Below are positions 1 through 64,000 of a DNA stretch of 64,000 bases, in pieces (positions within the stretch are counted from its first letter, which is position 1; each line of letters starts with the position of its first letter). Origin of the DNA: Candidatus Omnitrophota bacterium (GTDB lineage: Bacteria > Omnitrophota > Gorgyraeia > Gygaellales > Profunditerraquicolaceae). The translations under genes were made by a program, and so were the position numbers. The stretch covers positions 106,620-170,619 of the forward strand of contig JAPLLX010000001.1 of the NCBI GenBank assembly GCA_026387335.1. The letters run 5' to 3'. The notes below the pieces were generated by a model. That model saw only the letters and a list, made by a program, of their open reading frames with translations, was not told where the DNA came from and did no database searches.

Positions 1-2
1 CC

Positions 3-395
3 TGGCCCTATAAAATTGCGTTCTTTGACCAAAAGCCGCCGCTTCGCTGCTATAAAGAAGCCAAACAGCATTGCATCCAATCTTATCACCGCATTAATAA
101 TTTACAGGAGATGCTGGTTTGTTTGAGCCAGGGTTATCCTTTTGTTTTTGGTTTTGCTGTTTACGAAAGTTTTGAGAGCCCGGCCGTAAAACGCAGTGGT
201 GTCGCGAATATGCCTAAAAAAGGAGAGCGCGTTTTAGGCGGCCATGCGGTAATGGCAATTGGCTATAATCAGAAAGAAAAAAGATTTTTAGTGCGCAACT
301 CTTGGGGAAAGCAATGGGGCAAGGCAGGTTATTTCACAATGCCTTTTGAATATCTGGAAACCTTAGCCGCGGATTTCTGGACAATACGGAAATGA
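3..395 (+). CDS. Papain-like (C1 family) cysteine peptidase, C-terminal part; the 5' end lies outside the window
   Basis: Frame 3 is open from nt 3 (no stop before the annotated ORF at 111). It shows C1-peptidase hallmarks: catalytic His in 'GGHAVMAIGYN' and the Asn-Ser-Trp region 'NSWGKQWGKAGYF'. Confidence 0.55.
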   Translation, partial: WPYKIAFFDQKPPLRCYKEAKQHCIQSYHRINNLQEMLVCLSQGYPFVFGFAVYESFESPAVKRSGVANMPKKGERVLGGHAVMAIGYNQKEKRFLVRNSWGKQWGKAGYFTMPFEYLETLAADFWTIRK

Positions 396-656
396 CAGTG
401 TTCCATTGAATGTTACGAAGAAAATGCCTAGCAAAAAAAGCATTATTAAAGCTAGAAATCTCTTGGGAGCAGTTTGTACTCAACGGAAATAGTGTCCATA
501 AAAAAAGGTAAAATGAAGGTATCTATTCCTGAAGGGTGCGCTATAAGACGAACGCGAAGTATTGGAGTTGTGTTTTGGGATGGGCAAAGTGGAATTTGAA
601 TTTGCTATAAGAACCGTTCTTGCGGCTAGTTGAAAGGTTCATGTAATATAACTATT
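396..656 (+). promoter_or_regulatory. Gene-free leader upstream of the first gene of the glycan gene train; presumed promoter region
   Basis: 261-bp non-coding gap before a >60-kb unidirectional gene array. Position 630-658 matches TTGAAA-N17-TATTAT, but it overlaps the start codon. No experimental support. Confidence 0.2.
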
Positions 657-1421
657 ATGATGAAAGAGCTTAGAAGAACCATAATAAGTATGGCAACCAA
701 CTCAGGAGAGGGGCATATTCCTAGTGCTCTGTCAATCCTTGATATTTTGTGGGTGCTTTATGATCGCATCCTTAAAATCGATGCAGCTAACCCCAAAAGT
801 CAAACACGTGACAGGTTCATTTTGAGTAAGGGTCATGCGTCCCTTGGGTTATATGCAATCCTTGCGAAAAAGGGATTCTTTCCCTGGGCGGAACTCGAAA
901 ATTTCGGAAAGTATAATAGTTTATTGGGTGGTCACCCAGACCGTAACAAAGTTCCCGGAGTAGAGACATCAACAGGATCCCTTGGTCATGGCTTTCCAAT
1001 GAGCGTAGGGATTGCATTAGGTCTTAGGATAAAAAAAATACATTCTAAGGTATTTGTTCTTATAGGTGATGGAGAAGCTAATGAGGGAACAATCTGGGAA
1101 TCTGCACTTCTTGCAGCGCACCATAACTTATCAAATTTATGCTGCATAGTAGATTATAATCATTCTACAGATCGGGCGCTGAAGGTCGGTGACATGGTCT
1201 CAAAGTTTAAAGCATTCGGTTGGAAAAGTTTTTCAATTAATGGACATGATCATGAAGAAATATATTCCGCGTTATCTTTTCGACATGATTCAAGCCCATT
1301 GGCCGTCGTAGCTGAGACTATCAAGGGGTATGGATGCAAAATAATGGAAAATAATCCGGAATGGCATCACAAGTCTCCGCGAAAGGAAGACCTTCCTGCT
1401 ATTTTGGAGCAGTTATCATGA
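657..1421 (+). CDS. Transketolase, N-terminal (TPP-binding) subunit (split transketolase, copy 1)
   Basis: Motifs 'RFILSKGHASLGLYAIL', 'GSLGHGFPMSVGIALG' and 'GDGEANEGTIWESALLAAHH' are typical of the transketolase N-terminal domain. Start set at the ATG-ATG at 657/660. Confidence 0.85.
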   Translation: MMKELRRTIISMATNSGEGHIPSALSILDILWVLYDRILKIDAANPKSQTRDRFILSKGHASLGLYAILAKKGFFPWAELENFGKYNSLLGGHPDRNKVPGVETSTGSLGHGFPMSVGIALGLRIKKIHSKVFVLIGDGEANEGTIWESALLAAHHNLSNLCCIVDYNHSTDRALKVGDMVSKFKAFGWKSFSINGHDHEEIYSALSFRHDSSPLAVVAETIKGYGCKIMENNPEWHHKSPRKEDLPAILEQLS

Positions 1422-2305
1422 ACATGAGGCAGCAATTGGTAAAAACGGTAGAGTCCATTTTAGCACAAGATGAGCGTCTTGTGTTATTGCTTGGGGACAT
1501 TGGAGTTTTTGGCTTTAGAAAAGCGTTTAAATCATTCTTCGATCGTGTATATAATATTGGTATTCTTGAACAGTCGACAATCAGTCTTGCTGCGGGCTTA
1601 TCAATGGAGAGTCTTATTCCGGTAGTCCATACCATTGCGCCATTTATAGTGGAAAGATGCCTTGAGCAATTAAAAATTGATTTTTGCTATCAGAAGCTTG
1701 GGGGTAATTTTATCAGTGTTGGATCTTCTTATGATTATGCAGCTTTAGGATGCACGCATCATTGTCCGGGTGACGTGGGGATATTGAAAAATCTTCCAGG
1801 TATGGAGATTATTTTACCGGGCACAGCGGGCGAGCTCGATATCCTTTTTCGACAGGTTTACGCAAATAATAATCCTACTTATTTTCGGTTAAGTGAAATG
1901 CAGAATAGCGCTGAACATAAGGTAAACTTTGGCAAGGCAGAAGTTATAAAGCAAGGAGAACAGGCAACGGTAATAGCGGTAGGGCCTATCCTGGATGCGG
2001 TTATTGCTGCCTGCAAAGAGATTGATGCCACAATTTTATATTATACGACAGTTATTCCATTTGATGCTGATACACTGAAAAAAAATGCAGTAACTGCAAA
2101 AATAATACTTTGTGAACCATATTACAGCGGAGTCTTATCTTCTGAAATTTTACATGCGATGAATCCAAGACCGATTACATTAGAATGTATTGGTATTCCA
2201 TATAAAATGTTGACTAATTATGGTCTGGCAGCCGACCATGATGATTGTCTTGGTTTAACATCATCTAAAATTAGAGAAAAGATAGTTGAGTTCATATATG
2301 CATAA
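1418..2305 (+). CDS. Transketolase, C-terminal (pyrimidine-binding/C-terminal domain) subunit (copy 1)
   Basis: ATGA overlap with the upstream subunit. 'VLLLGDIGVFGF...EQSTISLAAGLS' plus the C-terminal domain. About 295 aa, typical of split TktB. Confidence 0.85.
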   Translation: MNMRQQLVKTVESILAQDERLVLLLGDIGVFGFRKAFKSFFDRVYNIGILEQSTISLAAGLSMESLIPVVHTIAPFIVERCLEQLKIDFCYQKLGGNFISVGSSYDYAALGCTHHCPGDVGILKNLPGMEIILPGTAGELDILFRQVYANNNPTYFRLSEMQNSAEHKVNFGKAEVIKQGEQATVIAVGPILDAVIAACKEIDATILYYTTVIPFDADTLKKNAVTAKIILCEPYYSGVLSSEILHAMNPRPITLECIGIPYKMLTNYGLAADHDDCLGLTSSKIREKIVEFIYA

Positions 2306-3329
2306 GCTTGTTGACATTATTATGGGGGATGTAGAAAAGATTTGCAATAAGGTAAGCTTTGATGGAATTATTGGCAAGACCATCTTAATTACAGGCGCCT
2401 CTGGTCTAATTGGCGGATATTTCATAGCATGTCTTAAGTTTCTTTCTCAAATGCGCAATATTAGATTTACTACTATTGCCGTGATGCAGAATGAACCTAT
2501 TCCCTATTTAAAAGAATTACTGGACTTTGATAATGTAAACATCTATCTCGGTGATTTAACCAGTGCTGATTTTATTGGTAAATTACCTGAAGCCAACATT
2601 ATTATACATGCTGCAGGATATGGGCAGCCAGGCAGATTTTTGCAGGATCAGATAAAGACCTTAAAGCTGAATACCTTTTCTACGTTTATGCTTTTCGATA
2701 AATTGGCGGAAAACGGTAAATTTTTATTTTTCAGCACAAGTGAGCTTTATAGTGGTCTAAGTAATCCGCCTTTTAAAGAACATGAGATTGGCACAACAAA
2801 CACGGCTCATTCAAGGTCCTGTTATATTGAGGCTAAAAGATGCGGCGAGGCAATATGTAATGCGTATAGGATAAAAGGAGTAAATGCAAAGTCGGTTCGT
2901 TTAGCCCTTGCTTACGGGCCCGGAACAAGACCAGGAGACATGAGGGTATTAAACTCTTTTATTGAGAAGGCATTAAATGGACAAATTACGCTCCTTGATC
3001 AAGGTCAAGCAAAACGTACATATTGCTATATCTCTGATGCAATAGAGATTATGTGGAATGTGTTATTGTTTGGTAAAGACTCTATTTACAATGTCGGCGG
3101 AAATTCTCGAATTACAATCGGAGAATTGGCGCACAAGATAGGAAGCTATTTAAATGTACCTGTAATTTTTCCGGCAGATATTCAGGATATGGCAGGGGCA
3201 CCAGATGATGTTTATTTAGATATGACAAAAGTACAGCAGGAATTTGGGAAAAATAAATATGTATCGTTGGACGAAGGTCTTGCAAATACAATTGAGTGGC
3301 AAAAAGCCCTTTATGGGATAAGCAGTTAA
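2286..3329 (+). CDS. NAD-dependent sugar epimerase/dehydratase (extended SDR)
   Basis: Gly-rich Rossmann motif 'ILITGASGLIGGYF' and catalytic 'YIEAKRCGE' (YxxxK). Confidence 0.7.
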   Translation: MSSYMHKLVDIIMGDVEKICNKVSFDGIIGKTILITGASGLIGGYFIACLKFLSQMRNIRFTTIAVMQNEPIPYLKELLDFDNVNIYLGDLTSADFIGKLPEANIIIHAAGYGQPGRFLQDQIKTLKLNTFSTFMLFDKLAENGKFLFFSTSELYSGLSNPPFKEHEIGTTNTAHSRSCYIEAKRCGEAICNAYRIKGVNAKSVRLALAYGPGTRPGDMRVLNSFIEKALNGQITLLDQGQAKRTYCYISDAIEIMWNVLLFGKDSIYNVGGNSRITIGELAHKIGSYLNVPVIFPADIQDMAGAPDDVYLDMTKVQQEFGKNKYVSLDEGLANTIEWQKALYGISS

Positions 3330-3361
3330 GAAATCTAAGTTACCTAAGAAGAGTAAATAAA

Positions 3362-4282
3362 ATGGATAAAACATTGGTAACAGGTGCAAATGGGTTAGTC
3401 GGATATGCTATTAGAAAGCTGAATTTGCCGAACTTTGAGTATGTTACTCATGAAAATGTCGATTTAACTGATTTCGAAAAAACAAAATATATATTCGAAA
3501 AAGTAAAACCAACTCGCGTTATCCATCTTGCGGCGGTAGTCGGAGGCATTGGCGGTAACATAATTCATTCCGGCGAATACTTTAGAAACAATGTAATGAT
3601 CAATACGAATGTTTTGGAATGTTCCCGTATTTGTGGAGTAAGAAAACTAATATCATTCATGTCTACTTGCGTATTTCCGGATAAATGCAACTTTCCATTA
3701 AATGAAAAAGATATTCACAATGGACCGCCTCATCCGTCGAACTTTGGATATGCCTACGCAAAGCGTATGTTAGATGTACAAAGTAGCGCGTATAGAAAAG
3801 AATGGTGTTGCGATTACATCGTTGCTATTCCGACTAATATCTATGGGCCAAATGACAATTGGAGTCTTGAAGATGGGCATGTAACGCCCGCACTTATCCA
3901 CAAGTGTTTTATTGCTAAAAGAGATGGGCTAGATTTGACAGTATGGGGGAGTGGTGAACCATTACGTGAGTTTGTATTATCCGTTGATATCGCCAAACTT
4001 TCCGTCTGGGCACTCGAAAACTATAAAGAAGATTCACCCATTATATTTTCTTCTGGAGTTGAGATTAGTATAAAGAAATTAGTTGAGCTTATTACAGCTA
4101 AAATGAAATTTAAAGGTGACGTGATTTTTGATTTATCGAAGCCGGATGGGCAATTTCGTAAACCTTCTGATACAACAAAATTACGTAATTATTATCCAGA
4201 TTTTGAATTTACATCCATTGAAAGAGGTGTCGAAGAGACTGTTGACTGGTTTGAATCAAATTATCCAAATGTGAGAATGTAA
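3362..4282 (+). CDS. GDP-L-fucose synthase-like (GDP-4-keto-6-deoxymannose 3,5-epimerase/4-reductase family)
   Basis: 'LVTGANGLVGYAI', 'HLAAVVGGIGGNIIHSGEYFRNN' and 'YAYAKRM' resemble Fcl/GMER. Start moved to the ATG at 3362 (MDKTLVTG). Confidence 0.65.
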   Translation: MDKTLVTGANGLVGYAIRKLNLPNFEYVTHENVDLTDFEKTKYIFEKVKPTRVIHLAAVVGGIGGNIIHSGEYFRNNVMINTNVLECSRICGVRKLISFMSTCVFPDKCNFPLNEKDIHNGPPHPSNFGYAYAKRMLDVQSSAYRKEWCCDYIVAIPTNIYGPNDNWSLEDGHVTPALIHKCFIAKRDGLDLTVWGSGEPLREFVLSVDIAKLSVWALENYKEDSPIIFSSGVEISIKKLVELITAKMKFKGDVIFDLSKPDGQFRKPSDTTKLRNYYPDFEFTSIERGVEETVDWFESNYPNVRM

Positions 4283-4285
4283 AAG

Positions 4286-5236
4286 ATGGACGGAGTTTAT
4301 ATGAGGAATGAAAACATAAGAACTTTAACTTTTAAAGATTTTGAGGATCTATTCAAAGATACCCTCTCTGATTTTGTAAGAGAGAAAATAGGTGAATATT
4401 CACTCAAATATTATGACATAACAGATGCAGAAAGAGATACATGTATAAAAAAAATCGTCGCTGCGTTAATAGGCAAAAATCTTATTAAGGCAGGAGAACA
4501 TAGATTCGAGCAATGGGAAGTGGGGTGGAAGGAAAACCTAAAAAATGTAATTGAAAGCCAAGATATTGACTCAATTATTCCGAATTATTTTGGCAAGTAT
4601 GATTACGTTAGAATCAACAGGAAGTTTGTGAAGCCAGCCTCCAAAGATTTTGAGTATCGTACGCTCTGTGTTATTGTTGATTGGCTATTTGATAAGTATA
4701 TAAGAGAGGTCGATACTATCTACGAGTTTGGGTGTGGCACGGGCTATCATTTACTTAGAGCAAGAGAGGTGAATTTAACAGCAACTCTATGGGGTCTTGA
4801 TTGGGCACCTGCATCACAAGAAATTATTAACCAACTATCTTCAAAAGGGATTGATTCAAAATTATACGCACACAGATTTGATTATTTTAATCCTGATACG
4901 GATTTTTCGTTAGATAAGAATTCGGTAGTATATACAGTTGCTTCGTTGGAACAAATTGGCTCTAAATTTAAAAAATTTGTCAACTACTTAATAAAAAATA
5001 AACCAAAATTTTGTATTCATGTTGAGCCAATTTCTGAACTCCTGGATGAGAATGACTTAATAGATTATTTGTCTATTGAATATTTTAAGAAGCGAAATTA
5101 TCTTTCAGGCTTTTTGACTTACTTGCGGAACTTGGAAAAGAAAAGTCAAATAAAAATTCTCAAAGCGCAAAGAACTTTCGTGGGAAGTCTCTTTATAGAA
5201 GGATATTCCTTGGTTGTTTGGACGCCATGTATTTGA
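4286..5236 (+). CDS. Class I SAM-dependent methyltransferase
   Basis: Motif I 'IYEFGCGTGYHLL'. The rest of the fold is uncharacterised. Confidence 0.5.
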   Translation: MDGVYMRNENIRTLTFKDFEDLFKDTLSDFVREKIGEYSLKYYDITDAERDTCIKKIVAALIGKNLIKAGEHRFEQWEVGWKENLKNVIESQDIDSIIPNYFGKYDYVRINRKFVKPASKDFEYRTLCVIVDWLFDKYIREVDTIYEFGCGTGYHLLRAREVNLTATLWGLDWAPASQEIINQLSSKGIDSKLYAHRFDYFNPDTDFSLDKNSVVYTVASLEQIGSKFKKFVNYLIKNKPKFCIHVEPISELLDENDLIDYLSIEYFKKRNYLSGFLTYLRNLEKKSQIKILKAQRTFVGSLFIEGYSLVVWTPCI

Positions 5237-5315
5237 TTATTAGAAGATTGCGCTCTATCAAAACAGGCGTTATTATCTTAGCAACATGTCCACTAAATAG
5301 GGACAGGTCAAATAG

Positions 5316-6227
5316 ATGAAATTATCACCTATAGCTTTATTTGTTTATAATCGACTTCGGCATCTTCAGCAGACAATAGAATCTTTAAAAATTAACCATT
5401 TAGCAAAGGAAAGTGAACTTTATGTTTTTTCCGATGGACCCAAGGATAAGGAAGCCGAAGAAGAGGTTAAGGGGGTTAGGGAATACCTAAAAAGTATAAG
5501 CGGATTCAAGGATGTGTCGATACATGAAAATAAGGATAACCTTGGGACGTCTAAGAATATTATAAAAGGGGTTACTAGTATTCTTAATGAACATGGCAAG
5601 GTCATAGTATTGGAAGACGATCTACAGTTTTCTCCATATTTCCTTAAGTTTATGAATGATGCGCTGAAATTATATGAAAATGAATCAAAGGTTATAAGTG
5701 TCTGTGGATACATGTATCCCGTAAAGATAAATAATTGCGAGACGCTTTTCTTGAGAATACCGGATTGCTGGGGGTGGGCAACATGGAAGAGGGGCTGGGA
5801 TCTATTTGCAGATAACGGAAAACAATTGTACGATGGGCTTAAAGCTAAGAAGCTGTTTAGAAGGTTTAATTTAGACGGGAGCTTTAATTATGTCAAAATG
5901 CTTAAAAGCCAGTTTCAGGGAAAGAATGATTCCTGGGCTATCCGTTGGTATGCCGCTGCTCTGCTAAACGATAAACTTTCTCTGTACCCATCGAAAACAT
6001 TGGCTATGAATATGGGCTTTGATTGCTCCGGAAGGCACGGCGGAGCTGTTGATTATTTCAAGTCAGAATTATCAAAAGATGAGCCTTCGGTCAATAAAAT
6101 TCCTATTGTTGAGAATCAAGAAGCGGTTAGAAAATTAGGTTTTTTTTGGTGGAACCAAAAGTTCAATTTTAATAAGAAGATACCGGGTTTTTTTCGCAAA
6201 ATTAAACACACATGGTTAAAGATATAA
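5316..6227 (+). CDS. GT-A fold glycosyltransferase
   Basis: N-terminal Rossmann-like 'IALFVYNR' and DxD-like 'VLEDDLQF'. Confidence 0.5.
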   Translation: MKLSPIALFVYNRLRHLQQTIESLKINHLAKESELYVFSDGPKDKEAEEEVKGVREYLKSISGFKDVSIHENKDNLGTSKNIIKGVTSILNEHGKVIVLEDDLQFSPYFLKFMNDALKLYENESKVISVCGYMYPVKINNCETLFLRIPDCWGWATWKRGWDLFADNGKQLYDGLKAKKLFRRFNLDGSFNYVKMLKSQFQGKNDSWAIRWYAAALLNDKLSLYPSKTLAMNMGFDCSGRHGGAVDYFKSELSKDEPSVNKIPIVENQEAVRKLGFFWWNQKFNFNKKIPGFFRKIKHTWLKI

Positions 6228-6652
6228 TTAGAATAACAAATAAGGGAAGATTACTAGCGATAATAATCAAGGCAAAGTTTAAGCAGGATGGCCTTAAATT
6301 CTTTGTTCCGAATGAATATCCGCAACAACTTGCTTATATGGGAAGGCCCAAAGGTTACGTAATCAATTCTCATATCCATAATCCGGTTTCCAGAAGTATT
6401 AATATTACGCAAGAAACGCTCTTTATTAGAAGCGGTAAGGTAAGAGTGGACTTTTATGACGAAAAGAAACATTATATAGAGAGCAGAATTGTTCAGCAGG
6501 GGGACGTAGTGTTTTTGCCTTTTGGCGGGCATGGTTTTGAATTTATGAAAGATGGGGAAATTATCGAAGTCAAACAGGGGCCATTTCTTAAGAAAATACA
6601 ATCAGTAAAGTTTGAGCCTGTTAAGAAAGAAAAGTTAAAACTAAAAAAATGA
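6212..6652 (+). CDS. WxcM-like cupin; putative NDP-4-keto-6-deoxyhexose 3,4-ketoisomerase (FdtA/QdtA-like)
   Basis: Small cupin (146 aa) with 'NSHIHN...' and 'GGHGFEF'. Sits directly upstream of a DegT aminotransferase, as FdtA sits before FdtB. Confidence 0.55.
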   Translation: MVKDIIRITNKGRLLAIIIKAKFKQDGLKFFVPNEYPQQLAYMGRPKGYVINSHIHNPVSRSINITQETLFIRSGKVRVDFYDEKKHYIESRIVQQGDVVFLPFGGHGFEFMKDGEIIEVKQGPFLKKIQSVKFEPVKKEKLKLKK

Positions 6653-7773
6653 TACCTGTTAATGAGTTTTCTTTAGTCGGAAATGAAGCCAAATATTTGA
6701 AGGAATGCGTGGATAGCGGATGGATTTCCTCCGAAGGGCCGTTTGTCCGCAGATTCGAAGAAGAATTTGCTTCTTTTGTCGGAGTTAAATATGGCATTGC
6801 GGTTTGCAATGGCACAGCAGCGTTAGAAACAGCGCTTTTTGCCTTAGGGATAAAAGCCGGCGATGAAGTTATAATGCCTTCCTTTACTATCATTTCTTGT
6901 GCGATCGCCTGCATTCGTTTAGGCGCGAAACCGGTTTTGGTTGACATAGAGCCGGATAATTGCACAATTGATGTTAATCAGATTGAAGGGCGGATAACGC
7001 CAAAAACAAAAGCAATTATGCCGGTACATATCTATGGCCATCCGGTTGATATGGATAAAGTATTTGAGTTGGCGGAAAAGTATAAACTGAAAATAATAGC
7101 CGATTTTGCGGAAGCACAGGGAGCCCAATACTACAGTAATAAAAAGAGAAAATGGATGCAGTGCGGAGCAATGAGCGATGTTTCCGCCACTAGTTTTTAC
7201 GCTAATAAGATCATAACTACCGGAGAAGGGGGTATGGTTGTTACCGATAACCCGGAGTATGCCGGTAAATCCAGGGCTTATAGAAATTTATGTTTTGGGA
7301 TTGATGAACGGTTCAGCCATGATGAGCTTGGATATAATTTCAGGATGACTAACCTGCAGGCGGCGATCGGAGTCGCCAGGCTTGAGCAGGTGGATAAATT
7401 TATTAAGATCAAAAGAAAATTGGCGGAACATTATAAAACACGTTTAGCTGAAATTAAACAAATCAGATTTTTGACTGAGAAATCTTACGCTAAATCAGTC
7501 TATTGGGTATATGCGATAGAGCTAAAACCCGAATTTGGAGTAGATGCTAAAGAGCTCATGGTTAGGCTTAGAAAATACGGCGTAGAAACACGTCCTTTTT
7601 TTAAAGGGATGCATACTCAACCTGTTTTTGTTAAATCGGGATTATTTCGAGGGGAAAAATATCCCAATACTGATTTTGCTTATAAATATGGGCTTTATTT
7701 GCCAAGCGGTTTGGCCCTGACAGAAAATCAGATCGATAAAGTTGTTGAAGCCCTGAGAGAAGCATTAAAATAA
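6649..7773 (+). CDS. DegT/DnrJ/EryC1/StrS-family PLP-dependent sugar aminotransferase
   Basis: N-terminus 'LVGNEAKYLKECVDSGWISSEGPFVRRFEEEFASFVGVKYGIAVCNGTAALE' and PLP-lysine region 'SFYANKIITTGEGG'. Confidence 0.85.
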   Translation: MIPVNEFSLVGNEAKYLKECVDSGWISSEGPFVRRFEEEFASFVGVKYGIAVCNGTAALETALFALGIKAGDEVIMPSFTIISCAIACIRLGAKPVLVDIEPDNCTIDVNQIEGRITPKTKAIMPVHIYGHPVDMDKVFELAEKYKLKIIADFAEAQGAQYYSNKKRKWMQCGAMSDVSATSFYANKIITTGEGGMVVTDNPEYAGKSRAYRNLCFGIDERFSHDELGYNFRMTNLQAAIGVARLEQVDKFIKIKRKLAEHYKTRLAEIKQIRFLTEKSYAKSVYWVYAIELKPEFGVDAKELMVRLRKYGVETRPFFKGMHTQPVFVKSGLFRGEKYPNTDFAYKYGLYLPSGLALTENQIDKVVEALREALK

Positions 7774-8535
7774 ATGAAGAATTTCGTTAAATACGCCAGA
7801 TATTATAACCTTCTTTATCGAGATAAGGACTATAAAAAAGAAGCGGATTACGTAGATTATTTAATCACGCATTATTCCGGCAGACGAAACAAAAAATTGC
7901 TTGATGTAGGTTGTGGCACTGGTAATCACGACATTTGGTTCGTTAAGAAAGGATATAAGGTAGTTGGAATTGATAGATCAAGCGAAATGATTGCTATAGC
8001 CAAAAAAAGGTTTTCAGAAGAGAATAGTTTAGAATTTAGTATCCACGATGTTTCAAAGTTTTCTTTACGTAAAAAATTTGATATCGCAGTTTCGCTGTTT
8101 CATGTAATGAGTTATTTAACCGCTAATGAAGCATTCGTTAAGAGTTTGACAAATATTAGTAGTCATCTAAAAAAAGGCGGGTTATTCATCTTTGATTTTT
8201 GGTATGGTCCCGCCGTATTGACGCAAAGGCCGATAAAGAAGATAAAAGAGGCTCAGGATAAAAACGTTAAGATTAAGCGTATAGCTATTCCGAAGATTAA
8301 TTCTGATGAGAATACCGTAGATGTAGAATATGAGAGCGTAGTACTAAATAAAAATAAAGGTTTAACTAAAGTGATTAAAGAGCGCCATAAGATGCGGTAT
8401 TTCTTTCTGCCGGAACTGGATTTTATGTTAAGGAATACCGGTTTTAAGATTGTAAAAAGCCTTAAGTGGTTGAGCCTAAAAGAAGGTCTCACTCCTAAAA
8501 GTTGGAGCGGAGTAATAATTGCTAAAAAGGATTAA
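7774..8535 (+). CDS. SAM-dependent methyltransferase (size and context fit a sugar N-methyltransferase)
   Basis: Motif I 'LLDVGCGTGNHDIWF'. 253 aa, immediately downstream of the aminotransferase. Confidence 0.6.
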   Translation: MKNFVKYARYYNLLYRDKDYKKEADYVDYLITHYSGRRNKKLLDVGCGTGNHDIWFVKKGYKVVGIDRSSEMIAIAKKRFSEENSLEFSIHDVSKFSLRKKFDIAVSLFHVMSYLTANEAFVKSLTNISSHLKKGGLFIFDFWYGPAVLTQRPIKKIKEAQDKNVKIKRIAIPKINSDENTVDVEYESVVLNKNKGLTKVIKERHKMRYFFLPELDFMLRNTGFKIVKSLKWLSLKEGLTPKSWSGVIIAKKD

Positions 8536-8541
8536 ATAGAT

Positions 8542-9750
8542 ATGAAAATAGCGGTTATCTCTACGAAGGGTAAAATGGAAGGCGGAGCCTTCCAGTATTC
8601 CTTATCGCTTTCCCGTTTATTAAAAGAGAATAATTCTGAAAAATATAATTTTATCTTTTTTACCACGGTTAAAGAAAATGTAAGGTTATTCGCTAAATAT
8701 GGCCCCACTTTTAATTATCTGCGTTGGTCGAACATAGACAGGTTTAAGAATTTGTTATTTAGCTCGCAGATATTAAGCGGCGTATTGGCAAAATTCAGGA
8801 TAAGTCCCGAATCTAGAATCGACCGTATTTTAAAAAAGCATAATATTGATTTGGTTTATTTTCTTAATCCTTCGGATTTGGCTCTTGCCGTTAGCAGATT
8901 AAATTATATTTTTACAATCTGGGATTTATGCTTTCTTGACTTTATGGAGTTTCCTGAGGTATACGCGAACAGGGAATTTGAGAGAAGGAATAGCTTATAT
9001 CGCTTTGCGCTTCCTAAAGCCGTCAAGGTTATTGCGGACTCAGAGTTTACTAAAAGAAATATTATTAAGAAATATTGTCTTGATGAGGCGAGGGTTGTTT
9101 CTTTGCCTTTGTTGTCTTCAGTAGGAATAAACGTAGTTGAGCAGGAAAATCACGCGGGGTACATTAATATCCGAAAAAAATATAATATTAATGGGAAATA
9201 TATTTTCTATCCTGCCCAATTTTGGCCCCATAAAAATCATATTTATATTTTGGAAGGATTAAAATTATTAAAGGAAAAGTATGAGATGATAATCCATGTA
9301 ATTTTTGCCGGTTCCGACAAGGGTAATTTATCCTTCATATTAAGAAAAGCGGAAGAATTTGGTATAGCTGACCAGATTCATTATGTAGGTTTTGTGGGGG
9401 ATAATGAGCTGCCTTATCTTTATACTCAGGCATTAGCTTTAGTTATGCCGACTTATTTTGGTCCGACAAACCTGCCGCCCTTGGAAGCATTTAAGCTAGG
9501 TTGTCCGGTTTTATATTCGGATTTACCAGGATTAAACGAACAAGTTAAGGATGCGGCATTGTTATTGGATTTGAATAATCCCGAGAGCCTATGTAAAGGA
9601 TTACTTAAGGTCCTAAATGACACGGCAAGTATTGATACCCTTATCAAAAATGGAAAGAAAAAAATCGAAGCGCTGGAAAACGAAAATTATTGGCGGATAT
9701 TAAAAGATGCATTTGATGATTACAGCCAGAAAATGAAGTGCTGGAAGTAG
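8542..9750 (+). CDS. GT4-family (GT-B) glycosyltransferase
   Basis: C-terminal 'Glycos_transf_1'-like region 'FYPAQFWPHKNH...' and E-x7-E region 'LEAFKLGCPVLYSDLPGLNEQV'. Confidence 0.75.
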   Translation: MKIAVISTKGKMEGGAFQYSLSLSRLLKENNSEKYNFIFFTTVKENVRLFAKYGPTFNYLRWSNIDRFKNLLFSSQILSGVLAKFRISPESRIDRILKKHNIDLVYFLNPSDLALAVSRLNYIFTIWDLCFLDFMEFPEVYANREFERRNSLYRFALPKAVKVIADSEFTKRNIIKKYCLDEARVVSLPLLSSVGINVVEQENHAGYINIRKKYNINGKYIFYPAQFWPHKNHIYILEGLKLLKEKYEMIIHVIFAGSDKGNLSFILRKAEEFGIADQIHYVGFVGDNELPYLYTQALALVMPTYFGPTNLPPLEAFKLGCPVLYSDLPGLNEQVKDAALLLDLNNPESLCKGLLKVLNDTASIDTLIKNGKKKIEALENENYWRILKDAFDDYSQKMKCWK

Positions 9751-9824
9751 TTCTTATTGGAAATTAAACATAATCTTGAGCTGTCTAATAAGGATTAAAC
9801 TTTGTCTTAAGACTGGTAAAAAAC

Positions 9825-11000
9825 ATGACTAAATCAATGAAAAATAAGGTTATTGCCATAATTCCTGCCCGTGGAGGGTCAAAAGGCATACCTAGAAAGA
9901 ATATTGTTAATTTCGCAGGAAAACCTCTATTAGCTTGGTCTATTTTGCAGGCAAAATTATCAAAAATGATATCTGCGGTATACGTTACTTCTGATAGCCT
10001 GCAGATTTTAGAAATTGCAACAAAATACGGAGCCCTGCCAATTCTCAGGCCAAAAAAAATTTCTGGTGATTCAGACTCATCAGAATCCGCTTTGTTACAC
10101 GCTTTGAGTCATATTAAAGAGAAGCCCGATTATATTGTTTTTTTACAGGCAACCTCCCCGCTTAGGAAGCCCGGTGATATTGATAATGCGATAAAGAAGA
10201 TTATTAAACAGAAAGCGGATTCTTTAGTATCATTTATCGAATTACGGGAATTTATATGGAGTAAATCAAAAGATAAATTTTTTTCCTTAACTTTTGACTG
10301 TAAAAATAGAAAGCGAAGGCAGGAGCTAGAGCCGTTATTTCGTGAAAATGGATCCATATTTATATTTAAGCCAGAAATATTAAAACGATTAAAAAATCGT
10401 ATTGGCGCTAAGATGTCTGCCTATATTATGGAGCCATGGCAAAAAGCCGATATTGACGATAAAGTGGATTTGCAATATTGTGAGTGGCTCTTCTGGAAAT
10501 ACCTGGCAAAGGTCTATGGAAAATATATTTTTGAAAATATTCAGTTGATTGTTTATGATTTTGATGGAGTGATGACAGATAACAGAGTTTTTATTGATAA
10601 ACGGGGTAGTGAATGGGTTAAGGTTAACCGGGCTGACGGATTAGCTGTTTCGAGAATAAAAGAAGCGGGAATTAAGCAAGTAATACTTTCTTCAGAGGAA
10701 AATCAGGTTATTAAGAAACGAGCAGATAAATTAGGCTTGCCTTGTCTATATGGAATAGCCAACAAAAAAAAGGCGCTGGAAAGATATTTAGAAGCTAATC
10801 GCATCAGTAAAGATAAAGTAATTTTTGTAGGAAATGATATTAATGATATGGAAGCCATGCGATATGTTGGTTATCCTGTAGCTACTAATGATGCAAATGC
10901 AGAAGTAAAAAGAATTGCTAAAATTGTTACCGAGGCAAAAGGCGGGGATGGCGTTATAAGGGAACTGTTGGATATGTTTAAGGCAGTAAGTAGACAGTAA
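9825..11000 (+). CDS. Bifunctional acylneuraminate (nonulosonate) cytidylyltransferase / HAD-family sugar-phosphate phosphatase (NeuA-like N-terminus + KdsC-like C-terminus)
   Basis: N-terminus 'VIAIIPARGGSKGIPRKN' (CMP-NeuAc synthetase family). C-terminus HAD motifs 'VYDFDGVMTDNRV' (DxD) and 'GNDINDME' (KdsC/Kdn-9-P phosphatase-like). Confidence 0.8.
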   Translation: MTKSMKNKVIAIIPARGGSKGIPRKNIVNFAGKPLLAWSILQAKLSKMISAVYVTSDSLQILEIATKYGALPILRPKKISGDSDSSESALLHALSHIKEKPDYIVFLQATSPLRKPGDIDNAIKKIIKQKADSLVSFIELREFIWSKSKDKFFSLTFDCKNRKRRQELEPLFRENGSIFIFKPEILKRLKNRIGAKMSAYIMEPWQKADIDDKVDLQYCEWLFWKYLAKVYGKYIFENIQLIVYDFDGVMTDNRVFIDKRGSEWVKVNRADGLAVSRIKEAGIKQVILSSEENQVIKKRADKLGLPCLYGIANKKKALERYLEANRISKDKVIFVGNDINDMEAMRYVGYPVATNDANAEVKRIAKIVTEAKGGDGVIRELLDMFKAVSRQ

Positions 11001-11074
11001 TGGTGGTTAAAAAGATAGAAGGATAGCTCGCTAGGTATATTATCTCTTGAAGAAATAGGAAGGGAGTGAAAAAT

Positions 11075-11923
11075 ATGATTAGTTTTGAAGATCTTAAGAG
11101 TCCTTATCTAATAGCCGAGATAGGCATTAATCATAACGGCGATTTACAGCTCACCAAGAAGCTTATTGACGCGGCGCATGCATGTAACTGGAATTGCGTA
11201 AAATTCCAAAAAAAGAACCCTGATTTATGCGTTCCCGAGAGCCAAAAAAGTGTTATTAAAGATACCCCTTGGGGTAAGATGAGTTATTTAGAGTACAAGC
11301 ATAAGCTGGAATTTGGCAAAAAAGAATACGACTTCATAGATAGATATTGCAAAGAAAAGCCGATTAGTTGGGCCGCATCCGTTTGGGATATCGATAGTCT
11401 TAATTTTATCAAAGAATATAATGTCGCTTTCATTAAAATACCTTCAGCTAAAGTTGCGGATTTAAAACTTATCAAAGAAACGGCATCTTCTAAATGTACA
11501 GTCATTCTTTCTACGGGTATGTCTACTATAGAAGAGATTGATAGCGCCGTAGAAGTACTCCGTAAATATAGTAAAAATTTCCTCCTTATGCATACTAACG
11601 CTAGCTACCCTGCTGATACAAAAGAATTAAATCTTAATTGTATTAAGACATTGAGAGATAGGTACAACTGTTCCGTAGGATATAGCGGCCATGAATATAG
11701 TATCGAACCGACGGTTTACGCGACGGTTTTAGGGGCTAAAGTTGTAGAACGCCATATTACTTTGGATCACGAAATGTGGGGGACAGATCAATCATCAAGC
11801 ATTGAGCCTATGGGTATGGATATGCTTTATAAAAGAGTCAGGTACATCAATGAAATTTTAGGCGATGGTATAAAAAGAATAACCAAGGGCGAACTTAGCG
11901 TCAAGAAGAAGCTTAGAGGGTAA
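11075..11923 (+). CDS. NeuB-family nonulosonic acid synthase, short form (TIM barrel, SAF/antifreeze-like domain mostly missing)
   Basis: 'YLIAEIGINHNGDL...CVKFQKK' is the NeuB/PseI/LegI signature. The protein ends about 20 aa into the expected SAF domain. SD 'GGAGTG' lies 7 nt before ATG 11075. Confidence 0.75.
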   Translation: MISFEDLKSPYLIAEIGINHNGDLQLTKKLIDAAHACNWNCVKFQKKNPDLCVPESQKSVIKDTPWGKMSYLEYKHKLEFGKKEYDFIDRYCKEKPISWAASVWDIDSLNFIKEYNVAFIKIPSAKVADLKLIKETASSKCTVILSTGMSTIEEIDSAVEVLRKYSKNFLLMHTNASYPADTKELNLNCIKTLRDRYNCSVGYSGHEYSIEPTVYATVLGAKVVERHITLDHEMWGTDQSSSIEPMGMDMLYKRVRYINEILGDGIKRITKGELSVKKKLRG

Positions 11924-11948
11924 GAATTATCCAATTAAGGAGAGTGCT

Positions 11949-13817
11949 ATGTATTTAAAATTTTATAGAAAAGGCCGTAACTTCAATGAGAGGATAGAAT
12001 TAAGGCGTAGTGGGGAGGCTTGCTTCATTCAAGAGCAGGGCGTAGAAACAATCTTGGAAGGGAAATTCTACTATTATAATGATAGTCACGAAAAAATCGT
12101 GCTAATAAATAGGCCGGAAGTTCAGCTGGAAGCATTTATAAAAAAATACGGAATTAGCGATTTCATTGAAAGAGTTGAAGGTGAATATTGCGGTATACGG
12201 ATAGATAGAGGTAAGAGGCGCCTAAAAATATTCAGCGATAAATTAAAGCAGAAGGAACTCTATTTCTTTTATAATGAGGATGTTTTTATTGCTTCAGATG
12301 ATTGTAATAAAATTATTACGGAAATAGGGAGTTTAGAGATAGAGGAAAATAGTCTATTAAGCGCAGTTTTACTCCATATTTCCAAAGGCCATACGCTCTT
12401 CAAGAATATCTATCGTTTGAAATACAATGAGATCATTGAACTCAGCGAAGATAAGGTTATAATCGGTTATCATGATGACCGTGATATAAATATCCTTGAA
12501 AGTTCCGAGCTGGACTCTTCCCGCTATGAAAAAATCTTTAAGAATGCGATTTTATCAAGGGCATCAAATAAGTTTAATTTGGTTTATAGCTCCGGGGGTT
12601 GGGATTCAACGATGATCCTGGCCATCTTAAGGCAGAATTTCGAAAAGAGTAAGATAAGAGGGATCGCGGTTAAATTTATCCTTCAAGACGGAAGCTGCTT
12701 TAATGAATTTGAAATGAATAAGCTTAAAAAACTAAGTAAAACTCTCGACGTAGGAATAGACGAATTGACTATCGATTTCCGAAAAAAAGAACTTTACTAC
12801 CAATTTGAAAGAGTAAGCAGGGATTTATTTATAAATAACCTTTTCTATTTTTGCCCTACAAGATGGGCTAAGACGGTTGATTATATCAGCGGTAAATATG
12901 GAAAAGATGTGGTTATTTTTAATGGAGAAGGTTCTGATTCTTTGCATAACTACGGTTTTTCTCAACATATTTCTCTTCCTCACGATAATTATGATTTCAA
13001 AGAATATGCTGATAAAATGAAAAATTATCTATTCGGTCCAGAATTCTTTAAAAGAATTGAAAATAAAACTTTTCAAGAAGATTCAATCTATAAGATTTTC
13101 TTGCAATTTCACCCGGATTTAGAATTTGTGAAAGCAGGCAATTTAGAGAAAAAAAATAGATTTTTTTATTATCTACTCTCGTTTATATACTCAGATATAA
13201 GAGTTCCATTCCGCAAGGTTGGGGACGGAAAGTATTTTCAAAAAAAAGCAATTCGAAAATTTGAAAGATGGCTAGAGAAATACTACTTTGGCAAAGCTGC
13301 TGTTAACATAAGCGAAAGTAACTTGTACTACTATTTTTCTTACCTTTATACTCTTTTTCATTTGCAAAGTCCGCAGATTCGTATCTATAGAGAAGGATTA
13401 GTTAATACCCGGTTTCCTTTTATTGATATGAACCTATTCAGATTTCTATATAAGATGCCGCAACATTTTGGCAGGGGACTGAATTTTAATCATATAAAAT
13501 ATCCACTCAGAATATTGGCGGAGAAAGTCCTGTCAGAATCGCAACGCGCTATCCTAGAGAATGGACCCCATTCATATTTAAGCGAGGTTAGAAAGATGAA
13601 TATTAATGACGAATGGTGCTTAAGAGGTCCGGAGTATGAATATATGAAAGATAACATAGACATGAGGAAAGTGTTAAAAGTTTTCAAAGCCGATACATAC
13701 TCTACGCATGAAATACAGAATTTAATAAGAAGGTTCCAGCAGGGCAGGTTAAGAAATATAACTAAGCTTGAAGCAAGGCTCCTGCAGCTTTTTGCACTGT
13801 TGAGCGCTAATTATTAA
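11949..13817 (+). CDS. Asparagine synthetase-like PP-loop amidotransferase without the N-terminal Cys (PseA/WbuX-like sugar amidotransferase)
   Basis: PP-loop 'LVYSSGGWDSTMI' (SGGxDS). The N-terminus lacks the Cys2 glutaminase nucleophile. It lies between nonulosonate genes and a methyltransferase, like acetamidino-forming PseA in Campylobacter. Confidence 0.6.
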   Translation: MYLKFYRKGRNFNERIELRRSGEACFIQEQGVETILEGKFYYYNDSHEKIVLINRPEVQLEAFIKKYGISDFIERVEGEYCGIRIDRGKRRLKIFSDKLKQKELYFFYNEDVFIASDDCNKIITEIGSLEIEENSLLSAVLLHISKGHTLFKNIYRLKYNEIIELSEDKVIIGYHDDRDINILESSELDSSRYEKIFKNAILSRASNKFNLVYSSGGWDSTMILAILRQNFEKSKIRGIAVKFILQDGSCFNEFEMNKLKKLSKTLDVGIDELTIDFRKKELYYQFERVSRDLFINNLFYFCPTRWAKTVDYISGKYGKDVVIFNGEGSDSLHNYGFSQHISLPHDNYDFKEYADKMKNYLFGPEFFKRIENKTFQEDSIYKIFLQFHPDLEFVKAGNLEKKNRFFYYLLSFIYSDIRVPFRKVGDGKYFQKKAIRKFERWLEKYYFGKAAVNISESNLYYYFSYLYTLFHLQSPQIRIYREGLVNTRFPFIDMNLFRFLYKMPQHFGRGLNFNHIKYPLRILAEKVLSESQRAILENGPHSYLSEVRKMNINDEWCLRGPEYEYMKDNIDMRKVLKVFKADTYSTHEIQNLIRRFQQGRLRNITKLEARLLQLFALLSANY

Positions 13818-13821
13818 CAAA

Positions 13822-14895
13822 ATGGTAAAGAATTGCCTGATTTCTGAAAGATATCTAGACGATGGGAATAGTATTATTTCTTTGACTGATTTTCAAAATG
13901 AATGTATTAAGAAATTTAACAATGACGCAAGGATAAAATACAAAGAGTTAAGAAAATGTCCTTTATGCGAGTACTTAAATTTTACTTTAATTGCCAAAAA
14001 AGACCACTACGGATTTTCAGTAGATACTGTAGTTTGCGACAGATGCGGATTAATTTTTAGCCTTAAACAAATGACGGATGAAAGCATAGCGATATTTTAT
14101 TCAGAATATTATAGGGGGATTTACGAAGGGACAGTTAAGCCCCAGAGGCAACATTATAGTGAGTACCTCAGGCATAAAAAGATACCTAAGTTTTTAGGAA
14201 AGGATAGCGTTATTGTGGAGATTGGCACTGGCGCAGGAAGAAATTTATTGAAATATAAGAAGAATAATTTAAAACATTATGGTTTTGATTTTGACGAAGA
14301 GTATATAGATTTTGGAAAGAAAACATTTGGGCTAAATTTATATGTCGGCGGAATAGATAGAGCGCAATCTTTAGGCATCAAGGCCGATTATATAATTCTG
14401 ACACATGTATTAGAGCATACGAACGATCCGATTAAGTTCCTTACGGATATTAAGAGGATTATGAATGATAAGGCTATTTTAAATATCTACGTTCCCTGTA
14501 GGAGCCTACTACTTACCGGAGGAGGCGGGACCGGGTTTGATTTATTAGGCACATTGCAAAATGCGCACAATTTTTTATTTGATGAATTTACGTTAAAGTA
14601 CATGGCTCTAGCCGCGGGCTATAGGTATAGTTGTGTTTTAGGCGGGCATATAGTAATGAGTAAGAACAGGTTTGGTATAGGCAATGCGGGAGAAATTGAA
14701 AATATGCTAAAAGATAGAAAGAGAGGTAATAAGGTAATCAATTTCTTAATTTTTTGCGAGAAAATGGTTCCACTTAAAAATAAAATTATACCGTTAAGAT
14801 TACGCTCGCACTTACACTCTCTTTATTATTTATTCAAACCGTTTGAAATGCTCAAAATGTATTTAGTGTTTAGGAGAGGAATGTTTCTCTATTAA
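13822..14895 (+). CDS. Zinc-ribbon + class I SAM-dependent methyltransferase
   Basis: N-terminal 'CPLCEY...CDRCGL' C4 ribbon, then motif I 'VEIGTGAGRNLL'. Confidence 0.55.
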   Translation: MVKNCLISERYLDDGNSIISLTDFQNECIKKFNNDARIKYKELRKCPLCEYLNFTLIAKKDHYGFSVDTVVCDRCGLIFSLKQMTDESIAIFYSEYYRGIYEGTVKPQRQHYSEYLRHKKIPKFLGKDSVIVEIGTGAGRNLLKYKKNNLKHYGFDFDEEYIDFGKKTFGLNLYVGGIDRAQSLGIKADYIILTHVLEHTNDPIKFLTDIKRIMNDKAILNIYVPCRSLLLTGGGGTGFDLLGTLQNAHNFLFDEFTLKYMALAAGYRYSCVLGGHIVMSKNRFGIGNAGEIENMLKDRKRGNKVINFLIFCEKMVPLKNKIIPLRLRSHLHSLYYLFKPFEMLKMYLVFRRGMFLY

Positions 14896-14906
14896 AAATT
14901 ACATAA

Positions 14907-15950
14907 ATGATGAAAAACAAGTTTGAAGCTATTAAATATTTAATGAAGCCATTTTTTTTCTGGGTTCCCTCATATTTAAGAGAGAAAGTTATGTATCCGT
15001 ATGCTACATATTTTACATTGCCCCTGATAATAGATAAACCGAAAAACCTCATTTTGGAACTAACTAATATCTGTAATCTTAAATGCAAGATTTGCAATCG
15101 GCCCTCTCAAGAATCTCCGGTAGGCAGCATGCAGCTCTCTTTGGCTACGGAACTTATAAAGAGAGCCTATGATTGCGGTATAGATCAGGTTGCCTTCCAT
15201 ACCGTGGGGGAGCCGTTGGTATACCCTTATTTAAAAGAGGTGCTTACTTTCGCAAAAAAACTTGGTTATCCGATAATGATAAGCACCAACGCGAATTTAT
15301 TGACCAAAGAAAATTCAGATATGCTTTTAGACGTTGGTATCGATAGATTGCGTATTTCATTAGAAGGCACTGATGAAAAATATAATGAGGTAAGGGAGGG
15401 AGGAGATTTCAATAAGGTAATTAAAAACCTGGAATACTTTCATAAAAAGAGGCATGGGCATCCTAACATACGATTAGATCTGACTTATGTTATTACAAGA
15501 GATACTGTTGAATGCATTAAAAGTTTCCTGGAAAAATACAGTTATCTCTTTGACGAAATTATCTTTACGCCTCTTATTAACCAGGGGAATATGCAAAATG
15601 ATTATGTCAAAAACAGATCAATTATTTTGTTTAAAAATAACAGATACCCGTGCTTTAATTTATGGACAACCATGTATGTCACTTTTAATGGCGATGTCAG
15701 CGTGTGTTGTGTTGACTATAATCATAAATTGATTATTGGCAATGTGCATGACAGCTCGTTGCTGGATTTATGGAATTCAGATGCTTATAAACAGTATCGC
15801 AGGTTAAACAGGGAAGGAAAGGTTAATAAAATAAAGTACTGCAGCAATTGCACTGTGCCTGTTCTTGGAAGCAATTTTTATATGACTAAAATAGCGGATA
15901 AAGTAAGAAAAGACTATGGGTTAAGCATCAATATACTTGGTAGATACTAA
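14907..15950 (+). CDS. Radical SAM enzyme with C-terminal SPASM-type Cys-rich domain
   Basis: CX3CX2C 'CNLKCKIC', 'GEPLVYP', and C-terminal 'CFNLW...VSVCCVDYN...CSNCTV'. Confidence 0.75.
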   Translation: MMKNKFEAIKYLMKPFFFWVPSYLREKVMYPYATYFTLPLIIDKPKNLILELTNICNLKCKICNRPSQESPVGSMQLSLATELIKRAYDCGIDQVAFHTVGEPLVYPYLKEVLTFAKKLGYPIMISTNANLLTKENSDMLLDVGIDRLRISLEGTDEKYNEVREGGDFNKVIKNLEYFHKKRHGHPNIRLDLTYVITRDTVECIKSFLEKYSYLFDEIIFTPLINQGNMQNDYVKNRSIILFKNNRYPCFNLWTTMYVTFNGDVSVCCVDYNHKLIIGNVHDSSLLDLWNSDAYKQYRRLNREGKVNKIKYCSNCTVPVLGSNFYMTKIADKVRKDYGLSINILGRY

Positions 15951-15996
15951 ATGGATGTTAGATGGTAGAAAGAAGGTTAAAAAAGGAGTGAAGAAC

Positions 15997-17514
15997 ATGT
16001 CGGTAGCTAGTACCTCGTCAAGCGCTACCTTCAACCATTATAAGCGCTTTATATCCGATAGTATCTCGGTATTCTTGGGGTATATATTTATTTATGGTCG
16101 AGGTTTTATACTGATGCCCCTCTTGATTAAGAATGTTGGTATTAGCTTATATGGAGGTTATGTGGTGTTATTCACAGGCCTAGGTTTTATATCCGGGGTG
16201 TCAACGCTTGGGGTTGGTTTTAGTTTTAGACGATTTCTGCCGTCAAGCGTTTCTGTTTTAGAAAAAAGAAAACTGCTTTATCCGCAGTTTATTTTTCAAC
16301 TCGTAAGTATTCTTGCTATCTGCTTGATATTGATTATCCTATCCGATTCAATCGAGGGAGCATTCTTTAAGAATCAGATCAATTTCTCCATGTGGTTGGC
16401 TGTTCCGATATTGGTTGTTACCGTGGTGTATAGCGCATCTAATGATTATTTTAGATATACGCAAAGAATAAAACGTCATACGTTAGCCGTAACAAGCGAG
16501 TCATATTTAATGGTTTTGTTTGTAGTCATCGCTATAGTTGTTTTTCACAAGAAAAATATTAATATGCTATTATTGGCAGAACTTTGCGCGTTGATTGTCG
16601 TTTCAATACCACTTGCCTTAAAAATTTACAAAGAAATAGGATGTCAATTTTTAATTCCCAGCAGGGATTTTATCGTTAAAGAGATTAATTTGGGTTTTCC
16701 CTTAACATTGGCATATATTGTAGATTTTATCCTAAGCGGTAGCGACAAATTCATAATTGCCTTTTTATTATCGGTAAAAGAAGTCGGTTATTATAGCCCG
16801 GCATACGCGCTTGCTTCGTATATAATATTATTCCCGAAAGTCTTTGGAGTTGTCCTGCCGCCGCTTCTTTCCAAAGCTACAGACAGCGGAGAACATGATC
16901 TGAGTAATAAATTAATAAGCTATACCCTTAAATCTTTTATTTTGGTTTCTGTTCCTTTTATAATTGGCAGTATTATCTTAGGCTATCCATTATTGCTTCT
17001 ACTCACGAATAAAGAAGTAGCGGATGCCGCTTACATAACCGTACCAATAATCGCTTCCGGGATATTCTTTTACGGACTCAACCTTATCTTATGCAATATA
17101 CTTTTTGTGAGAATGGAAACTAAGGGCATATTTAGCATAACCGCAGTTTCTGCTTTATTGAATTTAATACTTAATATTGTATTTATTTATATTTTTAGAA
17201 GCATACTGGTAGCAGCAGTCACAACGTTTATAGGCTACTTTGTAGGTTTTACTATCCTTTGTTTTAAACTTAAGGATACTTTTGAAATAAAATATTATAT
17301 CCCAATTTTCCTGAAATCTTTTTTTGCGTCTATATTTATGGCTGCCATATTATATTATGGAAAACTTACTTTAGGTAGTAGTCTTTGGGCAGTTTTAACT
17401 TTAATTTTTTCCGGGATTTTACTATATATATTATTTATATCTATTTTAAAGGTGTTTAAAAAGAGTGAAATAAATTTTGTGCGCAATTATTTAATGGGCC
17501 TCAATAAGTCTTGA
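15997..17514 (+). CDS. wzx: Polysaccharide/O-unit flippase (Wzx, MOP superfamily)
   Basis: About 505 aa, very hydrophobic, roughly 12-14 predicted TM segments. Strong SD 'AAGGAGTG' before ATG 15997. Confidence 0.65.
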   Translation: MSVASTSSSATFNHYKRFISDSISVFLGYIFIYGRGFILMPLLIKNVGISLYGGYVVLFTGLGFISGVSTLGVGFSFRRFLPSSVSVLEKRKLLYPQFIFQLVSILAICLILIILSDSIEGAFFKNQINFSMWLAVPILVVTVVYSASNDYFRYTQRIKRHTLAVTSESYLMVLFVVIAIVVFHKKNINMLLLAELCALIVVSIPLALKIYKEIGCQFLIPSRDFIVKEINLGFPLTLAYIVDFILSGSDKFIIAFLLSVKEVGYYSPAYALASYIILFPKVFGVVLPPLLSKATDSGEHDLSNKLISYTLKSFILVSVPFIIGSIILGYPLLLLLTNKEVADAAYITVPIIASGIFFYGLNLILCNILFVRMETKGIFSITAVSALLNLILNIVFIYIFRSILVAAVTTFIGYFVGFTILCFKLKDTFEIKYYIPIFLKSFFASIFMAAILYYGKLTLGSSLWAVLTLIFSGILLYILFISILKVFKKSEINFVRNYLMGLNKS

Positions 17515-17594
17515 TTTAACTGTTCATATTAACCTGAAAGATATGAATTAGCAAAAAAAGTATTGGGCGCGTAAATTGTATTTCTTAATTACCT

Positions 17595-18704
17595 ATGAGT
17601 AAATTAAAATTATCTTTAGTAACAACTAACCGCAATGATAGCTATATGGGTAATTCTAATTATAGATTAGAGGTATCCATTAATTATCTTGCCGAGCAAT
17701 TGGCTTACTTGGATAAATTGGATGATGTTGAATATATTATCGTTGATTGGGGAAGTAAGCAACCTTTGCATTCCGTATTGAATTTAAGCGATAATGCAAA
17801 GAAAATAACAAGGTTTATATTAGTTCCCGTTTCCCTGGCTGAAAAAATAAAAGCTAAGAGCGATTTTCCGGCAGCTATGGCTTTTAATATAGGCATAAGG
17901 CGCTCAAGAGGAGATTTAGTTACCATATCTCCGGCAGACACCATTTTTCCTGCCAAGCTGTTAGATAAAGTTTTAAGCCCTGGGCATAACTCAAAAAACA
18001 AGATCAATAGCGATGAGTCTTTATTTGTATTTGCCAGAAAGAATATTCCGATGGAAATAGTAAATAGAAAGTTCAATGTTAATGAACTAACCGAATTTAT
18101 CGATAAAAATAATGAATTATTAGTTATAAAAAATGTTAACCCTTATCTTTTTTCTGGTACGGGAGTGCTGATAATGAGACGAAGTTTGTGGTTTGAATGC
18201 CATGCTTTTGATGAGAAAATTCTTCATTGGGGCTGGAATGACATTGATTTATGCTTGAGAGTTCGCTTAAGGTATCCCGTAAAAAATATGAGTAAAGAGT
18301 GGGATTCTTATGTTTATCATCTCGATCATTATCCGGTTGGTTTTAACCATGAAAAAATAGCGCAACCCGTACTGAATCAATTTGCCGTTAATACAGAGAG
18401 GTGGGGATTTTTAGACCATGGATTTGAAGAGTTTCCGAGCAAGCCGTCATCTGATTTATTTAGTGATATTTCTAAGCCTCAAACGGCGGATCTGCATTTC
18501 AGAAGAAAACACTGGTTAAATCTATTCAAATTCCTACTTTTTAGCCCGGTACACTTAACAGCTGCTTTATATGCTTTAAAAATGATTTTTATTGCGGATT
18601 CCGGTAATAGTTGGATCTTAAGCAAGTCTTATCATGGCTTTAAAATGTTTAAAAATAAAATAAATACTATCTTAAGAAGGCCGCTTGAGAATGAAACCAA
18701 TTAG
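17595..18704 (+). CDS. Putative GT-A-like glycosyltransferase
   Basis: 'VTTNRND' and 'EYIIVDWGSKQP' resemble GT2-type N-terminal domains. Weak. Confidence 0.35.
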   Translation: MSKLKLSLVTTNRNDSYMGNSNYRLEVSINYLAEQLAYLDKLDDVEYIIVDWGSKQPLHSVLNLSDNAKKITRFILVPVSLAEKIKAKSDFPAAMAFNIGIRRSRGDLVTISPADTIFPAKLLDKVLSPGHNSKNKINSDESLFVFARKNIPMEIVNRKFNVNELTEFIDKNNELLVIKNVNPYLFSGTGVLIMRRSLWFECHAFDEKILHWGWNDIDLCLRVRLRYPVKNMSKEWDSYVYHLDHYPVGFNHEKIAQPVLNQFAVNTERWGFLDHGFEEFPSKPSSDLFSDISKPQTADLHFRRKHWLNLFKFLLFSPVHLTAALYALKMIFIADSGNSWILSKSYHGFKMFKNKINTILRRPLENETN

Positions 18705-18750
18705 GATCATTCTAATAAATAATTTAACAATGGCATTGTTTATTGCCGTA

Positions 18751-18851
18751 AAGCCGATACATACTCTACGGATGAAATACAGAATTTAATAAGAAGATTC
18801 CAGCGGGGTAGGTTAGGTAATATAGCCAAACTCGGAGCAAGGTTCCTGTAA
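18751..18851 (+). pseudogene. Decayed remnant of the 3' end of an AsnB-like amidotransferase gene (paralog of 11949..13817)
   Basis: About 100 nt with roughly 85% identity to 13687..13787. It translates in frame as 'KADTYSTDEIQNLIRRFQRGRLGNIAKLGARFL*', against 'KADTYSTHEIQNLIRRFQQGRLRNITKLEARLL' in the intact gene. Confidence 0.6.
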
Positions 18852-18855
18852 AAAA

Positions 18856-20067
18856 ATGAACGATTCCTTAGTTATAAAACCGGTAAGGATTTTTATTATC
18901 CAGACTTTAACTTCGGCTTTATTTATGGCCGCCTATTATAAGCAAGAAAAAATGCGCGACGAAAAGTATCGTGATATCTGTGTTATTCCTTATTCAAAAA
19001 TATGTAATACTGATAATCAAGAATTTATTGTGGCTTGCAAAAATATTACCAGATTTATTTCTGAAGAAATAATTACCTTCGCGGAACAGGATATTTATTA
19101 TGTTCCAATGAGCTTTAAGAATCTAGGTCAGTATAGGCAAAAAAAGAAAAAATATTTAACTGTCATAAAAGAAATGTGTGAAAAGAACAATATAAGAATA
19201 GGTTTGATAAAGGAAATATATCACAGTAATCGAGCTTTCCATCAATATTTTAAATACTTAAATCCTAAAAGTAAATTAATCGGTTTTGAGCACGGGCTTA
19301 GCGATACCAGATGCTTCTTATTGCAAGATAACGCTATCAATATAATAAAGAATATCGTTAAATGCGTAATGGGGGGGATTTTTTTCATTTTTTATTCCTA
19401 TTTAGAAAATGATGATTTAAATGTTTCGTTATTGGCCCCCGAAATTAGAAAAATTAATAAAAAGATAAATATAAAGTATTTATACCCCAAACAAATTATT
19501 GAGATAGCAAACAAAATTGTCTATGATGATCTTAATGATACAGGTTTTTTTAACGAACATAAATCGATAGGAATAATAATAAACAGCGATGGTTTTAGCT
19601 TAGCTCAAAAAAGAGAGGATCGTTTAAAATTTCATAGGGATTTCGCTGTGTATATTTTAGAAAAAATAAAAGGATTATACCCTGAAGTTAAAACCATTAT
19701 TTTTAAAACCAGGTCTTTCGATCATATATTAGACAAGGATTTCTCTGATGTTAAAGAAGATTTGGTTAAGCTTTTCAATGGCTATAAAGTGTTCTTTTTT
19801 GACGAGATAACCAAAACAAATTATCCCCCTGAGTTTTATATAAATATTATACGTCCTAAATTTATTTTTGGTGATGTTTCTAGCGGACTTTTTTATTCTA
19901 AGGCCCTAATGCCAGAAATTGCAACTTATGATTATAATGAATACGTATCTAATTATGAATTTAAGCATTTTGGAGCTACTCTGCCAGATTATAAGTGGTT
20001 AAATGATATTTTCTTTAAGAGGTTCCGGGTTATCTTTAAAGATATTTTGCCAAAAAGGACCTTTTAG
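18856..20067 (+). CDS. Hypothetical protein (403 aa, N-terminal hydrophobic segment); candidate glycosyl/nonulosonate transferase
   Basis: Long ORF with coherent codon usage and no motif I recognise. Contains a G7+T7 homopolymer pair at 19371-19385. Confidence 0.3.
   Translation: MNDSLVIKPVRIFIIQTLTSALFMAAYYKQEKMRDEKYRDICVIPYSKICNTDNQEFIVACKNITRFISEEIITFAEQDIYYVPMSFKNLGQYRQKKKKYLTVIKEMCEKNNIRIGLIKEIYHSNRAFHQYFKYLNPKSKLIGFEHGLSDTRCFLLQDNAINIIKNIVKCVMGGIFFIFYSYLENDDLNVSLLAPEIRKINKKINIKYLYPKQIIEIANKIVYDDLNDTGFFNEHKSIGIIINSDGFSLAQKREDRLKFHRDFAVYILEKIKGLYPEVKTIIFKTRSFDHILDKDFSDVKEDLVKLFNGYKVFFFDEITKTNYPPEFYINIIRPKFIFGDVSSGLFYSKALMPEIATYDYNEYVSNYEFKHFGATLPDYKWLNDIFFKRFRVIFKDILPKRTF
19371..19385 (+). 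repeat. Homopolymeric G7-A-T7 tract inside the CDS 18856..20067
   Basis: 'gggggggatttttttc' read directly. A G7 run is unusual in this AT-rich sequence. Confidence 0.8.
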
Positions 20068-20135
20068 AAAATTAATTTTGAATGGGCGGAATTTTTAGCA
20101 GAATGATGAGCGCTACGATAAATAGAGATTGAATA

Positions 20136-21737
20136 ATGGCTAGTATGTTATTGGTACATTGCAATAGACTTGTTTCCGGTGTTCAATACCCCGGTATCTC
20201 AAGTATAGCTGCTTTTGTGAAGCGCGCTGGTCATAGAGTAATTTTTTTTGATACAGCTCATTACACAGACAGTAGAAGTATGGAATCATACAGTGCGTAC
20301 AGAGATATAAAGACTCGTATTGATTTGGAGTTTAAGGGTATAAAGAATAAACAGCTGATGCCATCAAAAAAACCAATAGATATATTACTCTGGGATCTTG
20401 AAAACGAATTTGCTAAAAATAGAATAGATATTATAGGGTTTTCTTCTTTTTCTGACGATTGGCCTTTCGCGCTTTTCCTAATAAAAAAGGTTCATGCTAT
20501 TGAACCAAATCTTCCGATTATTGTAGGAGGAATTCATGCTATTGTTAGTCCAGAGCAAGTGATTAAACATGATGAAGTTTCCATGGTTTGCGTAGGAGAA
20601 GGCGAGATGCCGATAGTTGAGTTATTAAACTCCATTGATGCCGGTAGAATTGATCTTAATATTAGAAATCTATGGATAAGGCACGAAGGGAAAATCATCC
20701 AAAACCCTAGGAGACCTTTATTGGCTTTCAGTGAAAATTTGCCGATGCTTGACTGGAGTTTATATAGCGGTATTCACTTTTATTTTCCTTTTGATGGTAA
20801 ATTATATCGGAGAGGAAGCGTTTTTATGGGCCGGGGTTGTCCATATTCATGTAGCTTTTGTATAAATAATTTCATTAAGAAAATCTATCCCAAAGAACAG
20901 GGTAGAACTTACCTTAAGAGCGTGGAATACCTGATAAAGGAGATTGTTTTTCTAAAAAATAATTACAATTTAGAGTTCCTGCGATTTTGGGATCAAACTT
21001 TTCTCGCCATGCCGAAGGGGTATTTATCGGAATTCGCAAAAGCTTATAATAAAGAAGTAAGGTTACCCTTTACGATAGAAACTATGGCTCAGACTGTTAC
21101 TCATGAGAATGCTAAGATGCTTGTTACTATGGGGTGTCAGTCCGTAAGTGTAGGAGTAGAGACTTCAAATGAGAATTTGAGAAAAAATATTCTAAACAAA
21201 CCGATAAAGAATGAGGTATATGATAGATGTTTTAAGATACTTTCAGAATACGGATTACGTAAAGTTGCTAATTTTATGTTTTTTCTTCCGCATCAAACAC
21301 TTGATGATATGTGGGAGGATGTTTCTATGTGTAAGAGATGGGGCATAGATCATCCCTCCGCCAGGATTTTCTATCCGTATCGGGGGACGCAATTACGCGA
21401 GTATTGTCTTAATAACGATTTACTTGATCTTGATCTTCTTGAGAGGATCGAGAATGAAAATGCGATCGGAGAGATAGGGAATTTAAATGAGAACCATGTT
21501 ACTTTTCAAGATACTGTTTTAAAATTTGATAACAAGCTAAAAGAAGAGGGAAGGCGGCTGCTGGATAATTTTATTTTATTTCAGGAGACTGAAGAATCAG
21601 CTTATGTCGATGTAAGAAAGTTACTTATAAAGAACGATATGGATTCGAATGACGCCTTGAGAAGAATGGAGCGCCAGATATATATAAAACGTTTTAAGGA
21701 AGAACCATTAACGGCAAATTACGGGATGAACTGTTGA
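20136..21737 (+). CDS. B12-binding-domain radical SAM enzyme (class B rSAM, copy 1)
   Basis: N-terminal B12-binding-like Rossmann region, then 'GRGCPYSCSFC' (CX3CX2C) and 'SVSVGVETSNE'. Confidence 0.8.
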   Translation: MASMLLVHCNRLVSGVQYPGISSIAAFVKRAGHRVIFFDTAHYTDSRSMESYSAYRDIKTRIDLEFKGIKNKQLMPSKKPIDILLWDLENEFAKNRIDIIGFSSFSDDWPFALFLIKKVHAIEPNLPIIVGGIHAIVSPEQVIKHDEVSMVCVGEGEMPIVELLNSIDAGRIDLNIRNLWIRHEGKIIQNPRRPLLAFSENLPMLDWSLYSGIHFYFPFDGKLYRRGSVFMGRGCPYSCSFCINNFIKKIYPKEQGRTYLKSVEYLIKEIVFLKNNYNLEFLRFWDQTFLAMPKGYLSEFAKAYNKEVRLPFTIETMAQTVTHENAKMLVTMGCQSVSVGVETSNENLRKNILNKPIKNEVYDRCFKILSEYGLRKVANFMFFLPHQTLDDMWEDVSMCKRWGIDHPSARIFYPYRGTQLREYCLNNDLLDLDLLERIENENAIGEIGNLNENHVTFQDTVLKFDNKLKEEGRRLLDNFILFQETEESAYVDVRKLLIKNDMDSNDALRRMERQIYIKRFKEEPLTANYGMNC

Positions 21738-22004
21738 ATCGGGAGAGCTTTTACAACATTGTTTGAAGCAAAAGTGCTTGTAGGACGCCGGAAGACAGAA
21801 TATAATACGGGTCAGGCCGCACAGTTCATTGAATTACAGTCTCCTGCTCCAGGGGCTATTAAGCCGGAATGGCTAGAAAATGCGGTTACTCTCTCTTAAG
21901 AACTGGTACAATTTATAGGAGCAGGTCACTTAATCAACAGTCTGTTTTTAATTATTTAAGAGAAGAAATAACTTGATGGCAAGCACTAATTTTACTATAA
22001 GTAT

Positions 22005-22970
22005 ATGAAAAAAAACCGGTTATTTAATAGGAGGATTTTAAAACTAAAATCATTAACCCAAAGGGAGCATGGGTTAAAGATTTCGATAATTGCGCCGTTA
22101 GAATTAAAGCATAATCTTGATCTAAATGGAGACCTAAAAAAGGTTGCTCAGCGAATAGCAAAGGCTAAGAAGAAGGGCGCATCTATTATATGGATGATAG
22201 GGGGGCATGTTATTAGATCCGGGGTTCAGCGATATATCATAGATTTGATGGAGAGAGGATATATTTCATGCCTGGCTATGAACGGAGCCGGGATTATCCA
22301 TGATTATGAACTTGCTCTTATCGGAGCAACTACCGAGAGCGTGGCTAAATATATCAAAGAAGGGCAATTCGGTTTATGGAAGGAAACAGGAGAAATCAAT
22401 AATATAATCAATAGAAGCTATAAACAGGGTCTTGGCCTGGGTGAGGGAGTCGGTAAGGCTATTTATGAAGGGAATTTTCCTTATAAAGAGTTTAGCCTGC
22501 TGGCGGCTGGTTATCGTTTGAAGGTTTTAGTAACGGTGCATGTCGGCATAGGTTACGATATTATCCATGAGCATCCTAATTGCGACGGCGCGGCAATGGG
22601 CGCAACTTCTTACCGCGATTTCCTAATGTTTGCTAAAGTCATTAGTAACTTGGAAAAAGGAATTATAATGAATTTCGGTAGCGCGGTAATGGCCCCGGAG
22701 GTATTTTTGAAGGCTTTGAGTATGGCCAGGAACGTTGCTCATCAGAGGAGGAAACAAATAAAGCATTTTACTTCTGTTGTTTGCGATCTTTATAATTTAC
22801 CACCTAAATTTAGCAAAGAGCCGGGGAAACACAATCCGGGTTATTATTTTAGGCCGTGGAAGACAATGCTTGTTAGGACAGTAGCTGACGGAGGAAGCGC
22901 TTTTTACATAAAAGGCTGCCATGCGGATGTAATCCCTGCACTATGGAAGGAAATTAATGAAAGTTCTTGA
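22005..22970 (+). CDS. Hypothetical protein with deoxyhypusine-synthase-like sequence pattern
   Basis: 'IIWMIGGHVIRSGVQRYIIDLMERGYISCLAMNGAGIIHDYELAL' parallels the DHS core '[43 protein letters not shown]'. By-eye similarity only. Confidence 0.3.
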   Translation: MKKNRLFNRRILKLKSLTQREHGLKISIIAPLELKHNLDLNGDLKKVAQRIAKAKKKGASIIWMIGGHVIRSGVQRYIIDLMERGYISCLAMNGAGIIHDYELALIGATTESVAKYIKEGQFGLWKETGEINNIINRSYKQGLGLGEGVGKAIYEGNFPYKEFSLLAAGYRLKVLVTVHVGIGYDIIHEHPNCDGAAMGATSYRDFLMFAKVISNLEKGIIMNFGSAVMAPEVFLKALSMARNVAHQRRKQIKHFTSVVCDLYNLPPKFSKEPGKHNPGYYFRPWKTMLVRTVADGGSAFYIKGCHADVIPALWKEINESS

Positions 22971-23433
22971 GTTCGATGCCTTAGCCGAAAAAATCAAGTG
23001 CTTAAAAGGCCCTGGAAAGAAAATTATCCTTTGTCACGGATGTTTTGATCTAATGCATCCCGGGCATATAAAATATTTTCAGGCAGCCAAGAAAATGGGA
23101 GATATCCTTGTGGTAACGGTTACCCCTGATATTTATGTTGATAAAGGGCCGGGTAGGCCGGTATTTAACCAGCAATTGCGCTCTGAATCAATCGCGGCTC
23201 TTGAGTGTGTTGATTATGTAGCAATTAATAAATGGCCTACGGCGGAAGAAACCATTAGATTATTAAAGCCTGATATATATGTAAAAGGGCAGGAGTTTGA
23301 AGGGCTTAAAGATAAAACCGGAAAGCTTCAGAAAGAATTAAAAGTTATTCAAGAGGTCGGAGCCGAAATCAGGTTTACGCATGAAATAGTATTTTCCTCA
23401 ACGGATTTAATTAATAACAACCTTAAGAGATAA
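22957..23433 (+). CDS. Cytidylyltransferase-like nucleotidyltransferase (RfaE/HldE domain II-like, stand-alone)
   Basis: 'ILCHGCFDLMHPGHIKYF' (HxGH) and 'DILVVTV'. 158 aa. Confidence 0.7.
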   Translation: MKVLEFDALAEKIKCLKGPGKKIILCHGCFDLMHPGHIKYFQAAKKMGDILVVTVTPDIYVDKGPGRPVFNQQLRSESIAALECVDYVAINKWPTAEETIRLLKPDIYVKGQEFEGLKDKTGKLQKELKVIQEVGAEIRFTHEIVFSSTDLINNNLKR

Positions 23434-23435
23434 AA

Positions 23436-24968
23436 ATGAAAAACTCACCTAAAAGCAAAATATTGTTACTCGACGATTTAATTAAAAAAGTAAGTAGCCT
23501 GCGGGCTTCCGGGAAAGTTGTAGTTCAGAGCCACGGGATTTTCGACTTGATCCATCCGGGAGTAATCGAGCATCTTAAATCAGCCAAGGAGCGAGGGGAT
23601 ATATTAATAGCTACTGTTATAGCGGATAAAGATGTACGTAAGGGTCCGGGAAGGCCGATCTTTCCTGGAAACTTGAGGGCAGATAATGTGGCGAGCCTCT
23701 CAATGATTGATTATGTTTGCGTGGTCAGCGATGAAAAGCCTTTTGAATGCGTAAAAAGGATAAAACCTGATATTTTTGCCAGGGGTAAATCCATAAAAGA
23801 CCAAGCCAATGAAATCAGCAATAAGATATTTGAAGAGGAAAAGGAGCTTTATTTTGGTAAGGTGAGGATCCATGAGACCGGCGGATTCTCTTTAAGCTCA
23901 TCGGAAATAATCAATAATTTTCTCGATATCTATCCGGAAGAGGTAAAAAGCTTCCTGAAGCGTTTCTCTAAGAAGTATAACTTTAAGGAAATCAGCGAAA
24001 AGATCAATAGCCTAAAGAAGCTAAAGATCCTGCTTATCGGCGATGGGATAATCGATGAGTATCATTATTGCGAGGCAATGGGCAGGTCAGCCAAAGCCCC
24101 ATTAGTGGTGAACAAATACATAACCCATGAAGTATTTGCCGGGGGCGCTTTTGCTATTGCGAACCACTTGGCGGGATTATCAAGCGATATCCACTTAGTT
24201 TCTTTGCTGGGGAATGATCTCGCGAAGGAAGATTTCATCCGCTCCAGCTTAAAGCCGAACGTAACTCCGAAGTTTTTTTACCGCAAAGACGGCTCAACTG
24301 TGGTTAAAAAGAGGTACATTAATCAGTATCAGAACCAGAAGCTTTTTGAAGTCAATTACCTGAGTGATGCCTATATTAACGGAGGGCTTGAATCGGAAAT
24401 AATCAAGTATCTAAAAGGCACGGTAAAGTCTTATGATTTAATTTTGATCTCTGACTTTGGACATGGGTTCATTACGAACAGGATAATCGAAACGATCCAA
24501 AATTCCGGAGTAAAATTCGCGGTGAATACCCAGACAAATGCCGCTAATGCCGGTTACAACATGATTACTAAATATCGTAAGCCGCTTTATGTTTGCCTGG
24601 ATGAACCGGAGTTAAGATGGGCAGCGCAGGAGAGATTCGCCGATATTGAATCTGTGGCTAAGAAAATTCTGGAAAGCATACATGCTTCTAACCTTATTGT
24701 GACCTTGGGTAAAAGAGGTTCATTCGGGATAAATAATAAGGACCAGGTAAATCATACGCCGATTTTTTCTTCAAAAGTTATAGATACTGTTGGCGCAGGA
24801 GACGCCTTTTTTGCTTTTACTGCGCCCTGTATCGCTCAGAAGATGCCTCTGGATTTAGTTTCTTTTATCGGAAACGCCGTGGGCGCCTTAGCCGTCCAGA
24901 TCGTTTGTAATAAGAGACCGGTTGAGAAGTACGAGTTATTTGAGTTTATTCACGCGCTTTTAGAATAA
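23436..24968 (+). CDS. Bifunctional sugar-phosphate nucleotidyltransferase (N-terminus) / pfkB-family sugar kinase (C-terminus); HldE-like with reversed domain order
   Basis: N-terminus 'VVVQSHGIFDLIHPGVIEHL' (HxGH). C-terminus ribokinase-family 'DTVGAGDAFFA' and 'KILLIGDGIIDEYHYCEAMGRSAKAPL' like HldE domain I. Confidence 0.75.
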   Translation: MKNSPKSKILLLDDLIKKVSSLRASGKVVVQSHGIFDLIHPGVIEHLKSAKERGDILIATVIADKDVRKGPGRPIFPGNLRADNVASLSMIDYVCVVSDEKPFECVKRIKPDIFARGKSIKDQANEISNKIFEEEKELYFGKVRIHETGGFSLSSSEIINNFLDIYPEEVKSFLKRFSKKYNFKEISEKINSLKKLKILLIGDGIIDEYHYCEAMGRSAKAPLVVNKYITHEVFAGGAFAIANHLAGLSSDIHLVSLLGNDLAKEDFIRSSLKPNVTPKFFYRKDGSTVVKKRYINQYQNQKLFEVNYLSDAYINGGLESEIIKYLKGTVKSYDLILISDFGHGFITNRIIETIQNSGVKFAVNTQTNAANAGYNMITKYRKPLYVCLDEPELRWAAQERFADIESVAKKILESIHASNLIVTLGKRGSFGINNKDQVNHTPIFSSKVIDTVGAGDAFFAFTAPCIAQKMPLDLVSFIGNAVGALAVQIVCNKRPVEKYELFEFIHALLE

Positions 24969-24973
24969 GAGGG

Positions 24974-25549
24974 TTGACGATGAAGAATAAAATAAAAAAT
25001 TATCATAAAAAATTTATTAACTTAATCAACTCGATTGAGGTTACGGATAGATCTGGGAAAGCCTTGGATTTTTATCAAGGGATTGAATTAGCTTGTTCAG
25101 TCATTAGAAAGCAATCTCGGCTAGGAGGAAAGGTTTTCTTTATCGGAAACGGAGGGAGTGCGGCTATCGCCAGCCACATGGCTATTGATTTCTGGAAAAA
25201 CTTAAAGATAGAGGCACTCTCTTTTAGCGATAGCTCTCTTTTGACCTGCATCAGCAATGATTTTGGCTATGACTATGTCTTTGCCAAGCCAATTGAATTC
25301 TTTGCCGGTAAAAAGGATATCTTGCTTAGTATCAGCAGTTCTGGAAAATCCCAAAATATACTTAAGGCAGTAGCTGCGGCTAAAGCCAAAGGAGCCAGCG
25401 TCATAACCTTATCCGGTTTTAGCAAAAATAATCCCTTAAGGCTCAAGGGTATTTGTAATTTTTATGTTCCAGCAAGCGAATACGGGCTTGTGGAAGTAGG
25501 GCATCAATACGTTTGCCATTATATTGCCGATATCTTATTGCAGAAATAA
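24974..25549 (+). CDS. gmhA: Sedoheptulose-7-phosphate isomerase (SIS domain, GmhA)
   Basis: 'KVFFIGNGGSAAIASHMAIDF' and 'ISSSGKSQNIL' are GmhA SIS signatures. 191 aa. Confidence 0.8.
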   Translation: MTMKNKIKNYHKKFINLINSIEVTDRSGKALDFYQGIELACSVIRKQSRLGGKVFFIGNGGSAAIASHMAIDFWKNLKIEALSFSDSSLLTCISNDFGYDYVFAKPIEFFAGKKDILLSISSSGKSQNILKAVAAAKAKGASVITLSGFSKNNPLRLKGICNFYVPASEYGLVEVGHQYVCHYIADILLQK

Positions 25550-25550
25550 A

Positions 25551-26618
25551 ATGGATGAATTCAAAATAGACAGCCATAAATTAATCTATCATGTTTCAAG
25601 GGTGAATGACTGGATAGAGGGTAAAAATATCTTTCCGATTTACCTTGAAATATCGACTTCAGGTTCCTGTAATCACCGCTGCACTTATTGCGCCTTGGAT
25701 TTTATGGGGTATCAGCCGAGGTTTCTGAAAACGGATATTTTGAAGAAAAGGCTTTCTGAGATGGCGCGTCTGGGCGTGAAAAGTATCATGTACGCAGGAG
25801 AAGGCGAGCCACTTCTGCATAAAGATATAGCAGAAATAATTAATCACACCAAGAGTTCAGGTATTGATGTGGGACTGACCACCAACGGAGTCTTACTAGA
25901 CAAAGAGTTAATTGACCGGACTTTGGCTAATGTTTCTTGGGTTAAAGTAAGTATAAACGGCGCAACTAAAGAAACTTATAGAAAAATTCATCAAAGCAAA
26001 GCGGTTGATTTAGATAAAGTGATTAAGAATATGAGATACGCTGTTAAATCGCGCATTAAGAATGGACACAAATGCGTTCTTGGGATGCAGCTTTTGCTTT
26101 TACCGGAAAACAGCAAGGAGGTTAAAGCATTAGCTGTGTTGGCAAGCGGAATAGGTCTGGATTATTTAGTGGTAAAGCCTTATTCGCAGCATCCATTTAG
26201 CAAAACTACTAGGTATAAGAATATTAAATATGATAAATATCTTAAGCTTGCTGATGAACTAAAAGCTTTTAAGACAGATAAATTTAATGTGATCTTTCGC
26301 GCAAATACTATGAAGAAGTGGGATCATGAGACACGTAACTATAAACATTGTTATGCTTTACCTTTCTGGTCTTATATTGATGCGGGTGGAAATGTATGGG
26401 GATGTAGCGTTTACCTGGGGAAGAACGAATTCCTGTACGGAAATATTTATAAGCAAGATTTTAAGGATATTTTGAACAGTCCTAAGAGATCGAGAATAAT
26501 TAAAATGGCTGCCCGGAAGCTTTGTGTTAAGGATTGCAGGGTAAATTGCAGGATGGATGAAATCAACAGGTATCTTTGGGAACTCAAACATCCATCAGAA
26601 CACGTTAATTTTATTTAA
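25551..26618 (+). CDS. Radical SAM enzyme (unknown subfamily) with Cys-rich C-terminus
   Basis: 'GSCNHRCTYC' (CX3CX2C), 'YAGEGEPLL', and C-terminal Cys cluster 'CSVYLG...CVKDCRVNC'. Confidence 0.7.
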   Translation: MDEFKIDSHKLIYHVSRVNDWIEGKNIFPIYLEISTSGSCNHRCTYCALDFMGYQPRFLKTDILKKRLSEMARLGVKSIMYAGEGEPLLHKDIAEIINHTKSSGIDVGLTTNGVLLDKELIDRTLANVSWVKVSINGATKETYRKIHQSKAVDLDKVIKNMRYAVKSRIKNGHKCVLGMQLLLLPENSKEVKALAVLASGIGLDYLVVKPYSQHPFSKTTRYKNIKYDKYLKLADELKAFKTDKFNVIFRANTMKKWDHETRNYKHCYALPFWSYIDAGGNVWGCSVYLGKNEFLYGNIYKQDFKDILNSPKRSRIIKMAARKLCVKDCRVNCRMDEINRYLWELKHPSEHVNFI

Positions 26619-26655
26619 GGTTTTGAATAAAAACATGGAAGGAAAAAAGCTGAGT

Positions 26656-27522
26656 ATGGCGCGCAGTGGTAATAATAAAGATTCAAAACGAATTCTAATT
26701 ACTGGCGCAGGTGGTTTTGTGGGAGGTGCGCTTTTTTCCAAGTTAAAATATGCTAAACCCATTGGCGTAGATTTTGGAATAACAGAGGGTTGTCAAGAAA
26801 ATAAATTATTCAATGTTGACCTTAGAGATGAAGAGGCAGTTAAAACCTTGTTTAATGAGTATTCGCCGGATATAGTATTTCATTTTGCTGCGTTGACTTC
26901 TCCGCAACGAAACGAAAAGAATATCGAGCTTGCTACTGAAGGTCACATTAAAATAACTAACAATATTTTAAATAATTTAAATAAGGATACTCACCTAATA
27001 TTTTTGTCAACTGATAAAGTCTTCGATGGAGTAGATCCTTGTCCGGATGAAAAGGCAAAAGTAAATCCTTTATGGATATACGGAAAACTTAAATGGGAAT
27101 GCGAGAATATCGTTCAAGAACGCTTAAAGAAATCCCATATATTCAGGCTGGGTATTGTGCATTCGTTGGGAGATTGTTTTGCTTCGTCCAAAGAGTCGGG
27201 CCCAAGTTCTTTTGTAGATAAGGCCATTATTGATATAAAAGCCGGCAGAGAAGTAGTGGTATTTGATAATGTCGAGCGTTGTTTTGTAAGATTACGGTTA
27301 CTGGTAAAATTATTAGAAATGGCAATGGATGATTGTCATTATGGAATCTATCATGTTGGTTCAGCGATGATGAATTATTATGATAGGATCCGAATCCTAT
27401 GCGAAGAAGAACGGATAAAATGGGAAGGTAAGCTTATCCCAAGATCCGGTAAGGTATTACCAATAGCGCAGAATTTGAATACAGGTAAGCTTAAGAGGGT
27501 TTTTGGTCTAACCTTCAATTAA
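26656..27522 (+). CDS. NAD-dependent epimerase/dehydratase (extended SDR)
   Basis: 'ILITGAGGFVGGALF' and 'YGKLKWECE' (YxxxK). Start chosen at the ATG after SD-like 'GGAAGGA'. Confidence 0.6.
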   Translation: MARSGNNKDSKRILITGAGGFVGGALFSKLKYAKPIGVDFGITEGCQENKLFNVDLRDEEAVKTLFNEYSPDIVFHFAALTSPQRNEKNIELATEGHIKITNNILNNLNKDTHLIFLSTDKVFDGVDPCPDEKAKVNPLWIYGKLKWECENIVQERLKKSHIFRLGIVHSLGDCFASSKESGPSSFVDKAIIDIKAGREVVVFDNVERCFVRLRLLVKLLEMAMDDCHYGIYHVGSAMMNYYDRIRILCEEERIKWEGKLIPRSGKVLPIAQNLNTGKLKRVFGLTFN

Positions 27523-27564
27523 ACGGGAACGAATAATAATGATGAGCAGAAAAGGAATTAAATA

Positions 27565-28614
27565 ATGAGTGTTTATCCTTTTGTTTTTAAGGCAGCCATA
27601 CTCGAAAAAAATAATAAACCCCTGGTTATTGATAGCATTGAATTTCCCGGACCATTATTAGCGGGACAGGTTTTGGTTAAACTGAGCTATAGCGGAATCT
27701 GTGGAAAGCAGATTGAGGAAATCGATGGAACAGATGGTTCTGACCCGTGGCTACCGCATCTTCTTGGCCATGAAGGTAGCGGCGAAGTCATTGATGTAGG
27801 GCCGGCAGTTATAAAAGTTAAGAAAACTGATACGGTAGTTTTACACTGGATGAAGGGAAGCGGTATCCATTCATCTACCCCACTTTATTTCCGTAAAGGT
27901 TCCCGAATTAACGCGGGATGGGTTACTACCTTTAATGAATTCGCGGTTGTTTCGGAGAATCGGGTTACCCCTATTCCTAAAGGCAGTGATTTGTTAGTTA
28001 GCGCTTTGTTAGGTTGCGCTGCTACTACTGGGGTGGGCGTGGTGATTAATGAAGCGCAAGTTCAGCCTTATGATACGGTGGTTGTTTATGGTTGCGGCGG
28101 TATTGGATTATGTGCAGTGCAAGCTGCGCGGCTAAGATATCCCCGCAAAATTATTGCCGTAGATATTAATAAAGATTCTCTTGTTTTAGCGCGTCAATTT
28201 GGAGCAACGGATTTGATAAATGCGTCAGAAGAAAACGTACTTGAGTATGTGCGTAAGCTTACATCAGGATGCGGCGCAACAAAAGTGATTATTGCTACAG
28301 GTAATCCAGAGGCTATTGAGTTAGCTGTGGAAACAGCAGGGATTCCAGCTCAGGTCTTTTTTGTAGGGGTTCCACCCAAAGGGAGTAAGGTAAAATTGGA
28401 TGCGCATGCAATTATGCATAAAAGATGTATTAATGGTACTCTCGGAGGCGGTATTTGGCCAGATAGAGATATCCCAACTTATTTATCTATGCATAAAGAA
28501 GGCCAGTTGCATTTAGATAAAGTTGTTTCGCGTATCGTACCGTTCGCTGAGATTAACGAGGTAATAAAACAGAAACGCGCAGCGATTGCCGGACGCTGCG
28601 TAATAAAATTTTGA
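27565..28614 (+). CDS. Zinc-dependent medium-chain dehydrogenase/reductase (ADH family)
   Basis: 'GICGKQIEEIDG' and 'GHEGSGEVIDVG' (Zn-ADH signature), plus 'VYGCGGIGL' NAD-binding. Confidence 0.8.
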   Translation: MSVYPFVFKAAILEKNNKPLVIDSIEFPGPLLAGQVLVKLSYSGICGKQIEEIDGTDGSDPWLPHLLGHEGSGEVIDVGPAVIKVKKTDTVVLHWMKGSGIHSSTPLYFRKGSRINAGWVTTFNEFAVVSENRVTPIPKGSDLLVSALLGCAATTGVGVVINEAQVQPYDTVVVYGCGGIGLCAVQAARLRYPRKIIAVDINKDSLVLARQFGATDLINASEENVLEYVRKLTSGCGATKVIIATGNPEAIELAVETAGIPAQVFFVGVPPKGSKVKLDAHAIMHKRCINGTLGGGIWPDRDIPTYLSMHKEGQLHLDKVVSRIVPFAEINEVIKQKRAAIAGRCVIKF

Positions 28615-28638
28615 AATACAAATTTTAAAGAGGTGGGT

Positions 28639-29415
28639 ATGAATTTTGGAATAAAAGATAAAAAAGTTTTAGTTACTGGAGCCAGTAAAGGCATTGGAGC
28701 GGCTATAGCAAGGGCTTTTGCAGCTGAAGGATGCAGATTGTCGTTAATAGCGCGCAATAAAGATAAGCTAAAACAATTATTTGAAGAGATTGGCGGCACT
28801 GTGAAGGGGCATGAATTTCTCTCTATAGATTTGATGGAGCCGGGTGCGCCAACAAAAGCAGTAAAGTCGCTTTTAAAAGATAGCGATCCTTTTGATATAG
28901 TGGTTCATAATGTTGGCGGCGCATTAGGCCTTAAGGATATTTTTGCTCCACTTGGTGATTGGGCTGATGTCTGGCGGTTCAATGTGGGTATTGCTATTGA
29001 GATGAACCGTATTTTGATTCCTCCTATGCGTCAAAGAAAATGGGGTAGAGTGGTTCATCTTTCGTCGATATCCGGAGATCTTGGGGAACCGTTAGAGCCT
29101 TTTGGCGGAGCAATACCTTACGCAGCTGCCAAGGCATATTTAAATGCTTATGTGAAAGGGCTTGGTAGGGAATTAGCCAGGGATAATGTAATTATTTCTG
29201 GCGTGATGCCGGGAGCAGCGCTTTCTGAAGGAAAATATTGGGATAAGACAGTAAAGAATGATCCTGTGCTTGCCAAGAAATTTCTTGATCATTATTATCC
29301 TATTGGACGCTTTGGAAAGCCAGAAGAAATTGCGCCGTTTGTTGTTTTATTAGCATCCGAGCGTGCGACTTTTGCGGCTGGTACATTGATTCCTGTGAGC
29401 GGTGGACGAGTATAA
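28639..29415 (+). CDS. Short-chain dehydrogenase/reductase (classical SDR)
   Basis: 'VLVTGASKGIGAAIA' and 'YAAAKAYLNAYVK' (YxxxK). SD 'AAAGAGGTGGG'. Confidence 0.8.
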   Translation: MNFGIKDKKVLVTGASKGIGAAIARAFAAEGCRLSLIARNKDKLKQLFEEIGGTVKGHEFLSIDLMEPGAPTKAVKSLLKDSDPFDIVVHNVGGALGLKDIFAPLGDWADVWRFNVGIAIEMNRILIPPMRQRKWGRVVHLSSISGDLGEPLEPFGGAIPYAAAKAYLNAYVKGLGRELARDNVIISGVMPGAALSEGKYWDKTVKNDPVLAKKFLDHYYPIGRFGKPEEIAPFVVLLASERATFAAGTLIPVSGGRV

Positions 29416-29435
29416 AAATTATAAAGGATTAAAAA

Positions 29436-30236
29436 ATGGACGAGAGGTCTCGTTATCTTCGTAGACTTATTTTATCTGGTATAGAAGGGACAAGAAAAGG
29501 GCATATAGGATCTGCCTTGTCGGTAGTTGAGATTATCAGGGTTCTTTATGATGATATTATGAAGTATCGTCCGCAGGAACCTTTATGGCCGGAAAGGGAT
29601 AGATTTATTCTTAGTAAGGGGCATGGTTGTTTGGCGTTGTATGCAGTATTGGCAGATAAAGGTTTTTTGGATGTAGAAGAATTGAAAACTTATGCTTTAG
29701 AAAATTCGAGATTGGGTGGGTGTCCTGAAAGTTTAGTGCCTGGTATAGAAGCGACGACAGGCGCCTTGGGGCATGGTTTGTCTATAGGGGTCGGAATGGC
29801 CCTTGCTAGCCGCATACAAAATAGGAGAAGCCGCGTATATGTTGTTCTTGGAGATGGTGAACTCGACGAGGGTTCTATATGGGAAGCGGCTTTGTGTGCC
29901 GCCAAACATAAATTATCGCATTTGACGGCTATTATTGATTGTAATAAGTTACAGCTTGGGGGATCGACAAAAGAAATATTAAACCTTGAGCCATTAAGAG
30001 AAAAGTGGATTAGTTTTGGCTTTACAGTAGAAGAAGTTGATGGGCATAATGTTGATACTCTTAAGGCAACCTTTAAAAGGCTTCCTTTCTCAAGCGATAA
30101 GCCATCAATGGTGATTTGTCATACGATTAAAGGTAAGGGGTTTTCTTTTGCGGAGAACGATTATAAATGGCATTGGAAAAGCGGAATTGATGATGCGACT
30201 ATCTTAAAAATGAAATCTTCATTGGAGAAAGAATAA
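29436..30236 (+). CDS. Transketolase, N-terminal subunit (split transketolase, copy 2)
   Basis: 'RFILSKGHGCLALYAVL', 'GALGHGLSIGVGMALA' and 'GDGELDEGSIWEAA'. About 45% identical to copy 1 at protein level. Confidence 0.85.
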   Translation: MDERSRYLRRLILSGIEGTRKGHIGSALSVVEIIRVLYDDIMKYRPQEPLWPERDRFILSKGHGCLALYAVLADKGFLDVEELKTYALENSRLGGCPESLVPGIEATTGALGHGLSIGVGMALASRIQNRRSRVYVVLGDGELDEGSIWEAALCAAKHKLSHLTAIIDCNKLQLGGSTKEILNLEPLREKWISFGFTVEEVDGHNVDTLKATFKRLPFSSDKPSMVICHTIKGKGFSFAENDYKWHWKSGIDDATILKMKSSLEKE

Positions 30237-31174
30237 TGTTTTACGCTTTTAGGGATACAATCTATGAATTAGCAAAGATGGATAAAAGGATAATTCTTAT
30301 TAGTGCTGATCAAGATGTGGGGTTAAGCCATATGCAATCCGAAATGCCTAACCAGTTTTTTATGGAAGGAATATCAGAAGCTAATGCGATAGGTATGGCT
30401 TCGGGCCTTGCTGCCGATGGTTTTAGGCCTTTTATATTGAACCATGCAAGTTTTTTGACCAGAAGGTGCTATGAACAGATTGTTTTGGATGCCTGTTTGC
30501 AGGAGCGTCCTATACGGCTGGTTGGTATGGGTTCTGGGTTAGCAACCGCTCACCTAGGGCCTACACATACGATTATTGAAGATATAGCAATAACGCGGGC
30601 TATCCCAGGAATGACTGTTATTGCTCCCTGCGATGCTGTTGAGATGAAGAAACTGATGCCGCACATATTAAAATGGCCGAAACCTGTTTATCTAAGGCTT
30701 GCAAGGTATGGAAAACCGATAGTTACTAGGGATGAAGGCGAGGTTGAAATTGGAAAGGCTGTGGTGCTTTACAAAGGTGAGTCATCCAAAAAAAACGTGT
30801 TGTTGATTTCTACAGGCGCTATGACATTAAGCGCAATAAAAGCAGTTGAAGAGCTTAAAGAGGCTGGTATTGAATGTACGGTATTGCATTTCCATACCAT
30901 AAAACCTCTGGATAAGAATGCGATTATTGAACTGGCACAAAAAGCCAAGTTGATAGTTACTTTGGAAGATCATACTATTATAGGAGGATTAGGCAGTGCT
31001 TGCTTAGAGGTTCTTATGGATAATATACATTCTAAAAATCTGCCGCAGGTTTATCGTATGGGCCTTCCTGATAAATTTATACATCAGTATGGAACACAAG
31101 AGTCATTAATGGAAGAATTTGGATTACAGCCTTTGCAGATTGCCAACAGAATAATGAAGCTTATGAAAAAATAA
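30236..31174 (+). CDS. Transketolase, C-terminal subunit (copy 2)
   Basis: Overlaps the upstream stop. Pyrimidine-binding domain 'EGISEANAIGMASGLA' plus C-terminal domain. Confidence 0.85.
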   Translation: MFYAFRDTIYELAKMDKRIILISADQDVGLSHMQSEMPNQFFMEGISEANAIGMASGLAADGFRPFILNHASFLTRRCYEQIVLDACLQERPIRLVGMGSGLATAHLGPTHTIIEDIAITRAIPGMTVIAPCDAVEMKKLMPHILKWPKPVYLRLARYGKPIVTRDEGEVEIGKAVVLYKGESSKKNVLLISTGAMTLSAIKAVEELKEAGIECTVLHFHTIKPLDKNAIIELAQKAKLIVTLEDHTIIGGLGSACLEVLMDNIHSKNLPQVYRMGLPDKFIHQYGTQESLMEEFGLQPLQIANRIMKLMKK

Positions 31175-31235
31175 AAGTAACTTTTATAATGTCAAATTTT
31201 CGCTGGAGAAAGGCAGTTAACAATAACTAGTTAGC

Positions 31236-32471
31236 GTGAATCAAAGAATCGTGCGTTTTATCCATAATCAAGTTGATAGGATTAATGAAGGCGGGTTATC
31301 CATTTTAGTTCGGAATTTTCTTCTTCTTTTGATAACGCCATTTTTAGTATTAATAGTTTTGTTTGTGCGGCTTTTACGGCCCTTGATATTGATAAGATTC
31401 GGAGAATTAATTAGTTCTAGAATAGGTCATTTTATGAGTAATACTGAAGTATATCTTTGTGAGCGCGATTTGGGTATTCGTGGACAACGAGGTTTAGACA
31501 TATTTTATATCAATAGCTCTGTTTGTAATAAGCAATTAAAAAGAATGTGGAGCCGTGTTTTGTATATTTCTCTTTTTGCAACAGGGTTAGATTTACTCAA
31601 TCGCGCATTGCCCGGAGGGGATAAACATAGAATTCCATACCGGAATTATCAGGACAGGGATATTTATGGAGTCCTTGAATCTACAAAAGTTCATATTTCC
31701 TTTACCAGCGAAGAGGAGCGCATTGGCAGGGCATTATTAAAGAAGATTGGTATAGGAAGCGAATCCACTTTTATTTGTTTTCTTTCCAGAAACTCGGCTT
31801 ATTTGGATGCCAAATTCCCAAAAGGGAACTGGCATTATCATGATTATAGAGACTCTAATATTAAAAACTTTATTCCTGCGGTTGAAGAATTAACGCGTAG
31901 AGGATATTTTGCAGTAAGAATGGGGGCTGTAGTTAATGAAGAGTTAAAAACCGAAAATCCTATGATTATTGATTATGCAGTGAAACACAGGACAGATTTT
32001 CTTGATATTTATATGGGCGCAAAATGTAATTTTTATTTAGGTGATTCCTGTGGTTTTCATGCTATCCCTATGATATTCAGGCGGCCATTAGCGATTGTGA
32101 ATATGATTCCGCTTGAATGGGCTACTACATGGGGCTTACAGAATCTTTTTATTTCCAAAAAGTTATGGTTGTGCAAAGAGCATCGTTTATTAACTTTTCG
32201 TGAAATACTCAGTTCGGAAATAGGAAGGATTGGTGACGGCTGGCAGTATGAACAATTAGGTATAGAAGTAATTGAGAATACTCCTGAGGAAATTACTGCT
32301 TTAGCCATAGAAATGGATCAGCGTTTAAAAGGCCAGTGGCAGGCGGCTGAAGGTGACGAAGAGTTGCAGCAGCGTTTTTGGTCATTATTTAAGTCAAGTG
32401 AATTAAATGGCGTTTTTTTATCGCGTATTGGCGCGGAGTTTTTGCGTCAAAATAAAACACTACTGGAATAG
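31236..32471 (+). CDS. Hypothetical protein with N-terminal TM anchor (411 aa); possible glycosyltransferase-like
   Basis: 'LLLLITPFLVLIVLFVRLL' TM helix followed by a soluble domain with no recognisable motif. Confidence 0.3.
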   Translation: MNQRIVRFIHNQVDRINEGGLSILVRNFLLLLITPFLVLIVLFVRLLRPLILIRFGELISSRIGHFMSNTEVYLCERDLGIRGQRGLDIFYINSSVCNKQLKRMWSRVLYISLFATGLDLLNRALPGGDKHRIPYRNYQDRDIYGVLESTKVHISFTSEEERIGRALLKKIGIGSESTFICFLSRNSAYLDAKFPKGNWHYHDYRDSNIKNFIPAVEELTRRGYFAVRMGAVVNEELKTENPMIIDYAVKHRTDFLDIYMGAKCNFYLGDSCGFHAIPMIFRRPLAIVNMIPLEWATTWGLQNLFISKKLWLCKEHRLLTFREILSSEIGRIGDGWQYEQLGIEVIENTPEEITALAIEMDQRLKGQWQAAEGDEELQQRFWSLFKSSELNGVFLSRIGAEFLRQNKTLLE

Positions 32472-32479
32472 GATAGATT

Positions 32480-34273
32480 ATGAAGGTATTAATATTTATT
32501 CGGGATATCTTTAGGAAATTTCCATTTTTACTTATTTCTAACACGCTGCTATTAGCTATGGTAAGCTTATTTAGCGCACTTTCTCTATTTACTATTAGTC
32601 CTCTTATAGATTTTTTAACTAATCCTGATTTACGCAATATTAGCCCTCTTACACAGAAGGCTGTGAATATCCTAAAAATTTTAGGTTTACCTGTAACATT
32701 AACTAGCTGGCTGGTGGTTTTTTTGATATTTATTACTTTGGTTAGTGTATTCCAGGCTTTTGCCCAGTGGTCTATTATAAAAACTAAATTCGCTGTACTA
32801 CGCGATATAATGCTTGGAACTTTTAAGGATTTTTTTAATGCTCGTTGGTATTTTTTTAGCAGTGGTAAACAGGGAGACCTTCTTAATACTTTTACTCGCG
32901 AGATTACTGTTGTTGGTGATGCCTTTGGGGCTATGGCGCTTTTTTTTGCCGATATTCTGCAGCTGATCTTTTTCCTGGTGGTACCTTTTTGTATTTCCTG
33001 GCAGGTAACCAGTATTAGTTTAGGTGTTGCTTTATTATTTACGCTCCCGTTTCTTTTACTATCAAAGATTGGTTATAGGCTTGGTACTCTTAATACGTCC
33101 ACAGCTAACCATTTGATTTCAGTCATTCAGGAAAATCTTAGTCTTGCAAAAGTTGTATTAGGATTCGGAAATCAGCAAAATAGTGTTAAAAATCTTGATA
33201 AGGCTTTTGATGCGCATCTGCGAGTTACTGTTAAATCGCAGATGCTTAATTTAGGCATACCGATATTCTATCGTCCTTTTGGTATGCTGATGTTGGTTAT
33301 TGCGTTGTTTACCGCGCGCCGGTTCAGTGTCCCTTTATCAGAAACCGCTGTATTATTATTGGCTTTGTTGCAGATTGCTGTCACTATTGGGGAGATAACA
33401 ATGAGGAAGAATTCCCTGGAGAATTTTTTCCCAAGTTACGAACAGATTAAAAAACTACGCGAGCAAGCTATAAAACTAAAGCAAGAATCAGGTACCAGGC
33501 AATTCAAAGGGTTTGACCGGGAATTGATTATTGAAAGGCTTTCTTTTACTTATTCCGGAAAGAAGCCTGTCTTGGTTGATATTAATGTGCGTATTCCTAA
33601 AGGGAGGATGGTAGCTTTTGTAGGCCAGTCAGGGGCAGGAAAATCAACATTTATTGATATGATAATGGGGTTTCATCAGCCTACGGCAGGCAGTATCCTA
33701 TTTGACGGTATTCCTCTGCATGATTTCGACATCCATTCTTACAGGAGCAATGTTGGGTATGTGCCCCAGGATAGTGTCTTATTTAATATGTCTATTCGGG
33801 ATAATATGTTGTGGGCTTATAGCTTGGCTACAGATAAAGATATTAGCGTGGCTTGTCAGCAGGCAAATGCCGATGAATTTATCAGACAGCTACCTGAAGG
33901 TTACAGTACGCTGGTAGGCGACAGGGGTATCCGCTTATCAGGCGGCCAGGTTCAGAGGTTGGCATTGGCAAGGGCTATTTTACGCAAGCCTTCTCTTCTG
34001 ATTCTGGATGAGGCAACCAGCTCTCTTGACACTTATTCTGAACGCCTAATCCAGCAGGCGATTGAAAATATCGCCAAAGAAACTACGGTGATTGTCATAG
34101 CGCATCGGCTTTCTACAATTACGAATGCAGATTATATATATGTGCTTAAAGATGGTAGACTGGTAGAAGAAGGCGGTTATTCAGAGCTTATTCAGATGAA
34201 TGGTTGTTTTAGCTCAATGGTCCGGCAGCAGGCATTAAATGGCGCAGAAGTAGGTTTTTCAGAAGGCAAATAA
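32480..34273 (+). CDS. ABC exporter, fused permease/ATPase (MsbA-like)
   Basis: Six TM helices in the N-terminal half. Walker A 'GQSGAGKST', signature 'LSGGQVQR', Walker B 'ILDEATS'. Confidence 0.85.
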   Translation: MKVLIFIRDIFRKFPFLLISNTLLLAMVSLFSALSLFTISPLIDFLTNPDLRNISPLTQKAVNILKILGLPVTLTSWLVVFLIFITLVSVFQAFAQWSIIKTKFAVLRDIMLGTFKDFFNARWYFFSSGKQGDLLNTFTREITVVGDAFGAMALFFADILQLIFFLVVPFCISWQVTSISLGVALLFTLPFLLLSKIGYRLGTLNTSTANHLISVIQENLSLAKVVLGFGNQQNSVKNLDKAFDAHLRVTVKSQMLNLGIPIFYRPFGMLMLVIALFTARRFSVPLSETAVLLLALLQIAVTIGEITMRKNSLENFFPSYEQIKKLREQAIKLKQESGTRQFKGFDRELIIERLSFTYSGKKPVLVDINVRIPKGRMVAFVGQSGAGKSTFIDMIMGFHQPTAGSILFDGIPLHDFDIHSYRSNVGYVPQDSVLFNMSIRDNMLWAYSLATDKDISVACQQANADEFIRQLPEGYSTLVGDRGIRLSGGQVQRLALARAILRKPSLLILDEATSSLDTYSERLIQQAIENIAKETTVIVIAHRLSTITNADYIYVLKDGRLVEEGGYSELIQMNGCFSSMVRQQALNGAEVGFSEGK

Positions 34274-34343
34274 GATGTGCCGCCTTAATCTTAACCCGTT
34301 TAGTTCATGGCCTATTGATTCAGATATAGCTGTGGTAAGAACT

Positions 34344-35399
34344 ATGAAATCGAAAAATCCGAACAAGGTTGAGATAAACATTGGGGAGCGAAAAATCGGG
34401 ATAGATTATCCTCCTTTAGTGATAGCCGAGATCGGTATTAACCATGAGGGCAGTTTTGCCAAGGCAATAAAAATGATTGATGATGCAGCTCGGGTAGGTT
34501 GTGAGTGTGTAAAATTTCAGGTTCATGTGATCGCAGATGAGATGATTCCCAATGAAGTGATTCCTGCTAATGCTCAAGAATCAATCTGGGAAATCATGAA
34601 TAGATGTAAACTATCAGAAGAAGAGGATAGGGAGCTTAAAAAGTATGTAGAAGCTAAAGGTATGGTATATCTTTCTACTCCTTTTTCCCGAGATGGGGCA
34701 GACCGCTTGAGGCGGATGAAGGTAAGTGCTTTTAAAATTGGTTCAGGAGAATGCAATAATTATCCTTTGGTAGAGCATATTGCCAGCTTTGGGCAACCGG
34801 TTATACTGAGTACCGGTATGAACAATATTAATTCTATCAGAAAGAGTGTTAAAATTTTTGAGAAACATAAAACACCTTATGCCCTTTTGCACTGTACTTC
34901 TATGTATCCTACGCCTCCTGATAAAATAAGATTGGGGGCATTAGCCGATTTAAATAAGCATTTCCCTAAAGCAGTATTGGGTTTGTCTGACCATTCGATG
35001 ACTAACTTTCCCTGTTTAGCGGCCGTAGCTTTAAAAGCTAGTATCCTGGAACGGCATTTTACTTCAGATAAGAATTGGCCAGGGCCAGATATACCTATTT
35101 CTATGGATCCCAAAGAACTGGCAGAATTGATTACCGGTAGCCGCATAATACATCAAGCCTTGGGAGGAAATAAAGAAATTTTAAAAGAAGAACAGCCAAC
35201 TATAGACTTTGCCTATGCCTGTGTAGTATCAATAAAGGAGATTAAAAGAGGTGAACGTCTAACAGAAGAAAATATTTGGGTAAAGCGTCCGGGCACAGGA
35301 GAGATTAAGGCCCTTAATTTCAAAAAATTATTGGGGTTAAAAACCAAAATTGGCATTAAGGCGAATAGCCAGATTAAATGGAGCGATTTAATAAAATGA
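34344..35399 (+). CDS. NeuB-family nonulosonic acid synthase with C-terminal SAF/antifreeze-like domain (LegI/PseI/NeuB-like)
   Basis: 'LVIAEIGINHEGSF...CVKFQ' and an SAF-like C-terminus 'IKRGERLTEENIWVKRPGTGEI'. The alternative start at 34275 would add 23 aa. Confidence 0.8.
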   Translation: MKSKNPNKVEINIGERKIGIDYPPLVIAEIGINHEGSFAKAIKMIDDAARVGCECVKFQVHVIADEMIPNEVIPANAQESIWEIMNRCKLSEEEDRELKKYVEAKGMVYLSTPFSRDGADRLRRMKVSAFKIGSGECNNYPLVEHIASFGQPVILSTGMNNINSIRKSVKIFEKHKTPYALLHCTSMYPTPPDKIRLGALADLNKHFPKAVLGLSDHSMTNFPCLAAVALKASILERHFTSDKNWPGPDIPISMDPKELAELITGSRIIHQALGGNKEILKEEQPTIDFAYACVVSIKEIKRGERLTEENIWVKRPGTGEIKALNFKKLLGLKTKIGIKANSQIKWSDLIK

Positions 35400-35486
35400 A
35401 CCATCAGGTTTAAGTTGGTGAAGTTGGATAAAAATGGAGATTTTGACCGGGATCGGCCAAGCCGATTTGGGTAGATTGCTATATAA

Positions 35487-36461
35487 ATGCTAAATCGATG
35501 CTCAATTATTATGTACCATTTCGTGCGAGAGTTGCCGCACACTAAATATCCAAAGATAAAAGCTCTTTTGGTGAGCCAATTTTTGAATCAGTTAAACTAT
35601 TTAAGTAGGTATTATGAGTTTGTAACAATGGAAGACTGTATTGCCTCAATATATCGTGATACAGCGTTGCCAAAAAAGGCGGTCCTTCTAACTTTTGACG
35701 ATGGTTATATTGACCATTTTTCAACTGTTTTTCCAATCTTAAAAGAGAGAAAGATTCAAGGTTGTTTTTTCCCGTCAGTAAGGGCTATTAAGCATAACGA
35801 AGTTTTAGATGTTAATAAAATACACTTTATATTAGCTGCCGCTGGTAAACTTAGTTCTTTATTAGATGATGTATATTCTTGCTTGGATGAATATAGGTCA
35901 GAATACGATTTAAAGAGCAACGAATATTATTATTCTAAGTTTGCAAAAAAGAGTAGATTTGATTCAAGGGCAGTAATCTTCATAAAACATTTATTACAAA
36001 AGGAGTTAAAGGCGGACTTAAGGAAAGTTATAATAAATAGGTTATTTGCAAAATATGTTAGTAAAGATGAAGCCGACTTTTCTAAAGGATTATATATGAA
36101 TTTAGAGCAACTAAGGCATATAATAGGAAATGGAATGTATGTAGGAGGCCATGGGTATGATCATTGTTGGTTTAATGCCCTGGCTCCAGAGTTACAGGAA
36201 AAGGAAGTTGATTTATCTATCGATTTCTTAAAAGAACTAGGCTCGCCAATTGATAATTGGGTTATGAGTTATCCGTATGGCGCATATAACGATTCCCTGA
36301 TCAGTATACTGAAAAAGAAAGATTGTAAGTTAGGCCTAACCAGTAGGGTGGGGGTTGCTAAATTTACCAAGGAAAACATGTTTAAACTTGAGCGGTTGGA
36401 TACGAATGATTTACCAAAGGAAAGAAATACGAGGTTAAAAAATATAATGAAAGGCAGCTAA
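35487..36461 (+). CDS. Polysaccharide deacetylase (NodB-homology, CE4)
   Basis: 'IIMYHFV', 'LLTFDDGYIDHF' and 'GGHGYDH'. Confidence 0.75.
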   Translation: MLNRCSIIMYHFVRELPHTKYPKIKALLVSQFLNQLNYLSRYYEFVTMEDCIASIYRDTALPKKAVLLTFDDGYIDHFSTVFPILKERKIQGCFFPSVRAIKHNEVLDVNKIHFILAAAGKLSSLLDDVYSCLDEYRSEYDLKSNEYYYSKFAKKSRFDSRAVIFIKHLLQKELKADLRKVIINRLFAKYVSKDEADFSKGLYMNLEQLRHIIGNGMYVGGHGYDHCWFNALAPELQEKEVDLSIDFLKELGSPIDNWVMSYPYGAYNDSLISILKKKDCKLGLTSRVGVAKFTKENMFKLERLDTNDLPKERNTRLKNIMKGS

Positions 36462-37441
36462 TGGATATGAAGAAAATATTGATAACTGGTGCAGGCGGTT
36501 TCATTGGTTCACATTTAGTTGAACACTGCTTACGGCAAGGCTATGAAGTAAGGGCTTTTCTGCATTATAATTCCAAGAATAATTGGGGGTGGCTGGAAGG
36601 GTTAAAATTAAACAAAAAAATAGAAATTGTCTGCGGAGATGTGAGAGATTATGATTTTGTTTTTAATGCTCTGAAAGGGTGCGATAGCGTCTTCCATCTT
36701 GCCGCATTAATAGGGATACCTTATTCCTACCTTTCTCCATTAGCTTACGTTAAGACAAATATTGAAGGCACCTATAACATTTTAGAAGCCTCCAGGCAGC
36801 TTAAGTTGCAAAATGTTCTTGTGACCTCAACGAGTGAAACGTATGGGACAGCTCAGTATATTCCAATTAACGAAACACATCCTATGGTGGGGCAGTCCCC
36901 TTATGCAGCCAGCAAAATAGCCGCCGACCAACTCTCTTTAAGTTATTATCTATCATTTAATCTACCGGTTAAGATCGTGCGGCCGTTTAATACTTACGGC
37001 CCCCGACAATCTGCGCGTGCGATCATACCTACAATAATTATGCAGCTTATTGAGGGTAAAAAATATATAACATTGGGCAATATGAATCCCACAAGAGACT
37101 TTAATTACGTGGAAGATACTGTAAACGGTTTTCTTGAGATAGCAAAATCTCCAAAGCTTCTTGGTGAGATTGTGAATATCGGAAGCGGAAAAGAAATTTC
37201 TGTAAACGCGCTAATAGAAATAATAGCCTCCCTGATGAAAATGAAAGTGAAAATAGCTGCCGATAAGAAAAGATTCAGGCCTGAAAAAAGCGAAGTAATG
37301 AGGCTTTGCTGCGATAACAGTAAAATAAAGAAAAATACGCATTGGAAGAGCTCTTACAGCCTTGAGCAAGGCCTGTTAAAGACAATCGATTGGGTAAAAA
37401 GAAACATAAAATTTTATAAAAGTGATATGTACTATGTCTAG
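36461..37441 (+). CDS. NAD-dependent NDP-sugar 4,6-dehydratase/epimerase (LegB/RmlB-like, extended SDR)
   Basis: 'ILITGAGGFIGSHLVE', 'TSTSETYG' and 'YAASKIAAD' (S...YxxxK). Confidence 0.7.
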   Translation: MDMKKILITGAGGFIGSHLVEHCLRQGYEVRAFLHYNSKNNWGWLEGLKLNKKIEIVCGDVRDYDFVFNALKGCDSVFHLAALIGIPYSYLSPLAYVKTNIEGTYNILEASRQLKLQNVLVTSTSETYGTAQYIPINETHPMVGQSPYAASKIAADQLSLSYYLSFNLPVKIVRPFNTYGPRQSARAIIPTIIMQLIEGKKYITLGNMNPTRDFNYVEDTVNGFLEIAKSPKLLGEIVNIGSGKEISVNALIEIIASLMKMKVKIAADKKRFRPEKSEVMRLCCDNSKIKKNTHWKSSYSLEQGLLKTIDWVKRNIKFYKSDMYYV

Positions 37442-37483
37442 AGGCAAAGACTATATGAAAAATCCACGAGGTGAAAAGGGAAG

Positions 37484-38407
37484 ATGCTGAAGAACCCCTT
37501 AGTGATTGTTACTGGATGTTCAGGATTTCTCGGTAAGAATTTAATAAACGAATTAGCAACAAAAGAGGTAGATGTCCTTGGGATAGATAAGGCGGCTGAG
37601 GATGGTTATGGCCATAAGAATATAAAAATTAATAGATTGGATATTTTAACCCAAAATGGTATGGCTATCCTTAGAAGATATTTAAATAAGGTAAAGAACA
37701 AAGAAATTTATTTGGTTCACCTTATGGGAATACCGGATGTGGATGAATGTGAGAAAAATAAAGCTTTAGCTTACGATGTAAATGTAAAATCCGTGAAGAG
37801 CGTATGGGAGTTAGCTAGAAATTACAATATGAAAAAAATTGTTTTCCCTTCAACTGCTTTGGTTTATGGTACTAAATACGAAGACCAGATTAACGAAGGA
37901 TTCTCTCTTTTTCCTGAGAACACATACGCCCGGGAAAAGCTTGAAGCAGAGAATTATTTGATTAACAATTCTGCAGGTTCAAAGGTAGACTCCGTAATAC
38001 TTAGGTTATCTAATATTTATGGCGTTGGTATGAATGAAAATAACGTAGTGAATACAATACTAAAACAGTTCGCCGCAGGTTATCTGAGGTTAAGGGAATA
38101 CAGAAGTGTTAGAGACTATGTGTATGTGGAAGACGTAATTAGGGCTTTTATTATGTCGATTTTTTCTGAGTGTAAATTTAAAGTCTATAATGTCGGTAGT
38201 TCCATGGGGTATTCTGTGTGGGAATTGGCTAAAACAATAGCGGTGGCAACAGGTAGGGAAAAAATTATCTTGGGAATGAATCTAAGCGAGGAAGAGATTA
38301 GGGGGAGTGCAAGATTAGTGTTATGTTGCGATAGGATAAAGAATGATTTAAAGTGGGTTCCAGACTATAATTTTGAAAGTGGCATAAAAAGGATGATGAA
38401 TGCCTAA
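37484..38407 (+). CDS. NAD-dependent epimerase/dehydratase family protein
   Basis: 'VIVTGCSGFLGKNL' and 'YAREKLEAE'. Confidence 0.6.
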   Translation: MLKNPLVIVTGCSGFLGKNLINELATKEVDVLGIDKAAEDGYGHKNIKINRLDILTQNGMAILRRYLNKVKNKEIYLVHLMGIPDVDECEKNKALAYDVNVKSVKSVWELARNYNMKKIVFPSTALVYGTKYEDQINEGFSLFPENTYAREKLEAENYLINNSAGSKVDSVILRLSNIYGVGMNENNVVNTILKQFAAGYLRLREYRSVRDYVYVEDVIRAFIMSIFSECKFKVYNVGSSMGYSVWELAKTIAVATGREKIILGMNLSEEEIRGSARLVLCCDRIKNDLKWVPDYNFESGIKRMMNA

Positions 38408-39596
38408 GAGAAGAAAGATCGCTATATTTACCGGAAATAGGGCAGAATATGGCTTGCAATATCCAATAATTAAGGCTATCTCTGAATCTCGGATGCTAAA
38501 ATACTTTCTTCTGGTATCCGGAGCGCATTTAGACGAAAAATTTGGCTATACTAAGAAAGAGATTGAGAAAGACGGATTTAAGGTTTATGCCGAAATAAAG
38601 GCAGAAGTAAAAGCTGATAGCCTGTTTTCAACCACGCAGGCCATAGGTAATATTATTATAAACTTAAGTAGGGTTCTTAGGCGGATTAATCCGGATTTCT
38701 TGGTAGTTTATGCCGATAGATTTGAGGGCTTAGCTGCCGTTGTAACAGGTTCTCAGATGGGGATTCCCGTTGCGCATGTCGAGGGAGGAGATGTTACTTC
38801 TGGGGGGGCGCTTGATGATTATGTACGCCATGCGATGACAAAGCTTTCACATATTCATTTTACTACTAATCAAGAGGCTGCGCAAAGAATCGCCAGATTA
38901 GGTGAAGAAAAATGGAGAATATTTAATGTCGGCTTTTCTGTTGTTGACTTGATTAAGTCAGGTAAATTTGCCTCTTACGCTGAGGTATGCGAAAAGATAG
39001 GTTTTAAGTTAGATCTAAGTAAACCGGTAATATTGTTTACTCAGCATTCCATAACTACAGAGTTGAAAAATATATCCTCGCAGATCAATCCTTCGCTTGG
39101 AGCTCTTAAGTATTTTGCCGCTAAAGGCGTCCAGATTATAATTACCTATCCTAATAACGATGCGGGAGGAAGAAGAATAATAGAAATCCTGCAGAGATTA
39201 GGAAGAAAAAAGATTATCAATATAAATATATTCCCTCACTTGGGCCGTTATTATTATCATGGCCTGCTTAACATCTGCGGTAAAGAAACATTAGGTGTCT
39301 GTGTTGGAAATTCTTCAAGCGGGATTAAAGAGACTCCTGCCTTAAGCTGTCCTTTTGTAAATATCGGAACCCGACAAAAGGAAAGACTGCGTTCCATTAA
39401 TGTTATCGATACTCGTTATGATACAAATGAAATAATCCACGCCATTAATAAGTCTCTGTTCAATAAGGACTTCAGAGAAAGTTGTAGAAGATGTAGGAAT
39501 CCATATGGCGAAGGAGGCACAGGCAGGAAGATAGAGAAGGTTCTTGCCAGTTTAGCTATTAATAAGAAGCTTATTCAGAAGAAGATAACTTACTAA
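38400..39596 (+). CDS. Hydrolysing UDP/GDP-N-acetylhexosamine 2-epimerase (NeuC/LegG-like)
   Basis: 'IAIFTGNRAEYGL', 'HVEGGDVTSGGALDDYVRHAMTKLSHIHF'. A G7 tract sits at 38802-38808 inside the HVEGGD/TSGG region. Confidence 0.8.
   Translation: MPKRRKIAIFTGNRAEYGLQYPIIKAISESRMLKYFLLVSGAHLDEKFGYTKKEIEKDGFKVYAEIKAEVKADSLFSTTQAIGNIIINLSRVLRRINPDFLVVYADRFEGLAAVVTGSQMGIPVAHVEGGDVTSGGALDDYVRHAMTKLSHIHFTTNQEAAQRIARLGEEKWRIFNVGFSVVDLIKSGKFASYAEVCEKIGFKLDLSKPVILFTQHSITTELKNISSQINPSLGALKYFAAKGVQIIITYPNNDAGGRRIIEILQRLGRKKIININIFPHLGRYYYHGLLNICGKETLGVCVGNSSSGIKETPALSCPFVNIGTRQKERLRSINVIDTRYDTNEIIHAINKSLFNKDFRESCRRCRNPYGEGGTGRKIEKVLASLAINKKLIQKKITY
38802..38808 (+). repeat. Homopolymeric G7 tract inside the NeuC/LegG-like CDS
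   Basis: 'tctgggggggcg' read directly. It encodes the 'SGGA' segment. Confidence 0.8.
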
Positions 39597-39621
39597 ACTT
39601 TAATGGAAAAAGGAGTAGATA

Positions 39622-40704
39622 ATGAACTTAAATGTTGAAGAAATCAAGAAGTTTACCGTTTCTGCGGAGATATCATTAAAAAATGTTATGAAGTTTTTGA
39701 GTGACGCAAAAAGTAGGGTAGTTTTTGTCGTAGATGAGTCCGGTAAGCTCACGGGTTCTATAACCGATGGGGATGTCAGGCGGGCTATTCTTAAAGGTGT
39801 GGATTTTAAGCAGCCCATATCCGAGATTATGTTCAAAGCCCCGCGTTTTGTCAAGCGTTCCGATAGGAAGCTCGAGGAAAAGGTGAAAAACTATCTGGTT
39901 GAAGAAAAACTTTATGCTATACCTCTTTTGGATGAACAGGATAAAATAGTAGATGTTTTCTTTTGGCATGATTTTTTAAAGTTCCATCCTTTAGAATCCC
40001 CCGAAAAAACTACCTTTACTAATCCAGTTGTGATTATGGCCGGTGGTAAGGGCGAAAGGCTAGATCCATTTACGAAAATATTACCCAAGCCCTTAATTCC
40101 TTTTGGTGATGAGCCTATAATTGATAAAATAATGGGAAATTTTAATAAGCACGGGTTTTCCAACTTTATACTTACCCTGAACTATAAAAAAGAGATGATA
40201 AAAATGTATTTTAAGGAAAATGCGTCTGCCTATAAAGTGCAATGGGTGGAAGAGGACGAGTATTTAGGGACTGCGGGAGGAATCGGGCTGCTTAAAGAAC
40301 TAGTCAGAGAAACATTTTTCGTATGTAACTGTGATACTATAATCGAGAACGACTTTAAAAATATTTTATTATGGCATAAGGCGGAAAAGGCCCTTATTAC
40401 GATTATCGGATGCCACAAAGAAATGGTAATTCCGTATGGTATTCTCGAAATGGAAGAAGGCTGCTTAAAAGCAATTAACGAAAAACCAATGTTTGATTTT
40501 GTCATAAATACTGGAGTGTATATAATTGAGCCGGAAGTCTTATCTCTTATTCCAGCCAAACAAAAACTGGATATGGACTACCTAATAGATAAAGTAATGA
40601 GCCGCGGTAAGGTCGCTGTTTATCCTATATGCGAAGGATGGCTTGATCTCGGTCAATGGAAAGAATATAAAGATAGTCTTTATTTATTGCAATACAGTAA
40701 ATAA
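39622..40704 (+). CDS. CBS-pair + sugar-1-phosphate nucleotidyltransferase (PtmE-like)
   Basis: N-terminal CBS pair, then 'VIMAGGKGERLDPFTKILPKPLIPF' (G-x-G-x-R-L NTP-transferase motif). SD 'AAAGGAG'. Confidence 0.75.
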   Translation: MNLNVEEIKKFTVSAEISLKNVMKFLSDAKSRVVFVVDESGKLTGSITDGDVRRAILKGVDFKQPISEIMFKAPRFVKRSDRKLEEKVKNYLVEEKLYAIPLLDEQDKIVDVFFWHDFLKFHPLESPEKTTFTNPVVIMAGGKGERLDPFTKILPKPLIPFGDEPIIDKIMGNFNKHGFSNFILTLNYKKEMIKMYFKENASAYKVQWVEEDEYLGTAGGIGLLKELVRETFFVCNCDTIIENDFKNILLWHKAEKALITIIGCHKEMVIPYGILEMEEGCLKAINEKPMFDFVINTGVYIIEPEVLSLIPAKQKLDMDYLIDKVMSRGKVAVYPICEGWLDLGQWKEYKDSLYLLQYSK

Positions 40705-40720
40705 ATGAAAGCGTAAAATA

Positions 40721-41446
40721 ATGTATAGAGGAAAGAGTGTACTAGCATTAATTCCGGCAAGGGGAGGGAGCAAGGGTTTGCCAGGAAAGAATATTCGCTT
40801 ACTTTTGGGAAAACCTTTGATCTCCTGGTCCATAGAGCAGGCTTTAGGAAGCCGGTATATTGATAAAGTGGTTGTAAGCACTGATTCAACGAAAATTACC
40901 GGTATTGCCCGTCACTATGGAGCGGAAGTTCCTTTTAGGAGGCCGAAGAAATTAGCATCCGACAATGCGAAAAGTATGGATGTTATTTTACACGCAATAA
41001 ATTTTTATGAATCACGGGGTCATATTTTTGATATTATCGTTTTTCTTGAGCCGACCTCTCCGTTAAGGGAGATAGAAGATATCGATAAGGCGATTGAGAT
41101 CCTTATGACTAATCAAAAGGCTGAAAGCATAGTTGGTGTTGCAAAACTTGAATCTGCTCATCCGGAGTTTCTGGTGAAGCTAAAGAAAGGTTTTTTGGAG
41201 CCTTATTTGAATAAGGCGTACAAAGTTTTTCGAAGGCAGGAGGTGGAGGAGCTATATTTCTTTGAGGGGAGTTTATATATAGCTTACGCGGAATCATTAA
41301 AGAATAAAAAAACATTCTATCACAATAAGACATTGGCCTACATCGTTCCCAAGTGGAAATCTTTTGAAATGGATGATTATACGGATTTTATAATAATCGA
41401 GGCAATTCTTAGGGCGAGAAGAAGAGGAGTAAAAATTTATGACTAA
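40721..41446 (+). CDS. CMP-nonulosonate synthetase (NeuA/LegF/PseF family cytidylyltransferase)
   Basis: 'ALIPARGGSKGLPGKNI' and 'FLEPTSPLR'. Confidence 0.8.
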   Translation: MYRGKSVLALIPARGGSKGLPGKNIRLLLGKPLISWSIEQALGSRYIDKVVVSTDSTKITGIARHYGAEVPFRRPKKLASDNAKSMDVILHAINFYESRGHIFDIIVFLEPTSPLREIEDIDKAIEILMTNQKAESIVGVAKLESAHPEFLVKLKKGFLEPYLNKAYKVFRRQEVEELYFFEGSLYIAYAESLKNKKTFYHNKTLAYIVPKWKSFEMDDYTDFIIIEAILRARRRGVKIYD

Positions 41447-42755
41447 AAAAACAGGTATCAGATTATGGAATGAGGCAAAAACTATTATTCCTGGAGGGAA
41501 TCAGCTTTTGTCAAAAAGGGTAGAGCGTTTTCTCCCGGGTGAATGGCCGGCATATTATACTAAGGCAAAAGGCTGCCAGATTTGGGATCTGGATGGCAAT
41601 AGATATTATGATTTTGCTCAGATGGGAGTCGGTTCTTGTGCCTTGGGTTATGCGGATGAGGATGTGAATAGGGCAGTTATTAGTGCGATTCGTGATGGAT
41701 CAATGGCTACATTAAACTGTTACGAAGAAGTTGAATTAGCTAAAAAGTTAATAAAAATCCATCCCTGGGCTGATTCAGTCAAGTTTGCAAGAACCGGCGG
41801 TGAGGCTTGTGCTATAGCAATTAGAATTGCCCGCGCTGCTGCAGGCCGCAGTAAAATTGCATTTTGCGGCTATCATGGATGGCATGATTGGTATCTTTCG
41901 GCAAATATAGCGAATTCAAATAATCTTGACGAACAGCTTTTGCCCGGCCTTGCTCCGTTAGGAGTGCCCTTTGAGTTAAAAGGAAGCGCGATCCCTTTTA
42001 ATTATAACAAATTAAGCGAGTTAGAAAATATTATTAAGTCTAACCCCAAACAAATTGGCGTTATTATTATGGAACCTATGCGCAGCATTTATCCTGAGCC
42101 CGGATTTCTTGAAGGAGTTAGAAAGATAGCCGACCGCATAGGAGCGATTCTTATCTTTGATGAAGTAACCTCAGGTTTTCGCCTTAATTTAGGCGGAATT
42201 CATCTGGTTTTTGGGGTTAAGCCGGATATTGCGGTATTTGGAAAAGCACTTGGCAATGGTTTCCCTATTACGGCTGTTATCGGCAAGAAAAAAATTATGG
42301 ATTTTGCGCAACGAACTTTCGTCAGTTCTACTTTTTGGACTGAACGCATAGGTTTCGTAGCTGCGTTAGCTACATTAAGAAAGATGGCGGAGAAAAAAGT
42401 GCAGAAGAAGCTTGTTTATTTTGGGGAACGTATTAATGCGGGATGGAAAAAGTTGGCAAGAAAACATAATTTGGGCATTACCATCAGCGGAATACCTCCG
42501 CTTACGCACATTTCGTTTAAAAATAATGTTCCTTTGGAAACTCAAACCCTATATGCGCAGGAAATGCTTGAACAGGGTTTCCTAGTGAGTTCATCCGTAT
42601 ATGCGACTTATGCGTATACGGATGAACTTATTGATAAGTTTATTTTTCATTCAGACAGGGCTTTTGCAAAAATCAGAAAAGCATTAGATTCGACGGAAAT
42701 AAAGCGATTTTTGAAAAACGATGTAATACAAGAGGGTTTTAAACGGCTTGCTTAA
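41439..42755 (+). CDS. Class III PLP-dependent aminotransferase (glutamate-1-semialdehyde aminomutase-like)
   Basis: 'DLDGNRYYDF', 'FDEVTSGFR' and 'FGKALGNGFP' (PLP-Lys region). Confidence 0.8.
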   Translation: MTKKTGIRLWNEAKTIIPGGNQLLSKRVERFLPGEWPAYYTKAKGCQIWDLDGNRYYDFAQMGVGSCALGYADEDVNRAVISAIRDGSMATLNCYEEVELAKKLIKIHPWADSVKFARTGGEACAIAIRIARAAAGRSKIAFCGYHGWHDWYLSANIANSNNLDEQLLPGLAPLGVPFELKGSAIPFNYNKLSELENIIKSNPKQIGVIIMEPMRSIYPEPGFLEGVRKIADRIGAILIFDEVTSGFRLNLGGIHLVFGVKPDIAVFGKALGNGFPITAVIGKKKIMDFAQRTFVSSTFWTERIGFVAALATLRKMAEKKVQKKLVYFGERINAGWKKLARKHNLGITISGIPPLTHISFKNNVPLETQTLYAQEMLEQGFLVSSSVYATYAYTDELIDKFIFHSDRAFAKIRKALDSTEIKRFLKNDVIQEGFKRLA

Positions 42756-42784
42756 GTTTTATTCATATAGAAAGAGGAAGGACT

Positions 42785-43555
42785 ATGCTAAAAGATAAGG
42801 TAATAATTGTTGCTGGCGGAGCAGGTCTATTAGGCAGTGAATTCGTGAAAGCAATTGCGGAAAATAATGGAACTGCGATTATCGGTGATAGTGATGAAAA
42901 AAAAGGCCGTAAGACAAAAACTGATATTTTAAGAAATTTGCGAAATGGCAGGGTAGACTTTATTGTGTTAGATATAACTTCTTTAAAGTCTATTAAAGCA
43001 ATGATTAAGAAGGTTCATTTAAAATATGGAAAAATTGATGCTTTAGTTAATAGCGCATTCCCTAAGAATCGAAATTATGGTAAATATTTTTTTGATGTAC
43101 AGTATAAAGACTTTTGTGAGAACCTAAACACACATTTAGGCGGATATTTCCTAACTTCACAACAGGCCGCTTTATATTTTAAACAACAAGGGTATGGTAA
43201 TATTGTGAATATTGCTTCTATTTATGGGGTAATTCCTCCTAAGTTTGAAATATACCAAGGGACAAAAATGACTATGCCAGTGGAATATGCTATGATAAAA
43301 TCGGCGCTAATTCATTTGACAAAATATATGGCTAAATATCTAAAAGGGATGAATATCCGCGTTAACGCTATCAGTCCAGGGGGCATCTTTGATAATCAGC
43401 CGGATCTTTTCGTGAAAGCATATAATAATTTATGCCTAAACAAAGGGATGCTGGGGAAAAAAGATTTGAATGGGACTTTAGTTTATCTGCTGTCAGAGAT
43501 GTCAAAAGATTTAAACGGGCAGAATATAACCGTGGATGGTGGATTCACATTGTAA
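42785..43555 (+). CDS. Short-chain dehydrogenase/reductase (PtmA/FabG-like)
   Basis: 'VIIVAGGAGLLGSEF' and 'YAMIKSALIHLTK'. SD 'GAGGAAGG'. Confidence 0.75.
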   Translation: MLKDKVIIVAGGAGLLGSEFVKAIAENNGTAIIGDSDEKKGRKTKTDILRNLRNGRVDFIVLDITSLKSIKAMIKKVHLKYGKIDALVNSAFPKNRNYGKYFFDVQYKDFCENLNTHLGGYFLTSQQAALYFKQQGYGNIVNIASIYGVIPPKFEIYQGTKMTMPVEYAMIKSALIHLTKYMAKYLKGMNIRVNAISPGGIFDNQPDLFVKAYNNLCLNKGMLGKKDLNGTLVYLLSEMSKDLNGQNITVDGGFTL

Positions 43556-43574
43556 GTAACCAAGGAGTTTAGTG

Positions 43575-45173
43575 ATGAAATTTCTTATGATCTATGCTAA
43601 CGATACTGCTAATACAAAAGTTCCAATAGGGATACTTTATATACTTACCCGCTTAAAAAAAGAAGGGCATGAAGTGAGTATGTTTGATAGCTCTAAATAC
43701 GCCATAGATATAGATAAAAATGATTACGCGATAAGAGGAAGGTTTCTAAATTTTCAGGCAGTTGATTTAAGGCCTTACGGTGTTACCTTTGAGAGCGTAA
43801 CAATGGAACAACTTGACCAAAAGTTGAAAGAACATATATTAAATTTTTGTCCGGATTTAATAGGAATTTCTATACTTGAAGATACAAGTAAAACCGGGTT
43901 GCATTTTGCTGAGATTTGTAAAAAAGTAGCTCCGAAAGTCCCCCTTATCGTAGGGGGCGTATATTGTTTAACAAGGCCGGAATACGTGATAGAGAATAAA
44001 TTTGTGGATATTGTTTGCGTGGGGGAAGGCGAAGAGAGCATAAGTGAGCTAATGTTTAATTTGTCAAAGGGCAAAAGTTTTGAGGCAATTTCCAATCTTT
44101 GGATTAAATTACCAGACGGGGACATTAAAAAAAATGCCATAGGGTATCCTACTGAATTAGATTCTTTGCCATACATAGATCTTTCTATAATTGAGGATAG
44201 GCATCTTTTCGCCCCTTTCGCGGGACACGCCTATAAGACATCTTTTGTGGAGGGCCAAAGAGGATGTCCAAGGAGGTGTACCTATTGCTGTAATCAGATT
44301 TTTTTAGACGCATACTCAAAATTTGGCGCTAAATATTTAAGGCGCAAAACAGTTAATCGCCTTATTCAAGAAATAGTATATTTAAAAGATAATTTTGGGC
44401 TTAATTTTATTCAATTCATAGATGACGATTTTTTGTTTAGCCCATTAGATAGAATAAAAGAATTTTCTGAAAGTTATAAAAAGCATGTGAATCTTCCCTT
44501 TTGGATACAAGCTGAAGCTTGCAACGTAACCGAAGAAAAAATTAAACTAATCAGAAAAGCCGGTTGTATTTCAATCAGTATCGGTATTGAAACCGGGAGC
44601 AAGTATATATTGGAAAAGATTATGAAACGGAAAACATCCCAAGAGATTACTTTAAAAGCATTTAAGATAATGCATAGGCACGGCATAAGAACATCCGCAA
44701 ATGTTATTTTGGGTATGCCTGAGGAAACCAGGGAAAATATTTTTGAAACAATTGAGTTTGTGAGGAAATGCAAGCCCGTAAGCATTAACTCTAATATTTT
44801 TGTCCCTTACTATGGAACGGCCTTGCGAGAATATTGCGTTGAAAAGGGGTATTTGGATAAAGACTATCACCGTGGTTCGCGCAATTCCTGGAAAGCCGTT
44901 TTAAATATGCCGCAAATTTCACAAGATGAGGTTGAGAATTTATCAAGAGTATTTGTGCTTTACGCAACATTGTCTAAGAAATATTGGGCTCAAATAGGAA
45001 TGGTCGAGAAATTTCCTGAAAAAAGCTTAGAGCTTCAAAGAAAGCTTGAAAATATTTTTTGGAAAATTGTGTGCAAACGCGGGATTAATATCGATGTTAG
45101 AGGGTATGATTATAGTCTGTTTTTTAAAAATAGACAATTGGAGCTGCAATCTCAAGGTAAGAATAAAGTTTAA
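43575..45173 (+). CDS. B12-binding-domain radical SAM enzyme (class B rSAM, copy 2)
   Basis: B12-binding-like N-terminus, 'GQRGCPRRCTYC' (CX3CX2C) and 'SISIGIETGS'. Roughly 35% identical to copy 1 by eye. SD 'AAGGAG'. Confidence 0.8.
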   Translation: MKFLMIYANDTANTKVPIGILYILTRLKKEGHEVSMFDSSKYAIDIDKNDYAIRGRFLNFQAVDLRPYGVTFESVTMEQLDQKLKEHILNFCPDLIGISILEDTSKTGLHFAEICKKVAPKVPLIVGGVYCLTRPEYVIENKFVDIVCVGEGEESISELMFNLSKGKSFEAISNLWIKLPDGDIKKNAIGYPTELDSLPYIDLSIIEDRHLFAPFAGHAYKTSFVEGQRGCPRRCTYCCNQIFLDAYSKFGAKYLRRKTVNRLIQEIVYLKDNFGLNFIQFIDDDFLFSPLDRIKEFSESYKKHVNLPFWIQAEACNVTEEKIKLIRKAGCISISIGIETGSKYILEKIMKRKTSQEITLKAFKIMHRHGIRTSANVILGMPEETRENIFETIEFVRKCKPVSINSNIFVPYYGTALREYCVEKGYLDKDYHRGSRNSWKAVLNMPQISQDEVENLSRVFVLYATLSKKYWAQIGMVEKFPEKSLELQRKLENIFWKIVCKRGINIDVRGYDYSLFFKNRQLELQSQGKNKV

Positions 45174-45196
45174 TTTCATGAGGTTTGGAGAAACAG

Positions 45197-45505
45197 ATGA
45201 CAGATAAAGCAAGAGTGGTTCAAGCAATATTCAGGGCAGTTGATGAGGTTAACGAGCTATTACCAGAAGAGCAGCAATCCGAAAAGTCCCTGGATACAGT
45301 TTTGTTTGGTAAAAATGGAAGATTAGATTCTTTAGGAATTGTAATTTTTTTCGTAGCAGTAGAGAAAAAAATTGAAAAAGAATTCGGAGTAGTAATTATG
45401 TTGACGGATGAGAAGATAATGTCTCAGAAGAATAATCCCCTACAGACTATTGAGACCCTTGTTGATTATGTTTCTATGCATTTAGAGGAGAAATTAAATG
45501 GATAG
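45197..45505 (+). CDS. Acyl carrier protein
   Basis: About 102 aa with 'GRLDSLGIV' (phosphopantetheine attachment Ser in a DSLG-type motif). SD 'GGAG' 6 nt upstream. Confidence 0.65.
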   Translation: MTDKARVVQAIFRAVDEVNELLPEEQQSEKSLDTVLFGKNGRLDSLGIVIFFVAVEKKIEKEFGVVIMLTDEKIMSQKNNPLQTIETLVDYVSMHLEEKLNG

Positions 45506-47186
45506 ACGGAAACTTAGGGCGTTACTTATTTCGGACTTCAATATAGATATTCTTAAGGGATATTTAAATAATGATGAAGAATTACCGTTACTTAATATAA
45601 CAGTTGCGCCTTTCGGGCAGGTTATGCCAATTTTGCTTGAGGAAAAATCCGAATACTGGAAGAGTAAATATAATTCCGTGATAGTATGGACTCAGCCCGA
45701 AAATGTTATCGGGTCTTTCAAGTGCATTCTTAATTATCAACATGTACCTCTTGACAAAGTGCTTGCGGAAGTAGATGAGTTTTCTCGAGCATTAATGAAT
45801 TTACAAGAGAGAGTTAGTCTTGTATTCGTTCCTATATGGGTCCTGCCGACGTATCATAAAGGTTATGGAATGCTTGAGATGAAAGATGGAATCGGTATTG
45901 AGAATATATTAAAGCAAATGAATTTAAGGCTTTCAAAAAATTTAGACTCCGCAACAAATATATATTTATTAAACACTCAGAAGTGGATCGAGGTTGTCGG
46001 TAAGTATGCATTTGATCATAAATTATGGTATATGGCTAAGATCCCTTTTGGAAACGAAGTCTTCAAAGAGGCAACCCAGGATATTAAATCTGCCTTAAGA
46101 GGAATTAATGGTGCTTCAAGAAAGATAATCATTCTTGACTTAGATAATACATTATGGGGAGCAATAGTAGGAGAAGTTGGTTGGGAAAATATTCAACTGG
46201 GAGGGCACGACTATATCGGTGAAGCGTATCTTGATTTTCAAAGAGCGTTAAAATCTTTAACTAATCGCGGTATTTTATTAAGTATAGTCAGTAAAAACGA
46301 AGAGTCATTAGCTTTAGAAGCAATAAACAAGCATCCAGAAATGGCGCTTAGGTTAGAGGATTTTGCTGCCTGGAAAATTAATTGGAAAGACAAAGCTCAG
46401 AATATTATCGATTTAGTTTCTGATTTGAATTTGGGCTTGCAATCCGCAGTTTTTATAGATGATGACCCTGTGGAGCGGGCAAGAGTTAGGGAGGCTTTAC
46501 CTGAGGTTTTTGTTCCTGAATGGCCAGAAGACAAATTGTTATATAAGAAGACGCTACTTAGCCTGCGTTGTTTTGATGCTCCTTCAGTTAGCAAAGAAGA
46601 CTTAGAAAGAACTAAGATGTATGTGACTGAGCGTGAGCGGCAGGATTTAAAAAGTAATGTTGGTTCTTTAGAAGATTGGCTAAAGGTATTAGGGATAAAA
46701 GTAAAAGTGGAGAAGCTTAATGATGCCAATCTTCAAAGAACGGTTCAATTGTTAAATAAAACTAATCAAATGAATCTTAGTACAAGAAGAATGACGGAAT
46801 CTGAGCTGGTAAATTGGACTAAGCAGGATAATCATAAATTTTGGATTTTTCGTGTTATTGATAAGTTTGGCGATGCAGGCTTAACAGGTATAATAAGCCT
46901 CCAGGTAGATAATAAGATAGGTAGGGTCGTTGATTTCGTATTAAGTTGTAGGGTGATTGGACGAAAAATAGAAGAAACTATGCTATATAAAGTTGTTAAT
47001 TATGCACAATCTATAGGATTAGATAAGGTCTACGCAAAATATATTCCGACACCAAAGAATAAACCATGTTTAGAATTATGGAATCGTTCAGGATTTGTTT
47101 ATAATGAAGAAAATAATTGTTTTAGTTGGGAAGTCAAGAAAGATTACTCCTTGCCAGACTGTATACAAATCGAAAAGGAAGAATGA
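45498..47186 (+). CDS. FkbH-like protein (HAD subfamily IIIC phosphatase + C-terminal acyltransferase region); predicted glyceryl-ACP loader
   Basis: HAD motif 'IIILDLDNTLWG', 'LSIVSKNEE' and C-terminal 'SCRVIGRKIEE' (conserved Cys region of the FkbH family). Adjacent ACP. Confidence 0.7.
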   Translation: MDRRKLRALLISDFNIDILKGYLNNDEELPLLNITVAPFGQVMPILLEEKSEYWKSKYNSVIVWTQPENVIGSFKCILNYQHVPLDKVLAEVDEFSRALMNLQERVSLVFVPIWVLPTYHKGYGMLEMKDGIGIENILKQMNLRLSKNLDSATNIYLLNTQKWIEVVGKYAFDHKLWYMAKIPFGNEVFKEATQDIKSALRGINGASRKIIILDLDNTLWGAIVGEVGWENIQLGGHDYIGEAYLDFQRALKSLTNRGILLSIVSKNEESLALEAINKHPEMALRLEDFAAWKINWKDKAQNIIDLVSDLNLGLQSAVFIDDDPVERARVREALPEVFVPEWPEDKLLYKKTLLSLRCFDAPSVSKEDLERTKMYVTERERQDLKSNVGSLEDWLKVLGIKVKVEKLNDANLQRTVQLLNKTNQMNLSTRRMTESELVNWTKQDNHKFWIFRVIDKFGDAGLTGIISLQVDNKIGRVVDFVLSCRVIGRKIEETMLYKVVNYAQSIGLDKVYAKYIPTPKNKPCLELWNRSGFVYNEENNCFSWEVKKDYSLPDCIQIEKEE

Positions 47187-47593
47187 TTATGGTTAAGCTA
47201 AATTTCTTCGGTAAAGACGCAAGATTCCACCATGTCGGTATTGTAGTAAAATCTATAAAAGAAGTATGCCCGTCGAGTAGGATAACTATCGACCCCATTC
47301 AAGGGGTAAGTGTTGCCTTTGTATCATTGAATGGAGTTAAATTAGAACTTATTGAACCCTATAGTGATAATTCTCCTGTAACCGGAAGCCTAAAGAAAGG
47401 GATAAAACTTCTTCATATCTGTTATGCTGTTTCTAATATTGAAAATATAATAAAGGAGTGTAGAAAATTTGGATTCCATTGCATTGCACAACCTGTGCCG
47501 GCGGCTGCCTTTAATAAAAAAATAGCCTGGGTATATAGTAACGAATATGGGTTATTTGAACTTTTAGAAAAGAAAGACTCTAAGAAAAAATGA
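47183..47593 (+). CDS. VOC-family (glyoxalase/methylmalonyl-CoA epimerase-like) protein
   Basis: 'FHHVGIVVKSIKE' and 'ELIEP'. ATGA overlap with the upstream gene. Confidence 0.5.
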   Translation: MIMVKLNFFGKDARFHHVGIVVKSIKEVCPSSRITIDPIQGVSVAFVSLNGVKLELIEPYSDNSPVTGSLKKGIKLLHICYAVSNIENIIKECRKFGFHCIAQPVPAAAFNKKIAWVYSNEYGLFELLEKKDSKKK

Positions 47594-48657
47594 TGTATCC
47601 ATCGGGTTTAGATATCCATATATGTAAAGAAGCGGAAATTGAAAAGCTGATGGGATTTATTAATAAATATTGGTCTAAGAATCATATATTATCATCAAGC
47701 AAAGTCCTTATGGACTGGCAACACTACAATAAGAAGGATCGTTGTTACAATTTTGTAGTTGCTTTAAACAAAAATGATCCGGAACTTATTGGAATATTGG
47801 GGTTTATACCCTCGCGTCACTTTGATCCGGCGCTTTCAGAAAACAATACAGTTTGGTTAGTTACCTGGAAGATAAGGGAAGATTCAAAAATCGCAGGATT
47901 AGGATTATTATTACATGGTTTTTTAGTAACGAATGAAAATCATAAGGCAATGGGAACAATAGGAAATAATAATAAGGTAGCTGGGCTTTATAAAGCGCTT
48001 GGTTACGAGATAGGCCAGTTAAATCAATTTTATATTATCAATGATAAAAAGGAAAATTTTTGTCTGGTAGATAGTTATCCCAAGAATCCTTATCGTCCAC
48101 AGCATTTTAATCATAATTCAAAGAAAAAATTTATAAAGATCGATAAGTTAAACTTTGCGGAGTTGTCCAGAAAGCTAACCTATCAACAATCCGAAGCAGA
48201 ACTGCCTAAAAAGTCTTTTAGATACTTCTATAAGCGTTATTTGGAACATCCAATTTACAATTATGATCTTTATGCCATAGCTGAAGGGGAGCAATATATA
48301 GGATTAGTAGTTATGCGTTGTGTAGAATACAAAGATAATTATGCCTTAAGAATCGTAGATTACTTTGGACCCGATGATGGCATAGCAAGAATGAGAAGTC
48401 AATTTCAAGAGTTACTCCGGGTTTATGATGCTGAATACATTGACATATTTAATTATGGAATAAATGACACTTTTTTTGAAGGATCAGGTTTTATAAAACT
48501 TAATACAGGAAGTAAGGTAATAATCCCAAATTACTACGAACCATTCGAAAAGCGTAATGTAAAAATCAATTTCGCATTTCATGCAGATGAAAAATTCAGT
48601 TATAAACTTTTCAAAGGGGACGCAGACCAAGACCGGCCAAATCTAATGTCCCATTAG
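47590..48657 (+). CDS. Hypothetical protein; N-terminal region GNAT-like (candidate acyltransferase)
   Basis: 'VWLVTWKIREDSKIAGLGLLLHGF...KVAGLYKALGYE' loosely resembles the GNAT motif A region. Weak. Confidence 0.3.
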   Translation: MMYPSGLDIHICKEAEIEKLMGFINKYWSKNHILSSSKVLMDWQHYNKKDRCYNFVVALNKNDPELIGILGFIPSRHFDPALSENNTVWLVTWKIREDSKIAGLGLLLHGFLVTNENHKAMGTIGNNNKVAGLYKALGYEIGQLNQFYIINDKKENFCLVDSYPKNPYRPQHFNHNSKKKFIKIDKLNFAELSRKLTYQQSEAELPKKSFRYFYKRYLEHPIYNYDLYAIAEGEQYIGLVVMRCVEYKDNYALRIVDYFGPDDGIARMRSQFQELLRVYDAEYIDIFNYGINDTFFEGSGFIKLNTGSKVIIPNYYEPFEKRNVKINFAFHADEKFSYKLFKGDADQDRPNLMSH

Positions 48658-48747
48658 TCAAGTGGTTTTCAAGTTAGCGCCGGACTTTTGTTAAGACACG
48701 TTTCAAAAATTTAGAATAACGTAAAGTAATCTAGCGATAGTTGAACC

Positions 48748-50541
48748 ATGGATAAAGCGGATAAAATGAAAAATGATAAGGTTTTTTTGGTAACAACCGC
48801 AATTGAAGATTTTTGGGATACTTCTTATCGTATTATTTTTTTAGGAGAGTGGTGTAAAAGATATAGTAGAAAAATATTTTGGCAAAATATTACATCAGAA
48901 ACCCTGCCGTCTTATTTTGAAGAAAAAAAGGGCCGCGAGATTTATCGCTATTTAGATACTGTTTTTGAACGCCTACTTTTTGTATTGCATAAACAAATGA
49001 ATAGAATTCACGGGACTAATTTTAGTATAAGATACTGGCGGATAATCTTTGGTTTCTGGCTTATAAATTATATACATGTAATGTATGATAGGTATAAAAA
49101 TTTGAAACATTTTACTGGACTTTATCCAAATTTTACCTCGATTTGCTTAGACAAAGAATGTTTTGTTACTCCTAAAGATACAATACATTTTGTTTGTCAT
49201 CTTAAAAATGATGATTATAATCTTCAAATATACAGTAGAATTTTATTTTGGTTGGGTTACAAATTACCTACAAAAAAATCGTCAATTGCTTTGCCTGATG
49301 TAAGTAGGTATTTTACGAAAGGGAGATGGAGTTTTAAGATAATTTTAAAATATGCCTATGAGCTAATCTGTAAAACATTTCAGAATAAAGATCAGATCCT
49401 TCTGAGAAATACTTATTTTTCTTATTTATCTCTATTTAGATTAGTACTTAAAACAAAAGGTGCTGTTTGGCCATGCGTTTATGATTACCAAGATTTACCT
49501 GATTTTCCTATTAATTATGAAGTAAGGGAAATTTTAGGTAGCTTTGAATTCGGAGAGAATGAATTTGAGAAAATGCTTGCTTCGCTTATTTCTTCCGATA
49601 TACCTCAAGTTATGATTGAAGGTTATAATTTTTTAAGAGAAAAGGTAAAAAATGATTTTGTATCTGAACCTAAAGCAATAATGAGCGGGATTTCTTGGTG
49701 GTTTGATACTACCTTCCGGGTTTGGGCTGCTGAATCTGCTGAAAAAGGAACTAAATTGTTAGGTGTGCAGCACGGAGGCGGCTATGGAACCTTGGAAGAT
49801 TCAATACAGATAGATGCTGAATTAAGTATTGTTGATAGATTTTACTCATGGGGTTGGAAATGTTGTGATGTTTATGCAGAAGTTATTCCAATGCCAGCAA
49901 CTAAATTAATAGAGAGAAAAATGAAAAGTCTGAATGGGCGTAATGGAGTACTGTGTGTTTTCACTAGTTACCCTAGATATTTGATTCAGTTTCCTTGGAC
50001 AGCAGATTATTTGAAAAATTATTATTTAATTCAAACTTTATTTATATCTCACCTTTCAGGATCAATAATGAGTCAGCTAAGGATTCGTCCCCACAGAGAA
50101 GATTTAGGATGGGATGTACGAGATAGAATAAGAGATCAGTTTCCCCAAATAAAAATTGAGAATTGGGATATTCCATTTTCTGATAGCCTGAGCAAGTGCT
50201 CTGTATTCATTTGTGATCATCCATTATATTCTACCACCTTTGTAGAAGCCTTAATAAATAATACGCCAACGATTGCATTTTATAACCCGGATTTTGCAGC
50301 TAATGTAATAAGAGACGAAGCTAAGGATATTTTAAGTCAGCTCAAAAATAGTTCGATTATTTTTGAGGATCCAGTATTGGCGGCTGAACAGCTAAATTCG
50401 GTTTACAATTCTATAGAAAGCTGGTGGAATGAGCCAAAGCGCCAAGAGGCTATAAGAAACTTTCTAGATAGATTCGGAAGGATTTCTTCCACTTGGTTGC
50501 AGGATTGGTCAGAAGAAATTTTAAAAGTTAGGAAAACTTAA
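48748..50541 (+). CDS. Hypothetical protein (597 aa), no recognised motif
   Basis: Long ORF with consistent codon usage, preceded by a 90-bp gap. Confidence 0.3.
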   Translation: MDKADKMKNDKVFLVTTAIEDFWDTSYRIIFLGEWCKRYSRKIFWQNITSETLPSYFEEKKGREIYRYLDTVFERLLFVLHKQMNRIHGTNFSIRYWRIIFGFWLINYIHVMYDRYKNLKHFTGLYPNFTSICLDKECFVTPKDTIHFVCHLKNDDYNLQIYSRILFWLGYKLPTKKSSIALPDVSRYFTKGRWSFKIILKYAYELICKTFQNKDQILLRNTYFSYLSLFRLVLKTKGAVWPCVYDYQDLPDFPINYEVREILGSFEFGENEFEKMLASLISSDIPQVMIEGYNFLREKVKNDFVSEPKAIMSGISWWFDTTFRVWAAESAEKGTKLLGVQHGGGYGTLEDSIQIDAELSIVDRFYSWGWKCCDVYAEVIPMPATKLIERKMKSLNGRNGVLCVFTSYPRYLIQFPWTADYLKNYYLIQTLFISHLSGSIMSQLRIRPHREDLGWDVRDRIRDQFPQIKIENWDIPFSDSLSKCSVFICDHPLYSTTFVEALINNTPTIAFYNPDFAANVIRDEAKDILSQLKNSSIIFEDPVLAAEQLNSVYNSIESWWNEPKRQEAIRNFLDRFGRISSTWLQDWSEEILKVRKT

Positions 50542-50584
50542 AATAGGTTAGCTATAATTTAAAAAAGTATGAATTTGGAGAACT

Positions 50585-51253
50585 ATGTTTAATTTAATGG
50601 TTTCTTGGCTAAAAAAAAGAGTAAAAAAGGATACTTTGTTATGGACTGCCTTAAATTACATTAAAGATATTATTATGTTTACGCCAATAGTCATCCCCAT
50701 TTACAGGAGAATTTCAAAAAATAGTATTTTTATCTTTAAAAGTGAATTAGTGGGAGCTTCCACCTTTCCAGTAAAGCTAATCAATAAGACAGTAGAATTA
50801 TTTAGTCCTAAAATGGTTTTAGACTTAGGTTGTGGTACGGGTAAATCACTTGATTATTTTCTTTCAAAACGTATAGAAGTCATTGGAGTTGAAGGTTCAA
50901 AAATAGCGATATCTGCAGCTAATCATCCGGAATTAATCATAAAGTATAACTTGGAAAAAGAATTAAAGCTTAATAAAAGGTTTGATTTAATCTGGTCATT
51001 TGAATTTGTGGAGCATATCCATCCTAAATTTATAGATAATTTATTAAAGACATTTTCAAATCATTCAAATAGAATTGTTTTGTCAGCTGCCAGGCCTGGG
51101 CAAGGGGGGAATGGGCATTTTAATGAGCAACCAGAGGCCTATTGGGTGAAGCAATTTGAAAAGTATGGATATCGATCAAACAGAGATAAAATCGAAGAAC
51201 TCAGAAATATAGATGAACTATATGCGAAGAACATGTTGGTTTTTGAAAGGTAG
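50585..51253 (+). CDS. Class I SAM-dependent methyltransferase
   Basis: 'VLDLGCGTGKSLDYF' motif I and 'FEFVEHI' motif. Confidence 0.65.
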   Translation: MFNLMVSWLKKRVKKDTLLWTALNYIKDIIMFTPIVIPIYRRISKNSIFIFKSELVGASTFPVKLINKTVELFSPKMVLDLGCGTGKSLDYFLSKRIEVIGVEGSKIAISAANHPELIIKYNLEKELKLNKRFDLIWSFEFVEHIHPKFIDNLLKTFSNHSNRIVLSAARPGQGGNGHFNEQPEAYWVKQFEKYGYRSNRDKIEELRNIDELYAKNMLVFER

Positions 51254-51354
51254 GATAAATATTTTTCGGGAAGTGAGATAATGGAACAAATGAGTTTTAT
51301 CCGTGAATGGTACGGGAAATTTGTTATTCCAATTTCAGAATTAAAGGAGGTTTA

Positions 51355-51885
51355 ATGATTTTTGAAGAAATCAAACTGAAAGGGGCTTATAGAATTGAAC
51401 TAGAACAAAAACAAGATGAGCGCGGTTTTTTTGCCCGTTCATTTTGTCAGGATGAATTTCGTAAGCACGGTATCGACTTTGGTATAGTACAATGCAACAT
51501 CTCCTTTAATAAAGAAAAAGGTACGCTTCGGGGTATGCATTATCAAATAGACCCATACGAAGAAGCAAAGCTGATTAGTTGTGTTAGGGGCGCTATCTAT
51601 GATGTAATTATAGATTTGCGCAAAGATTCCGTTACTTATTGCCAATGGTATGCATCCGAATTAACTGAGGAAGATTATAGGATGCTGTATGTTCCAAAAG
51701 GTTTTGCACACGGTTACCAAACCCTAAAGATTAATTCGGTGGTTTCTTACCAGGTGTCTGAATTCTATCATCCTGGCTTAGAAAAAGGATTGCGTTGGAA
51801 CGATCCGTCTATTGGCATACGTTGGCCCTTAAAGCCTAAAATTATTTCAAATAAAGATCTGAAATTACTTGATTTCGTAAAATAA
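51355..51885 (+). CDS. dTDP-4-dehydrorhamnose 3,5-epimerase-like cupin (RmlC family)
   Basis: 'LKGAYRIE...DERGFFARSF', 'GTLRGMHYQ' and 'YVPKGFAHGYQTL'. SD 'AAGGAGG' before ATG 51355. Confidence 0.8.
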   Translation: MIFEEIKLKGAYRIELEQKQDERGFFARSFCQDEFRKHGIDFGIVQCNISFNKEKGTLRGMHYQIDPYEEAKLISCVRGAIYDVIIDLRKDSVTYCQWYASELTEEDYRMLYVPKGFAHGYQTLKINSVVSYQVSEFYHPGLEKGLRWNDPSIGIRWPLKPKIISNKDLKLLDFVK

Positions 51886-51918
51886 TTCGAAGTTAGATAT
51901 TTTTCGAGGTAATACTAT

Positions 51919-52842
51919 ATGCGTGTAGCTTTGACCGGATCAACAGGGCTTATTGGTGGAGGAGTTCTTCAACTTTTGCGTTCTAACCATGAGATTGTGC
52001 GCATAGGTCGTAGGCAGGAATGTGATATGCATGTTGACCTTGCGGATATCCGAACGATAGCGACATTGGACTTGGCCGGATGTGATGCGCTTATTCATTG
52101 TGCTGGTGTCGTTGATGAAGATTTTGTTACATCGCCTCAACGGACTTGGGGTCAAGCTATAGCTGGTGCAGAGGAACTTGCCAAACGAGCACTTATCGGT
52201 GGCGTTGAAAGGATTATCTATCTCTCAACGACTCACGTGTACGGGGCTTTTCAAGGTATTATCTCGGAAGATCGTATCCCCGACCCGTCGACTCATTATG
52301 CCATTGCGCATTATGCGACTGAACAGATATTGAAAAGCTATGCCCGAAAAGGATTGAAAGTTTTTATAGTACGGCCTAATGCCGTGTACGGAATACCTGT
52401 AGATTGGGATGGGTTTGATCGTTGGGCGTTAGTTCCGTTTAATTTGCCTTTGCAGGCCGCGTATAAAGGGACGATTGTTTTAAAGACAAGCGGAGAACAG
52501 ACGAGAAATTTTATTGCGCTGGAGGATGTCGCTCAATATGTTGAGCAGTTGCTGACGGCTTCGGTTAAGGATGAGGTGATTATCCTTAATGCAGTGGGTT
52601 CGGACACATTGCGGATTGTGGACCTTGCTCAAATGTGTGCGGATATTTACTATGATTTGACAGGACGGATTTGCTTGATTGAGAAACCAGTTGCATCCGC
52701 CGGACACTTAAATGACTATCAGTTTGTTACTAGGCATACTGTTTTTAGTCCATCGCGGCATATCGGAGATTTTCTCACGGCCTTTTTAGTGCAAGTTATG
52801 GAAAAGGCAAAGAAAGGTGTAGTTTATGGACAATATGTATAA
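51919..52842 (+). CDS. NAD-dependent epimerase/reductase (extended SDR)
   Basis: 'VALTGSTGLIGGGV' and 'YAIAHYATE'. Locally GC-richer. Confidence 0.6.
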   Translation: MRVALTGSTGLIGGGVLQLLRSNHEIVRIGRRQECDMHVDLADIRTIATLDLAGCDALIHCAGVVDEDFVTSPQRTWGQAIAGAEELAKRALIGGVERIIYLSTTHVYGAFQGIISEDRIPDPSTHYAIAHYATEQILKSYARKGLKVFIVRPNAVYGIPVDWDGFDRWALVPFNLPLQAAYKGTIVLKTSGEQTRNFIALEDVAQYVEQLLTASVKDEVIILNAVGSDTLRIVDLAQMCADIYYDLTGRICLIEKPVASAGHLNDYQFVTRHTVFSPSRHIGDFLTAFLVQVMEKAKKGVVYGQYV

Positions 52843-53587
52843 TGGAATAAAGGCATCTGATCCTGTTGCAGAATTTCAAAAAGAGCGTAAACAAGCGATT
52901 GAAGAGATGGCACAGGATGAAGCGTTGAGAAAAAAATCTCTCGATTGGATGCTGCACGCTGACAAGTATAAATATAGCTATAATTTTACCTGGATGGGAC
53001 GCCCGATCATCAAACTTCCGCAGGATATCATTGCGATTCAGGAACTTATATGGAGCACAAAACCGGATTTGATCATTGAAACGGGTATCGCTCACGGTGG
53101 TTCGATAATCTTCTCCGCCTCGATGCTGGAATTGGTCGGAAAAGGAGAGGTGTTTGCGGTCGATATAGATATAAGGAAACATAATCGGATTCTGATTGAG
53201 GCGCATCCGATGTTCAAGAGAATCACTATGATTGAAGGCAGTTCAGTTGAGAAGGCGATCTTTAATAAGATCTCTATTGCGGCTAAGGGTAAGAAAAAAG
53301 TTATGGTCATTCTTGATTCGCTTCATACGCATGACCATGTCCTGAAAGAGTTGCGGCTCTACTCAAAGTTAGTCACAATAGGGTGCCATCTTATTTTACC
53401 GGATACGTTTATAGAATTTTTCCCTAAAGGGTATTTTTCGAACCGCCCCTGGGATGTGGGGAGTAATACGATGACGGCTCTTAAAGAATTCTTGCGGGAT
53501 AATAAAGAATTTGTTATCGACCATTCAGTCAACGACAAATTGGTAATTAGCGAGGGGATTGATGGGTATCTTAAACGGATAAGGTGA
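52826..53587 (+). CDS. Cephalosporin hydroxylase (CmcI)-family methyltransferase-like protein (putative sugar O-methyltransferase)
   Basis: 'DLIIETGIAHGGSIIF' and 'AVDIDIR'. The CmcI family includes rhamnose O-methyltransferases. Confidence 0.65.
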   Translation: MDNMYNGIKASDPVAEFQKERKQAIEEMAQDEALRKKSLDWMLHADKYKYSYNFTWMGRPIIKLPQDIIAIQELIWSTKPDLIIETGIAHGGSIIFSASMLELVGKGEVFAVDIDIRKHNRILIEAHPMFKRITMIEGSSVEKAIFNKISIAAKGKKKVMVILDSLHTHDHVLKELRLYSKLVTIGCHLILPDTFIEFFPKGYFSNRPWDVGSNTMTALKEFLRDNKEFVIDHSVNDKLVISEGIDGYLKRIR

Positions 53588-53674
53588 CTCATAACCTTAG
53601 TTTTATGCAAAAGAATACGAGTTATTTCCGGGAAGAAAATGTTTTAAGTAAACACTTGTTGTAGTTTTAGGAAA

Positions 53675-54160
53675 ATGCTTAAAATTTCAAGACAGGCTAA
53701 AATATCAAAGTTCGCTGATATAGAAGATTCCCTTAGGGGATCAATATTATTAATTGATCAAGGGGTGCATATAGATTCTTTTGTTAAAATAAAATTTGTT
53801 GGCGGTAGCGGAGATATTAGAATAGGGGAAAACACTTATATTAATTCGGGGACGGTTATTTATTCGGGAAATGGAATTTCGATAGGAAAGAATGTGCTTA
53901 TTGCATCCAACTGTTCTTTAGCCCCAACCAATCATGCGATAAAAAAAGATAAGAACATAATTGCTCAGAGATTTATGCCGAGCAGGGGAGGGATTATTAT
54001 CGAAGATGATGTTTGGATTGGCGCGAACACAGTGATATTAGATGGAGCAATTCTCCGTAAAGGTTGTGTAGTAGGCGCGCATTCATTAGTTAATAAGGAA
54101 TTAGAGGGCTACTCAATTAATGTCGGTAGTCCTACAAAGAAGATCGGCTATAGAGAATGA
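53675..54160 (+). CDS. Hexapeptide-repeat (LbetaH) acetyltransferase
   Basis: Repeats such as 'IGENTYINSGTVIYSGNGISIGKNVLIAS' and 'VWIGANTVILDGAILRKGCVVGAHS'. Confidence 0.75.
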   Translation: MLKISRQAKISKFADIEDSLRGSILLIDQGVHIDSFVKIKFVGGSGDIRIGENTYINSGTVIYSGNGISIGKNVLIASNCSLAPTNHAIKKDKNIIAQRFMPSRGGIIIEDDVWIGANTVILDGAILRKGCVVGAHSLVNKELEGYSINVGSPTKKIGYRE

Positions 54161-54235
54161 AATTTACTGTTTTTAGATCCAAGAAAAGAATGTGAAAAAT
54201 TTATAATTACCCGCTAGTTAAAGGTTAATTACTAA

Positions 54236-55183
54236 ATGCTAAGAGAAAAAACATTACCAAGAGTAAGCGTAGGTTTACCTACTTATAACCGGGCTATTAC
54301 CTTAAAACAGACGATCAATAGTGTGCTTAATCAGGATTATGCCAATATTGAGTTAATTATTTCTGATAATGCTTCTACTGATCAAACACAGGCGATTTGC
54401 GAAGGGTTTGGTTGTAAGGATGGGCGTGTAAAATACATTCGTCAAGAATATAACCGTGGCCCAGTAGCAAATTTTAGAGAGGCATTGAATAATTCAAGCG
54501 GAGAATTTTTTATGTGGTTATCTGATGATGACTGGCTGGACAGTTCCTACATCAGCGAATGCGTGAAAACTTTACTCAAAGAAAAAGACCTGTCCTTAGT
54601 GGCCGGAAAGACAATTTACTACCATTCAGATAATTCTTCCTACGAAGAAACTATAATCAACCACTTGCAAAATAGCGGGGTAATCCGCCTCTTGGATTAT
54701 TATGTCAGATTAAGGAGCAACTCTTTCTTTTACGGGGTGATGAGAAGGAAAGACTTAGAGAATGTAAGGTTTCCCAATACTATCGGGACAGATGGTTTGA
54801 TTATGGCGGTAATCGTTTATCTGGGGAAAACAAGAGTGTTAGACAATATCTCCATCCATCGTAGACTTGGCGGTTCATCGGCCAATTTTAGAAAACTGGC
54901 CTCTATACTGAAATTGCCTAAACTTGAAGTTCTGTTTCCGGTGGTGGGTTTCGCGGTCCACGCCTTTAAGGACATATCCTTTAGAGTGCCTATTTTCTCA
55001 AGGTTAGGTAAGGTAAGAAGGCATATTATAGCTATTTACGTATTTTTCATAATTATTTTTATGAAATCCGTGCCTCTTATGTTTATAGAATCATCTAAAA
55101 ATGTGTTAAAATTATGCTTCGGGGAAAGGCGTACAAAAGAAATAAGATCTTTCTTGAAGAAAATCATAGTGCGTAGTGTTTAG
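54236..55183 (+). CDS. GT2-family glycosyltransferase
   Basis: 'VSVGLPTYNRAITLKQTINSVLNQ' and 'IISDNASTD' (DxD/DNAS). Confidence 0.8.
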   Translation: MLREKTLPRVSVGLPTYNRAITLKQTINSVLNQDYANIELIISDNASTDQTQAICEGFGCKDGRVKYIRQEYNRGPVANFREALNNSSGEFFMWLSDDDWLDSSYISECVKTLLKEKDLSLVAGKTIYYHSDNSSYEETIINHLQNSGVIRLLDYYVRLRSNSFFYGVMRRKDLENVRFPNTIGTDGLIMAVIVYLGKTRVLDNISIHRRLGGSSANFRKLASILKLPKLEVLFPVVGFAVHAFKDISFRVPIFSRLGKVRRHIIAIYVFFIIIFMKSVPLMFIESSKNVLKLCFGERRTKEIRSFLKKIIVRSV

Positions 55184-55200
55184 TTAATTAAGTCATATCT

Positions 55201-56100
55201 ATGCTTACTTATTCAGTAATTATTTGCACGTTGGATCGTGCTGAAGATTTGAAAAGGTGTATTGCATCCTGGTTGAAACAGAAACCATTGCCACACGATA
55301 TTGTGGTTGTGCATGGCAGGCAAGAAGGGATACTCGAAGAAGAATTACGAAAACTTCTAGTTGGCTCAGCTGTTGAGTTGTGTTATCTACGGATGCCTCC
55401 TTCACTGGTGCGTCAGAGAAACTCCGGGATACGGCAGGCAAAAGGTGATGTGGTATTTTTTGCGGACGACGACGCGGTTTATCTGGACGGCTATGCGCAA
55501 GCTATTCTTGATGTATATCAGGCGGATGTTACTGGTTCGATTGGAGGTGTTCAGGGAACGATTGAAAATTTTGATTTAGGGCCGGCTGAAAGATGCGGTT
55601 TCTCAAAGTTTTTCTTACTAACATGTTTCGGCAACGGCTCTCTTCAGTTATCGGCTTGGCCTGCTTTTTGTCGGTCAACCAGTAATCTCGCGCAGGTAGA
55701 AATCTTTTCAGGACCGGCAATGTCGTATCGTAAAAAGGTGCTGCAAGAATTCCAGTTTAATGAAATGTTTGCGCGTTATTGGGTTGGTGATGATTTTGAG
55801 ATGTCTTATCGCGTTTCCCGGAAATATAAATTATTCCAGACATCAGATGCGCGATTATTGCATTATATGTCTCCGGTAAGTCGGGATAGTGAGCGGCGAA
55901 AATGCAAAATGGTAGTGGTTAACCATTATTTTTTGATGCGTAAGTTTTTTGGTTCTACGTGGAAATCTTGGGCTTATTGGTGTTGGTCTGAGCTCGGACT
56001 ATGGATGATCGCAGTTCTTTGTCTGGTTGCTGGGAGAGGACCCGCTCGGTTTTTAGGCATGATTGATGGATACCGGGAACTTTGGGGTATGAGGAGATAA
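55201..56100 (+). CDS. GT2-family glycosyltransferase
   Basis: 'YSVIICTLDRAEDLKRC' and 'VFFADDDAV'. GC-richer patch. Confidence 0.75.
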   Translation: MLTYSVIICTLDRAEDLKRCIASWLKQKPLPHDIVVVHGRQEGILEEELRKLLVGSAVELCYLRMPPSLVRQRNSGIRQAKGDVVFFADDDAVYLDGYAQAILDVYQADVTGSIGGVQGTIENFDLGPAERCGFSKFFLLTCFGNGSLQLSAWPAFCRSTSNLAQVEIFSGPAMSYRKKVLQEFQFNEMFARYWVGDDFEMSYRVSRKYKLFQTSDARLLHYMSPVSRDSERRKCKMVVVNHYFLMRKFFGSTWKSWAYWCWSELGLWMIAVLCLVAGRGPARFLGMIDGYRELWGMRR

Positions 56101-56103
56101 ACA

Positions 56104-57045
56104 ATGAAAATACTTGTTACTGGTGCGGCAGGAATGTTAGGTTATGCTCTTTGTCCAATTTTACTTGAACAGGGACATCAAGTTTTGGCTACGGATATTC
56201 AAATATTGACGCGGGATATCCAAAGATTGGATGTACGTGATTTGAAACAAGTTGTAGATTTCTGTGGGTTTAATGCGCCGGATGCGGTGATGCATCTTGC
56301 TGCCGAGACTAACTTAGAATTGTGTGAAAATGATGTACGGTATGCTTATTTAACGAATACTATAGGTACTCGCAACTTAGCTTGGGTTTGTAGAGACCTG
56401 GATATACCTATGGTATATATCAGTAGCATTGGTGTTTTTGATGGAACAAAATCTGATCCGTATGATGAAAATGATGTGCCTAATCCTATTAATGTATATG
56501 GGCGTACGAAATGGGCAGGTGAAATCATAGTTGAATCAGTTTTGAAAAAATACTTTATTGTACGGGCAGGTTGGATGATTGGCGGAGGTGAACGGGAAAA
56601 GAAATTTGTGGCATTAATCATCCAGCAGATACGCAATGGTTCGCGGCAGATTCAGGTAGTTACCGATAAAATAGGAACTCCGACTTATAACGTAGATTTT
56701 GCGCGAGGCCTTACCTGGTTAGTGTCTTCAAAGCACTATGGAACCTATAATTTGTCTTCCGGAGCAATTGTTTCACGATATCAAGTTGCCCAAAAAATCT
56801 TGCAGGTGCTTGGACGGAGTGATGTCGTTTTGATTGGTGTTACCTCAGATTCGCAATATATCCGGGATAATTTTCCTACGTTACGGCCACTGTCGGAAAC
56901 TATGCGCAGTATTAAGACGGCGACGTTGAATTTGAATTGTATGCGTTCGTGGGATGTTGCTCTGGAAGAGTACCTGAAGGAAAATTACAAAGAGGACATA
57001 GTGGCTTTAGGTTTTGATGCTAAACTGGGTAGTAAGAAAGTTTGA
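56104..57045 (+). CDS. dTDP-4-dehydrorhamnose reductase-like (RmlD family)
   Basis: 'ILVTGAAGMLGYAL', 'YGRTKWAGE' (YxxxK). 313 aa. Confidence 0.7.
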   Translation: MKILVTGAAGMLGYALCPILLEQGHQVLATDIQILTRDIQRLDVRDLKQVVDFCGFNAPDAVMHLAAETNLELCENDVRYAYLTNTIGTRNLAWVCRDLDIPMVYISSIGVFDGTKSDPYDENDVPNPINVYGRTKWAGEIIVESVLKKYFIVRAGWMIGGGEREKKFVALIIQQIRNGSRQIQVVTDKIGTPTYNVDFARGLTWLVSSKHYGTYNLSSGAIVSRYQVAQKILQVLGRSDVVLIGVTSDSQYIRDNFPTLRPLSETMRSIKTATLNLNCMRSWDVALEEYLKENYKEDIVALGFDAKLGSKKV

Positions 57046-57082
57046 GTAGCGGATCAATAAGAGATATTATAAGAAGGAATCT

Positions 57083-58630
57083 ATGATACCTTATAGCGAA
57101 AAGAAAATTAAAGAAAATATAAAAACGGAAACGAATAAATTTATTGATTATACAGGCCTATTTTTTATAGGTATTCTATCAGTTGGTTATTTATTATATT
57201 ATAGAAGTTTCGCTAAATTACATATTGATTTAATTTTTATAAAGGCTCCGTTTTTTGTTAGTGATATAACATTTGCGGTTTGTGGCCTTTTATTTTTCCT
57301 AAAATGGTTAATGAACCGTAAAAATTTTAATATTTTTACTTATTTATTTTTATTTTATTGCGGATTTGTAGTAATAAAAACAATTGTTGGTTATATTAAT
57401 TGGGGGCCGCTATCATTAAGGCATGCTGTTTTGTTCTGCTACCCTATATTTGCGATTTTTAGTTACAGTTTTTATCGAAATGATTTTTTTGAGCCTAAAA
57501 TGACAATATTCCTTATTGTGGTATTTATTTTTATTCTCAAGTTTTGTATATTTCATCTCTATTTTAGTCTGACATTGTTTATAATAACGTTAATTTTAAT
57601 TAATGCTTATCCGGTAAAGTTAATAAAATATACCCTGTATTTTTTGCTGTTATTGGTTTTTCCATATAAATTACTTTTTAATACTTCAAGAACTTTTATG
57701 ACAGCTAATTTGCTTGCTATGATGTATATAAGTTTTAGTTCCTTATTTATTTCTAAAATTAAGAGTAAGTATAAGTTTATTTTTTTACTTCTTTTTTTAC
57801 TTTTTGTTTTTTTGGGTCTGACAAAAGGAAGTAGGCCGAATGAAGTGGAGTCTTTAGTAAGATTTAAAGGGCTTATGAAAAGATATAATGAAACGAAGGA
57901 GCTCATACGCGTTAAGGAACTCGCATTTGTACCGCTAAAATTAGGTATAAAATTATATAATGAAGAAAGCGAGGGAGCTGAAAAAAAAATTAAATATAAC
58001 TCAGTGCCTGGATTAAGTACTAGATATGATGACAAATTAGTGGCGCCTCCAGTACTCGTCAAGAATATGAATTATCAGCCTAAATCTTTTAGCCAGACTA
58101 ATCTAAATAAAGAAAAGAAGGAAGAAATTAGTATTGCTCTGGATGAAAAGTCAAAAGAAGCCGACATTACTATTCCTCCTAGGGAAATTGAAGTTGCCTA
58201 CTCTACTAGTATATTCAGAATTTTAATTTGGAAGGATGTTTTTAAAGAACTAAAGACAGTGCGTCCCTTATTTGGTTTTAATTTTGGTAAGCCCTTTCGT
58301 TCTCAATCGCTTGAAATTACGGGTAATGCCATAGGCGAATGGAGTAGGGATGGATGGATTTGCCTGCATAATTCTTATGTTGACATAGTTTACCGTGCCG
58401 GCATTGTGGGTATATTAATGGTAGCCTTTATTCTAATTATGCTTTTTTCTCTCATAAAGATCTCTTTCCGGAATCGATCCCTAGCTGGGATTCTATTAAC
58501 CGGAATCTTAATAAATTGGTTTATAGCGGCTAACTTTCTGGAGATTTTAGAAATGCCGTATAGCGCAATTCCTCTGTGGAGTTTATTTGGATTAACCTCT
58601 GCTTATCTATTTAAAAATAAGACTGTATGA
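57083..58630 (+). CDS. O-antigen polymerase/ligase-family membrane protein (Wzy_C-like)
   Basis: Ten or more hydrophobic helices, a large loop, and 'CLHNSYVDIVYRAGIVG', which resembles the Wzy_C H-N-x-x-L...G motif. Confidence 0.55.
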   Translation: MIPYSEKKIKENIKTETNKFIDYTGLFFIGILSVGYLLYYRSFAKLHIDLIFIKAPFFVSDITFAVCGLLFFLKWLMNRKNFNIFTYLFLFYCGFVVIKTIVGYINWGPLSLRHAVLFCYPIFAIFSYSFYRNDFFEPKMTIFLIVVFIFILKFCIFHLYFSLTLFIITLILINAYPVKLIKYTLYFLLLLVFPYKLLFNTSRTFMTANLLAMMYISFSSLFISKIKSKYKFIFLLLFLLFVFLGLTKGSRPNEVESLVRFKGLMKRYNETKELIRVKELAFVPLKLGIKLYNEESEGAEKKIKYNSVPGLSTRYDDKLVAPPVLVKNMNYQPKSFSQTNLNKEKKEEISIALDEKSKEADITIPPREIEVAYSTSIFRILIWKDVFKELKTVRPLFGFNFGKPFRSQSLEITGNAIGEWSRDGWICLHNSYVDIVYRAGIVGILMVAFILIMLFSLIKISFRNRSLAGILLTGILINWFIAANFLEILEMPYSAIPLWSLFGLTSAYLFKNKTV

Positions 58631-59802
58631 AAATTTTAATCATTCACAATCACTATTTAGAAAAAGGCGGGGAAGATGGAGTAGTTAGCGCAGAGGCAAA
58701 ATTATTAGAAGGAAAAGGACACAAAGTAGTCCTTTATGAGAAATCAAATGAATATATCAAAAGATTGCCGCTTTTTAAGAAACTTATTTTTATATTACTA
58801 GAACTAAATTTCTCCAAGACTGTTTATAGAGAAGTAAAAGAAATTGTAAAAAGGGAAAAGCCCGATATCGCACATATACATAATGTATTTTTTCGTATTA
58901 CACCTTCGGTGTATTTTGCTTTAAAAGAAGAGAACGTACCGATCGTACAGTCCCTTCATAATTACAGGTTTTTTTGTCTTAGGGGTACGTTTTTTAATAA
59001 TGGAGCGGTTTGCGAAAAATGTAAAAATAAGCAATTTTTTAATGCTGTAATAAGAAAATGTTGGAGAAATTCTTTTTTTCCTCCACTCTTCCTGGCAAAT
59101 CTTCTCTACAAAGGTAAGTCTTTTTTGAAAAATATAGATTCATATATCGTAACAAGTAAGTTTAGCAGAGATAAGTTTATTGAATTAGGATTAGAGGAAG
59201 AAAGGATGTTTTTAAAGGTAAATTTTTTAACAAGCGAACCGGAAGGGAATATTCAGGATTGTAACTACGCTTTATTTCTTGGCAGGCTTGTTGATTATAA
59301 GGGCATAGAAACATTAATGAAAGCTTTTGAAATAGGTCCTTCTTTTAATTTAAAGATTATTGGCGATGGCCCGTTAAAAAGAGAGGTGCAAAGTTTTGCT
59401 TCTTCACGCAATAATGTTGAATGGTTAGGAAGGATCAAAAAGGATTCGGTTCTTGAGGTAATAAAAAACTCATCTTTCGTAATTTTCCCTTCAGAATGTT
59501 ACGAAAATATGCCTTTGGTACTAATGGAAAGCTTTTCTTTTTCTAAGCCAGTTTTAGCGAGTAGATTAGGGGCTATTAAAGAATTTGTCATTGATGGAGT
59601 TAATGGTATTTTGTTCGAACCGGGTAATGTAAGAGATTTAGCCGCAAAGATTTCTTATCTATTCTCCCATAATAAAGAGCGGACAGAAATGGGTAAAAAC
59701 GCCAATAAAATTTATCGAGAGCAGTTTAATAAAGAGAAAAACTATAAAGACTTAATGAGTATTTATACGGGAACAATTAATTCAAAAGTAAAGATGAAAT
59801 GA
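58627..59802 (+). CDS. GT4-family (GT-B) glycosyltransferase
   Basis: 'MKILIIHNHYLEKGGED' and 'ECYENMPLVLMESFSFSKPVLASRLGAIKE' (E-x7-E). Confidence 0.8.
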   Translation: MKILIIHNHYLEKGGEDGVVSAEAKLLEGKGHKVVLYEKSNEYIKRLPLFKKLIFILLELNFSKTVYREVKEIVKREKPDIAHIHNVFFRITPSVYFALKEENVPIVQSLHNYRFFCLRGTFFNNGAVCEKCKNKQFFNAVIRKCWRNSFFPPLFLANLLYKGKSFLKNIDSYIVTSKFSRDKFIELGLEEERMFLKVNFLTSEPEGNIQDCNYALFLGRLVDYKGIETLMKAFEIGPSFNLKIIGDGPLKREVQSFASSRNNVEWLGRIKKDSVLEVIKNSSFVIFPSECYENMPLVLMESFSFSKPVLASRLGAIKEFVIDGVNGILFEPGNVRDLAAKISYLFSHNKERTEMGKNANKIYREQFNKEKNYKDLMSIYTGTINSKVKMK

Positions 59803-60647
59803 GAGTATTGATTACTGGTGCCTTAGGGTTTACCGCCCGTCATCTTATTGAACTTATCGCTTCAGAGTCAGAGTGCGAGCTTTACTTGACCGATTGTATT
59901 TCTGGCGGCTCTGGAAATATTTTGAATTGCGATTTGACTCAAAGAGGACCGGTAGAAGACTTGATCTGTAAGATTCGTCCTGAGCGTATTTATCATCTCG
60001 CCGGTAGCTTCACCAATAACTATGACATTGATTATTTGGTGAATGTCTTGAGCACAAAAAATATTTTGGATGCTTTACTAAAGTATGGGGTTTCAAACAG
60101 GACGTTGTTAATCGGAAGTTCTGCGGAGTACGGCTTTATCAATGCCGGAGACAATCCGGTTAGCGAGAGTCATCCGCTTCAGCCTTCCAAGATTCATGGG
60201 CTTACCAAGGTCTACCAGACGTATTTGATGAATTTTTACTGTAGAGCTTACTCAATGGACATTGTGATGGCGCGGACATTTAATTTATCCGGAGATGATA
60301 AACGGATTTCAAAACTATTATTTGTCGGAAAGGTCTGTGAGCAGATAGAGAAAATAAAAAAGGGGGAGCTTTCTAAGATTGTAGTGGGAAATTTGGAGGC
60401 AAAAAGGGATTATATCGATGTGCGGGAGGCCGTTAAATATTATCAAAAAATTATGGAACGGGGAAGATCAGGCGAGGTATATAACGTCGGCAGCGGTAGT
60501 TGTGTCAAAATGAGAGATCTCTTGACTTTACTCTTAAAAGAAGCTGGATTGGATATGAAGGTGGTGGAGGAGGAGGTTCCTCTTGTCCCAGATAAAACTG
60601 ATATTCCAGAGATATACGCGGATTTACGAAAAATAAAAACATTATAG
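59799..60647 (+). CDS. NAD-dependent epimerase/dehydratase
   Basis: 'VLITGALGFTARHL' and 'HGLTKVYQTY' (YxxxK-like). Confidence 0.6.
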   Translation: MRVLITGALGFTARHLIELIASESECELYLTDCISGGSGNILNCDLTQRGPVEDLICKIRPERIYHLAGSFTNNYDIDYLVNVLSTKNILDALLKYGVSNRTLLIGSSAEYGFINAGDNPVSESHPLQPSKIHGLTKVYQTYLMNFYCRAYSMDIVMARTFNLSGDDKRISKLLFVGKVCEQIEKIKKGELSKIVVGNLEAKRDYIDVREAVKYYQKIMERGRSGEVYNVGSGSCVKMRDLLTLLLKEAGLDMKVVEEEVPLVPDKTDIPEIYADLRKIKTL

Positions 60648-60657
60648 TTTAAAAACC

Positions 60658-62055
60658 ATGAGAAAGTTTAAAAATCCAATCATCTTAGCCTTCCTGATCA
60701 GTATTCTTTACTGGATTTATCTTGTTTTAACTAGCCGGATGAGCATTATATTTGATTCGATTGGCTATGAAAACTTAGGAAAAATGCTTGCGCAACAAGG
60801 TTGGGTAGAATTCTTTAAGACTGGCCCGAATCGCGAACCGTTTTATCCGGCGCTGATTGCTTTTTCCATGAAGCTGGGAAAAATCTTTGGGCTCTCTTAT
60901 CAACTTATTCAAGTTTTGATTCAATTATTGATTCTTCTTTTTACTCAAATCCTGACTTTGCGCATCTTACGAATCCTAAAAATTAATGACTGCTTAAGCG
61001 CTTTGACGATTCTTTATCTGGGAATTTCACCAGCTATTGTGAATTCCGCCCTGAGCTTGTTTTCGGAAATTGTGACATATCCGCTCATTTTAGGAGTCAT
61101 GCTCTTAATTTATAGATCCTGGCTTTCTTTTACCGGGCCGAGATTTAGGATTATCCTATTGGCAATAGCGACAAGCTTACTCTTTGTACTCATGACTTTA
61201 AGCAAGGGGATTTTTGAATTGGTGACACCGGTTTTCTTTTTTCTGTTTCTAATTTCAGCGCTTTTTACGCGTAATCGAAAGTTTATTGTTAATACTCTTG
61301 TATATTTGATATTTTTTCTTGTAATTTTTTATTCATTGATTAACAGTTATAAATCGGCAAATAGGATTTTCAACGGTTCTTTTACTATTACTAATCGCGG
61401 CGTCTTGGCATTATATGGTCCCACGGCTCGACGGATGGAGCCATTGACTAGAGAACGGTTTTTGACTGCTTTGGCCTATGTGCCTGGGGAAGGCGTGTGT
61501 CGTTCTTTATTCGGTGAAGAGAAATGCCATTTTTGGCACTTTTGGAAAGCCGAAGAATTCGCCTTACAGAAAGCTAATGAACTAAGTAAAACCAATATGC
61601 CGCCCGATATACTAAACAATAAACTTATTTCACTCTCCAAACAAAAAGTCCGCCAAAACCCGGTGCAATATGGTTTGCTTATTGCAGTAGAAGGTTTAAA
61701 AATGTTTTTCTGGGAATCAACTCAAGTTGGTTGTGTCGGGTATTCTGTCGGACTAACAAAACTTTTTACCTGGATGCCATTTAAAAATGGGTTGCGGCTG
61801 GGGATGTCGCTTGTAACGTTTCTAGCTTTTGTTTATTTGGGGGCGTTGTTTTGGCGGGAAAGAAAGGATGTTTTAAAAACAGAAAGCTCGCTTTTATTTC
61901 TCTATTTATGCGTATTATTTATATTTTCTTTTATAAGCTCCTACTCGATATTTAGCATTCTTGTCCGTTATCTCTTCCCGATCGTGCCACTATATCTAAT
62001 TATCATAGCCTATGTACTTCAAAAAGTATGCTTTCGTGTTTATGACTCGTTTTAG
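60658..62055 (+). CDS. GT-C fold membrane glycosyltransferase (ArnT/PMT-like)
   Basis: About 12 TM helices. The first-loop 'FDSIGYENLG' is a DE-type motif and 'GPNREPFYPALIAF' follows. Confidence 0.45.
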   Translation: MRKFKNPIILAFLISILYWIYLVLTSRMSIIFDSIGYENLGKMLAQQGWVEFFKTGPNREPFYPALIAFSMKLGKIFGLSYQLIQVLIQLLILLFTQILTLRILRILKINDCLSALTILYLGISPAIVNSALSLFSEIVTYPLILGVMLLIYRSWLSFTGPRFRIILLAIATSLLFVLMTLSKGIFELVTPVFFFLFLISALFTRNRKFIVNTLVYLIFFLVIFYSLINSYKSANRIFNGSFTITNRGVLALYGPTARRMEPLTRERFLTALAYVPGEGVCRSLFGEEKCHFWHFWKAEEFALQKANELSKTNMPPDILNNKLISLSKQKVRQNPVQYGLLIAVEGLKMFFWESTQVGCVGYSVGLTKLFTWMPFKNGLRLGMSLVTFLAFVYLGALFWRERKDVLKTESSLLFLYLCVLFIFSFISSYSIFSILVRYLFPIVPLYLIIIAYVLQKVCFRVYDSF

Positions 62056-62126
62056 AGTCTCACTTTTTCATAGTTATTGTAAGGGTTTTATGTAATTATC
62101 AAAAGGAAGGGTTGGTTTAAAAAAAT

Positions 62127-63905
62127 ATGTGTGGCATAGCTGGTAAAATAAACTGGAATGCAACTCCTTCGGCCGATTCAGTAATAAAAATGTGCAATAA
62201 GATGCGGTATCGCGGACCCGATGATTATGGCATCGTAAGTTTGAATAATGTTGTCCTTGGTCATCGAAGGTTATCCATAATCGATCTGTCCGAGAACGCC
62301 AAACAACCCATGGTTTCTTCTGACAAACGCTATTTTATCGTGTATAACGGTGAGGTATATAATTTTAAGGAACTAAAAAAGGAGCTCGAGAAATTCGGTG
62401 TTATTTTTAAGACATCATCAGATACAGAGGTGGTCCTGTATTCGTATATACAGTGGGGGGCACGATGTCTTGATAGATTTAACGGAATGTTTGCGCTCGC
62501 GATTTGGGATAATAATCTTAAGGAGTTATTTTTAGCAAGAGACAGATTTGGAAAGAAGCCGCTTTATTACTACAAAGATGCCGGGAAGATGGCATTTGCT
62601 TCAGAGTTAAGCGCTCTTATCTGTGACAGTGAAATCCCCCAAGAAATTTCGTATGAAGCACTTAATTCTTATCTTGCTTTGGGGTATATCTTGGCTCCTC
62701 TGACATTGTATAAAAATATATTTAAACTGGAAAGCGCAACATTTATGGTTGTGTCTGATTTCGGCAAGACTGTCAAAAAGACCAGATATTGGGATTATGC
62801 GGAGAAATTCAGAAAAAAGGTGAATTCAAATCAAGCAGAAATTTCGGAGAATGTTTTAAGCCTGCTTGATGAAGCGGTTAAGAAACGAATGGTAAGCGAT
62901 GTGCCGATAGGCGCTTTTTTAAGCGGCGGCATAGATTCAAGTTCAGTAGTAAGTTTAATGAAAAAATATCACCGCGGTGATTTGCACACCTTTAGTATAG
63001 GATTTGATCAGGAAAGTTACAGCGAAATCAAAGATGCTGACAGAGCCGCACAGTGGATAGATACAATACATCATAATAAAATCTGTAATAGTAGAGACAG
63101 CCAGGAGTTGATTAAGGAAGCACTTGAATCTTACGATGAGCCATTTGCCGATAATTCCTGTATTCCGACTTTTGCCTTGGCAAAGCTGACTTCTTTATAT
63201 GTGAAAGTCGCTTTATCAGGAGATGGAGCTGATGAGATTTTTGCCGGATATATAACATATAAGGCGGATAGGTGTTATTACTATGCGAAAATTCTGCCTT
63301 TCTTTATACGTAAGCTATTAGTAAAATTCGGGGAGAACAGGCATTCGCGCAAACAAACAAAGTTAAGTTTCACGTATAAACAAAAGCAGTTCTTTTACGG
63401 TTCTTTACATTCTCCTGAAGAAGCCCATTATCTTTGGCGTATCATTTTTCATCCTGAGGAGAGGGTTGCTATATTGGGTGAAGACAAAAGGGAGCTTATC
63501 TATGATACCGACCCATTTCTTATCTTCAAAAAATACTATGAAAGAGCCGCTGGGCTTCATTGGCTTGATAAGAATCTCTATGTTGATGCGATGACCTGGC
63601 TTACTGATGATATCCTCGTGAAAGTTGACAGGGCGTCGATGAGGAATAGCATAGAAGTGCGCAATCCTTATCTTGATGTAGATCTGGCAAGTTATAGCGC
63701 GTCAATACCTGCTAATCTAAAGATGAGAGGATTAAAAACAAAATATATCCTCAGAGCATCTTTAAAAAATGTTTTGCCCGGTTTTATCCTTAATAAGAAA
63801 AAGAGCGGATTTAACGCGCCCGTAGGCGCATGGCTTGGGTTAGACGATATAGATGAGTTTAAACTTTTTAATAAATATGTATTAGATAAAAAGGTGAAAA
63901 TGTGA
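62127..63905 (+). CDS. Asparagine synthetase B-type glutamine amidotransferase (intact N-terminal Cys; WbpS-like in glycan loci)
   Basis: 'MCGIAGK' (Cys2 nucleophile), 'LSGGIDSSSVVSLM' PP-loop. 592 aa. Confidence 0.85.
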   Translation: MCGIAGKINWNATPSADSVIKMCNKMRYRGPDDYGIVSLNNVVLGHRRLSIIDLSENAKQPMVSSDKRYFIVYNGEVYNFKELKKELEKFGVIFKTSSDTEVVLYSYIQWGARCLDRFNGMFALAIWDNNLKELFLARDRFGKKPLYYYKDAGKMAFASELSALICDSEIPQEISYEALNSYLALGYILAPLTLYKNIFKLESATFMVVSDFGKTVKKTRYWDYAEKFRKKVNSNQAEISENVLSLLDEAVKKRMVSDVPIGAFLSGGIDSSSVVSLMKKYHRGDLHTFSIGFDQESYSEIKDADRAAQWIDTIHHNKICNSRDSQELIKEALESYDEPFADNSCIPTFALAKLTSLYVKVALSGDGADEIFAGYITYKADRCYYYAKILPFFIRKLLVKFGENRHSRKQTKLSFTYKQKQFFYGSLHSPEEAHYLWRIIFHPEERVAILGEDKRELIYDTDPFLIFKKYYERAAGLHWLDKNLYVDAMTWLTDDILVKVDRASMRNSIEVRNPYLDVDLASYSASIPANLKMRGLKTKYILRASLKNVLPGFILNKKKSGFNAPVGAWLGLDDIDEFKLFNKYVLDKKVKM

Positions 63906-64000
63906 TTCAAGTTAAGCAGGATGAGTGGCGTTGGCAATGGGAAATGTTTAAAGACGATGAACTCTTTCTTTTTAAGGATTGGATATTTCCGAACACCATG
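63903..64000 (+). CDS. Start of a further + strand gene (3' end outside the window)
   Basis: GTG at 63903 overlaps the upstream stop (ATGTGA). It opens an ORF 'VIQVKQDEWRWQWEMFKDDELFLFKDWIFPNT...' that runs to the window end. Confidence 0.25.

What the first reader, a model, noticed from the sequence alone, without database searches (positions are those of the whole stretch)
20136..45173. Four radical SAM enzymes in a carbohydrate locus, two of them paralogous B12-binding (class B) types
ORFs 20136-21737 and 43575-45173 both have a B12-binding-like N-terminal domain followed by CX3CX2C ('GCPYSCSFC' and 'GCPRRCTYC'). They are mutually about 35% identical by eye.

A SPASM-type rSAM (14907-15950) and a fourth rSAM (25551-26618) are also present.

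From established knowledge, class B rSAMs typically methylate unactivated carbon or phosphorus centres (GenK, Fom3, TsrM). SPASM enzymes are mostly peptide maturases.

Four such enzymes embedded between NDP-sugar and nonulosonate genes suggest radical chemistry on sugars, for example C-methylation or epimerisation at unactivated carbons. Very little of this is characterised for cell-surface glycans.
Basis: partly seen in the sequence, partly recalled or inferred. Interest (0 to 1): 0.7.

Follow-up and report, generated by a model that had tools for sequence, protein, structure and literature searches.

The report
Radical SAM enzymes tailoring surface sugars
A giant cell-surface sugar locus from an uncultured Omnitrophota bacterium carries four radical SAM enzymes that are each wired into a sugar-building pathway, a recurring but unstudied arrangement that may explain how bacteria make unusual sialic-acid-like sugars.

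Summary
The window holds exactly four CX3CX2C ORFs. Two (20136-21737, 43575-45173) are B12-binding-domain plus radical SAM proteins, 32% identical to each other. The other two (14907-15950, 25551-26618) both carry a short SPASM/twitch C-terminal domain.

None reaches the cutoff of any curated family. Conserved gene neighbourhoods place each enzyme in a sugar module:
- **B1 (20136):** orthologues sit beside a NeuB synthase, usually one lacking the SAF domain, and a CMP-ulosonate cytidylyltransferase.
- **B2 (43575):** orthologues close complete legionaminic-acid-type clusters.
- **S2 (25551):** a very conserved 355-aa family, found in six of six loci next to a split transketolase-like enzyme and in five of six with HldE-like and GmhA-like heptose genes.
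- **S1 (14907):** most similar to BtrN, an aminocyclitol dehydrogenase, not to peptide maturases.

The same combinations occur in cultured Solidesulfovibrio carbinolicus and Azospirillum thermophilum plasmids.

The N-terminal domains match those of cobalamin-bound enzymes (TokK, OxsB, CysS, MgmA). The catalytic core, however, is closest to AprD4, a cobalamin-independent sugar diol dehydratase. Radical tailoring of sugars is therefore well supported. C-methylation is the leading guess but is unproven. I found no paper describing this.

The parts
9825..11000 (+). CMP-ulosonate cytidylyltransferase fused to a KdsC-type (HAD) sugar-phosphate phosphatase
   Evidence: Pfam CTP_transf_3 plus Hydrolase_3. 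NCBIfam PseF-like 129 bits, KDN-9-P phosphatase 101 bits, KdsC 100 bits, all below their cutoffs. Homologues lie next to B1 orthologues.
11066..11923 (+). Short NeuB-family ulosonate synthase lacking the SAF domain (285 aa)
   Evidence: Pfam NeuB only, 231 bits. NeuB_NnaB 239 bits against a cutoff of 400. Proteins 50-64% identical sit within 1-3 genes of B1 orthologues in L002-L005, L017 and L019.
11949..13817 (+). Asparagine-synthase-like amidotransferase-type protein (no GATase domain detected)
   Evidence: Pfam Asn_synthase 23.8 bits. TIGR01536 54.6 bits, below cutoff.
13822..14895 (+). Class I SAM methyltransferase (357 aa)
   Evidence: Pfam Methyltransf_23/11/12. Homologues of about 30% identity lie beside short NeuB in L002, L019 and L071.
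14907..15950 (+). S1: BtrN-like twitch-domain radical SAM enzyme
   Evidence: Radical_SAM 77 bits plus SPASM 65 bits. Best PDB hit is BtrN 4m7s, E 3.9e-15, with the twitch domain aligned residue by residue. Cluster Cys at 56/60/63; auxiliary Cys at 249, 267/268, 312, 315.
15937..17514 (+). Wzx-type flippase
   Evidence: Pfam Polysacc_synt, MatE, MurJ.
20136..21737 (+). B1: class B-type (B12-binding domain plus radical SAM) enzyme
   Evidence: AlphaFold model pLDDT 87.7. Foldseek hits AprD4, TsrM, MgmA, CysS, OxsB, TokK. Orthologue synteny.
22005..22970 (+). GSU2086-family protein (Rossmann fold, deoxyhypusine-synthase/ArgZ-like)
   Evidence: NF052581 391 bits against a cutoff of 250. Lies between hldE and gmhA in Geobacter (PMC5585712). 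53% orthologue in the S. carbinolicus operon.
22957..23433 (+). RfaE-domain-II-like nucleotidyltransferase
   Evidence: Pfam CTP_transf_like. TIGR02199 105 bits, below cutoff.
23436..24968 (+). HldE-like bifunctional nucleotidyltransferase/PfkB sugar kinase, with domain order reversed
   Evidence: Pfam CTP_transf_like plus PfkB. HldE 159 bits, below cutoff. Conserved next to S2.
24974..25549 (+). GmhA-like SIS sugar-phosphate isomerase
   Evidence: Pfam SIS_2. gmhA 98 bits, below cutoff. Immediately upstream of S2 in 5 of 6 loci.
25551..26618 (+). S2: highly conserved 355-aa radical SAM enzyme with an abbreviated SPASM domain
   Evidence: Radical_SAM 87 bits plus SPASM 30 bits. More than 6000 homologues, the top 120 being 65-87% identical and nearly all 355 aa long. 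PDB best hits are BlsE, MoaA, viperin, DesII. Synteny.
26557..27522 (+). RmlD-like NDP-sugar reductase/epimerase
   Evidence: Pfam RmlD_sub_bind, Epimerase.
27565..29415 (+). Zn-dependent alcohol dehydrogenase (27565-28614) and SDR (28633-29415)
   Evidence: Pfam ADH_N/ADH_zinc_N and adh_short.
29436..31174 (+). Split transketolase-like TPP enzyme (N subunit 29436-30236, C subunit 30236-31174)
   Evidence: Pfam Transketolase_N 168 bits; Transket_pyr plus Transketolase_C. Adjacent or near S2 orthologues in 6 of 6 loci.
34275..35399 (+). Full-length NeuB plus SAF nonulosonate synthase
   Evidence: Pfam NeuB 239 bits plus SAF. NeuB_NnaB 356 bits against a cutoff of 400.
35487..36461 (+). Polysaccharide deacetylase family protein
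   Evidence: Pfam Polysacc_deac_1.
36461..41446 (+). Legionaminic-acid-type genes: LegB 4,6-dehydratase, epimerase/reductase, NeuC hydrolysing 2-epimerase, CBS-NTP-transferase (PtmE-like), CMP-NulO synthetase
   Evidence: TIGR04180 LegB 483.5 bits against cutoff 475; NeuC 375 against 236; PseF-like 158 bits, below its cutoff of 205.7. Pfam.
41439..42755 (+). Class III (HemL-like) aminotransferase
   Evidence: Pfam Aminotran_3. PRK06209 266 bits, below cutoff. 28-68% homologues sit upstream of B2 orthologues in L006, L007, L011.
42785..43555 (+). PtmA-like SDR
   Evidence: PRK09186 349 bits against cutoff 255; FlagModPtmA 268 bits. 61-65% orthologues lie directly upstream of B2 orthologues in L007 and L011.
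43575..45173 (+). B2: class B-type (B12-binding domain plus radical SAM) enzyme
   Evidence: AlphaFold model pLDDT 91.2. Foldseek hits TsrM, OxsB, MgmA, AprD4, CysS, TokK. Synteny.
45185..47186 (+). ACP-like ORF (45185-45505, DSL motif) and FkbH-domain protein (45498-47186)
   Evidence: Sequence read directly. TIGR01686 FkbH 282 bits against cutoff 147. Not conserved with B2 orthologues.

Best explanation
The four radical SAM proteins are sugar-tailoring enzymes of three nucleotide-sugar modules in one very long, single-strand surface-glycan locus of an Omnitrophota bacterium.

**Module 1 (9.8-21.7 kb).** It contains a SAF-less NeuB synthase, a KdsC-type phosphatase fused to a CMP-transferase, a methyltransferase, the BtrN-like twitch enzyme S1 and the class B enzyme B1. 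It makes and decorates a CMP-activated 3-deoxy-ulosonic acid.

**Module 2 (22.0-31.2 kb).** It is an HldE/GSU2086/GmhA-type heptose-nucleotide pathway. The strongly conserved enzyme S2 acts in it together with a split transketolase-like TPP enzyme and three reductases.

**Module 3 (34.3-45.2 kb).** It is a legionaminic-acid-type pathway that ends in the class B enzyme B2.

**Inferred mechanism (not shown).**
- S1 abstracts a hydrogen from a sugar carbinol carbon and oxidises it to a ketone, as BtrN does. Alternatively it epimerises that carbon.
- S2 does comparable radical chemistry on a nucleotide-linked heptose and so creates the acceptor for the TPP enzyme.
- B1 and B2 bind cobalamin in their N-terminal Rossmann domain. 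They use 5'-deoxyadenosyl radical plus methylcobalamin to C-methylate an unactivated carbon of the ulosonic acid or its CMP or NDP precursor. This parallels Fom3 acting on a CMP-linked substrate and GenK acting on C-6' of an aminoglycoside.
For: **Shown**
- Domain architecture and motifs; paralogy of B1 and B2.
- B1 synteny. Orthologues of 47-73% identity lie next to a CMP-ulosonate cytidylyltransferase in nearly every locus with usable flanks: L002/L003, L004, L005, L016, L017, L019, L021, L022, L023. Most of these also have a NeuB within 10 kb. It is the SAF-less type, 54-64% identical, in L002-L005, L017 and L019, and the full-length type in L016. Most loci also carry a second class B paralogue.
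- B2 synteny. Orthologues of 56-62% identity close legionaminic-type clusters, directly after the class III aminotransferase and PtmA-like SDR in L007 and L011, and in L006 after the aminotransferase without the SDR.
- S2 synteny. S2 lies next to or near a split TK/E1-like enzyme in 6 of 6 loci and has HldE-like plus SIS genes in 5 of 6.
- Cultured bacteria. On S. carbinolicus plasmid pDCAR1 one operon reads SAF-less NeuB, HldE-like, GSU2086-family, SIS, S2 orthologue (54%), then two B12-rSAMs. A third B12-rSAM lies about 8 kb away in the same cluster. On an A. thermophilum plasmid a CMP-transferase is followed directly by a B12-rSAM, near a SAF-less NeuB and LegB/LegC/NeuC.
- S1's best solved relative is BtrN. 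S2's are BlsE, MoaA, viperin and DesII, all of which act on nucleoside-linked sugars.
- Family profiles of B1 and B2 align through the N-terminal domain to cobalamin-bound structures (TokK, OxsB, CysS, MgmA), but to AprD4 only over the core and C-terminus.
- High-confidence models have the class B fold.

**From established knowledge:** most characterised class B enzymes are methylases, and Fom3 uses a cytidylylated substrate.
Against: - No enzyme reaches any NCBIfam equivalog cutoff. The best scores are HpnJ 138 bits against 578, BchE 113 against 481, and W-cofactor maturase-like 115 against 380. No function can therefore be transferred by homology.
- The best PDB sequence match of both class B proteins is AprD4, which is cobalamin-independent and dehydrates a sugar diol. 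AprD4 is also the best fold match of B1.
- HpnJ and BchE, the top curated hits, are not methylases either.
- Cobalamin binding cannot be read from sequence. The B2 family lacks the His of the common GGxH motif (GGVYC in B2; GGVFC in the family consensus).
- Whether this organism makes or imports cobalamin is unknown.
- No glycan chemistry exists for any organism carrying these genes.
- B2-like proteins at 53% identity or less sit in other sugar contexts (L008-L010, L012), so specificity is not uniform across the family.
Confidence: 0.55

Rival explanations
1. B1 and/or B2 are cobalamin-independent or non-methylating radical enzymes. They could dehydrate a vicinal diol as AprD4 does, or catalyse a ring contraction or rearrangement as HpnJ and OxsB do, on the ulosonic acid side chain or an NDP-sugar. 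The resulting keto or deoxy product would then be reduced by the neighbouring SDR or aminated by the class III aminotransferase. This resembles the AprD4/AprD3 deoxygenation pair.
For: AprD4 (6fd2) is the best PDB sequence hit for both proteins and for both family profiles. It is the top fold hit for B1 and gives the highest TM-score for B2. HpnJ and BchE, both non-methylases, are the top curated-family hits. An SDR and an aminotransferase directly precede B2 and its orthologues.
Against: Similarity to AprD4 stops at the rSAM core and does not include the N-terminal domain. That domain instead aligns to cobalamin-bound enzymes and passes the Pfam B12-binding cutoff. The AprD4 family model scores 77 bits against a cutoff of 500. 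The PtmA-type SDR also occurs in legionaminic clusters that lack any rSAM (Campylobacter, Plesiomonas; PMC4481668). It is therefore probably a core pathway enzyme and not the rSAM's partner.
Confidence: 0.25
2. B2 works on a carrier-protein- or pantetheine-bound acyl group that later becomes the N-acyl substituent of the nonulosonic acid, not on the sugar itself. An example would be methylating a glyceryl- or acyl-ACP made by the adjacent FkbH/ACP pair. CysS and TokK/ThnK methylate pantetheinylated substrates in this way.
For: An ACP-like ORF with a DSL motif and an FkbH-domain protein start 11 bp downstream of B2. A deacetylase lies next to NeuB/LegB, which suggests N-acyl exchange. CysS and TokK are among the structural matches.
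Against: FkbH and the ACP are not conserved next to B2 orthologues in L006, L007 or L011, whereas the legionaminic genes are. B1 orthologues have no carrier protein nearby.
Confidence: 0.1
3. The SPASM/twitch enzymes are peptide (RiPP or protein) maturases, or the four rSAMs are unrelated housekeeping or lipid enzymes that merely happen to lie in the locus.
For: Most characterised SPASM enzymes are peptide maturases. Weak NCBIfam hits to PqqE, sactipeptide and ranthipeptide maturases exist.
Against: All of those hits are far below their cutoffs. The best solved relatives act on sugars or nucleotides. There are no precursor-peptide, protease or RiPP-transporter genes among the neighbours. Synteny with sugar genes is conserved across phyla.
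Confidence: 0.03

Closest known systems
Class B (cobalamin-dependent) radical SAM methylases acting on sugars or activated small molecules: GenK (gentamicin C-6'), Fom3 (CMP-hydroxyethylphosphonate). Solved representatives of the class: TokK, CysS, MgmA, TsrM, OxsB
   Same: N-terminal Rossmann B12-binding domain followed by a CX3CX2C radical SAM core, and the same overall fold. Genetic linkage to a cytidylyltransferase mirrors Fom1/Fom3 logic. This last point rests on my own knowledge and was not tested.
   Different: Only about 14-17% identity to any solved member. No curated family cutoff is reached. These genes sit in primary cell-surface glycan loci (nonulosonate or heptose) and not in antibiotic gene clusters. 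Substrate and product are unknown.
AprD4 (PDB 6fd2), radical SAM 1,2-diol dehydratase of apramycin biosynthesis
   Same: Best sequence match in the PDB for the catalytic core and C-terminal region of both B1 and B2, and best or near-best fold match. It acts on a carbohydrate substrate and works with a partner reductase.
   Different: AprD4's N-terminal domain is not detectably homologous by sequence to those of B1 and B2. AprD4 does not use cobalamin (my own knowledge of the literature). The family model NF033070 scores 77 bits against a cutoff of 500 for B2 and 32 bits for B1.
BtrN (PDB 4m7s/4m7t), twitch-domain radical SAM 2-deoxy-scyllo-inosamine dehydrogenase of butirosin biosynthesis
   Same: S1's best solved relative. 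The twitch-type auxiliary-cluster domain aligns with its CX-GX4C and CX2C cysteines conserved. Both lie in carbohydrate or aminocyclitol pathways.
   Different: The rSAM cores are only weakly similar (19.5 bits). S1 is about 80 residues longer and has an N-terminal extension. It sits in an ulosonic-acid locus, and its substrate is unknown.
Nucleoside-linked-sugar radical SAM enzymes: BlsE, DesII, MoaA, viperin
   Same: These are S2's best solved relatives over the rSAM core. All abstract hydrogen from a sugar ring attached to a nucleotide, which fits S2's position in an NDP-heptose operon.
   Different: E-values are only 1e-9 to 1e-4 and limited to the core. S2 has its own CX12GX4C...CX3CX3C tail and belongs to a distinct, extremely conserved 355-aa family with no characterised member.
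Legionaminic acid (Leg/Ptm) pathway of Campylobacter, Legionella and Plesiomonas
   Same: LegB and NeuC equivalogs are above their cutoffs. A CBS-NTP-transferase (PtmE-like), a CMP-synthetase, NeuB plus SAF and a PtmA-like SDR are all present.
   Different: The known pathways contain no radical SAM enzyme (PMC4481668; literature searches). Here, and in Nitrospirota and other Omnitrophota, a class B rSAM closes the cluster.

Membership tests
Class B (B12-binding) radical SAM enzymes | N-terminal Rossmann-type cobalamin-binding domain (PF02310) | tested here: met
   PF02310 scores 49.9 and 42.4 bits against a cutoff of 32.1. Family profiles align through this domain to cobalamin-bound TokK, OxsB, CysS and MgmA. 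Models have the class B fold.
Class B (B12-binding) radical SAM enzymes | CX3CX2C [4Fe-4S]/SAM motif at the start of a partial TIM-barrel core, C-terminal to the B12 domain | tested here: met
   Cys 235/239/242 in B1 and 231/235/238 in B2, at the start of PF04055 matches of 77 and 86 bits. These Cys are invariant in 20-21 orthologues.
Class B (B12-binding) radical SAM enzymes | Actual binding of, and dependence on, cobalamin | not testable with these tools
   No universal sequence motif exists. AprD4 shows that a similar architecture can be cobalamin-free. This needs purified protein.
Class B radical SAM C-methyltransferases (GenK/Fom3-like function) | Methyl transfer to an unactivated carbon with 1:1 formation of SAH and 5'-dA | not testable with these tools
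   Inference only. No GenK or Fom3 sequences or curated models were available for a placement test.
AprD4 family diol dehydratases (NF033070) | Whole-protein score at or above the curated cutoff of 500 bits | tested here: not met
   B2 scores 77 bits and B1 32 bits. The match is limited to the core and C-terminus.
HpnJ (TIGR03471) / BchE (TIGR02026) | Score at or above the curated cutoff (578 / 481 bits), with a hopanoid or bacteriochlorophyll gene context | tested here: not met
   B2 scores 138 and 113 bits; B1 scores 77 and 80 bits. The neighbours are sugar genes.
SPASM-domain radical SAM enzymes | C-terminal PF13186 domain | tested here: met
   S1 scores 65.2 bits and S2 30 bits against a cutoff of 21.5.
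SPASM-domain radical SAM enzymes | Full seven-cysteine motif for two auxiliary clusters (CX9-15GX4C ... CX2CX5CX3C ... C) | tested here: not met
   S1 has C249, C267/268, C312, C315. S2 has C267, C285, C325, C329, C333. These patterns are twitch-like or abbreviated.
RiPP / peptide-maturase SPASM enzymes | Curated maturase family membership and a neighbouring precursor peptide or RiPP machinery | tested here: not met
   All maturase models score far below their cutoffs. No such neighbours are present.
BtrN-type twitch dehydrogenases | Twitch domain with four auxiliary-cluster Cys aligned to BtrN | tested here: met
   The phmmer alignment of S1 residues 256-316 to BtrN 176-236 conserves three of the four, the GX4C Cys and the CX2C pair. 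The first Cys lies upstream of the aligned stretch, where S1 has C249. Catalytic function was not tested.
Legionaminic acid biosynthesis cluster | LegB, hydrolysing 2-epimerase, NulO synthase, CMP-synthetase, aminotransferase and N-acetyltransferase | tested here: inconclusive
   LegB (483.5 against 475) and NeuC (375 against 236) are above their cutoffs. NeuB (356 against 400) and the CMP-synthetase (158 against 206) are below. The DegT aminotransferase (6649-7773) and the hexapeptide transferase (53675-54160) lie elsewhere in the locus.

The most novel reading that the evidence does not exclude
The SAF-less NeuB, the heptose/transketolase module and the class B radical SAM enzymes together make CMP-activated ulosonic acids whose carbon skeleton is extended or branched beyond nine carbons. 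This could happen by cobalamin-dependent C-methylation of a Leg/Pse/Kdn-type sugar, or by condensing a heptose-derived acceptor with PEP.

That would supply the missing biosynthetic route to the C10-backbone CMP-ulosonic acids. Those sugars, with their series of peaks 14.016 Da apart, were detected by mass spectrometry in Magnetospirillum gryphiswaldense, and no genes have been assigned to them (preprint 10.64898/2026.04.20.719630). It would also define a widespread anaerobe-type radical toolkit for surface glycans.
Probability: 0.2. Interest if true: 0.85.

Novelty: new variant of a known kind. Interest (0 to 1): 0.66.

Why it matters
Radical SAM tailoring of sugars is known almost only from antibiotic pathways such as gentamicin, apramycin, butirosin and fosfomycin. 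This locus and its relatives show three things:
- Class B and twitch radical SAM enzymes are recurrent, conserved components of cell-surface glycan pathways (nonulosonate and heptose).
- They occur across Omnitrophota, Nitrospirota, anammox bacteria, Desulfovibrionia and Alphaproteobacteria.
- No characterised member exists, and I found no literature on them.

Sialic-acid-like sugars govern phage recognition, surface charge and immune evasion, so new carbon-skeleton modifications would enlarge the known chemical space.

Finding the same modules on plasmids of two cultured strains (S. carbinolicus DSM 3852 and A. thermophilum CFH 70021) makes the question experimentally tractable. It also offers concrete candidate genes for the unexplained C10 ulosonic acids seen by mass spectrometry.

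Tried and rejected
- **Function transfer from curated families.** NCBIfam gave only sub-threshold hits for all four enzymes.
- **Literature.** Searches for 'radical SAM' with nonulosonic, legionaminic, NeuB, Omnitrophota, heptose, transketolase and Kuenenia returned nothing relevant. The one Omnitrophota preprint that mentions radical SAM concerns giant proteins. The C. jejuni HS:19 paper mentions unrelated rSAM genes.
- **AT3 and SDR as dedicated partners of B2.** I considered an analogy to GenK/GenQ/GenB1 or AprD4/AprD3 and down-weighted it. PtmA-type SDRs belong to rSAM-free legionaminic pathways.
- **FkbH/ACP as B2's substrate supplier.** These genes are not conserved with B2 orthologues.
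- **GSU2086-family protein as an rSAM partner.** Rejected. It sits between hldE and gmhA in Geobacter, in what the cited paper lists as a sugar biosynthesis operon.
- **S. magneticus plasmid hit.** It lies in an IS-rich region and is uninformative.
- **Remote B1-like subfamily (L049-L065 type).** It lies in a different polysaccharide cassette (NTP-transferase-HAD, CDP-alcohol transferase, KARI, GAPDH-like, a 355-aa SPASM rSAM). It is therefore not part of the nonulosonate association.
- **Deciding cobalamin binding from sequence or model.** Not possible with these tools.

Full report
**1. What is in the window**

All substantial ORFs lie on the + strand. G+C is about 0.31-0.43, and almost every ORF is a sugar-pathway, glycosyltransferase or export gene. 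Identical proteins are recorded from a 'Candidatus Omnitrophica bacterium' MAG on a 329-kb contig.

| Name | Coordinates | Pfam result |
|---|---|---|
| B1 | 20136-21737 | B12-binding 49.9 bits (cutoff 32.1) + Radical_SAM 77 bits |
| B2 | 43575-45173 | B12-binding 42.4 bits + Radical_SAM 86 bits |
| S1 | 14907-15950 | Radical_SAM 77 bits + SPASM 65 bits |
| S2 | 25551-26618 | Radical_SAM 87 bits + SPASM 30 bits (cutoff 21.5) |

B1 and B2 are 32% identical over 436 residues (E 1e-73). S1 and S2 share only the rSAM core (28% over 150 aa). One addition is that the 'fourth' enzyme also carries a SPASM-type tail.

**2. What the SPASM-type enzymes resemble**

Both have only a CX12GX4C element plus CX2C (S1) or CX3CX3C (S2). 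This is a twitch or abbreviated pattern and not the seven-Cys SPASM motif.

S1's best solved relative is BtrN, the twitch-domain 2-deoxy-scyllo-inosamine dehydrogenase (E 3.9e-15). The auxiliary-cluster domain aligns well.

S2's best solved relatives are BlsE, MoaA, viperin and DesII. From established knowledge, all of these abstract hydrogen from a sugar attached to a nucleoside.

Peptide-maturase families score far below their cutoffs, and no RiPP-type neighbours exist. The general rule that SPASM enzymes are peptide maturases does not apply here.

**3. What the class B enzymes resemble**

No NCBIfam equivalog cutoff is approached. For B2 the best scores are HpnJ 138 of 578, BchE 113 of 481 and AprD4 77 of 500. 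B1 scores lower still.

By sequence against the PDB, both proteins and both family profiles hit AprD4 best, but only over the rSAM core and C-terminal part (residues about 199-449). The matches to cobalamin-bound TokK, OxsB, CysS and MgmA start at residues about 80-125 and so include the N-terminal Rossmann domain.

AlphaFold models are confident (pLDDT 91.2 and 87.7). Foldseek returns TsrM, OxsB, MgmA, AprD4, CysS and TokK at E 1e-14 to 1e-20. AprD4 ranks first for B1 and gives the highest TM-score for B2.

Even so, the nearest solved enzyme is a sugar diol dehydratase that, to my knowledge of the literature, does not use cobalamin. Methylation is plausible but not established.

A search of 1.84 billion representatives shows that B2's orthologues collapse into one 50% cluster. 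That cluster sits within a large radiation: 3101 representatives at E of 1e-30 or lower, and more than 150 at 30-39% identity. B1 is just one more branch of it.

**4. Gene context: three modules**

*Module 1 (9.8-21.7 kb).* CMP-transferase fused to a KdsC-type phosphatase; a 285-aa NeuB lacking the SAF domain; an AsnB-like protein; a methyltransferase; S1; Wzx; a GT2-like protein; a 403-aa unknown; B1.

*Module 2 (22.0-31.2 kb; G+C 0.38-0.43 against 0.31-0.36 in the 8 kb upstream).* GSU2086-family protein; RfaE-II-like nucleotidyltransferase; HldE-like kinase/nucleotidyltransferase; GmhA-like isomerase; S2; RmlD-like reductase; Zn-ADH; SDR; split transketolase.

*Module 3 (34.3-45.2 kb).* NeuB plus SAF; deacetylase; LegB (above cutoff); epimerase; NeuC (above cutoff); CBS-NTP-transferase; CMP-synthetase; class III aminotransferase; PtmA-like SDR; B2. 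It is followed by an ACP-like ORF, FkbH, a glyoxalase-like protein, an unknown and a LIC12162-family transferase.

**5. Conservation of those contexts elsewhere**

*B1.* Orthologues of 47-73% identity were examined in independent metagenomic contigs. All but one locus with usable flanks has a CMP-ulosonate cytidylyltransferase next to them. Most also have a NeuB. It is the SAF-less type, 54-64% identical to the window's, in L002-L005, L017 and L019, and the full-length type in L016. Usually there is a second class B paralogue as well, and often a twitch rSAM and a TylF-type O-methyltransferase. Among metagenome loci at 50% identity or more with at least 4.5 kb of sequence, 5 of 6 have the CMP-transferase and 5 of 6 have two class B genes.

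*B2.* Orthologues of 56-62% identity in another Omnitrophota-like contig and in Nitrospirota close legionaminic-type clusters. L007 has the fullest set: dehydratase, DegT aminotransferase, 2-epimerase, NeuB, PglD-like acetyltransferase, CBS-NTP-transferase, CMP-synthetase, GFO/IDH oxidoreductase, class III aminotransferase, SDR, then the rSAM. At 53% identity or less the context changes to other NDP-sugar genes.

*S2.* This is a remarkably constrained family. There are more than 6000 hits, and the top 120 are 65-87% identical and nearly all exactly 355 aa long. In six of six loci it lies next to or near a split transketolase/E1-like TPP enzyme. In five of six it follows HldE-like and SIS genes. 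Three of the other five loci also contain further SPASM-type and B12-type rSAMs; L015 has a B12-rSAM and an rSAM without a SPASM match, and pDCAR1 has B12-rSAMs only (Brocadiales L014, L015, L099, ERZ27297570, S. carbinolicus).

*Species genomes.* In GTDB species genomes, B2 relatives were found only in MAGs: Marinimicrobia, Nitrospirota, Bathyarchaeota and Brevinematales.

**6. Cultured organisms**

A protein search of plasmids gave two useful records.

- *Solidesulfovibrio carbinolicus* DSM 3852, plasmid pDCAR1. One operon reads SAF-less NeuB (285 aa), HldE-like (35%), GSU2086-family (53%), SIS (41%), S2 orthologue (54%), then two B12-rSAMs. A third B12-rSAM lies about 8 kb away in the same cluster. 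Divergently transcribed are pseF, a second CMP-transferase, methyltransferases, FabG, a split transketolase (45% and 31%), an ATP-grasp protein, pseB and pseC.
- *Azospirillum thermophilum* plasmid. A CMP-transferase is directly followed by a B12-rSAM and then an RNase_T-type exonuclease. Nearby are a SAF-less NeuB (45% to the window's), a HAD/CMP-transferase-like protein, a TylF methyltransferase, LegB, LegC, NeuC and rfaE1.

The S. carbinolicus operon shows that the heptose-type module and the SAF-less NeuB can form one transcription unit. In the window they are adjacent, with B1 at the junction.

**7. Mechanism: shown versus inferred**

*Shown:* domain architecture, fold, and conserved genetic linkage to CMP-ulosonate, legionaminic and heptose/TPP-enzyme genes.

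*Inferred:*
- S1 acts like BtrN, oxidising a secondary alcohol of a sugar to a ketone for later amination or amidation. Alternatively it epimerises that carbon.
- S2 performs radical oxidation, dehydration or similar chemistry on a nucleotide-heptose. This generates a carbonyl that the transketolase-like enzyme extends or branches by two carbons, and the three reductases then reduce it. The analogy is to E1-like pairs that add C2 branches to keto-sugars in antibiotic pathways. That comparison rests on my own knowledge and was not tested.
- B1 and B2 are cobalamin-dependent C-methylases of the ulosonic acid or its activated precursor. The constant adjacency to a cytidylyltransferase recalls Fom3, whose substrate is CMP-linked.

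I put about 0.45 on methylation specifically, about 0.25 on AprD4-, HpnJ- or OxsB-like non-methylating chemistry, and about 0.1 on action on a carrier-bound N-acyl group. The broader claim, that all four are sugar-tailoring enzymes of these modules, I hold at about 0.85.

**8. Relation to the literature**

I found no paper that connects radical SAM enzymes with nonulosonic-acid or heptose surface-glycan pathways. The library searched covers open-access text only.

A 2026 preprint reports CMP-activated ulosonic acids with a C10 backbone marker in Magnetospirillum gryphiswaldense. The CMP-sugar peaks are spaced by one CH2 (m/z 679.198, 693.214, 707.230). No genes are assigned, and the preprint does not mention radical SAM or cobalamin. 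C-methylation by class B enzymes such as B1 and B2, or PEP condensation with a heptose-derived acceptor, would both produce such sugars. This is a lead and not a result.

**9. Verdict**

The finding is real, and its interpretation is supported in substance. It represents a new variant of a known kind. The enzyme classes are known, but here they are embedded as conserved parts of primary cell-surface glycan pathways, with no characterised member and an unknown product.

Interest is moderately high. The arrangement is widespread, it is unstudied, and it is now testable in two cultured strains.

Noticed in passing
window 22000-32000: The heptose/S2/transketolase module has higher G+C (0.38-0.43) than the 8 kb upstream of it (0.31-0.36). 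S2 is up to 87% identical to proteins from other MAGs. This suggests the module moves as a cassette.
   Followed up: partly
window 45185-50541: An ACP-like ORF (DSL motif), an FkbH-domain protein, a glyoxalase/methylmalonyl-CoA-epimerase-like protein, a 355-aa protein with no family and a LIC12162-family transferase follow B2. Together with the deacetylase at 35487-36461, they look like machinery for replacing an N-acetyl group of the nonulosonate with a glycerate-derived acyl group.
   Followed up: partly
window 630-2305: A second split transketolase pair lies at the very start of the window, followed by two NDP-sugar epimerase/dehydratase genes. The locus therefore has two transketolase-like enzymes.
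   Followed up: no
window 22005-22970; L096 21510-22475: The GSU2086-family protein has a Rossmann domain resembling deoxyhypusine synthase, ArgZ and nickel-pincer ornithine cyclodeaminase. It is conserved beside HldE-like and GmhA-like genes from Geobacter to Omnitrophota and Desulfovibrionia. Its role in heptose synthesis is unknown.
   Followed up: partly
L004 12552-13169; L097 15489-16106: An RNase_T-type 3'-5' exonuclease gene sits beside the CMP-transferase/radical SAM pair. This holds in both a metagenomic contig and the Azospirillum thermophilum plasmid. The recurrence is odd and unexplained.
   Followed up: no
L055 4287-16347 (and L049-L065, L069, L074, L082, L088): A distinct subfamily of B12-rSAMs (about 32% identity to B1) lies in another recurrent cassette. 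It contains an NTP-transferase-HAD fusion, a CDP-alcohol phosphatidyltransferase, ketol-acid reductoisomerase, a GAPDH-like protein, a 355-aa SPASM rSAM, GT1 and Wzx.
   Followed up: partly
window 11949-13817 and 62127-63905: There are two asparagine-synthase-family proteins. The first is 622 aa and has no detectable glutaminase domain. The second is a full GATase plus Asn_synthase enzyme.
   Followed up: no
window 26557-26618: The RmlD-like ORF, as listed, overlaps the 3' end of S2 by 62 nt. Its true start is probably further downstream.
   Followed up: no
L002 10001-19450; L005 6823-21608; L096 6897-19803: Some related loci carry three to six radical SAM genes within about 20 kb, including tandem B12-rSAM paralogues. 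This hints at iterative or sequential radical steps on one sugar.
   Followed up: partly

What the first reader, a model, noticed from the sequence alone, without database searches (positions are those of the whole stretch)
22957..26618. Heptose-nucleotide module with non-canonical architecture: stand-alone nucleotidyltransferase, transferase-kinase fusion in reversed order, GmhA, then a radical SAM enzyme
From established knowledge, HldE/RfaE has the kinase (pfkB) at the N-terminus and the adenylyltransferase at the C-terminus.

In this window a 158-aa HxGH nucleotidyltransferase (22957-23433) comes first. A 510-aa protein follows, with a second HxGH nucleotidyltransferase domain at its N-terminus and the pfkB kinase at its C-terminus ('DTVGAGDAFFA'). 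Then come GmhA (24974-25549) and a radical SAM enzyme (25551-26618) that starts 2 nt after the GmhA stop.

No GmhB-like phosphatase is adjacent. The HAD domain fused to the NeuA-like protein at 9825-11000 might substitute, but that is speculative.

The tandem nucleotidyltransferase domains and the coupled rSAM suggest a modified heptose nucleotide. A rSAM-tailored heptose would be new.
Basis: partly seen in the sequence, partly recalled or inferred. Interest (0 to 1): 0.65.

Follow-up and report, generated by a model that had tools for sequence, protein, structure and literature searches.

The report
Rearranged heptose-nucleotide cassette with radical-SAM partner
This is one copy of a widespread but unstudied gene cassette that most likely makes an activated seven-carbon sugar (heptose) using rearranged enzymes, one apparently dead duplicate domain and several unexplained helper enzymes, so it points to new sugar chemistry in uncultured bacteria and archaea.

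Summary
HMMs confirm the reversed order: a cytidylyltransferase-like domain first and a pfkB kinase second. One detail is wrong. The fused domain reads HPGV, not HxGH. Across 99 related loci, 0 of 38 such domains keep the second histidine, against 86 of 86 canonical domains. Every degenerate copy with enough upstream flank has a separate or fused canonical transferase next to it.

It is a GSU2086-family protein with a deoxyhypusine-synthase-like fold, overlaps the first transferase by 14 nt, and is present in 18 of 18 close relatives.

The heptose reading is well supported. HldE and GmhA models are the best hits, GmhA catalytic positions are kept, and a true GmhB phosphatase lies beside the cassette in archaeal relatives. 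All window hits score below the curated cutoffs.

The radical SAM enzyme is a conserved partner (14 of 22 close relatives). It usually directly precedes a split transketolase/DXS-like enzyme. Its chemistry is unknown, as is that of the DHS-like protein. No publication was found on this cassette.

Verdict: an uncharacterised variant of the NDP-heptose pathway with extra tailoring enzymes. Interest is moderate to high.

The parts
22005..22970 (+). GSU2086-family protein with a deoxyhypusine-synthase / LOR-SDH / AgrE-C-terminal-like fold. Probably dinucleotide-dependent; function unknown.
   Evidence: NCBIfam NF052581 scores 391 bits against a cutoff of 250. The AF2 model (pLDDT 79.5) best matches 3c2q, 6juy/6lrg and 7cmc by Foldseek, probability 1.0, TM about 0.5. 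It overlaps the next gene by 14 nt. It is present in 18 of 18 close relatives with at least 2 kb upstream. In P0186 it is fused to the canonical NT.
22957..23433 (+). Stand-alone canonical nucleotidyltransferase (HPGH), RfaE-domain-II-like. Presumed active heptose-1-P nucleotidyltransferase.
   Evidence: PF01467 E 2.6e-16. rfaE_dom_II scores 105.5 bits against 181.5 needed, and it matches HldE profile positions 322-469. The motif is HGCFDLMHPGHIKYF. It averages 50.4% identity to the single fused NT of other clades.
23436..23960 (+). NT' domain: a degenerate paralogue of the transferase, fused to the kinase. The HxGH motif has become HPGV.
   Evidence: 37% identical to the stand-alone NT, E 3e-36. 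The second His is absent in 38 of 38 NT' domains and present in 86 of 86 canonical domains. Twelve of 30 near-invariant canonical positions are changed, yet NT' copies average 64% identity to each other.
23997..24968 (+). pfkB sugar kinase domain, HldE-domain-I / HldA-like.
   Evidence: PF00294 E 2.8e-25. rfaE_dom_I scores 128 bits against 345 needed. The next best subfamily is ribokinase at 54 bits. It aligns over its full length with HldA 4e84 and keeps GDxxxDxY and GAGD.
24974..25549 (+). SIS-domain ketose-phosphate isomerase, GmhA-like.
   Evidence: gmhA TIGR00441 scores 97.7 bits against 209 needed. Best PDB hits are GmhA 1x94 at E 4e-25 and B. pseudomallei GmhA at 1e-22. The positions I take from memory to be the zinc/catalytic ones are H, D (for E), E (for Q) and H. 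SSSGKS and NDFGYD are kept. It lies directly downstream of the kinase in 25 of 29 close and 33 of 40 distant relatives.
25551..26618 (+). Radical SAM enzyme whose C-terminal SPASM/twitch-like domain has only four invariant Cys. Presumed tailoring enzyme of the sugar nucleotide.
   Evidence: PF04055 E 1.7e-24 and PF13186 E 6e-7. CX3CX2C (C40, C44, C47) plus invariant C267, C285, C329 and C333. No NCBIfam equivalog is reached. Best fold matches are DesII, SuiB, BlsE, SkfB, MoaA and viperin. An orthologue is present in 14 of 22 close relatives.
26557..27522 (+). RmlD-like extended SDR (reductase or epimerase).
   Evidence: PF04321 E 6.5e-25 and PF01370 E 6.8e-22. A 49%-identical counterpart sits in L142 next to the Zn-ADH, SDR and TK.
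27565..28614 (+). Zinc-type medium-chain alcohol dehydrogenase.
   Evidence: PF00107 and PF08240. Homologues at 41-66% identity lie near the kinase in L005, L087, L091, L104, L136, L142, L146, L151 and in Alphaproteobacteria L008 and L010.
28633..29415 (+). Classical short-chain dehydrogenase/reductase.
   Evidence: PF00106 E 9e-34. Homologues at 51-65% identity in L087, L101 and L142.
29436..31174 (+). Split thiamine-diphosphate enzyme: TK_N subunit 29436-30236 and Pyr/C subunit 30236-31174. Its sequence lies between transketolase and DXS.
   Evidence: PF00456 E 3e-49; PF02779 and PF02780. The best PDB hit is the split TK of Carboxydothermus, 6yaj, at E 2.6e-45. NCBIfam gives dxs 201.8 against transketolase 195 bits. 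The acceptor loop resembles DXS. A TK_N homologue lies downstream in 13 of 20 close and 11 of 23 distant relatives, and within about 250 nt after the rSAM in 9 loci.

Best explanation
The region 22005-31174 is one copy of a conserved, uncharacterised cassette found in many phyla. [quoted passage not shown]

Proposed steps, all inferred from homology:
1. The GmhA-like SIS protein isomerises sedoheptulose-7-P to heptose-7-P.
2. The pfkB domain of the 510-aa protein phosphorylates O-1.
3. A GmhB phosphatase removes the 7-phosphate. None is encoded in this window, although one is linked in archaeal relatives.
4. The stand-alone 158-aa transferase, which keeps an intact HPGH motif, makes the NDP-heptose.

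The transferase-like domain fused to the kinase (NT') is a duplicated copy that has lost the second catalytic histidine. It probably serves as a non-catalytic partner that docks the active transferase onto the kinase as a pseudo-heterodimer.

Two further conserved enzymes then act on the heptose. One is the GSU2086-family protein, whose fold is that of enzymes using tightly bound NAD+ for transient oxidation, so my guess is an epimerase or oxidoreductase. The other is the radical SAM enzyme, which has cysteines for one auxiliary cluster and whose fold is closest to the sugar-nucleotide radical enzymes DesII and BlsE. My guess for it is oxidation, epimerisation or dehydration at an unactivated carbon.

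The split transketolase/DXS-like enzyme, Zn-ADH and SDRs either supply sedoheptulose-7-P or extend or branch the oxidised sugar and reduce the product.

What is shown: the gene content, domain order, motif states, conservation and co-occurrence. What is inferred: every catalytic step.
For: Heptose core:
- HldE, rfaE_dom_I, rfaE_dom_II and gmhA are the top NCBIfam hits for the respective proteins, well ahead of ribokinase and TagD models.
- The kinase aligns over its full length with HldA and keeps GDxxxDxY and GAGD.
- The SIS protein keeps the GmhA metal/catalytic positions.
- In the archaeal loci L086 and L171, a HAD lies directly upstream of the same cassette, together with a transaldolase. 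The L086 HAD passes the curated GmhB cutoffs (202.4 > 178 and 169.8 > 149.6).
- L091 and L092 also carry a HAD homologue in that position.
- A GT9-family glycosyltransferase abuts the rSAM in L169.
- In Geobacter sulfurreducens, GSU2086 lies between hldE and gmhA, and all three mutants share a fitness phenotype (PMC5585712).

Functional linkage of the parts:
- NT-NT'-kinase triple fusions exist, as does a GSU2086-like-NT fusion.
- Genes from 22005 to 31174 overlap or are separated by at most 42 nt.

NT' degeneracy:
- The second His is 0 of 38 in NT' against 86 of 86 in canonical domains.
- A canonical NT lies upstream in 34 of 38 loci whose fused domain is degenerate. The 4 exceptions have under 250 nt of flank.
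- 51 of 52 loci with a canonical fused domain have no second NT.

rSAM coupling:
- 14 of 22 close relatives carry an orthologue, and the reciprocal look-ups agree.
- Fold matches are DesII, BlsE, MoaA and viperin.
- In L087 an extended SDR epimerase/dehydratase occupies the rSAM's position.
- TylC3-type sugar C-methyltransferase domains follow in archaeal loci, which suggests keto-sugar nucleotide intermediates.

DHS-like fold of the GSU2086-like protein.
Against: - Every heptose-specific model scores far below its curated cutoff: HldE 159 against 521, rfaE_dom_I 128 against 345, rfaE_dom_II 105 and 79 against 181.5, gmhA 98 against 209. Identity of substrate is therefore not established.
- The kinase is only weakly similar to HldA (E 1e-9).
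- No phosphatase and no GT9 heptosyltransferase is encoded in the 64-kb window.
- By PDB sequence search, the stand-alone transferase hits ethanolamine-phosphate cytidylyltransferase (E 1e-18) better than HldC (7e-15).
- The nucleotide used is unknown.
- The rSAM is absent from 8 of 22 close relatives and from most distant ones, so it is optional.
- Its model is only moderate (pLDDT 71, and the C-terminal domain is poor).
- The GSU2086-like protein's similarity to NAD enzymes is remote: TM about 0.5, 12-16% identity, profile E 0.007.
- NT' is under strong purifying selection, so it may have an activity of its own.
Confidence: 0.6

Rival explanations
1. The cassette makes a different higher-carbon sugar nucleotide, such as an octose. 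The cluster-encoded transketolase (and the transaldolase in archaea) builds an unusual ketose phosphate. The SIS isomerase, kinase, phosphatase and transferase then activate it, by analogy with the lincosamide GDP-octose route (LmbR, LmbN, LmbP, LmbK, LmbO; recalled from memory, not checked here).
For: - All heptose models score below their curated cutoffs.
- A split TK-type enzyme lies near the kinase in roughly half of the loci with at least 9 kb of downstream flank (13 of 20 close, 11 of 23 distant), including Bradyrhizobium, which should not need extra sedoheptulose-7-P.
- The window holds two such TK pairs.
- The TK is atypical, with a DXS-like acceptor loop.
Against: - The phosphatase linked to the cassette in L086 is a curated-cutoff match to the beta-heptose 1,7-bisphosphate phosphatase.
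- Transketolase plus transaldolase is exactly what is needed to make sedoheptulose-7-P from fructose-6-P in archaea without a pentose-phosphate pathway (established biochemistry).
- A GT9-family transferase abuts the rSAM in L169.
- In Geobacter, GSU2086 sits in the hldE-gmhA operon.
Confidence: 0.15
2. It is simply the organism's ordinary ADP-L-glycero-D-manno-heptose pathway for the LPS core. The radical SAM, DHS-like and TK genes are unrelated neighbours within a large glycan locus.
For: - The best hits are HldE and GmhA.
- Geobacter keeps GSU2086 with its LPS heptose genes.
- Omnitrophota are diderm (own knowledge).
Against: - The accessory genes co-occur with the core across unrelated phyla and in archaea, which have no LPS.
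- Gene fusions link the GSU2086-like protein, NT, NT' and the kinase.
- The module sits inside a 64-kb one-strand locus of glycosyltransferases, flippase, ABC exporter, NeuB genes and methyltransferases, not with waaC/waaF-type core genes.
Confidence: 0.1
3. Both transferase domains are active. NT and NT' make two different NDP-heptoses (for example ADP- and CDP-heptose), or NT' has acquired a new activity, such as acting on the bisphosphate.
For: - NT' is strongly conserved (64% mean identity) and keeps the KGPGRP motif and the first His.
- Heptose nucleotidyltransferases with relaxed NTP choice are documented (PMC11573728).
Against: - The second His of HxGH is invariant in 86 of 86 canonical domains and is needed for catalysis in this superfamily (established knowledge, for example from TagD mutagenesis; from memory).
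- NT' has no second canonical NT beside it only where flank is missing, which fits dependence on an active partner.
- Twelve of 30 near-invariant positions are changed in NT'.
Confidence: 0.1
4. The transferase domains are TagD- or TarI-like and activate a polyol phosphate (CDP-alditol) for a teichoic-acid-like decoration. The Zn-ADH would act as the ketose-phosphate reductase.
For: - PDB sequence hits to ethanolamine-phosphate and glycerol-3-phosphate cytidylyltransferases.
- A Zn-ADH of the medium-chain family recurs in the neighbourhood. TarJ-type reductases belong to that family (from memory).
Against: - rfaE_dom_II outscores g3p_cytidyltrns, 105 against 44 bits.
- The domain is fused to an HldE-type anomeric kinase, which a polyol-phosphate route does not need.
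- GmhA-like and GmhB genes accompany it.
Confidence: 0.05

Closest known systems
[quoted passage not shown]
   Same: It uses the same enzyme families: SIS isomerase, pfkB anomeric kinase, cytidylyltransferase-like nucleotidyltransferase and, in relatives, a GmhB HAD phosphatase. The kinase GAGD and GDxxxDxY motifs, the transferase HxGH and KGxxRP motifs and the GmhA metal/catalytic positions are retained.
   Different: - Domain order is transferase then kinase, not kinase then transferase.
- There is an extra stand-alone transferase, and the fused copy lacks the second His.
- All proteins score far below the equivalog cutoffs.
- No hldD and no GT9 gene lies in the window.
- It is constantly accompanied by a DHS-fold protein and often by a radical SAM and a split TPP enzyme.
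- The published survey of heptose enzymes lists only monodomain NT, kinase/NT and isomerase/kinase/NT types (PMC11573728).
Single NT-kinase fusions of Alphaproteobacteria (e.g. Bradyrhizobium sacchari p9-20, L014), Planctomycetes and metagenomes (35-49% identity)
   Same: They have the same reversed order, an adjacent SIS gene, a frequent split transketolase and a Zn-ADH.
   Different: Their fused transferase keeps a canonical HxGH. They have no second transferase and no GSU2086-like gene (0 of 38), and rarely the rSAM (3 of 29).
Ethanolamine-phosphate cytidylyltransferase (ECT/Pcyt2; PDB 3elb), which has two tandem cytidylyltransferase folds in one chain
   Same: Two paralogous HxGH-family folds are arranged in tandem, which in triple-fusion relatives would form an internal pseudo-dimer. 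ECT is the best PDB sequence hit of the stand-alone NT (E 1e-18, two stretches).
   Different: The substrate class is different. Here the two folds are on separate polypeptides in the window, and the second fold is fused to a kinase. The state of ECT's second domain was not examined here.
DesII and BlsE, radical SAM enzymes acting on TDP-sugar and nucleoside-sugar substrates
   Same: They are the best structural matches of the rSAM (Foldseek E 9e-13 and 1.5e-10). They share the CX3CX2C core, and the genomic context is one of sugar-nucleotide tailoring.
   Different: Identity is only 13-20%, and no equivalog model is reached. The C-terminal domain with four invariant Cys is poorly modelled. No heptose-acting radical SAM enzyme was found in the literature searched.
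Deoxyhypusine synthase and the LOR/SDH-type ornithine cyclodeaminase domain of ArgZ/AgrE
   Same: They share the overall fold (Foldseek probability 1.0), the first Rossmann segment and an HDxE motif. Characterised members use bound NAD+ for transient substrate oxidation.
   Different: Similarity is very remote (12-16% identity, TM about 0.5). Those enzymes act on amines, whereas here the partners are sugar-phosphate and sugar-nucleotide enzymes. The GSU2086 family has no characterised member.

Membership tests
HldE bifunctional heptose kinase/adenylyltransferase (NCBIfam NF008454) | Kinase domain N-terminal, adenylyltransferase domain C-terminal, in one chain | tested here: not met
   In the 510-aa protein PF01467 covers residues 34-159 and PF00294 covers 197-488. 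The kinase half aligns to HldE profile positions 4-310.
HldE bifunctional heptose kinase/adenylyltransferase (NCBIfam NF008454) | Score at or above the curated equivalog cutoff | tested here: not met
   159.3 bits against a cutoff of 521. rfaE_dom_I scores 127.9 against 345, and rfaE_dom_II scores 79.2 and 105.5 against 181.5.
HldE bifunctional heptose kinase/adenylyltransferase (NCBIfam NF008454) | pfkB kinase catalytic GAGD motif and N-terminal GDxxxDxY sugar-binding motif | tested here: met
   DTVGAGDAFF and LIGDGIIDEYHY are invariant or nearly invariant in 20 family members and align with HldA 4e84.
HldE bifunctional heptose kinase/adenylyltransferase (NCBIfam NF008454) | Transferase domain with an intact HxGH motif | tested here: not met
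   The fused domain has HPGV, and the second His is 0 of 38 in this clade. The separate 158-aa protein does have HPGH.
HldE bifunctional heptose kinase/adenylyltransferase (NCBIfam NF008454) | Phosphorylates heptose-7-P and adenylylates heptose-1-P | not testable with these tools
   This requires enzyme assays.
GmhA sedoheptulose-7-phosphate isomerase (TIGR00441) | Score at or above the curated cutoff | tested here: not met
   97.7 bits against 209.45.
GmhA sedoheptulose-7-phosphate isomerase (TIGR00441) | SIS fold with conserved zinc/catalytic residues (His, Glu, Gln, His in B. pseudomallei GmhA; positions recalled from memory) and a phosphate-binding Ser/Thr loop | tested here: met
   In the alignment to 5ltz, 5lu7 and 1x94 the protein has H, D (for E), E (for Q) and H at the positions I take to be these. 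The query E aligns with the residue that differs (E versus Q) between 5ltz and 5lu7. SSSGKS and NDFGYD are retained.
GSU2086 family (NCBIfam NF052581) | Score at or above the curated cutoff over the full length | tested here: met
   391.4 bits against 250, residues 8-315 on profile positions 3-300 of 301.
GmhB heptose-1,7-bisphosphate 7-phosphatase | A HAD-IIIA phosphatase present in the module | tested here: not met
   None is present in the window (best tblastn E 4.4; Pfam scans of the window ORFs). A true GmhB (202.4 > 178) is present in L086, with a counterpart in L171.
Radical SAM / SPASM superfamily | CX3CX2C cluster motif and the radical SAM core fold | tested here: met
   C40, C44 and C47 are invariant. 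PF04055 E 1.7e-24. The fold matches DesII, BlsE and MoaA.
Radical SAM / SPASM superfamily | Full SPASM domain with seven Cys for two auxiliary clusters | tested here: inconclusive
   PF13186 E 6e-7, but only four further invariant Cys (C267, C285, C329, C333). The model of this region has pLDDT below 50.
Radical SAM / SPASM superfamily | Membership of a characterised equivalog (MoaA, BlsE, DesII, viperin, peptide maturases) | tested here: not met
   The best hit is 97.6 bits against 380 (W-cofactor maturase). BlsE scores 48 against 400 and DesII 44 against 450.
   43.6 and 20.4 bits against a cutoff of 165.4. Both are lower than the rfaE_dom_II scores.
Transketolase (canonical sugar-phosphate TK) | TK-type acceptor phosphate-binding loop, and TK as the best-scoring family | tested here: inconclusive
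   The N subunit is best matched by transketolase (244.6 bits against 488). The C subunit gives dxs 201.8 against TK 195 bits. Its loop ADQD--VGLS lacks the DLSKST segment of the Carboxydothermus split TK.

The most novel reading that the evidence does not exclude
The cassette makes a previously undescribed heptose-derived sugar nucleotide by radical and thiamine chemistry. The radical SAM enzyme (or an SDR where it is replaced) would oxidise an unactivated position of NDP-heptose. The adjacent split transketolase/DXS-like enzyme would then add a two-carbon unit, giving a branched or chain-extended C9 sugar, and the Zn-ADH and SDRs would reduce it. The GSU2086 family would be a new class of NAD-dependent sugar-phosphate or sugar-nucleotide epimerase/oxidoreductase built on the deoxyhypusine-synthase fold. 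This would also explain what heptose genes are doing in archaea.
Probability: 0.3. Interest if true: 0.8.

Novelty: new variant of a known kind. Interest (0 to 1): 0.6.

Why it matters
NDP-heptoses are building blocks of LPS, capsules and S-layer glycans. They are also innate-immune agonists sensed by ALPK1. A recent commentary from the authors of the cross-kingdom heptose-enzyme survey states that the role of heptose in archaea is unknown and that genes next to heptose enzymes should give clues (PMC11573728).

This window belongs to a cassette present in hundreds to thousands of public sequences from Omnitrophota, Elusimicrobia, anammox Brocadiales, Nitrospina, Rokubacteria, Methanoperedens and DPANN archaea. 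That cassette:
- has an enzyme architecture not in the published catalogue;
- contains a clean natural example of a duplicated transferase domain that has lost a catalytic residue but is still conserved;
- ties an uncharacterised DHS-fold family (GSU2086) to heptose metabolism by synteny, gene fusion and a Geobacter fitness phenotype;
- couples heptose genes to a radical SAM and a TPP enzyme, for which no precedent was found.

Each of these points can be tested directly with recombinant proteins.

Tried and rejected
- **Promoter and terminator scans** of 20000-33000 gave 38 and 10 sites, against 36.2 and 10.0 expected from shuffles. This says nothing about operon limits.
- **GmhB search.** tblastn with the archaeal GmhB against the window and 17 related loci found one only in L086. 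Later scans added L091, L092 and L171.
- **GSU2086-like protein as the missing phosphatase.** Rejected as the leading reading, because it co-occurs with a true GmhB and has an NAD-enzyme fold. It is not fully excluded.
- **Compensating histidine in NT'.** The invariant H46 (HPGVIEH) is not a compensation, because canonical domains of other clades carry the same His (HLGHIRH).
- **Literature searches that found nothing:** bradyrhizose + transketolase; transketolase + gmhA + radical SAM + heptose; heptose + radical SAM + nucleotidyltransferase + sedoheptulose; deoxyhypusine + heptose.
- **Anammox S-layer heptose glycans and SugarBase C10 ulosonic acids** give context only and make no gene link.
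- **Profile search of the GSU2086-like alignment against PDB sequences** was only marginal (E 0.007).
- **Not used:** The search of protein representatives and the third fold search, because they would not have resolved function.

Full report
**1. Observation**

Public gene calls on identical contigs agree with them. Pfam places a cytidylyltransferase-like domain at residues 34-159 of the 510-aa protein and a pfkB kinase at residues 197-488. The 158-aa protein is a single cytidylyltransferase-like domain.

Against the NCBIfam HldE model, the kinase half aligns to profile positions 4-310 and the 158-aa protein to positions 322-469. The order is therefore reversed relative to HldE.

The SIS protein is GmhA-like. 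The radical SAM ORF starts at the ATG at 25551, one base after the SIS stop codon. Its 355-aa length matches nearly all listed homologues.

One detail is wrong. The fused domain reads HGIFDLIHPGVIEHL, which is HPGV and not HxGH.

It overlaps the first transferase gene by 14 nt. Genes from 22005 to 31174 are packed with gaps of 42 nt or less, after a 267-nt gap upstream.

**2. Source and setting**

The fusion protein is 100% identical to a protein named in NCBI as coming from a Candidatus Omnitrophica (Omnitrophota) MAG. The window is a 64-kb glycan super-locus, about 37% G+C, in which every ORF of 120 aa or more outside the main gene series lies within or overlapping a longer + strand ORF.

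Besides this module it holds:
- a second split transketolase;
- two NeuB genes and two CMP-sugar synthetases;
- two B12-radical-SAM genes and a second SPASM radical SAM gene;
- many SDRs, methyltransferases and glycosyltransferases;
- a flippase, an ABC exporter, RmlC and RmlD genes and an AsnB-type amidotransferase.

It contains no GmhB-type HAD and no GT9 heptosyltransferase.

**3. It is a family, not a one-off**

The 510-aa fusion has more than 1,800 database relatives. The top 120 are 60-100% identical. Where a source name is given, they come from Omnitrophota, Elusimicrobiota, Brocadia and an uncultured archaeon. Some are 668-692 aa long and are NT-NT'-kinase triple fusions.

The GSU2086-like protein and the radical SAM enzyme have similarly large and similarly conserved families. 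One GSU2086-like protein, P0186, is fused to the canonical transferase. Gene fusions therefore link all four domains.

**4. Comparative genomics**

I collected 99 loci encoding relatives of the fusion from genomes and metagenomes. I scored them by tblastn with the window's proteins.

| Feature, counted where flank suffices | Fusion at least 50% identical (n = 43) | Fusion under 50% identical (n = 56) |
|---|---|---|
| Canonical transferase upstream | 27 of 28 | 1 of 46 |
| GSU2086-like gene upstream | 18 of 18 | 0 of 38 |
| SIS gene downstream | 25 of 29 | 33 of 40 |
| rSAM orthologue | 14 of 22 | 3 of 29 |
| Split transketolase | 13 of 20 | 11 of 23 |

The second group includes Bradyrhizobium sacchari, Azospirillaceae and Planctomycetaceae.

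The ancient core is therefore the reversed NT-kinase plus SIS, often with a split TPP enzyme and a Zn-ADH. The second transferase and the DHS-like protein define the window's clade.

A small sub-clade (L006, L122, L131, L135) has NT plus NT'-kinase but no GSU2086-like gene.

**5. The degenerate domain**

The state of the HxGH motif tracks the architecture almost perfectly:
- 51 of 52 loci with a canonical fused domain have no second transferase.
- 34 of 38 loci with HPG[I/V/L/M] have a canonical transferase upstream. The four exceptions have under 250 nt of upstream flank.

In an alignment of 124 domains, the second His is present in 86 of 86 canonical domains and in 0 of 38 NT' domains. Twelve of 30 positions that are nearly invariant in canonical domains are changed in NT'. 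NT' copies are still 64% identical to each other on average.

The stand-alone NT averages 50.4% identity to the single NT of the other clades, whereas NT' averages 41.8%. Within the window, NT and NT' are 37% identical (E 3e-36) and both keep the KGPGRP motif.

From established knowledge of this superfamily, the second histidine of HxGH is needed for nucleotidyl transfer. The simplest reading is that duplication was followed by loss of catalysis in the kinase-fused copy. That copy would be retained as a docking or dimerisation partner for the active copy. This is an inference and was not tested.

**6. Is the sugar a heptose?**

Evidence for:
- HldE, RfaE and GmhA models are the best hits, well ahead of ribokinase and TagD.
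- The kinase aligns end to end with HldA and keeps both signature motifs.
- The SIS protein keeps the GmhA metal/catalytic positions, with conservative changes.
- In the archaeal loci L086 and L171 (Methanoperedens), the cassette is directly preceded by a transaldolase and a HAD.
[quoted passage not shown] The L086 transaldolase passes its own cutoff (346 > 246).
- A GT9-family gene abuts the radical SAM gene in L169.
- In Geobacter sulfurreducens, GSU2086 lies between hldE and gmhA, and the three mutants share a fitness defect (PMC5585712).

Evidence against:
- Every heptose model scores far below its curated cutoff.
- The kinase is only remotely similar to HldA (E 1e-9).
- The window itself has no phosphatase and no heptosyltransferase.

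I put the heptose core at about 0.75.

**7. The GSU2086-like protein**

It is a clear member of NCBIfam NF052581 (391 bits against a cutoff of 250).

An AF2 model (pLDDT 79.5) best matches a LOR/SDH protein (3c2q), the C-terminal domains of ArgZ and AgrE (AgrE solved with NAD+ and ornithine), and deoxyhypusine synthases. Foldseek probability is 1.0, but TM is about 0.5 and identity 12-16%. A profile search aligns only the first Rossmann segment and an invariant HDxE motif with ArgZ and AgrE (E 0.007 to 0.12).

It co-occurs with a true GmhB, so it is not simply the missing phosphatase.

The characterised enzymes with this fold use bound NAD+ to oxidise their substrate transiently. My working guess is a redox-neutral epimerase or oxidoreductase acting on a heptose phosphate or an NDP-heptose. 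One possibility is an analogue of the 6-epimerase HldD. I give this about 0.4. It is a guess from fold and context only.

**8. The radical SAM enzyme**

It has the CX3CX2C motif and four further invariant cysteines, enough for one auxiliary cluster. It reaches no characterised equivalog.

Its best structural neighbours are DesII, SuiB, BlsE, SkfB, MoaA and viperins. The best PDB sequence hits are BlsE and MoaA. Of these neighbours, DesII, BlsE, MoaA and the viperins act on nucleotides, a nucleoside sugar or a sugar nucleotide. The model is only moderate (pLDDT 71, and the C-terminal domain is poor).

I made reciprocal look-ups starting from rSAM family members on long contigs:
- Two of them give SDR, NT-kinase, SIS, rSAM, split TPP enzyme, a second rSAM and a B12-rSAM.
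- The third gives GT9, rSAM, split TPP enzyme and further tailoring genes.

The TPP enzyme starts within about 250 nt of the rSAM's end in nine loci. In L087 an extended SDR occupies the rSAM's position. Its best hits are GalE, RmlB and HldD models, all below cutoff.

In the archaeal loci, TylC3-type sugar C-methyltransferase domains follow the TPP enzyme. From memory, those enzymes act on keto-sugar nucleotides.

Together this favours a role for the rSAM in generating or handling an oxidised sugar-nucleotide intermediate. No reaction can be assigned.

**9. The split TPP enzyme**

The C subunit is closest to the functional split transketolase of Carboxydothermus (E 2.6e-45). However, it scores marginally better on the DXS model than on transketolase. 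It also lacks the TK-type Ser-containing acceptor loop and resembles DXS there.

Two readings remain open:
- **Precursor supply.** Transketolase plus transaldolase make sedoheptulose-7-P from fructose-6-P. This is attractive for archaea.
- **Tailoring.** The enzyme adds a C2 unit to an aldehydo- or keto-sugar. This is attractive because the window has two such pairs, Bradyrhizobium should not need extra supply, and the gene is so often next to the rSAM.

From memory, there are precedents for TPP-dependent two-carbon branching of sugar nucleotides (YerE; AviB1/AviB2). I did not check them.

**10. What is known**

The commentary on the cross-kingdom survey of NDP-heptose enzymes lists three architectures: monodomain transferase, kinase/transferase and isomerase/kinase/transferase. 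It states that the role of heptose in archaea is unknown (PMC11573728).

I found no paper linking a radical SAM enzyme, a DHS-like protein or a transketolase to heptose biosynthesis. Anammox bacteria do have heptose-rich S-layer glycans and both ADP- and GDP-heptose pools. No link to these genes has been made.

Databases label the fusion only as 'PfkB family carbohydrate kinase', 'rfaE bifunctional protein kinase chain/domain' or 'FAD synthase'.

**11. Verdict**

This is an uncharacterised variant of a known pathway type, with a sound observation and one corrected detail. The reversed order alone is a modest curiosity.

The stronger results are:
- the tight three-way coupling of the degenerate NT', the extra canonical NT and the DHS-fold protein;
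- the conserved radical SAM and TPP-enzyme partnership.

Functions beyond the core remain inferred. Interest 0.6. Novelty: new variant of a known kind.

Noticed in passing
window 630-2305: A second split transketolase pair (TK_N 630-1421, Pyr/C 1361-2305), followed by two SDR epimerase/dehydratases (2286-4282). It is a paralogue of the pair at 29436-31174. Two such pairs in one glycan locus argue that at least one has a tailoring role.
   Followed up: partly
window 20136-21737 and 43572-45173: Two B12-binding radical SAM enzymes (HpnJ/BchE/P-methyltransferase-like, all far below cutoffs) inside a glycan locus. B12-rSAM genes also follow the cassette in L086, L169, L170 and L020. They may be C-methyltransferases acting on sugars. 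C10 ulosonic acids of unknown origin were reported in Magnetospirillum (SugarBase preprint).
   Followed up: partly
window 14907-15950: A second radical SAM/SPASM protein (347 aa; SPASM E 6.5e-18) only distantly related to the one at 25551. Relatives often carry a 356-370-aa paralogous rSAM after the transketolase.
   Followed up: no
window 9825-11000, 11066-11923, 34275-35399, 40721-41446: Two NeuB-type synthases and two CMP-sugar synthetases, one of them fused to a Hydrolase_3-type HAD. This points to two separate nonulosonic or ulosonic acid pathways in the same locus. A homologue of the fused synthetase also lies near the cassette in L007.
   Followed up: no
window 4286-6652, 11949-13817, 18856-20067, 31236-32471, 45498-47186, 47590-50541, 57083-58630, 60658-62055: Eleven sizeable ORFs with no Pfam hit at E 1e-5, embedded in the glycan locus. 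They are candidates for novel glycosyltransferases, polymerases or membrane proteins.
   Followed up: no
L114 and L117 (metagenome loci): Exceptions to the motif rule. In L114 both transferase domains read HPGH. In L117 a GSU2086-like gene is followed by a kinase fusion whose N-domain looks like the stand-alone type (HGCFDLMHIGH). They may be evolutionary intermediates.
   Followed up: no
L006, L122, L131, L135: A sub-clade (about 50% identity; fused motif [Y/V]G[V/I]FDI[I/L]HPGII[R/A]HL) with NT plus NT'-kinase but no GSU2086-like gene. L135 has 9.6 kb of upstream sequence. So the DHS-like protein is not strictly required by the NT/NT' architecture.
   Followed up: partly
L086 17568-21530 and L171 16175-19527: In the archaeal loci the cassette is followed by methyltransferase genes carrying the PF08421/PF08484 domains, which I associate (from memory) with TylC3-type sugar C-methyltransferases. 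This hints at C-methylated, branched heptose derivatives in Methanoperedens-type archaea.
   Followed up: no
window 1-64000: GC skew is positive in every 2-kb bin and the main gene series lies entirely on the + strand, which is unusual uniformity for 64 kb.
   Followed up: no

Follow-up and report, generated by a model that had tools for sequence, protein, structure and literature searches.

A GSU2086-family protein with a deoxyhypusine synthase-like fold is a constant component of nucleotide-heptose cassettes and may act on the activated sugar

LPS cores, capsules and S-layer glycans are all built in part from nucleotide-activated heptoses. One of these, ADP-heptose, also acts as an agonist of innate immunity, and its textbook pathway comprises five enzymes. 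In a 64,000-nucleotide stretch of Candidatus Omnitrophota DNA (hereafter the window), a heptose gene module is headed by a gene whose product resembles deoxyhypusine synthase (DHS), and the question raised by this locus is what such a protein does there. A first-pass annotation of the DNA saw no obvious role for it between a B12-rSAM gene and the heptose module, and offered either aminoalkyl transfer to an amino sugar or an unrelated Rossmann protein as explanations.

The gene at 22005..22970 (+) begins with ATG and encodes 321 amino acids, reproducing the coordinates and translation first given for it. Its start codon is backed by homologue alignments that begin at residue 1-7, and F7, R20 and L24 are invariant. 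In an HMM search, the 321-residue protein scored 391.4 bits against NCBIfam NF052581, 'GSU2086 family protein' (cut-off 250), with residues 8-315 spanning positions 3-300 of the 301-position model. The type member of this family, which is named in NCBIfam and uncharacterised, is Geobacter sulfurreducens GSU2086. The window product is a typical member, a cytoplasmic protein of ~320 residues, and is not a deoxyhypusine synthase. The HMM search gave no HAD signal and no score for any SDR family, and by Foldseek the fold also differs from that of SDR enzymes. The family occurs in many anaerobic bacteria, some archaea, candidate-phyla-radiation bacteria and a few virus-like contigs; when the distant member P0212 served as the query against viral contigs, no match came back. 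Cultured hosts are G. sulfurreducens, Maridesulfovibrio hydrothermalis and Solidesulfovibrio carbinolicus. In public databases, family members are currently labelled 'deoxyhypusine synthase family', 'ornithine cyclodeaminase family domain' or 'hypothetical protein'.

How is this family related to DHS? By sequence, the DHS signal is weak: the Pfam DS model (PF01916) matches residues 43-105 on model positions 15-78 with an E-value of 3.3e-4 and 20.5 bits, under its gathering score of 27, and the DHS model TIGR00321 gives 20.3 bits against a cut-off of 304. PF21570, the ArgZ-like C-terminal Rossmann domain, scores above its cut-off (33.4 bits versus 27), over model positions 1-89 of 213 only, while TIGR00300 (24.5 bits, cut-off 410.8) and NF052231 (17.3 bits, cut-off 1025) fall below theirs. 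Profile comparison by hhalign places residues 61-100 onto human DHS 99-138 (66-73 on 104-111 and 93-100 on 131-138), in the register that the first-pass annotation had proposed when it described a modest parallel to the DHS core; beyond these residues, including the C-terminal NAD residues, this comparison gave no significant alignment. More generally, significant alignment to NAD-binding relatives is limited to the first 65-90 residues of the protein. An AF2 model (pLDDT 79, pTM 0.82) shows a single-domain protein with ~40 poorly modelled N-terminal residues and an invariant loop, 181-198, at pLDDT below 50. Searched against the PDB with Foldseek, this model matched only 3c2q, ArgZ/AgrE and DHS at E-values of 5e-5 or better (probability 1.0, E 2e-8 to 5e-5, TM ~0.5). 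The best structural matches were ornithine cyclodeaminase (OCD) structures (E 2e-8 to 1e-6), and DHS structures (8put, 7cmc, 1dhs and others) followed at E 5e-7 to 5e-5 and TM 0.46-0.59 over ~300 aligned columns. Because PF21570 scores above its cut-off and the model finds these structures, the membership of the GSU2086 protein in the DHS-like dinucleotide-binding Rossmann superfamily is real. The idea of an unrelated Rossmann protein can therefore be set aside, and the DHS-like homologue first suggested holds as regards the fold, although the protein belongs to a separate family whose nearest relatives are the OCD domains of ArgZ, AgrE and TIGR00300 proteins rather than DHS.

The shared region carries N-terminal NAD-loop motifs: G66-G-H, N93-G-x-G and H99-D-x-E align both to DHS 104-138 and to AgrE 474-539. 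In human DHS we take the NAD-contacting loops to be 105-109, 131-133, E137, D238, G283, 308-309 and D342. The first three of these segments align with the conserved G66-G-H..K/R71, N93-G-x-G and H99, and the C-terminal ones are matched solely by strand order and a non-significant alignment. The alignments place the motif over the first NAD-binding beta-alpha-beta unit, and the family may bind such a cofactor. At the loci examined, members share 57-70% identity across phyla (~60-70% when archaea are included), which speaks for a catalytic role under tight constraint. The invariant positions hold many His, Asp, Glu and Arg residues (H99, D100, E102, E111, H179, D205, R283 and R291).

A shared fold and an aligned NAD-loop motif would also suit a DHS-like aminoalkyl (aminobutyl) transferase, in which NAD-dependent chemistry transfers a polyamine fragment to an amino sugar. 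In the window subfamily, moreover, W285-K286 lies in a C-terminal loop topologically comparable to the one that holds W327-G-K329 in DHS. Conservation of the DHS catalytic lysine was an obvious point to check, as the first-pass annotation had noted, and here the comparison breaks down. Neither the diverse family alignment nor a low-confidence colinear alignment contains a conserved counterpart of human Lys329, the residue that forms the enzyme-imine, so no family-wide lysine occupies that position. K286, in the motif YYFRPWKT, was considered for this role and rejected: it is kept in 56% of the diverse family alignment (W285 in 33%), and in the colinear alignment, which is not significant, R291/T292 stand opposite DHS G328/K329. 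The sole lysine conserved at 95% or more, K236, is on a different helix. The DHS models lie far under their cut-offs, and genomic context also argues against aminoalkyl transfer. Sugar aminotransferases are present at 13 of 80 loci surveyed (see below), no polyamine or eIF5A gene turned up among the scanned ORFs of the window or among the annotated families drawn from the commonest clusters at these loci, and the simple Geobacter operon holds ADP-heptose genes only. Taken together, this makes aminoalkyl transfer to an amino sugar very improbable.

The surroundings of the gene provide a different lead. It is the first gene of a cassette on the + strand and overlaps by 14 nt a gene for a 158-residue HldC/HldE-domain-II-like nucleotidyltransferase (NT; 22957..23433; PF01467; TIGR02199 105 bits, cut-off 181) with an intact HxGH motif (HPGH); the same overlap is present at loci L081 and L082. 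There follow a 510-residue protein (23436..24968) that joins an N-terminal NT-like domain, which has the motif HPGV and is probably inactive, to a PfkB heptose-7-phosphate-kinase-like domain, in the opposite order to E. coli HldE; a GmhA-like SIS-domain sugar-phosphate isomerase (24974..25549; TIGR00441 97.7 bits, cut-off 209); and a radical-SAM/SPASM enzyme (25524..26618). Three oxidoreductase genes (26557..29415), encoding an RmlD-like SDR, a Zn-ADH and a short-chain dehydrogenase with homologues at 2, 6 and 10 of the 80 loci respectively, sit between the rSAM/SPASM gene and a split transketolase (29436..31174; N-terminal subunit 29436-30236, C-terminal subunit 30236-31174), and this trio looks like a lineage-specific addition. 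None of the GmhA-, kinase- and NT-like proteins reaches its equivalog cut-off, so the cassette sugar may be other than glycero-manno-heptose.

Upstream, the gene is separated from the B12-rSAM gene by a 267-bp non-coding spacer (21738..22004), presumed to be an operon boundary or promoter region. It had been singled out as the only sizeable GC-richer gap in the cluster; no intergenic gap in the window is indeed larger, since an apparent rival of 324 bp (45174-45497) holds an ACP-like ORF of 106 residues, but its GC content of 0.393 is just slightly above the window mean of 0.37. We found no sigma-70 consensus promoter in the spacer, and a structured RNA or riboswitch was rejected there, with no Rfam match at E<=1 and folding z-scores of -0.1 and -0.5. 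The reading frame of the B12-rSAM gene stays open for 53 codons past its TGA. A selenocysteine or read-through extension into the spacer was likewise rejected, as orthologues of 46-73% identity are 517-548 residues long and cover 89-90% of the extended query, and no significant hairpin follows the TGA.

To place the gene in a wider context, we surveyed the neighbourhoods of 80 genome loci that carry a GSU2086-family gene, from Omnitrophota, Nitrospirota, Planctomycetota, Desulfobacterota, Methanoperedens, Parcubacteria and others. In this context, which the first-pass annotation had also marked for inspection, NT is a neighbour at 72 of the 80 loci, NT-PfkB at 70 and a GmhA-like gene at 55. 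Further neighbours are rSAM/SPASM (41 loci) and the two halves of the split transketolase (45 and 38). At other loci, the rSAM/SPASM slot holds an RmlB-like 4,6-dehydratase instead, and in many cassettes a 4,6-dehydratase directly follows GmhA. A GT9 heptosyltransferase gene adjoins the cassette in Pseudodesulfovibrio portus. Conservation does not extend to the B12-rSAM neighbour: in a relative whose protein is 83% identical, the upstream position is taken by an SDR gene. In gene fusions, NT is the commonest partner and is joined to the GSU2086 protein in both orders (P0066, P0124, P0237, P0252, P0261, P0265). Other members are fused to SIS (P0123, P0154) or PfkB (P0143) domains, to GmhB-like or other HAD phosphatases (P0125, P0127, P0198), or to an ARMT1 phosphatase and NT together, in the order phosphatase-NT-GSU2086 (P0181, P0219). 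Within the heptose module, the GSU2086 gene comes first and is the one most constantly present. Its place beside HldE-like and GmhA-like genes across these loci, together with the fusions, gives the protein a place in heptose metabolism that had not been obvious from the window, and we hold its family, fold and heptose-pathway membership with high confidence.

The same arrangement is seen in its simplest form in Geobacter. According to a Tn-seq study (PMC5585712), the G. sulfurreducens operon reads gmhB(GSU2084)-hldE(GSU2085)-GSU2086-gmhA(GSU2087), and an insertion in any of the genes GSU2085, GSU2086 or GSU2087 causes the same electrode-growth defect. This defect is the only experimental datum for the family, and our literature search found no paper connecting the GSU2086 family or a DHS-like protein with heptose. 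A true GmhB (202 bits, cut-off 178) is encoded immediately upstream of the GSU2086 gene at 4 of the surveyed loci and adjoins it at 7; the remaining 73 loci, and the window, do not contain one. All four canonical activities occur as partners of the GSU2086 protein, which therefore represents a fifth activity. In this widespread nucleotide-heptose cassette of the beta type, it is the constant fifth component, alongside a GmhA-like isomerase, an HldE-like kinase/NT, sometimes GmhB, and downstream tailoring enzymes.

At which step might this fifth activity lie? One reading puts it before activation, for example as an NAD-dependent epimerase or oxidoreductase on a ketose or heptose phosphate supplied by the transketolase and GmhA-like isomerase of the cassette, whose product, a heptose or a higher sugar, would then differ from glycero-manno-heptose. 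Fusions to SIS and PfkB domains fit this reading, as do the sub-equivalog scores of the GmhA-, kinase- and NT-like proteins and the dedicated split transketolase within the cassette. However, the protein is fused most often to NT, the order of domains in the triple fusion places it after NT, the gene order GSU2086-NT-kinase-isomerase is the pathway in reverse and again puts it after NT, and the Geobacter operon resembles an ordinary LPS ADP-heptose operon. We consider action before activation quite unlikely.

A second reading dispenses with redox chemistry. Here the dinucleotide pocket would bind ADP- or NDP-heptose or an NTP in place of a cofactor, and the protein would be a hydrolase (removing the 7-phosphate, say, or splitting a pyrophosphate) or would serve the NT-kinase as a regulator or non-catalytic partner. 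The closest genetic link is to NT, through the 14-nt overlap and the fusions in both orders; GmhB is missing from most loci and from the window; the invariant His, Asp, Glu and Arg residues are compatible with a metal or phosphate site; and ADP-heptose may be seen as resembling the ADP-ribose part of NAD. No hydrolase is known to us from the DS/OCD branch of the Rossmann fold. A replacement for the missing GmhB phosphatase was rejected: the GSU2086 protein is not simply the missing phosphatase, because a true GmhB co-occurs with it in Geobacter and at 7 of the loci, and because it is found fused to phosphatase domains of the GmhB-like, other HAD and ARMT1 types. The high identity across phyla and archaea further suggests a strongly constrained catalytic site, and a non-redox role seems unlikely overall.

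We instead propose that the step performed by the GSU2086 protein comes immediately after that of the nucleotidyltransferase, with the nucleotide-activated heptose as its substrate. In both DHS and ArgZ-type OCD, the nicotinamide cofactor stays bound and is regenerated within each catalytic cycle. By analogy with these relatives, a tightly bound hydride-shuttling cofactor, NAD(P) or conceivably a nickel-pincer nucleotide, would let the GSU2086 protein oxidise, rearrange and re-reduce its substrate with no net redox change. Lar genes were absent from the scanned ORFs of the window (~20 others lay outside the scan) and from the widespread families annotated across the 80 loci, though cofactor genes need not be linked. 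The simplest such reaction would be an epimerisation, and for this reason we suggest that the protein may stand in for the SDR-type epimerase HldD/GmhD. A search with E. coli HldD, a query verified against 1eq2, turned up no HldD-like gene in the window or at the ~90 loci covered, and the operon slot in Geobacter fits a fifth ADP-heptose gene. Against the proposal, some carriers of the family lack LPS, namely archaea, candidate-phyla-radiation bacteria and virus-like contigs; and in cassettes with a 4,6-dehydratase after GmhA, a 6-epimerase would be pointless, because the dehydratase would erase the C6 stereochemistry. We therefore grade the parts of the proposal separately. That the protein performs some redox-neutral step on an NDP-heptose has, in our estimate, about an even chance of being correct; that it is specifically an ADP-heptose 6-epimerase replacing HldD/GmhD is a tentative suggestion, with the odds against it. 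Our best explanation as a whole, a hydride-shuttle step on the activated heptose with the HldD stand-in as its simplest form, is plausible but falls somewhat short of an even bet.

Pathway genes in many, mostly anaerobic, bacteria, in some archaea and in virus-like contigs travel with the GSU2086 protein. If its reaction were known, the pathway of these organisms would be complete and public annotations could be corrected. A fold for which only amine oxidation has been described might also gain sugar-nucleotide chemistry. If the protein is an NDP-heptose epimerase, it would be a hitherto unrecognised fifth enzyme of the ADP-heptose pathway in these organisms, in place of HldD. It is a speculative but conceivable outcome that GSU2086 proteins are the first sugar-nucleotide enzymes on the DHS/OCD fold, with a hydride-shuttling NDP-heptose epimerase in the role of HldD in many anaerobic bacteria, some archaea and a few large viruses; its cofactor would be bound NAD(P) or a nickel-pincer nucleotide, the latter being reported for some of the closest relatives.

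Among known systems, the window protein is closest to its own family: it matches NF052581 over its full length above the curated cut-off, shares the hldE-like/gmhA-like neighbourhood of GSU2086, and has no feature that sets it apart from other members. With the ArgZ/AgrE OCDs and the archaeal TIGR00300 OCDs (6juy, 6lrg, 3c2q; PF21570) it has in common the first beta-alpha-beta unit, including the H-D-x-E...G motif, at 12-15% identity. These enzymes carry a LOR/SDH or arginine-dihydrolase N-terminal domain, whereas the GSU2086 protein has neither, and its setting is sugar metabolism rather than arginine or ornithine metabolism. The TIGR00300 OCDs are now named nickel-pincer-nucleotide dependent by NCBIfam. 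DHS (1dhs, 7cmc, 8put) shares the fold over ~300 columns and the aligned N-terminal NAD-loop segments at 10-13% identity, but the GSU2086 protein scores below every DHS cut-off and shows no link to eIF5A, EF-P or polyamine genes among the annotated families and scanned ORFs. Finally, the proposed likeness to HldD/GmhD (SDR; 1eq2; TIGR02197) would lie in a pathway position after NT and in a bound nicotinamide cofactor that cycles with each turnover. As the folds are unrelated, the GSU2086 protein would be an analogue of HldD/GmhD rather than a homologue.

The reading frame at 22005-22970 (forward strand, ATG start) encodes the 321-aa product originally quoted for it. The annotated start is credible, since homologue alignments begin at residues 1-7 and all 59 close sequences share F7, R20 and L24. 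The product matches NCBIfam NF052581, 'GSU2086 family protein', over its full length (391 bits; cut-off 250), and the gene is an ordinary member of this family in that family's ordinary context. The family is large: a word-indexed search returned at least 8000 matches, the best 120 of which are 66-100% identical and include archaeal (Methanoperedens) sequences at 68% identity, and a library of 50%-identity representatives contains 2156 homologous proteins at E<=1e-3, of which 441 reach E<=1e-30. The match at 100% belongs to a Candidatus Omnitrophica MAG, the origin of the window. It is already catalogued, and public annotation already indicates a resemblance to deoxyhypusine synthase (DHS) or ornithine cyclodeaminase (OCD), with names including 'hypothetical protein', 'deoxyhypusine synthase family protein', 'ornithine cyclodeaminase family domain' and 'Arginine dihydrolase ArgZ...'. 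Among solved structures, none matches the window protein better than E 0.005, and a search of the literature library gave no paper that connects heptose biosynthesis with NF052581 or with DHS-like proteins of any kind.

The first-pass annotation had read a DHS-like progression of motifs in the protein, and this correspondence is reproduced at weak scores: Pfam DS (PF01916) aligns to residues 43-105 (E 3.3e-4, with 20.5 bits where the gathering score is 27), TIGR00321 scores 20.3 bits, and hhalign places residues 61-100 on residues 99-138 of human DHS (a query identical to PDB 1rlz_A), in the register already proposed. Judged from sequence alone the relationship is marginal, and the predicted fold adds support. 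For an AlphaFold2 model built with 59 homologues (mean pLDDT 79, pTM 0.82), the sole Foldseek matches in the PDB are the archaeal TIGR00300-type protein 3c2q, ArgZ/AgrE and, after these, DHS, at probability 1.0, E 2e-8 to 5e-5, TM ~0.5 and 10-15% identity over ~300 aligned columns. Because these matches are joined by an above-threshold score to PF21570, the C-terminal Rossmann domain of ArgZ-like arginine dihydrolase/OCD (33.4 bits; cut-off 27), the DHS relationship is real; the protein has a DHS-like fold, and its nearest characterised relatives are OCD domains rather than DHS.

At the level of residues, the N-terminal NAD-contacting loops of DHS have conserved counterparts in the family: by hhalign, G66-G-H-x-x-K/R71 lies opposite DHS 104-109, N93-G-x-G opposite 131-134 and H99-D100 opposite E137-D138, and an H-D-x-E...G motif is literally common to the window protein, AgrE, ArgZ and 3c2q. 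The DHS catalytic lysine has no conserved counterpart. In an alignment of 78 sequences, down to ~37% identity, the invariant or near-invariant positions are H99, D100, E102, G107, T109, E111, V113, G120, F122, G123, H179, G183, D205, F206, G219, G225, K236, D261, R283 and R291; only 56% of the sequences retain K286, whose loop corresponds in topology to that of DHS W327-G-K329. A deliberately greedy hhalign against human DHS, colinear over 274 columns and non-significant (probability 0.3%), sets R283-P284 on DHS R320-P321 and R291/T292 on G328/K329. Aminoalkyl transfer to an amino sugar, which had been floated as a function, is therefore unsupported: the lysine test fails, sugar aminotransferases are encoded in just 13 of 80 related loci, and no polyamine or eIF5A-type gene is found among the annotated widespread gene families of those loci.

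The window is one large glycan locus. All ORFs of at least 120 aa lie on the forward strand, except for a few short ones that run antisense within longer ORFs, and those scanned, on which this description rests, are mostly glycan genes: a flippase, glycosyltransferases, an ABC exporter (32480), RmlC (51307), methyltransferases, two paralogous B12-radical-SAM proteins (20136 and 43572; 32% identical to each other) and a nonulosonic-acid set of NeuB (34275), CMP-sugar synthetases (9825 and 40721) and UDP-GlcNAc 2-epimerase (38400). Elsewhere too, the heptose cassette is bordered by NeuB and CMP-synthetase genes, both in the Desulfovibrionaceae isolates and in 11-14 of the 80 loci. After the second B12-radical-SAM gene, a 106-aa ACP-like ORF (45185-45505; motif ..GRLDSLG..) occupies an apparent intergenic gap and is followed by a 562-aa protein (45498-47186) with the FkbH-like HAD motif LDLDNTLWG, a hint of acyl or glyceryl-ACP modification of the glycan.

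Directly 3' of the GSU2086 gene, and overlapping it by 14 nt, begins the gene for a 158-aa HldC-like nucleotidyltransferase (NT; 22957-23433). There follow a 510-aa NT-PfkB kinase fusion (23436-24968), with domain order reversed relative to E. coli HldE, a GmhA-like SIS isomerase, a 355-aa radical-SAM/SPASM protein (25524-26618), three oxidoreductases and a split transketolase. The stand-alone NT keeps its HxGH motif (HPGH), and the N-terminal NT domain of the fusion is probably degenerate, since it carries HPGV instead and is only ~40% identical to the stand-alone enzyme.

A one-genome-per-species scan confirmed more than 578 loci, and we analysed the best 80, whose proteins are 57-70% identical to the window protein. 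These come from Omnitrophota, Nitrospirota, Planctomycetota (including Scalindua), Desulfobacterota, Nitrospinota, Acidobacteriota, Verrucomicrobiota, Parcubacteria, Methanoperedens and other archaea. Homologues of the NT are present in 72 of the 80, of NT-PfkB in 70, of the GmhA-like protein in 55, of the radical-SAM/SPASM protein in 41 and of the transketolase N and C subunits in 45 and 38, respectively; three of the loci lacking NT or kinase are contigs of <3 kb. Two arrangements recur: GSU2086, NT, NT-PfkB, GmhA; and, mainly in Desulfobacterota and Phycisphaerae, (GmhA), NT-PfkB, GSU2086, GmhA, where NT occurs only within the fusion, as a domain sharing 50-61% identity with the stand-alone NT. 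Two proteins alternate in the position after GmhA, the 355-aa radical-SAM/SPASM protein and a 332-aa RmlB-like NDP-sugar 4,6-dehydratase (TIGR01181, 209 bits), which suggests that they carry out equivalent or alternative reactions on activated heptose. The gene on the upstream side is not conserved: one relative, whose protein is 83% identical, has an SDR gene 38 bp upstream in place of the B12-radical-SAM gene. Since the downstream partners recur and the upstream neighbour varies, the GSU2086 gene opens the heptose module, and is not an oddity without obvious role wedged between two modules, as it had first seemed.

The same cassette occurs in cultured organisms, on Solidesulfovibrio carbinolicus plasmid pDCAR1, on the Maridesulfovibrio hydrothermalis chromosome and in Pseudodesulfovibrio portus, where a GT9 heptosyltransferase-family gene lies divergently upstream. 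Desulfobacterota-type cassettes encode, 3' of radical-SAM/SPASM, a HAD-like protein of ~210 aa and then a ~350-aa protein (12650-14294 in L093, 12691-14341 in L094, and 10 further loci); the latter has aminoglycoside/choline-kinase-like motifs and no Pfam or NCBIfam match, and the pair suggest a second phosphorylation and dephosphorylation step. Homologues also occur on contigs classed as viral by IMG/VR (L089, 7482-8975; L090, 7929-11369; L091; L092): on one, of 269 kb, a GmhB-GSU2086 fusion ORF adjoins ribonucleotide reductase and a RecA-like gene, and on another a copy lies beside an HldE-like gene of canonical PfkB-NT order and an SDR gene. Distant members (35-44% identity; loci L084-L088, contigs with P0130, P0141, P0200 and P0212) have a context unlike the standard cassette, with tightly packed small same-strand ORFs lacking Pfam matches in a phage-like layout; L085 has a GmhA-like fragment nearby.

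Among family representatives, the GSU2086 domain is fused to NT in both orders (P0066, P0124, P0237, P0252, P0261, P0265), to SIS (P0123, P0154), to PfkB (P0143), to HAD phosphatases (P0125, P0198), to a GmhB-like HAD-IIIA domain (P0127) and to an ARMT1-type phosphatase plus NT (P0181, P0219), and is tandemly duplicated in P0126. Each canonical NDP-heptose activity (isomerase, kinase, phosphatase, nucleotidyltransferase) thus occurs as a fusion partner, and the protein accordingly stands out as a further, fifth activity of the pathway, tied most closely to NT. It is not the missing phosphatase. GmhB was not found in the window or in 73 of the 80 loci, but in four loci, including Methanoperedens, the gene immediately upstream of GSU2086 encodes a true GmhB (NF006506, 202 bits; cut-off 178), and the Geobacter sulfurreducens operon comprises gmhB (GSU2084), hldE (GSU2085), GSU2086 and gmhA (GSU2087), with transposon insertions in GSU2085, GSU2086 and GSU2087 causing the same electrode-growth defect (PMC5585712).

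Of the sizeable, GC-richer gap first described upstream of the gene, the size stands: at 267 bp (21738-22004) it is the window's largest non-coding stretch, the next being 151 bp, and a 324-bp candidate at 45174-45497 falls away because it contains the ACP-like ORF. Its GC of 0.393 is only slightly above the window mean of 0.37. More noticeable is a step across 18856-31174, where GC is 0.29-0.36 in the genes immediately before the cassette and 0.39-0.43 in most of the cassette's own, a pattern that fits either a strongly conserved cassette or a horizontally moving one. The B12-radical-SAM frame (20136-21737) runs on without a further stop for 53 codons after its TGA (21735-21896), most likely by chance or as a remnant, since orthologues end at 517-548 aa without that extension and no hairpin was found after the stop; read-through is ruled out on the same grounds. 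Searches of the gap gave no Rfam family, no significant fold and no sigma-70 consensus. In other genomes, genes for a small wHTH protein and a NusG-like protein come ahead of the cassette, in keeping with the gap being an operon start.

To our knowledge, all characterised members of this fold branch (DHS, the ArgZ/AgrE OCD domain and TIGR00300 OCDs) keep a nicotinamide-type cofactor bound, which takes up a hydride and hands it back in the course of one turnover. TIGR00300 is named nickel-pincer-nucleotide dependent in NCBIfam, and PMC13524815 refers to work from 2025 that reported a nickel-pincer adenine dinucleotide in OCDs of this type. By analogy, we propose that the GSU2086 protein would carry out a redox-neutral transformation of activated heptose with a bound hydride-shuttling cofactor, a reading we hold with evenly divided confidence; we are highly confident of the family, fold and pathway assignments. 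In a rival, non-redox role, the dinucleotide pocket would hold the ADP-sugar itself, and another rival places the step before activation, on the sugar phosphate. Action directly after NT is favoured by the phosphatase-NT-GSU2086 fusion order, the overlap with the NT gene, an operon order (GSU2086-NT-kinase-isomerase) that is the mirror image of the pathway order, and a Geobacter operon whose remaining genes are exactly the four for ADP-D,D-heptose.

Several observations count against the proposal, including its epimerase version given below. The invariant loop 181-198 is poorly modelled, many cassettes include a 4,6-dehydratase that would erase C6 stereochemistry, the family is also present where no LPS exists, and none of the GmhA-, kinase- and NT-like proteins reaches its equivalog cut-off, so the cassette sugar may be other than glycero-manno-heptose. 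Strong conservation between bacteria and archaea, a constant partnership with heptose NT and kinase, and cultured, genetically tractable hosts make the family a good experimental target. In the textbook pathway, the step after NT is catalysed by HldD, an SDR-type ADP-heptose 6-epimerase that oxidises and re-reduces its substrate, and no HldD-like gene was found in the window or the ~90 loci searched (query verified against 1eq2). Given the same redox logic, the position after NT and this absence, the simplest transformation would be epimerisation, and we tentatively suggest, as a possibility to which we give rather low confidence for 6-epimerisation in particular, that the GSU2086 protein is an analogue of HldD.
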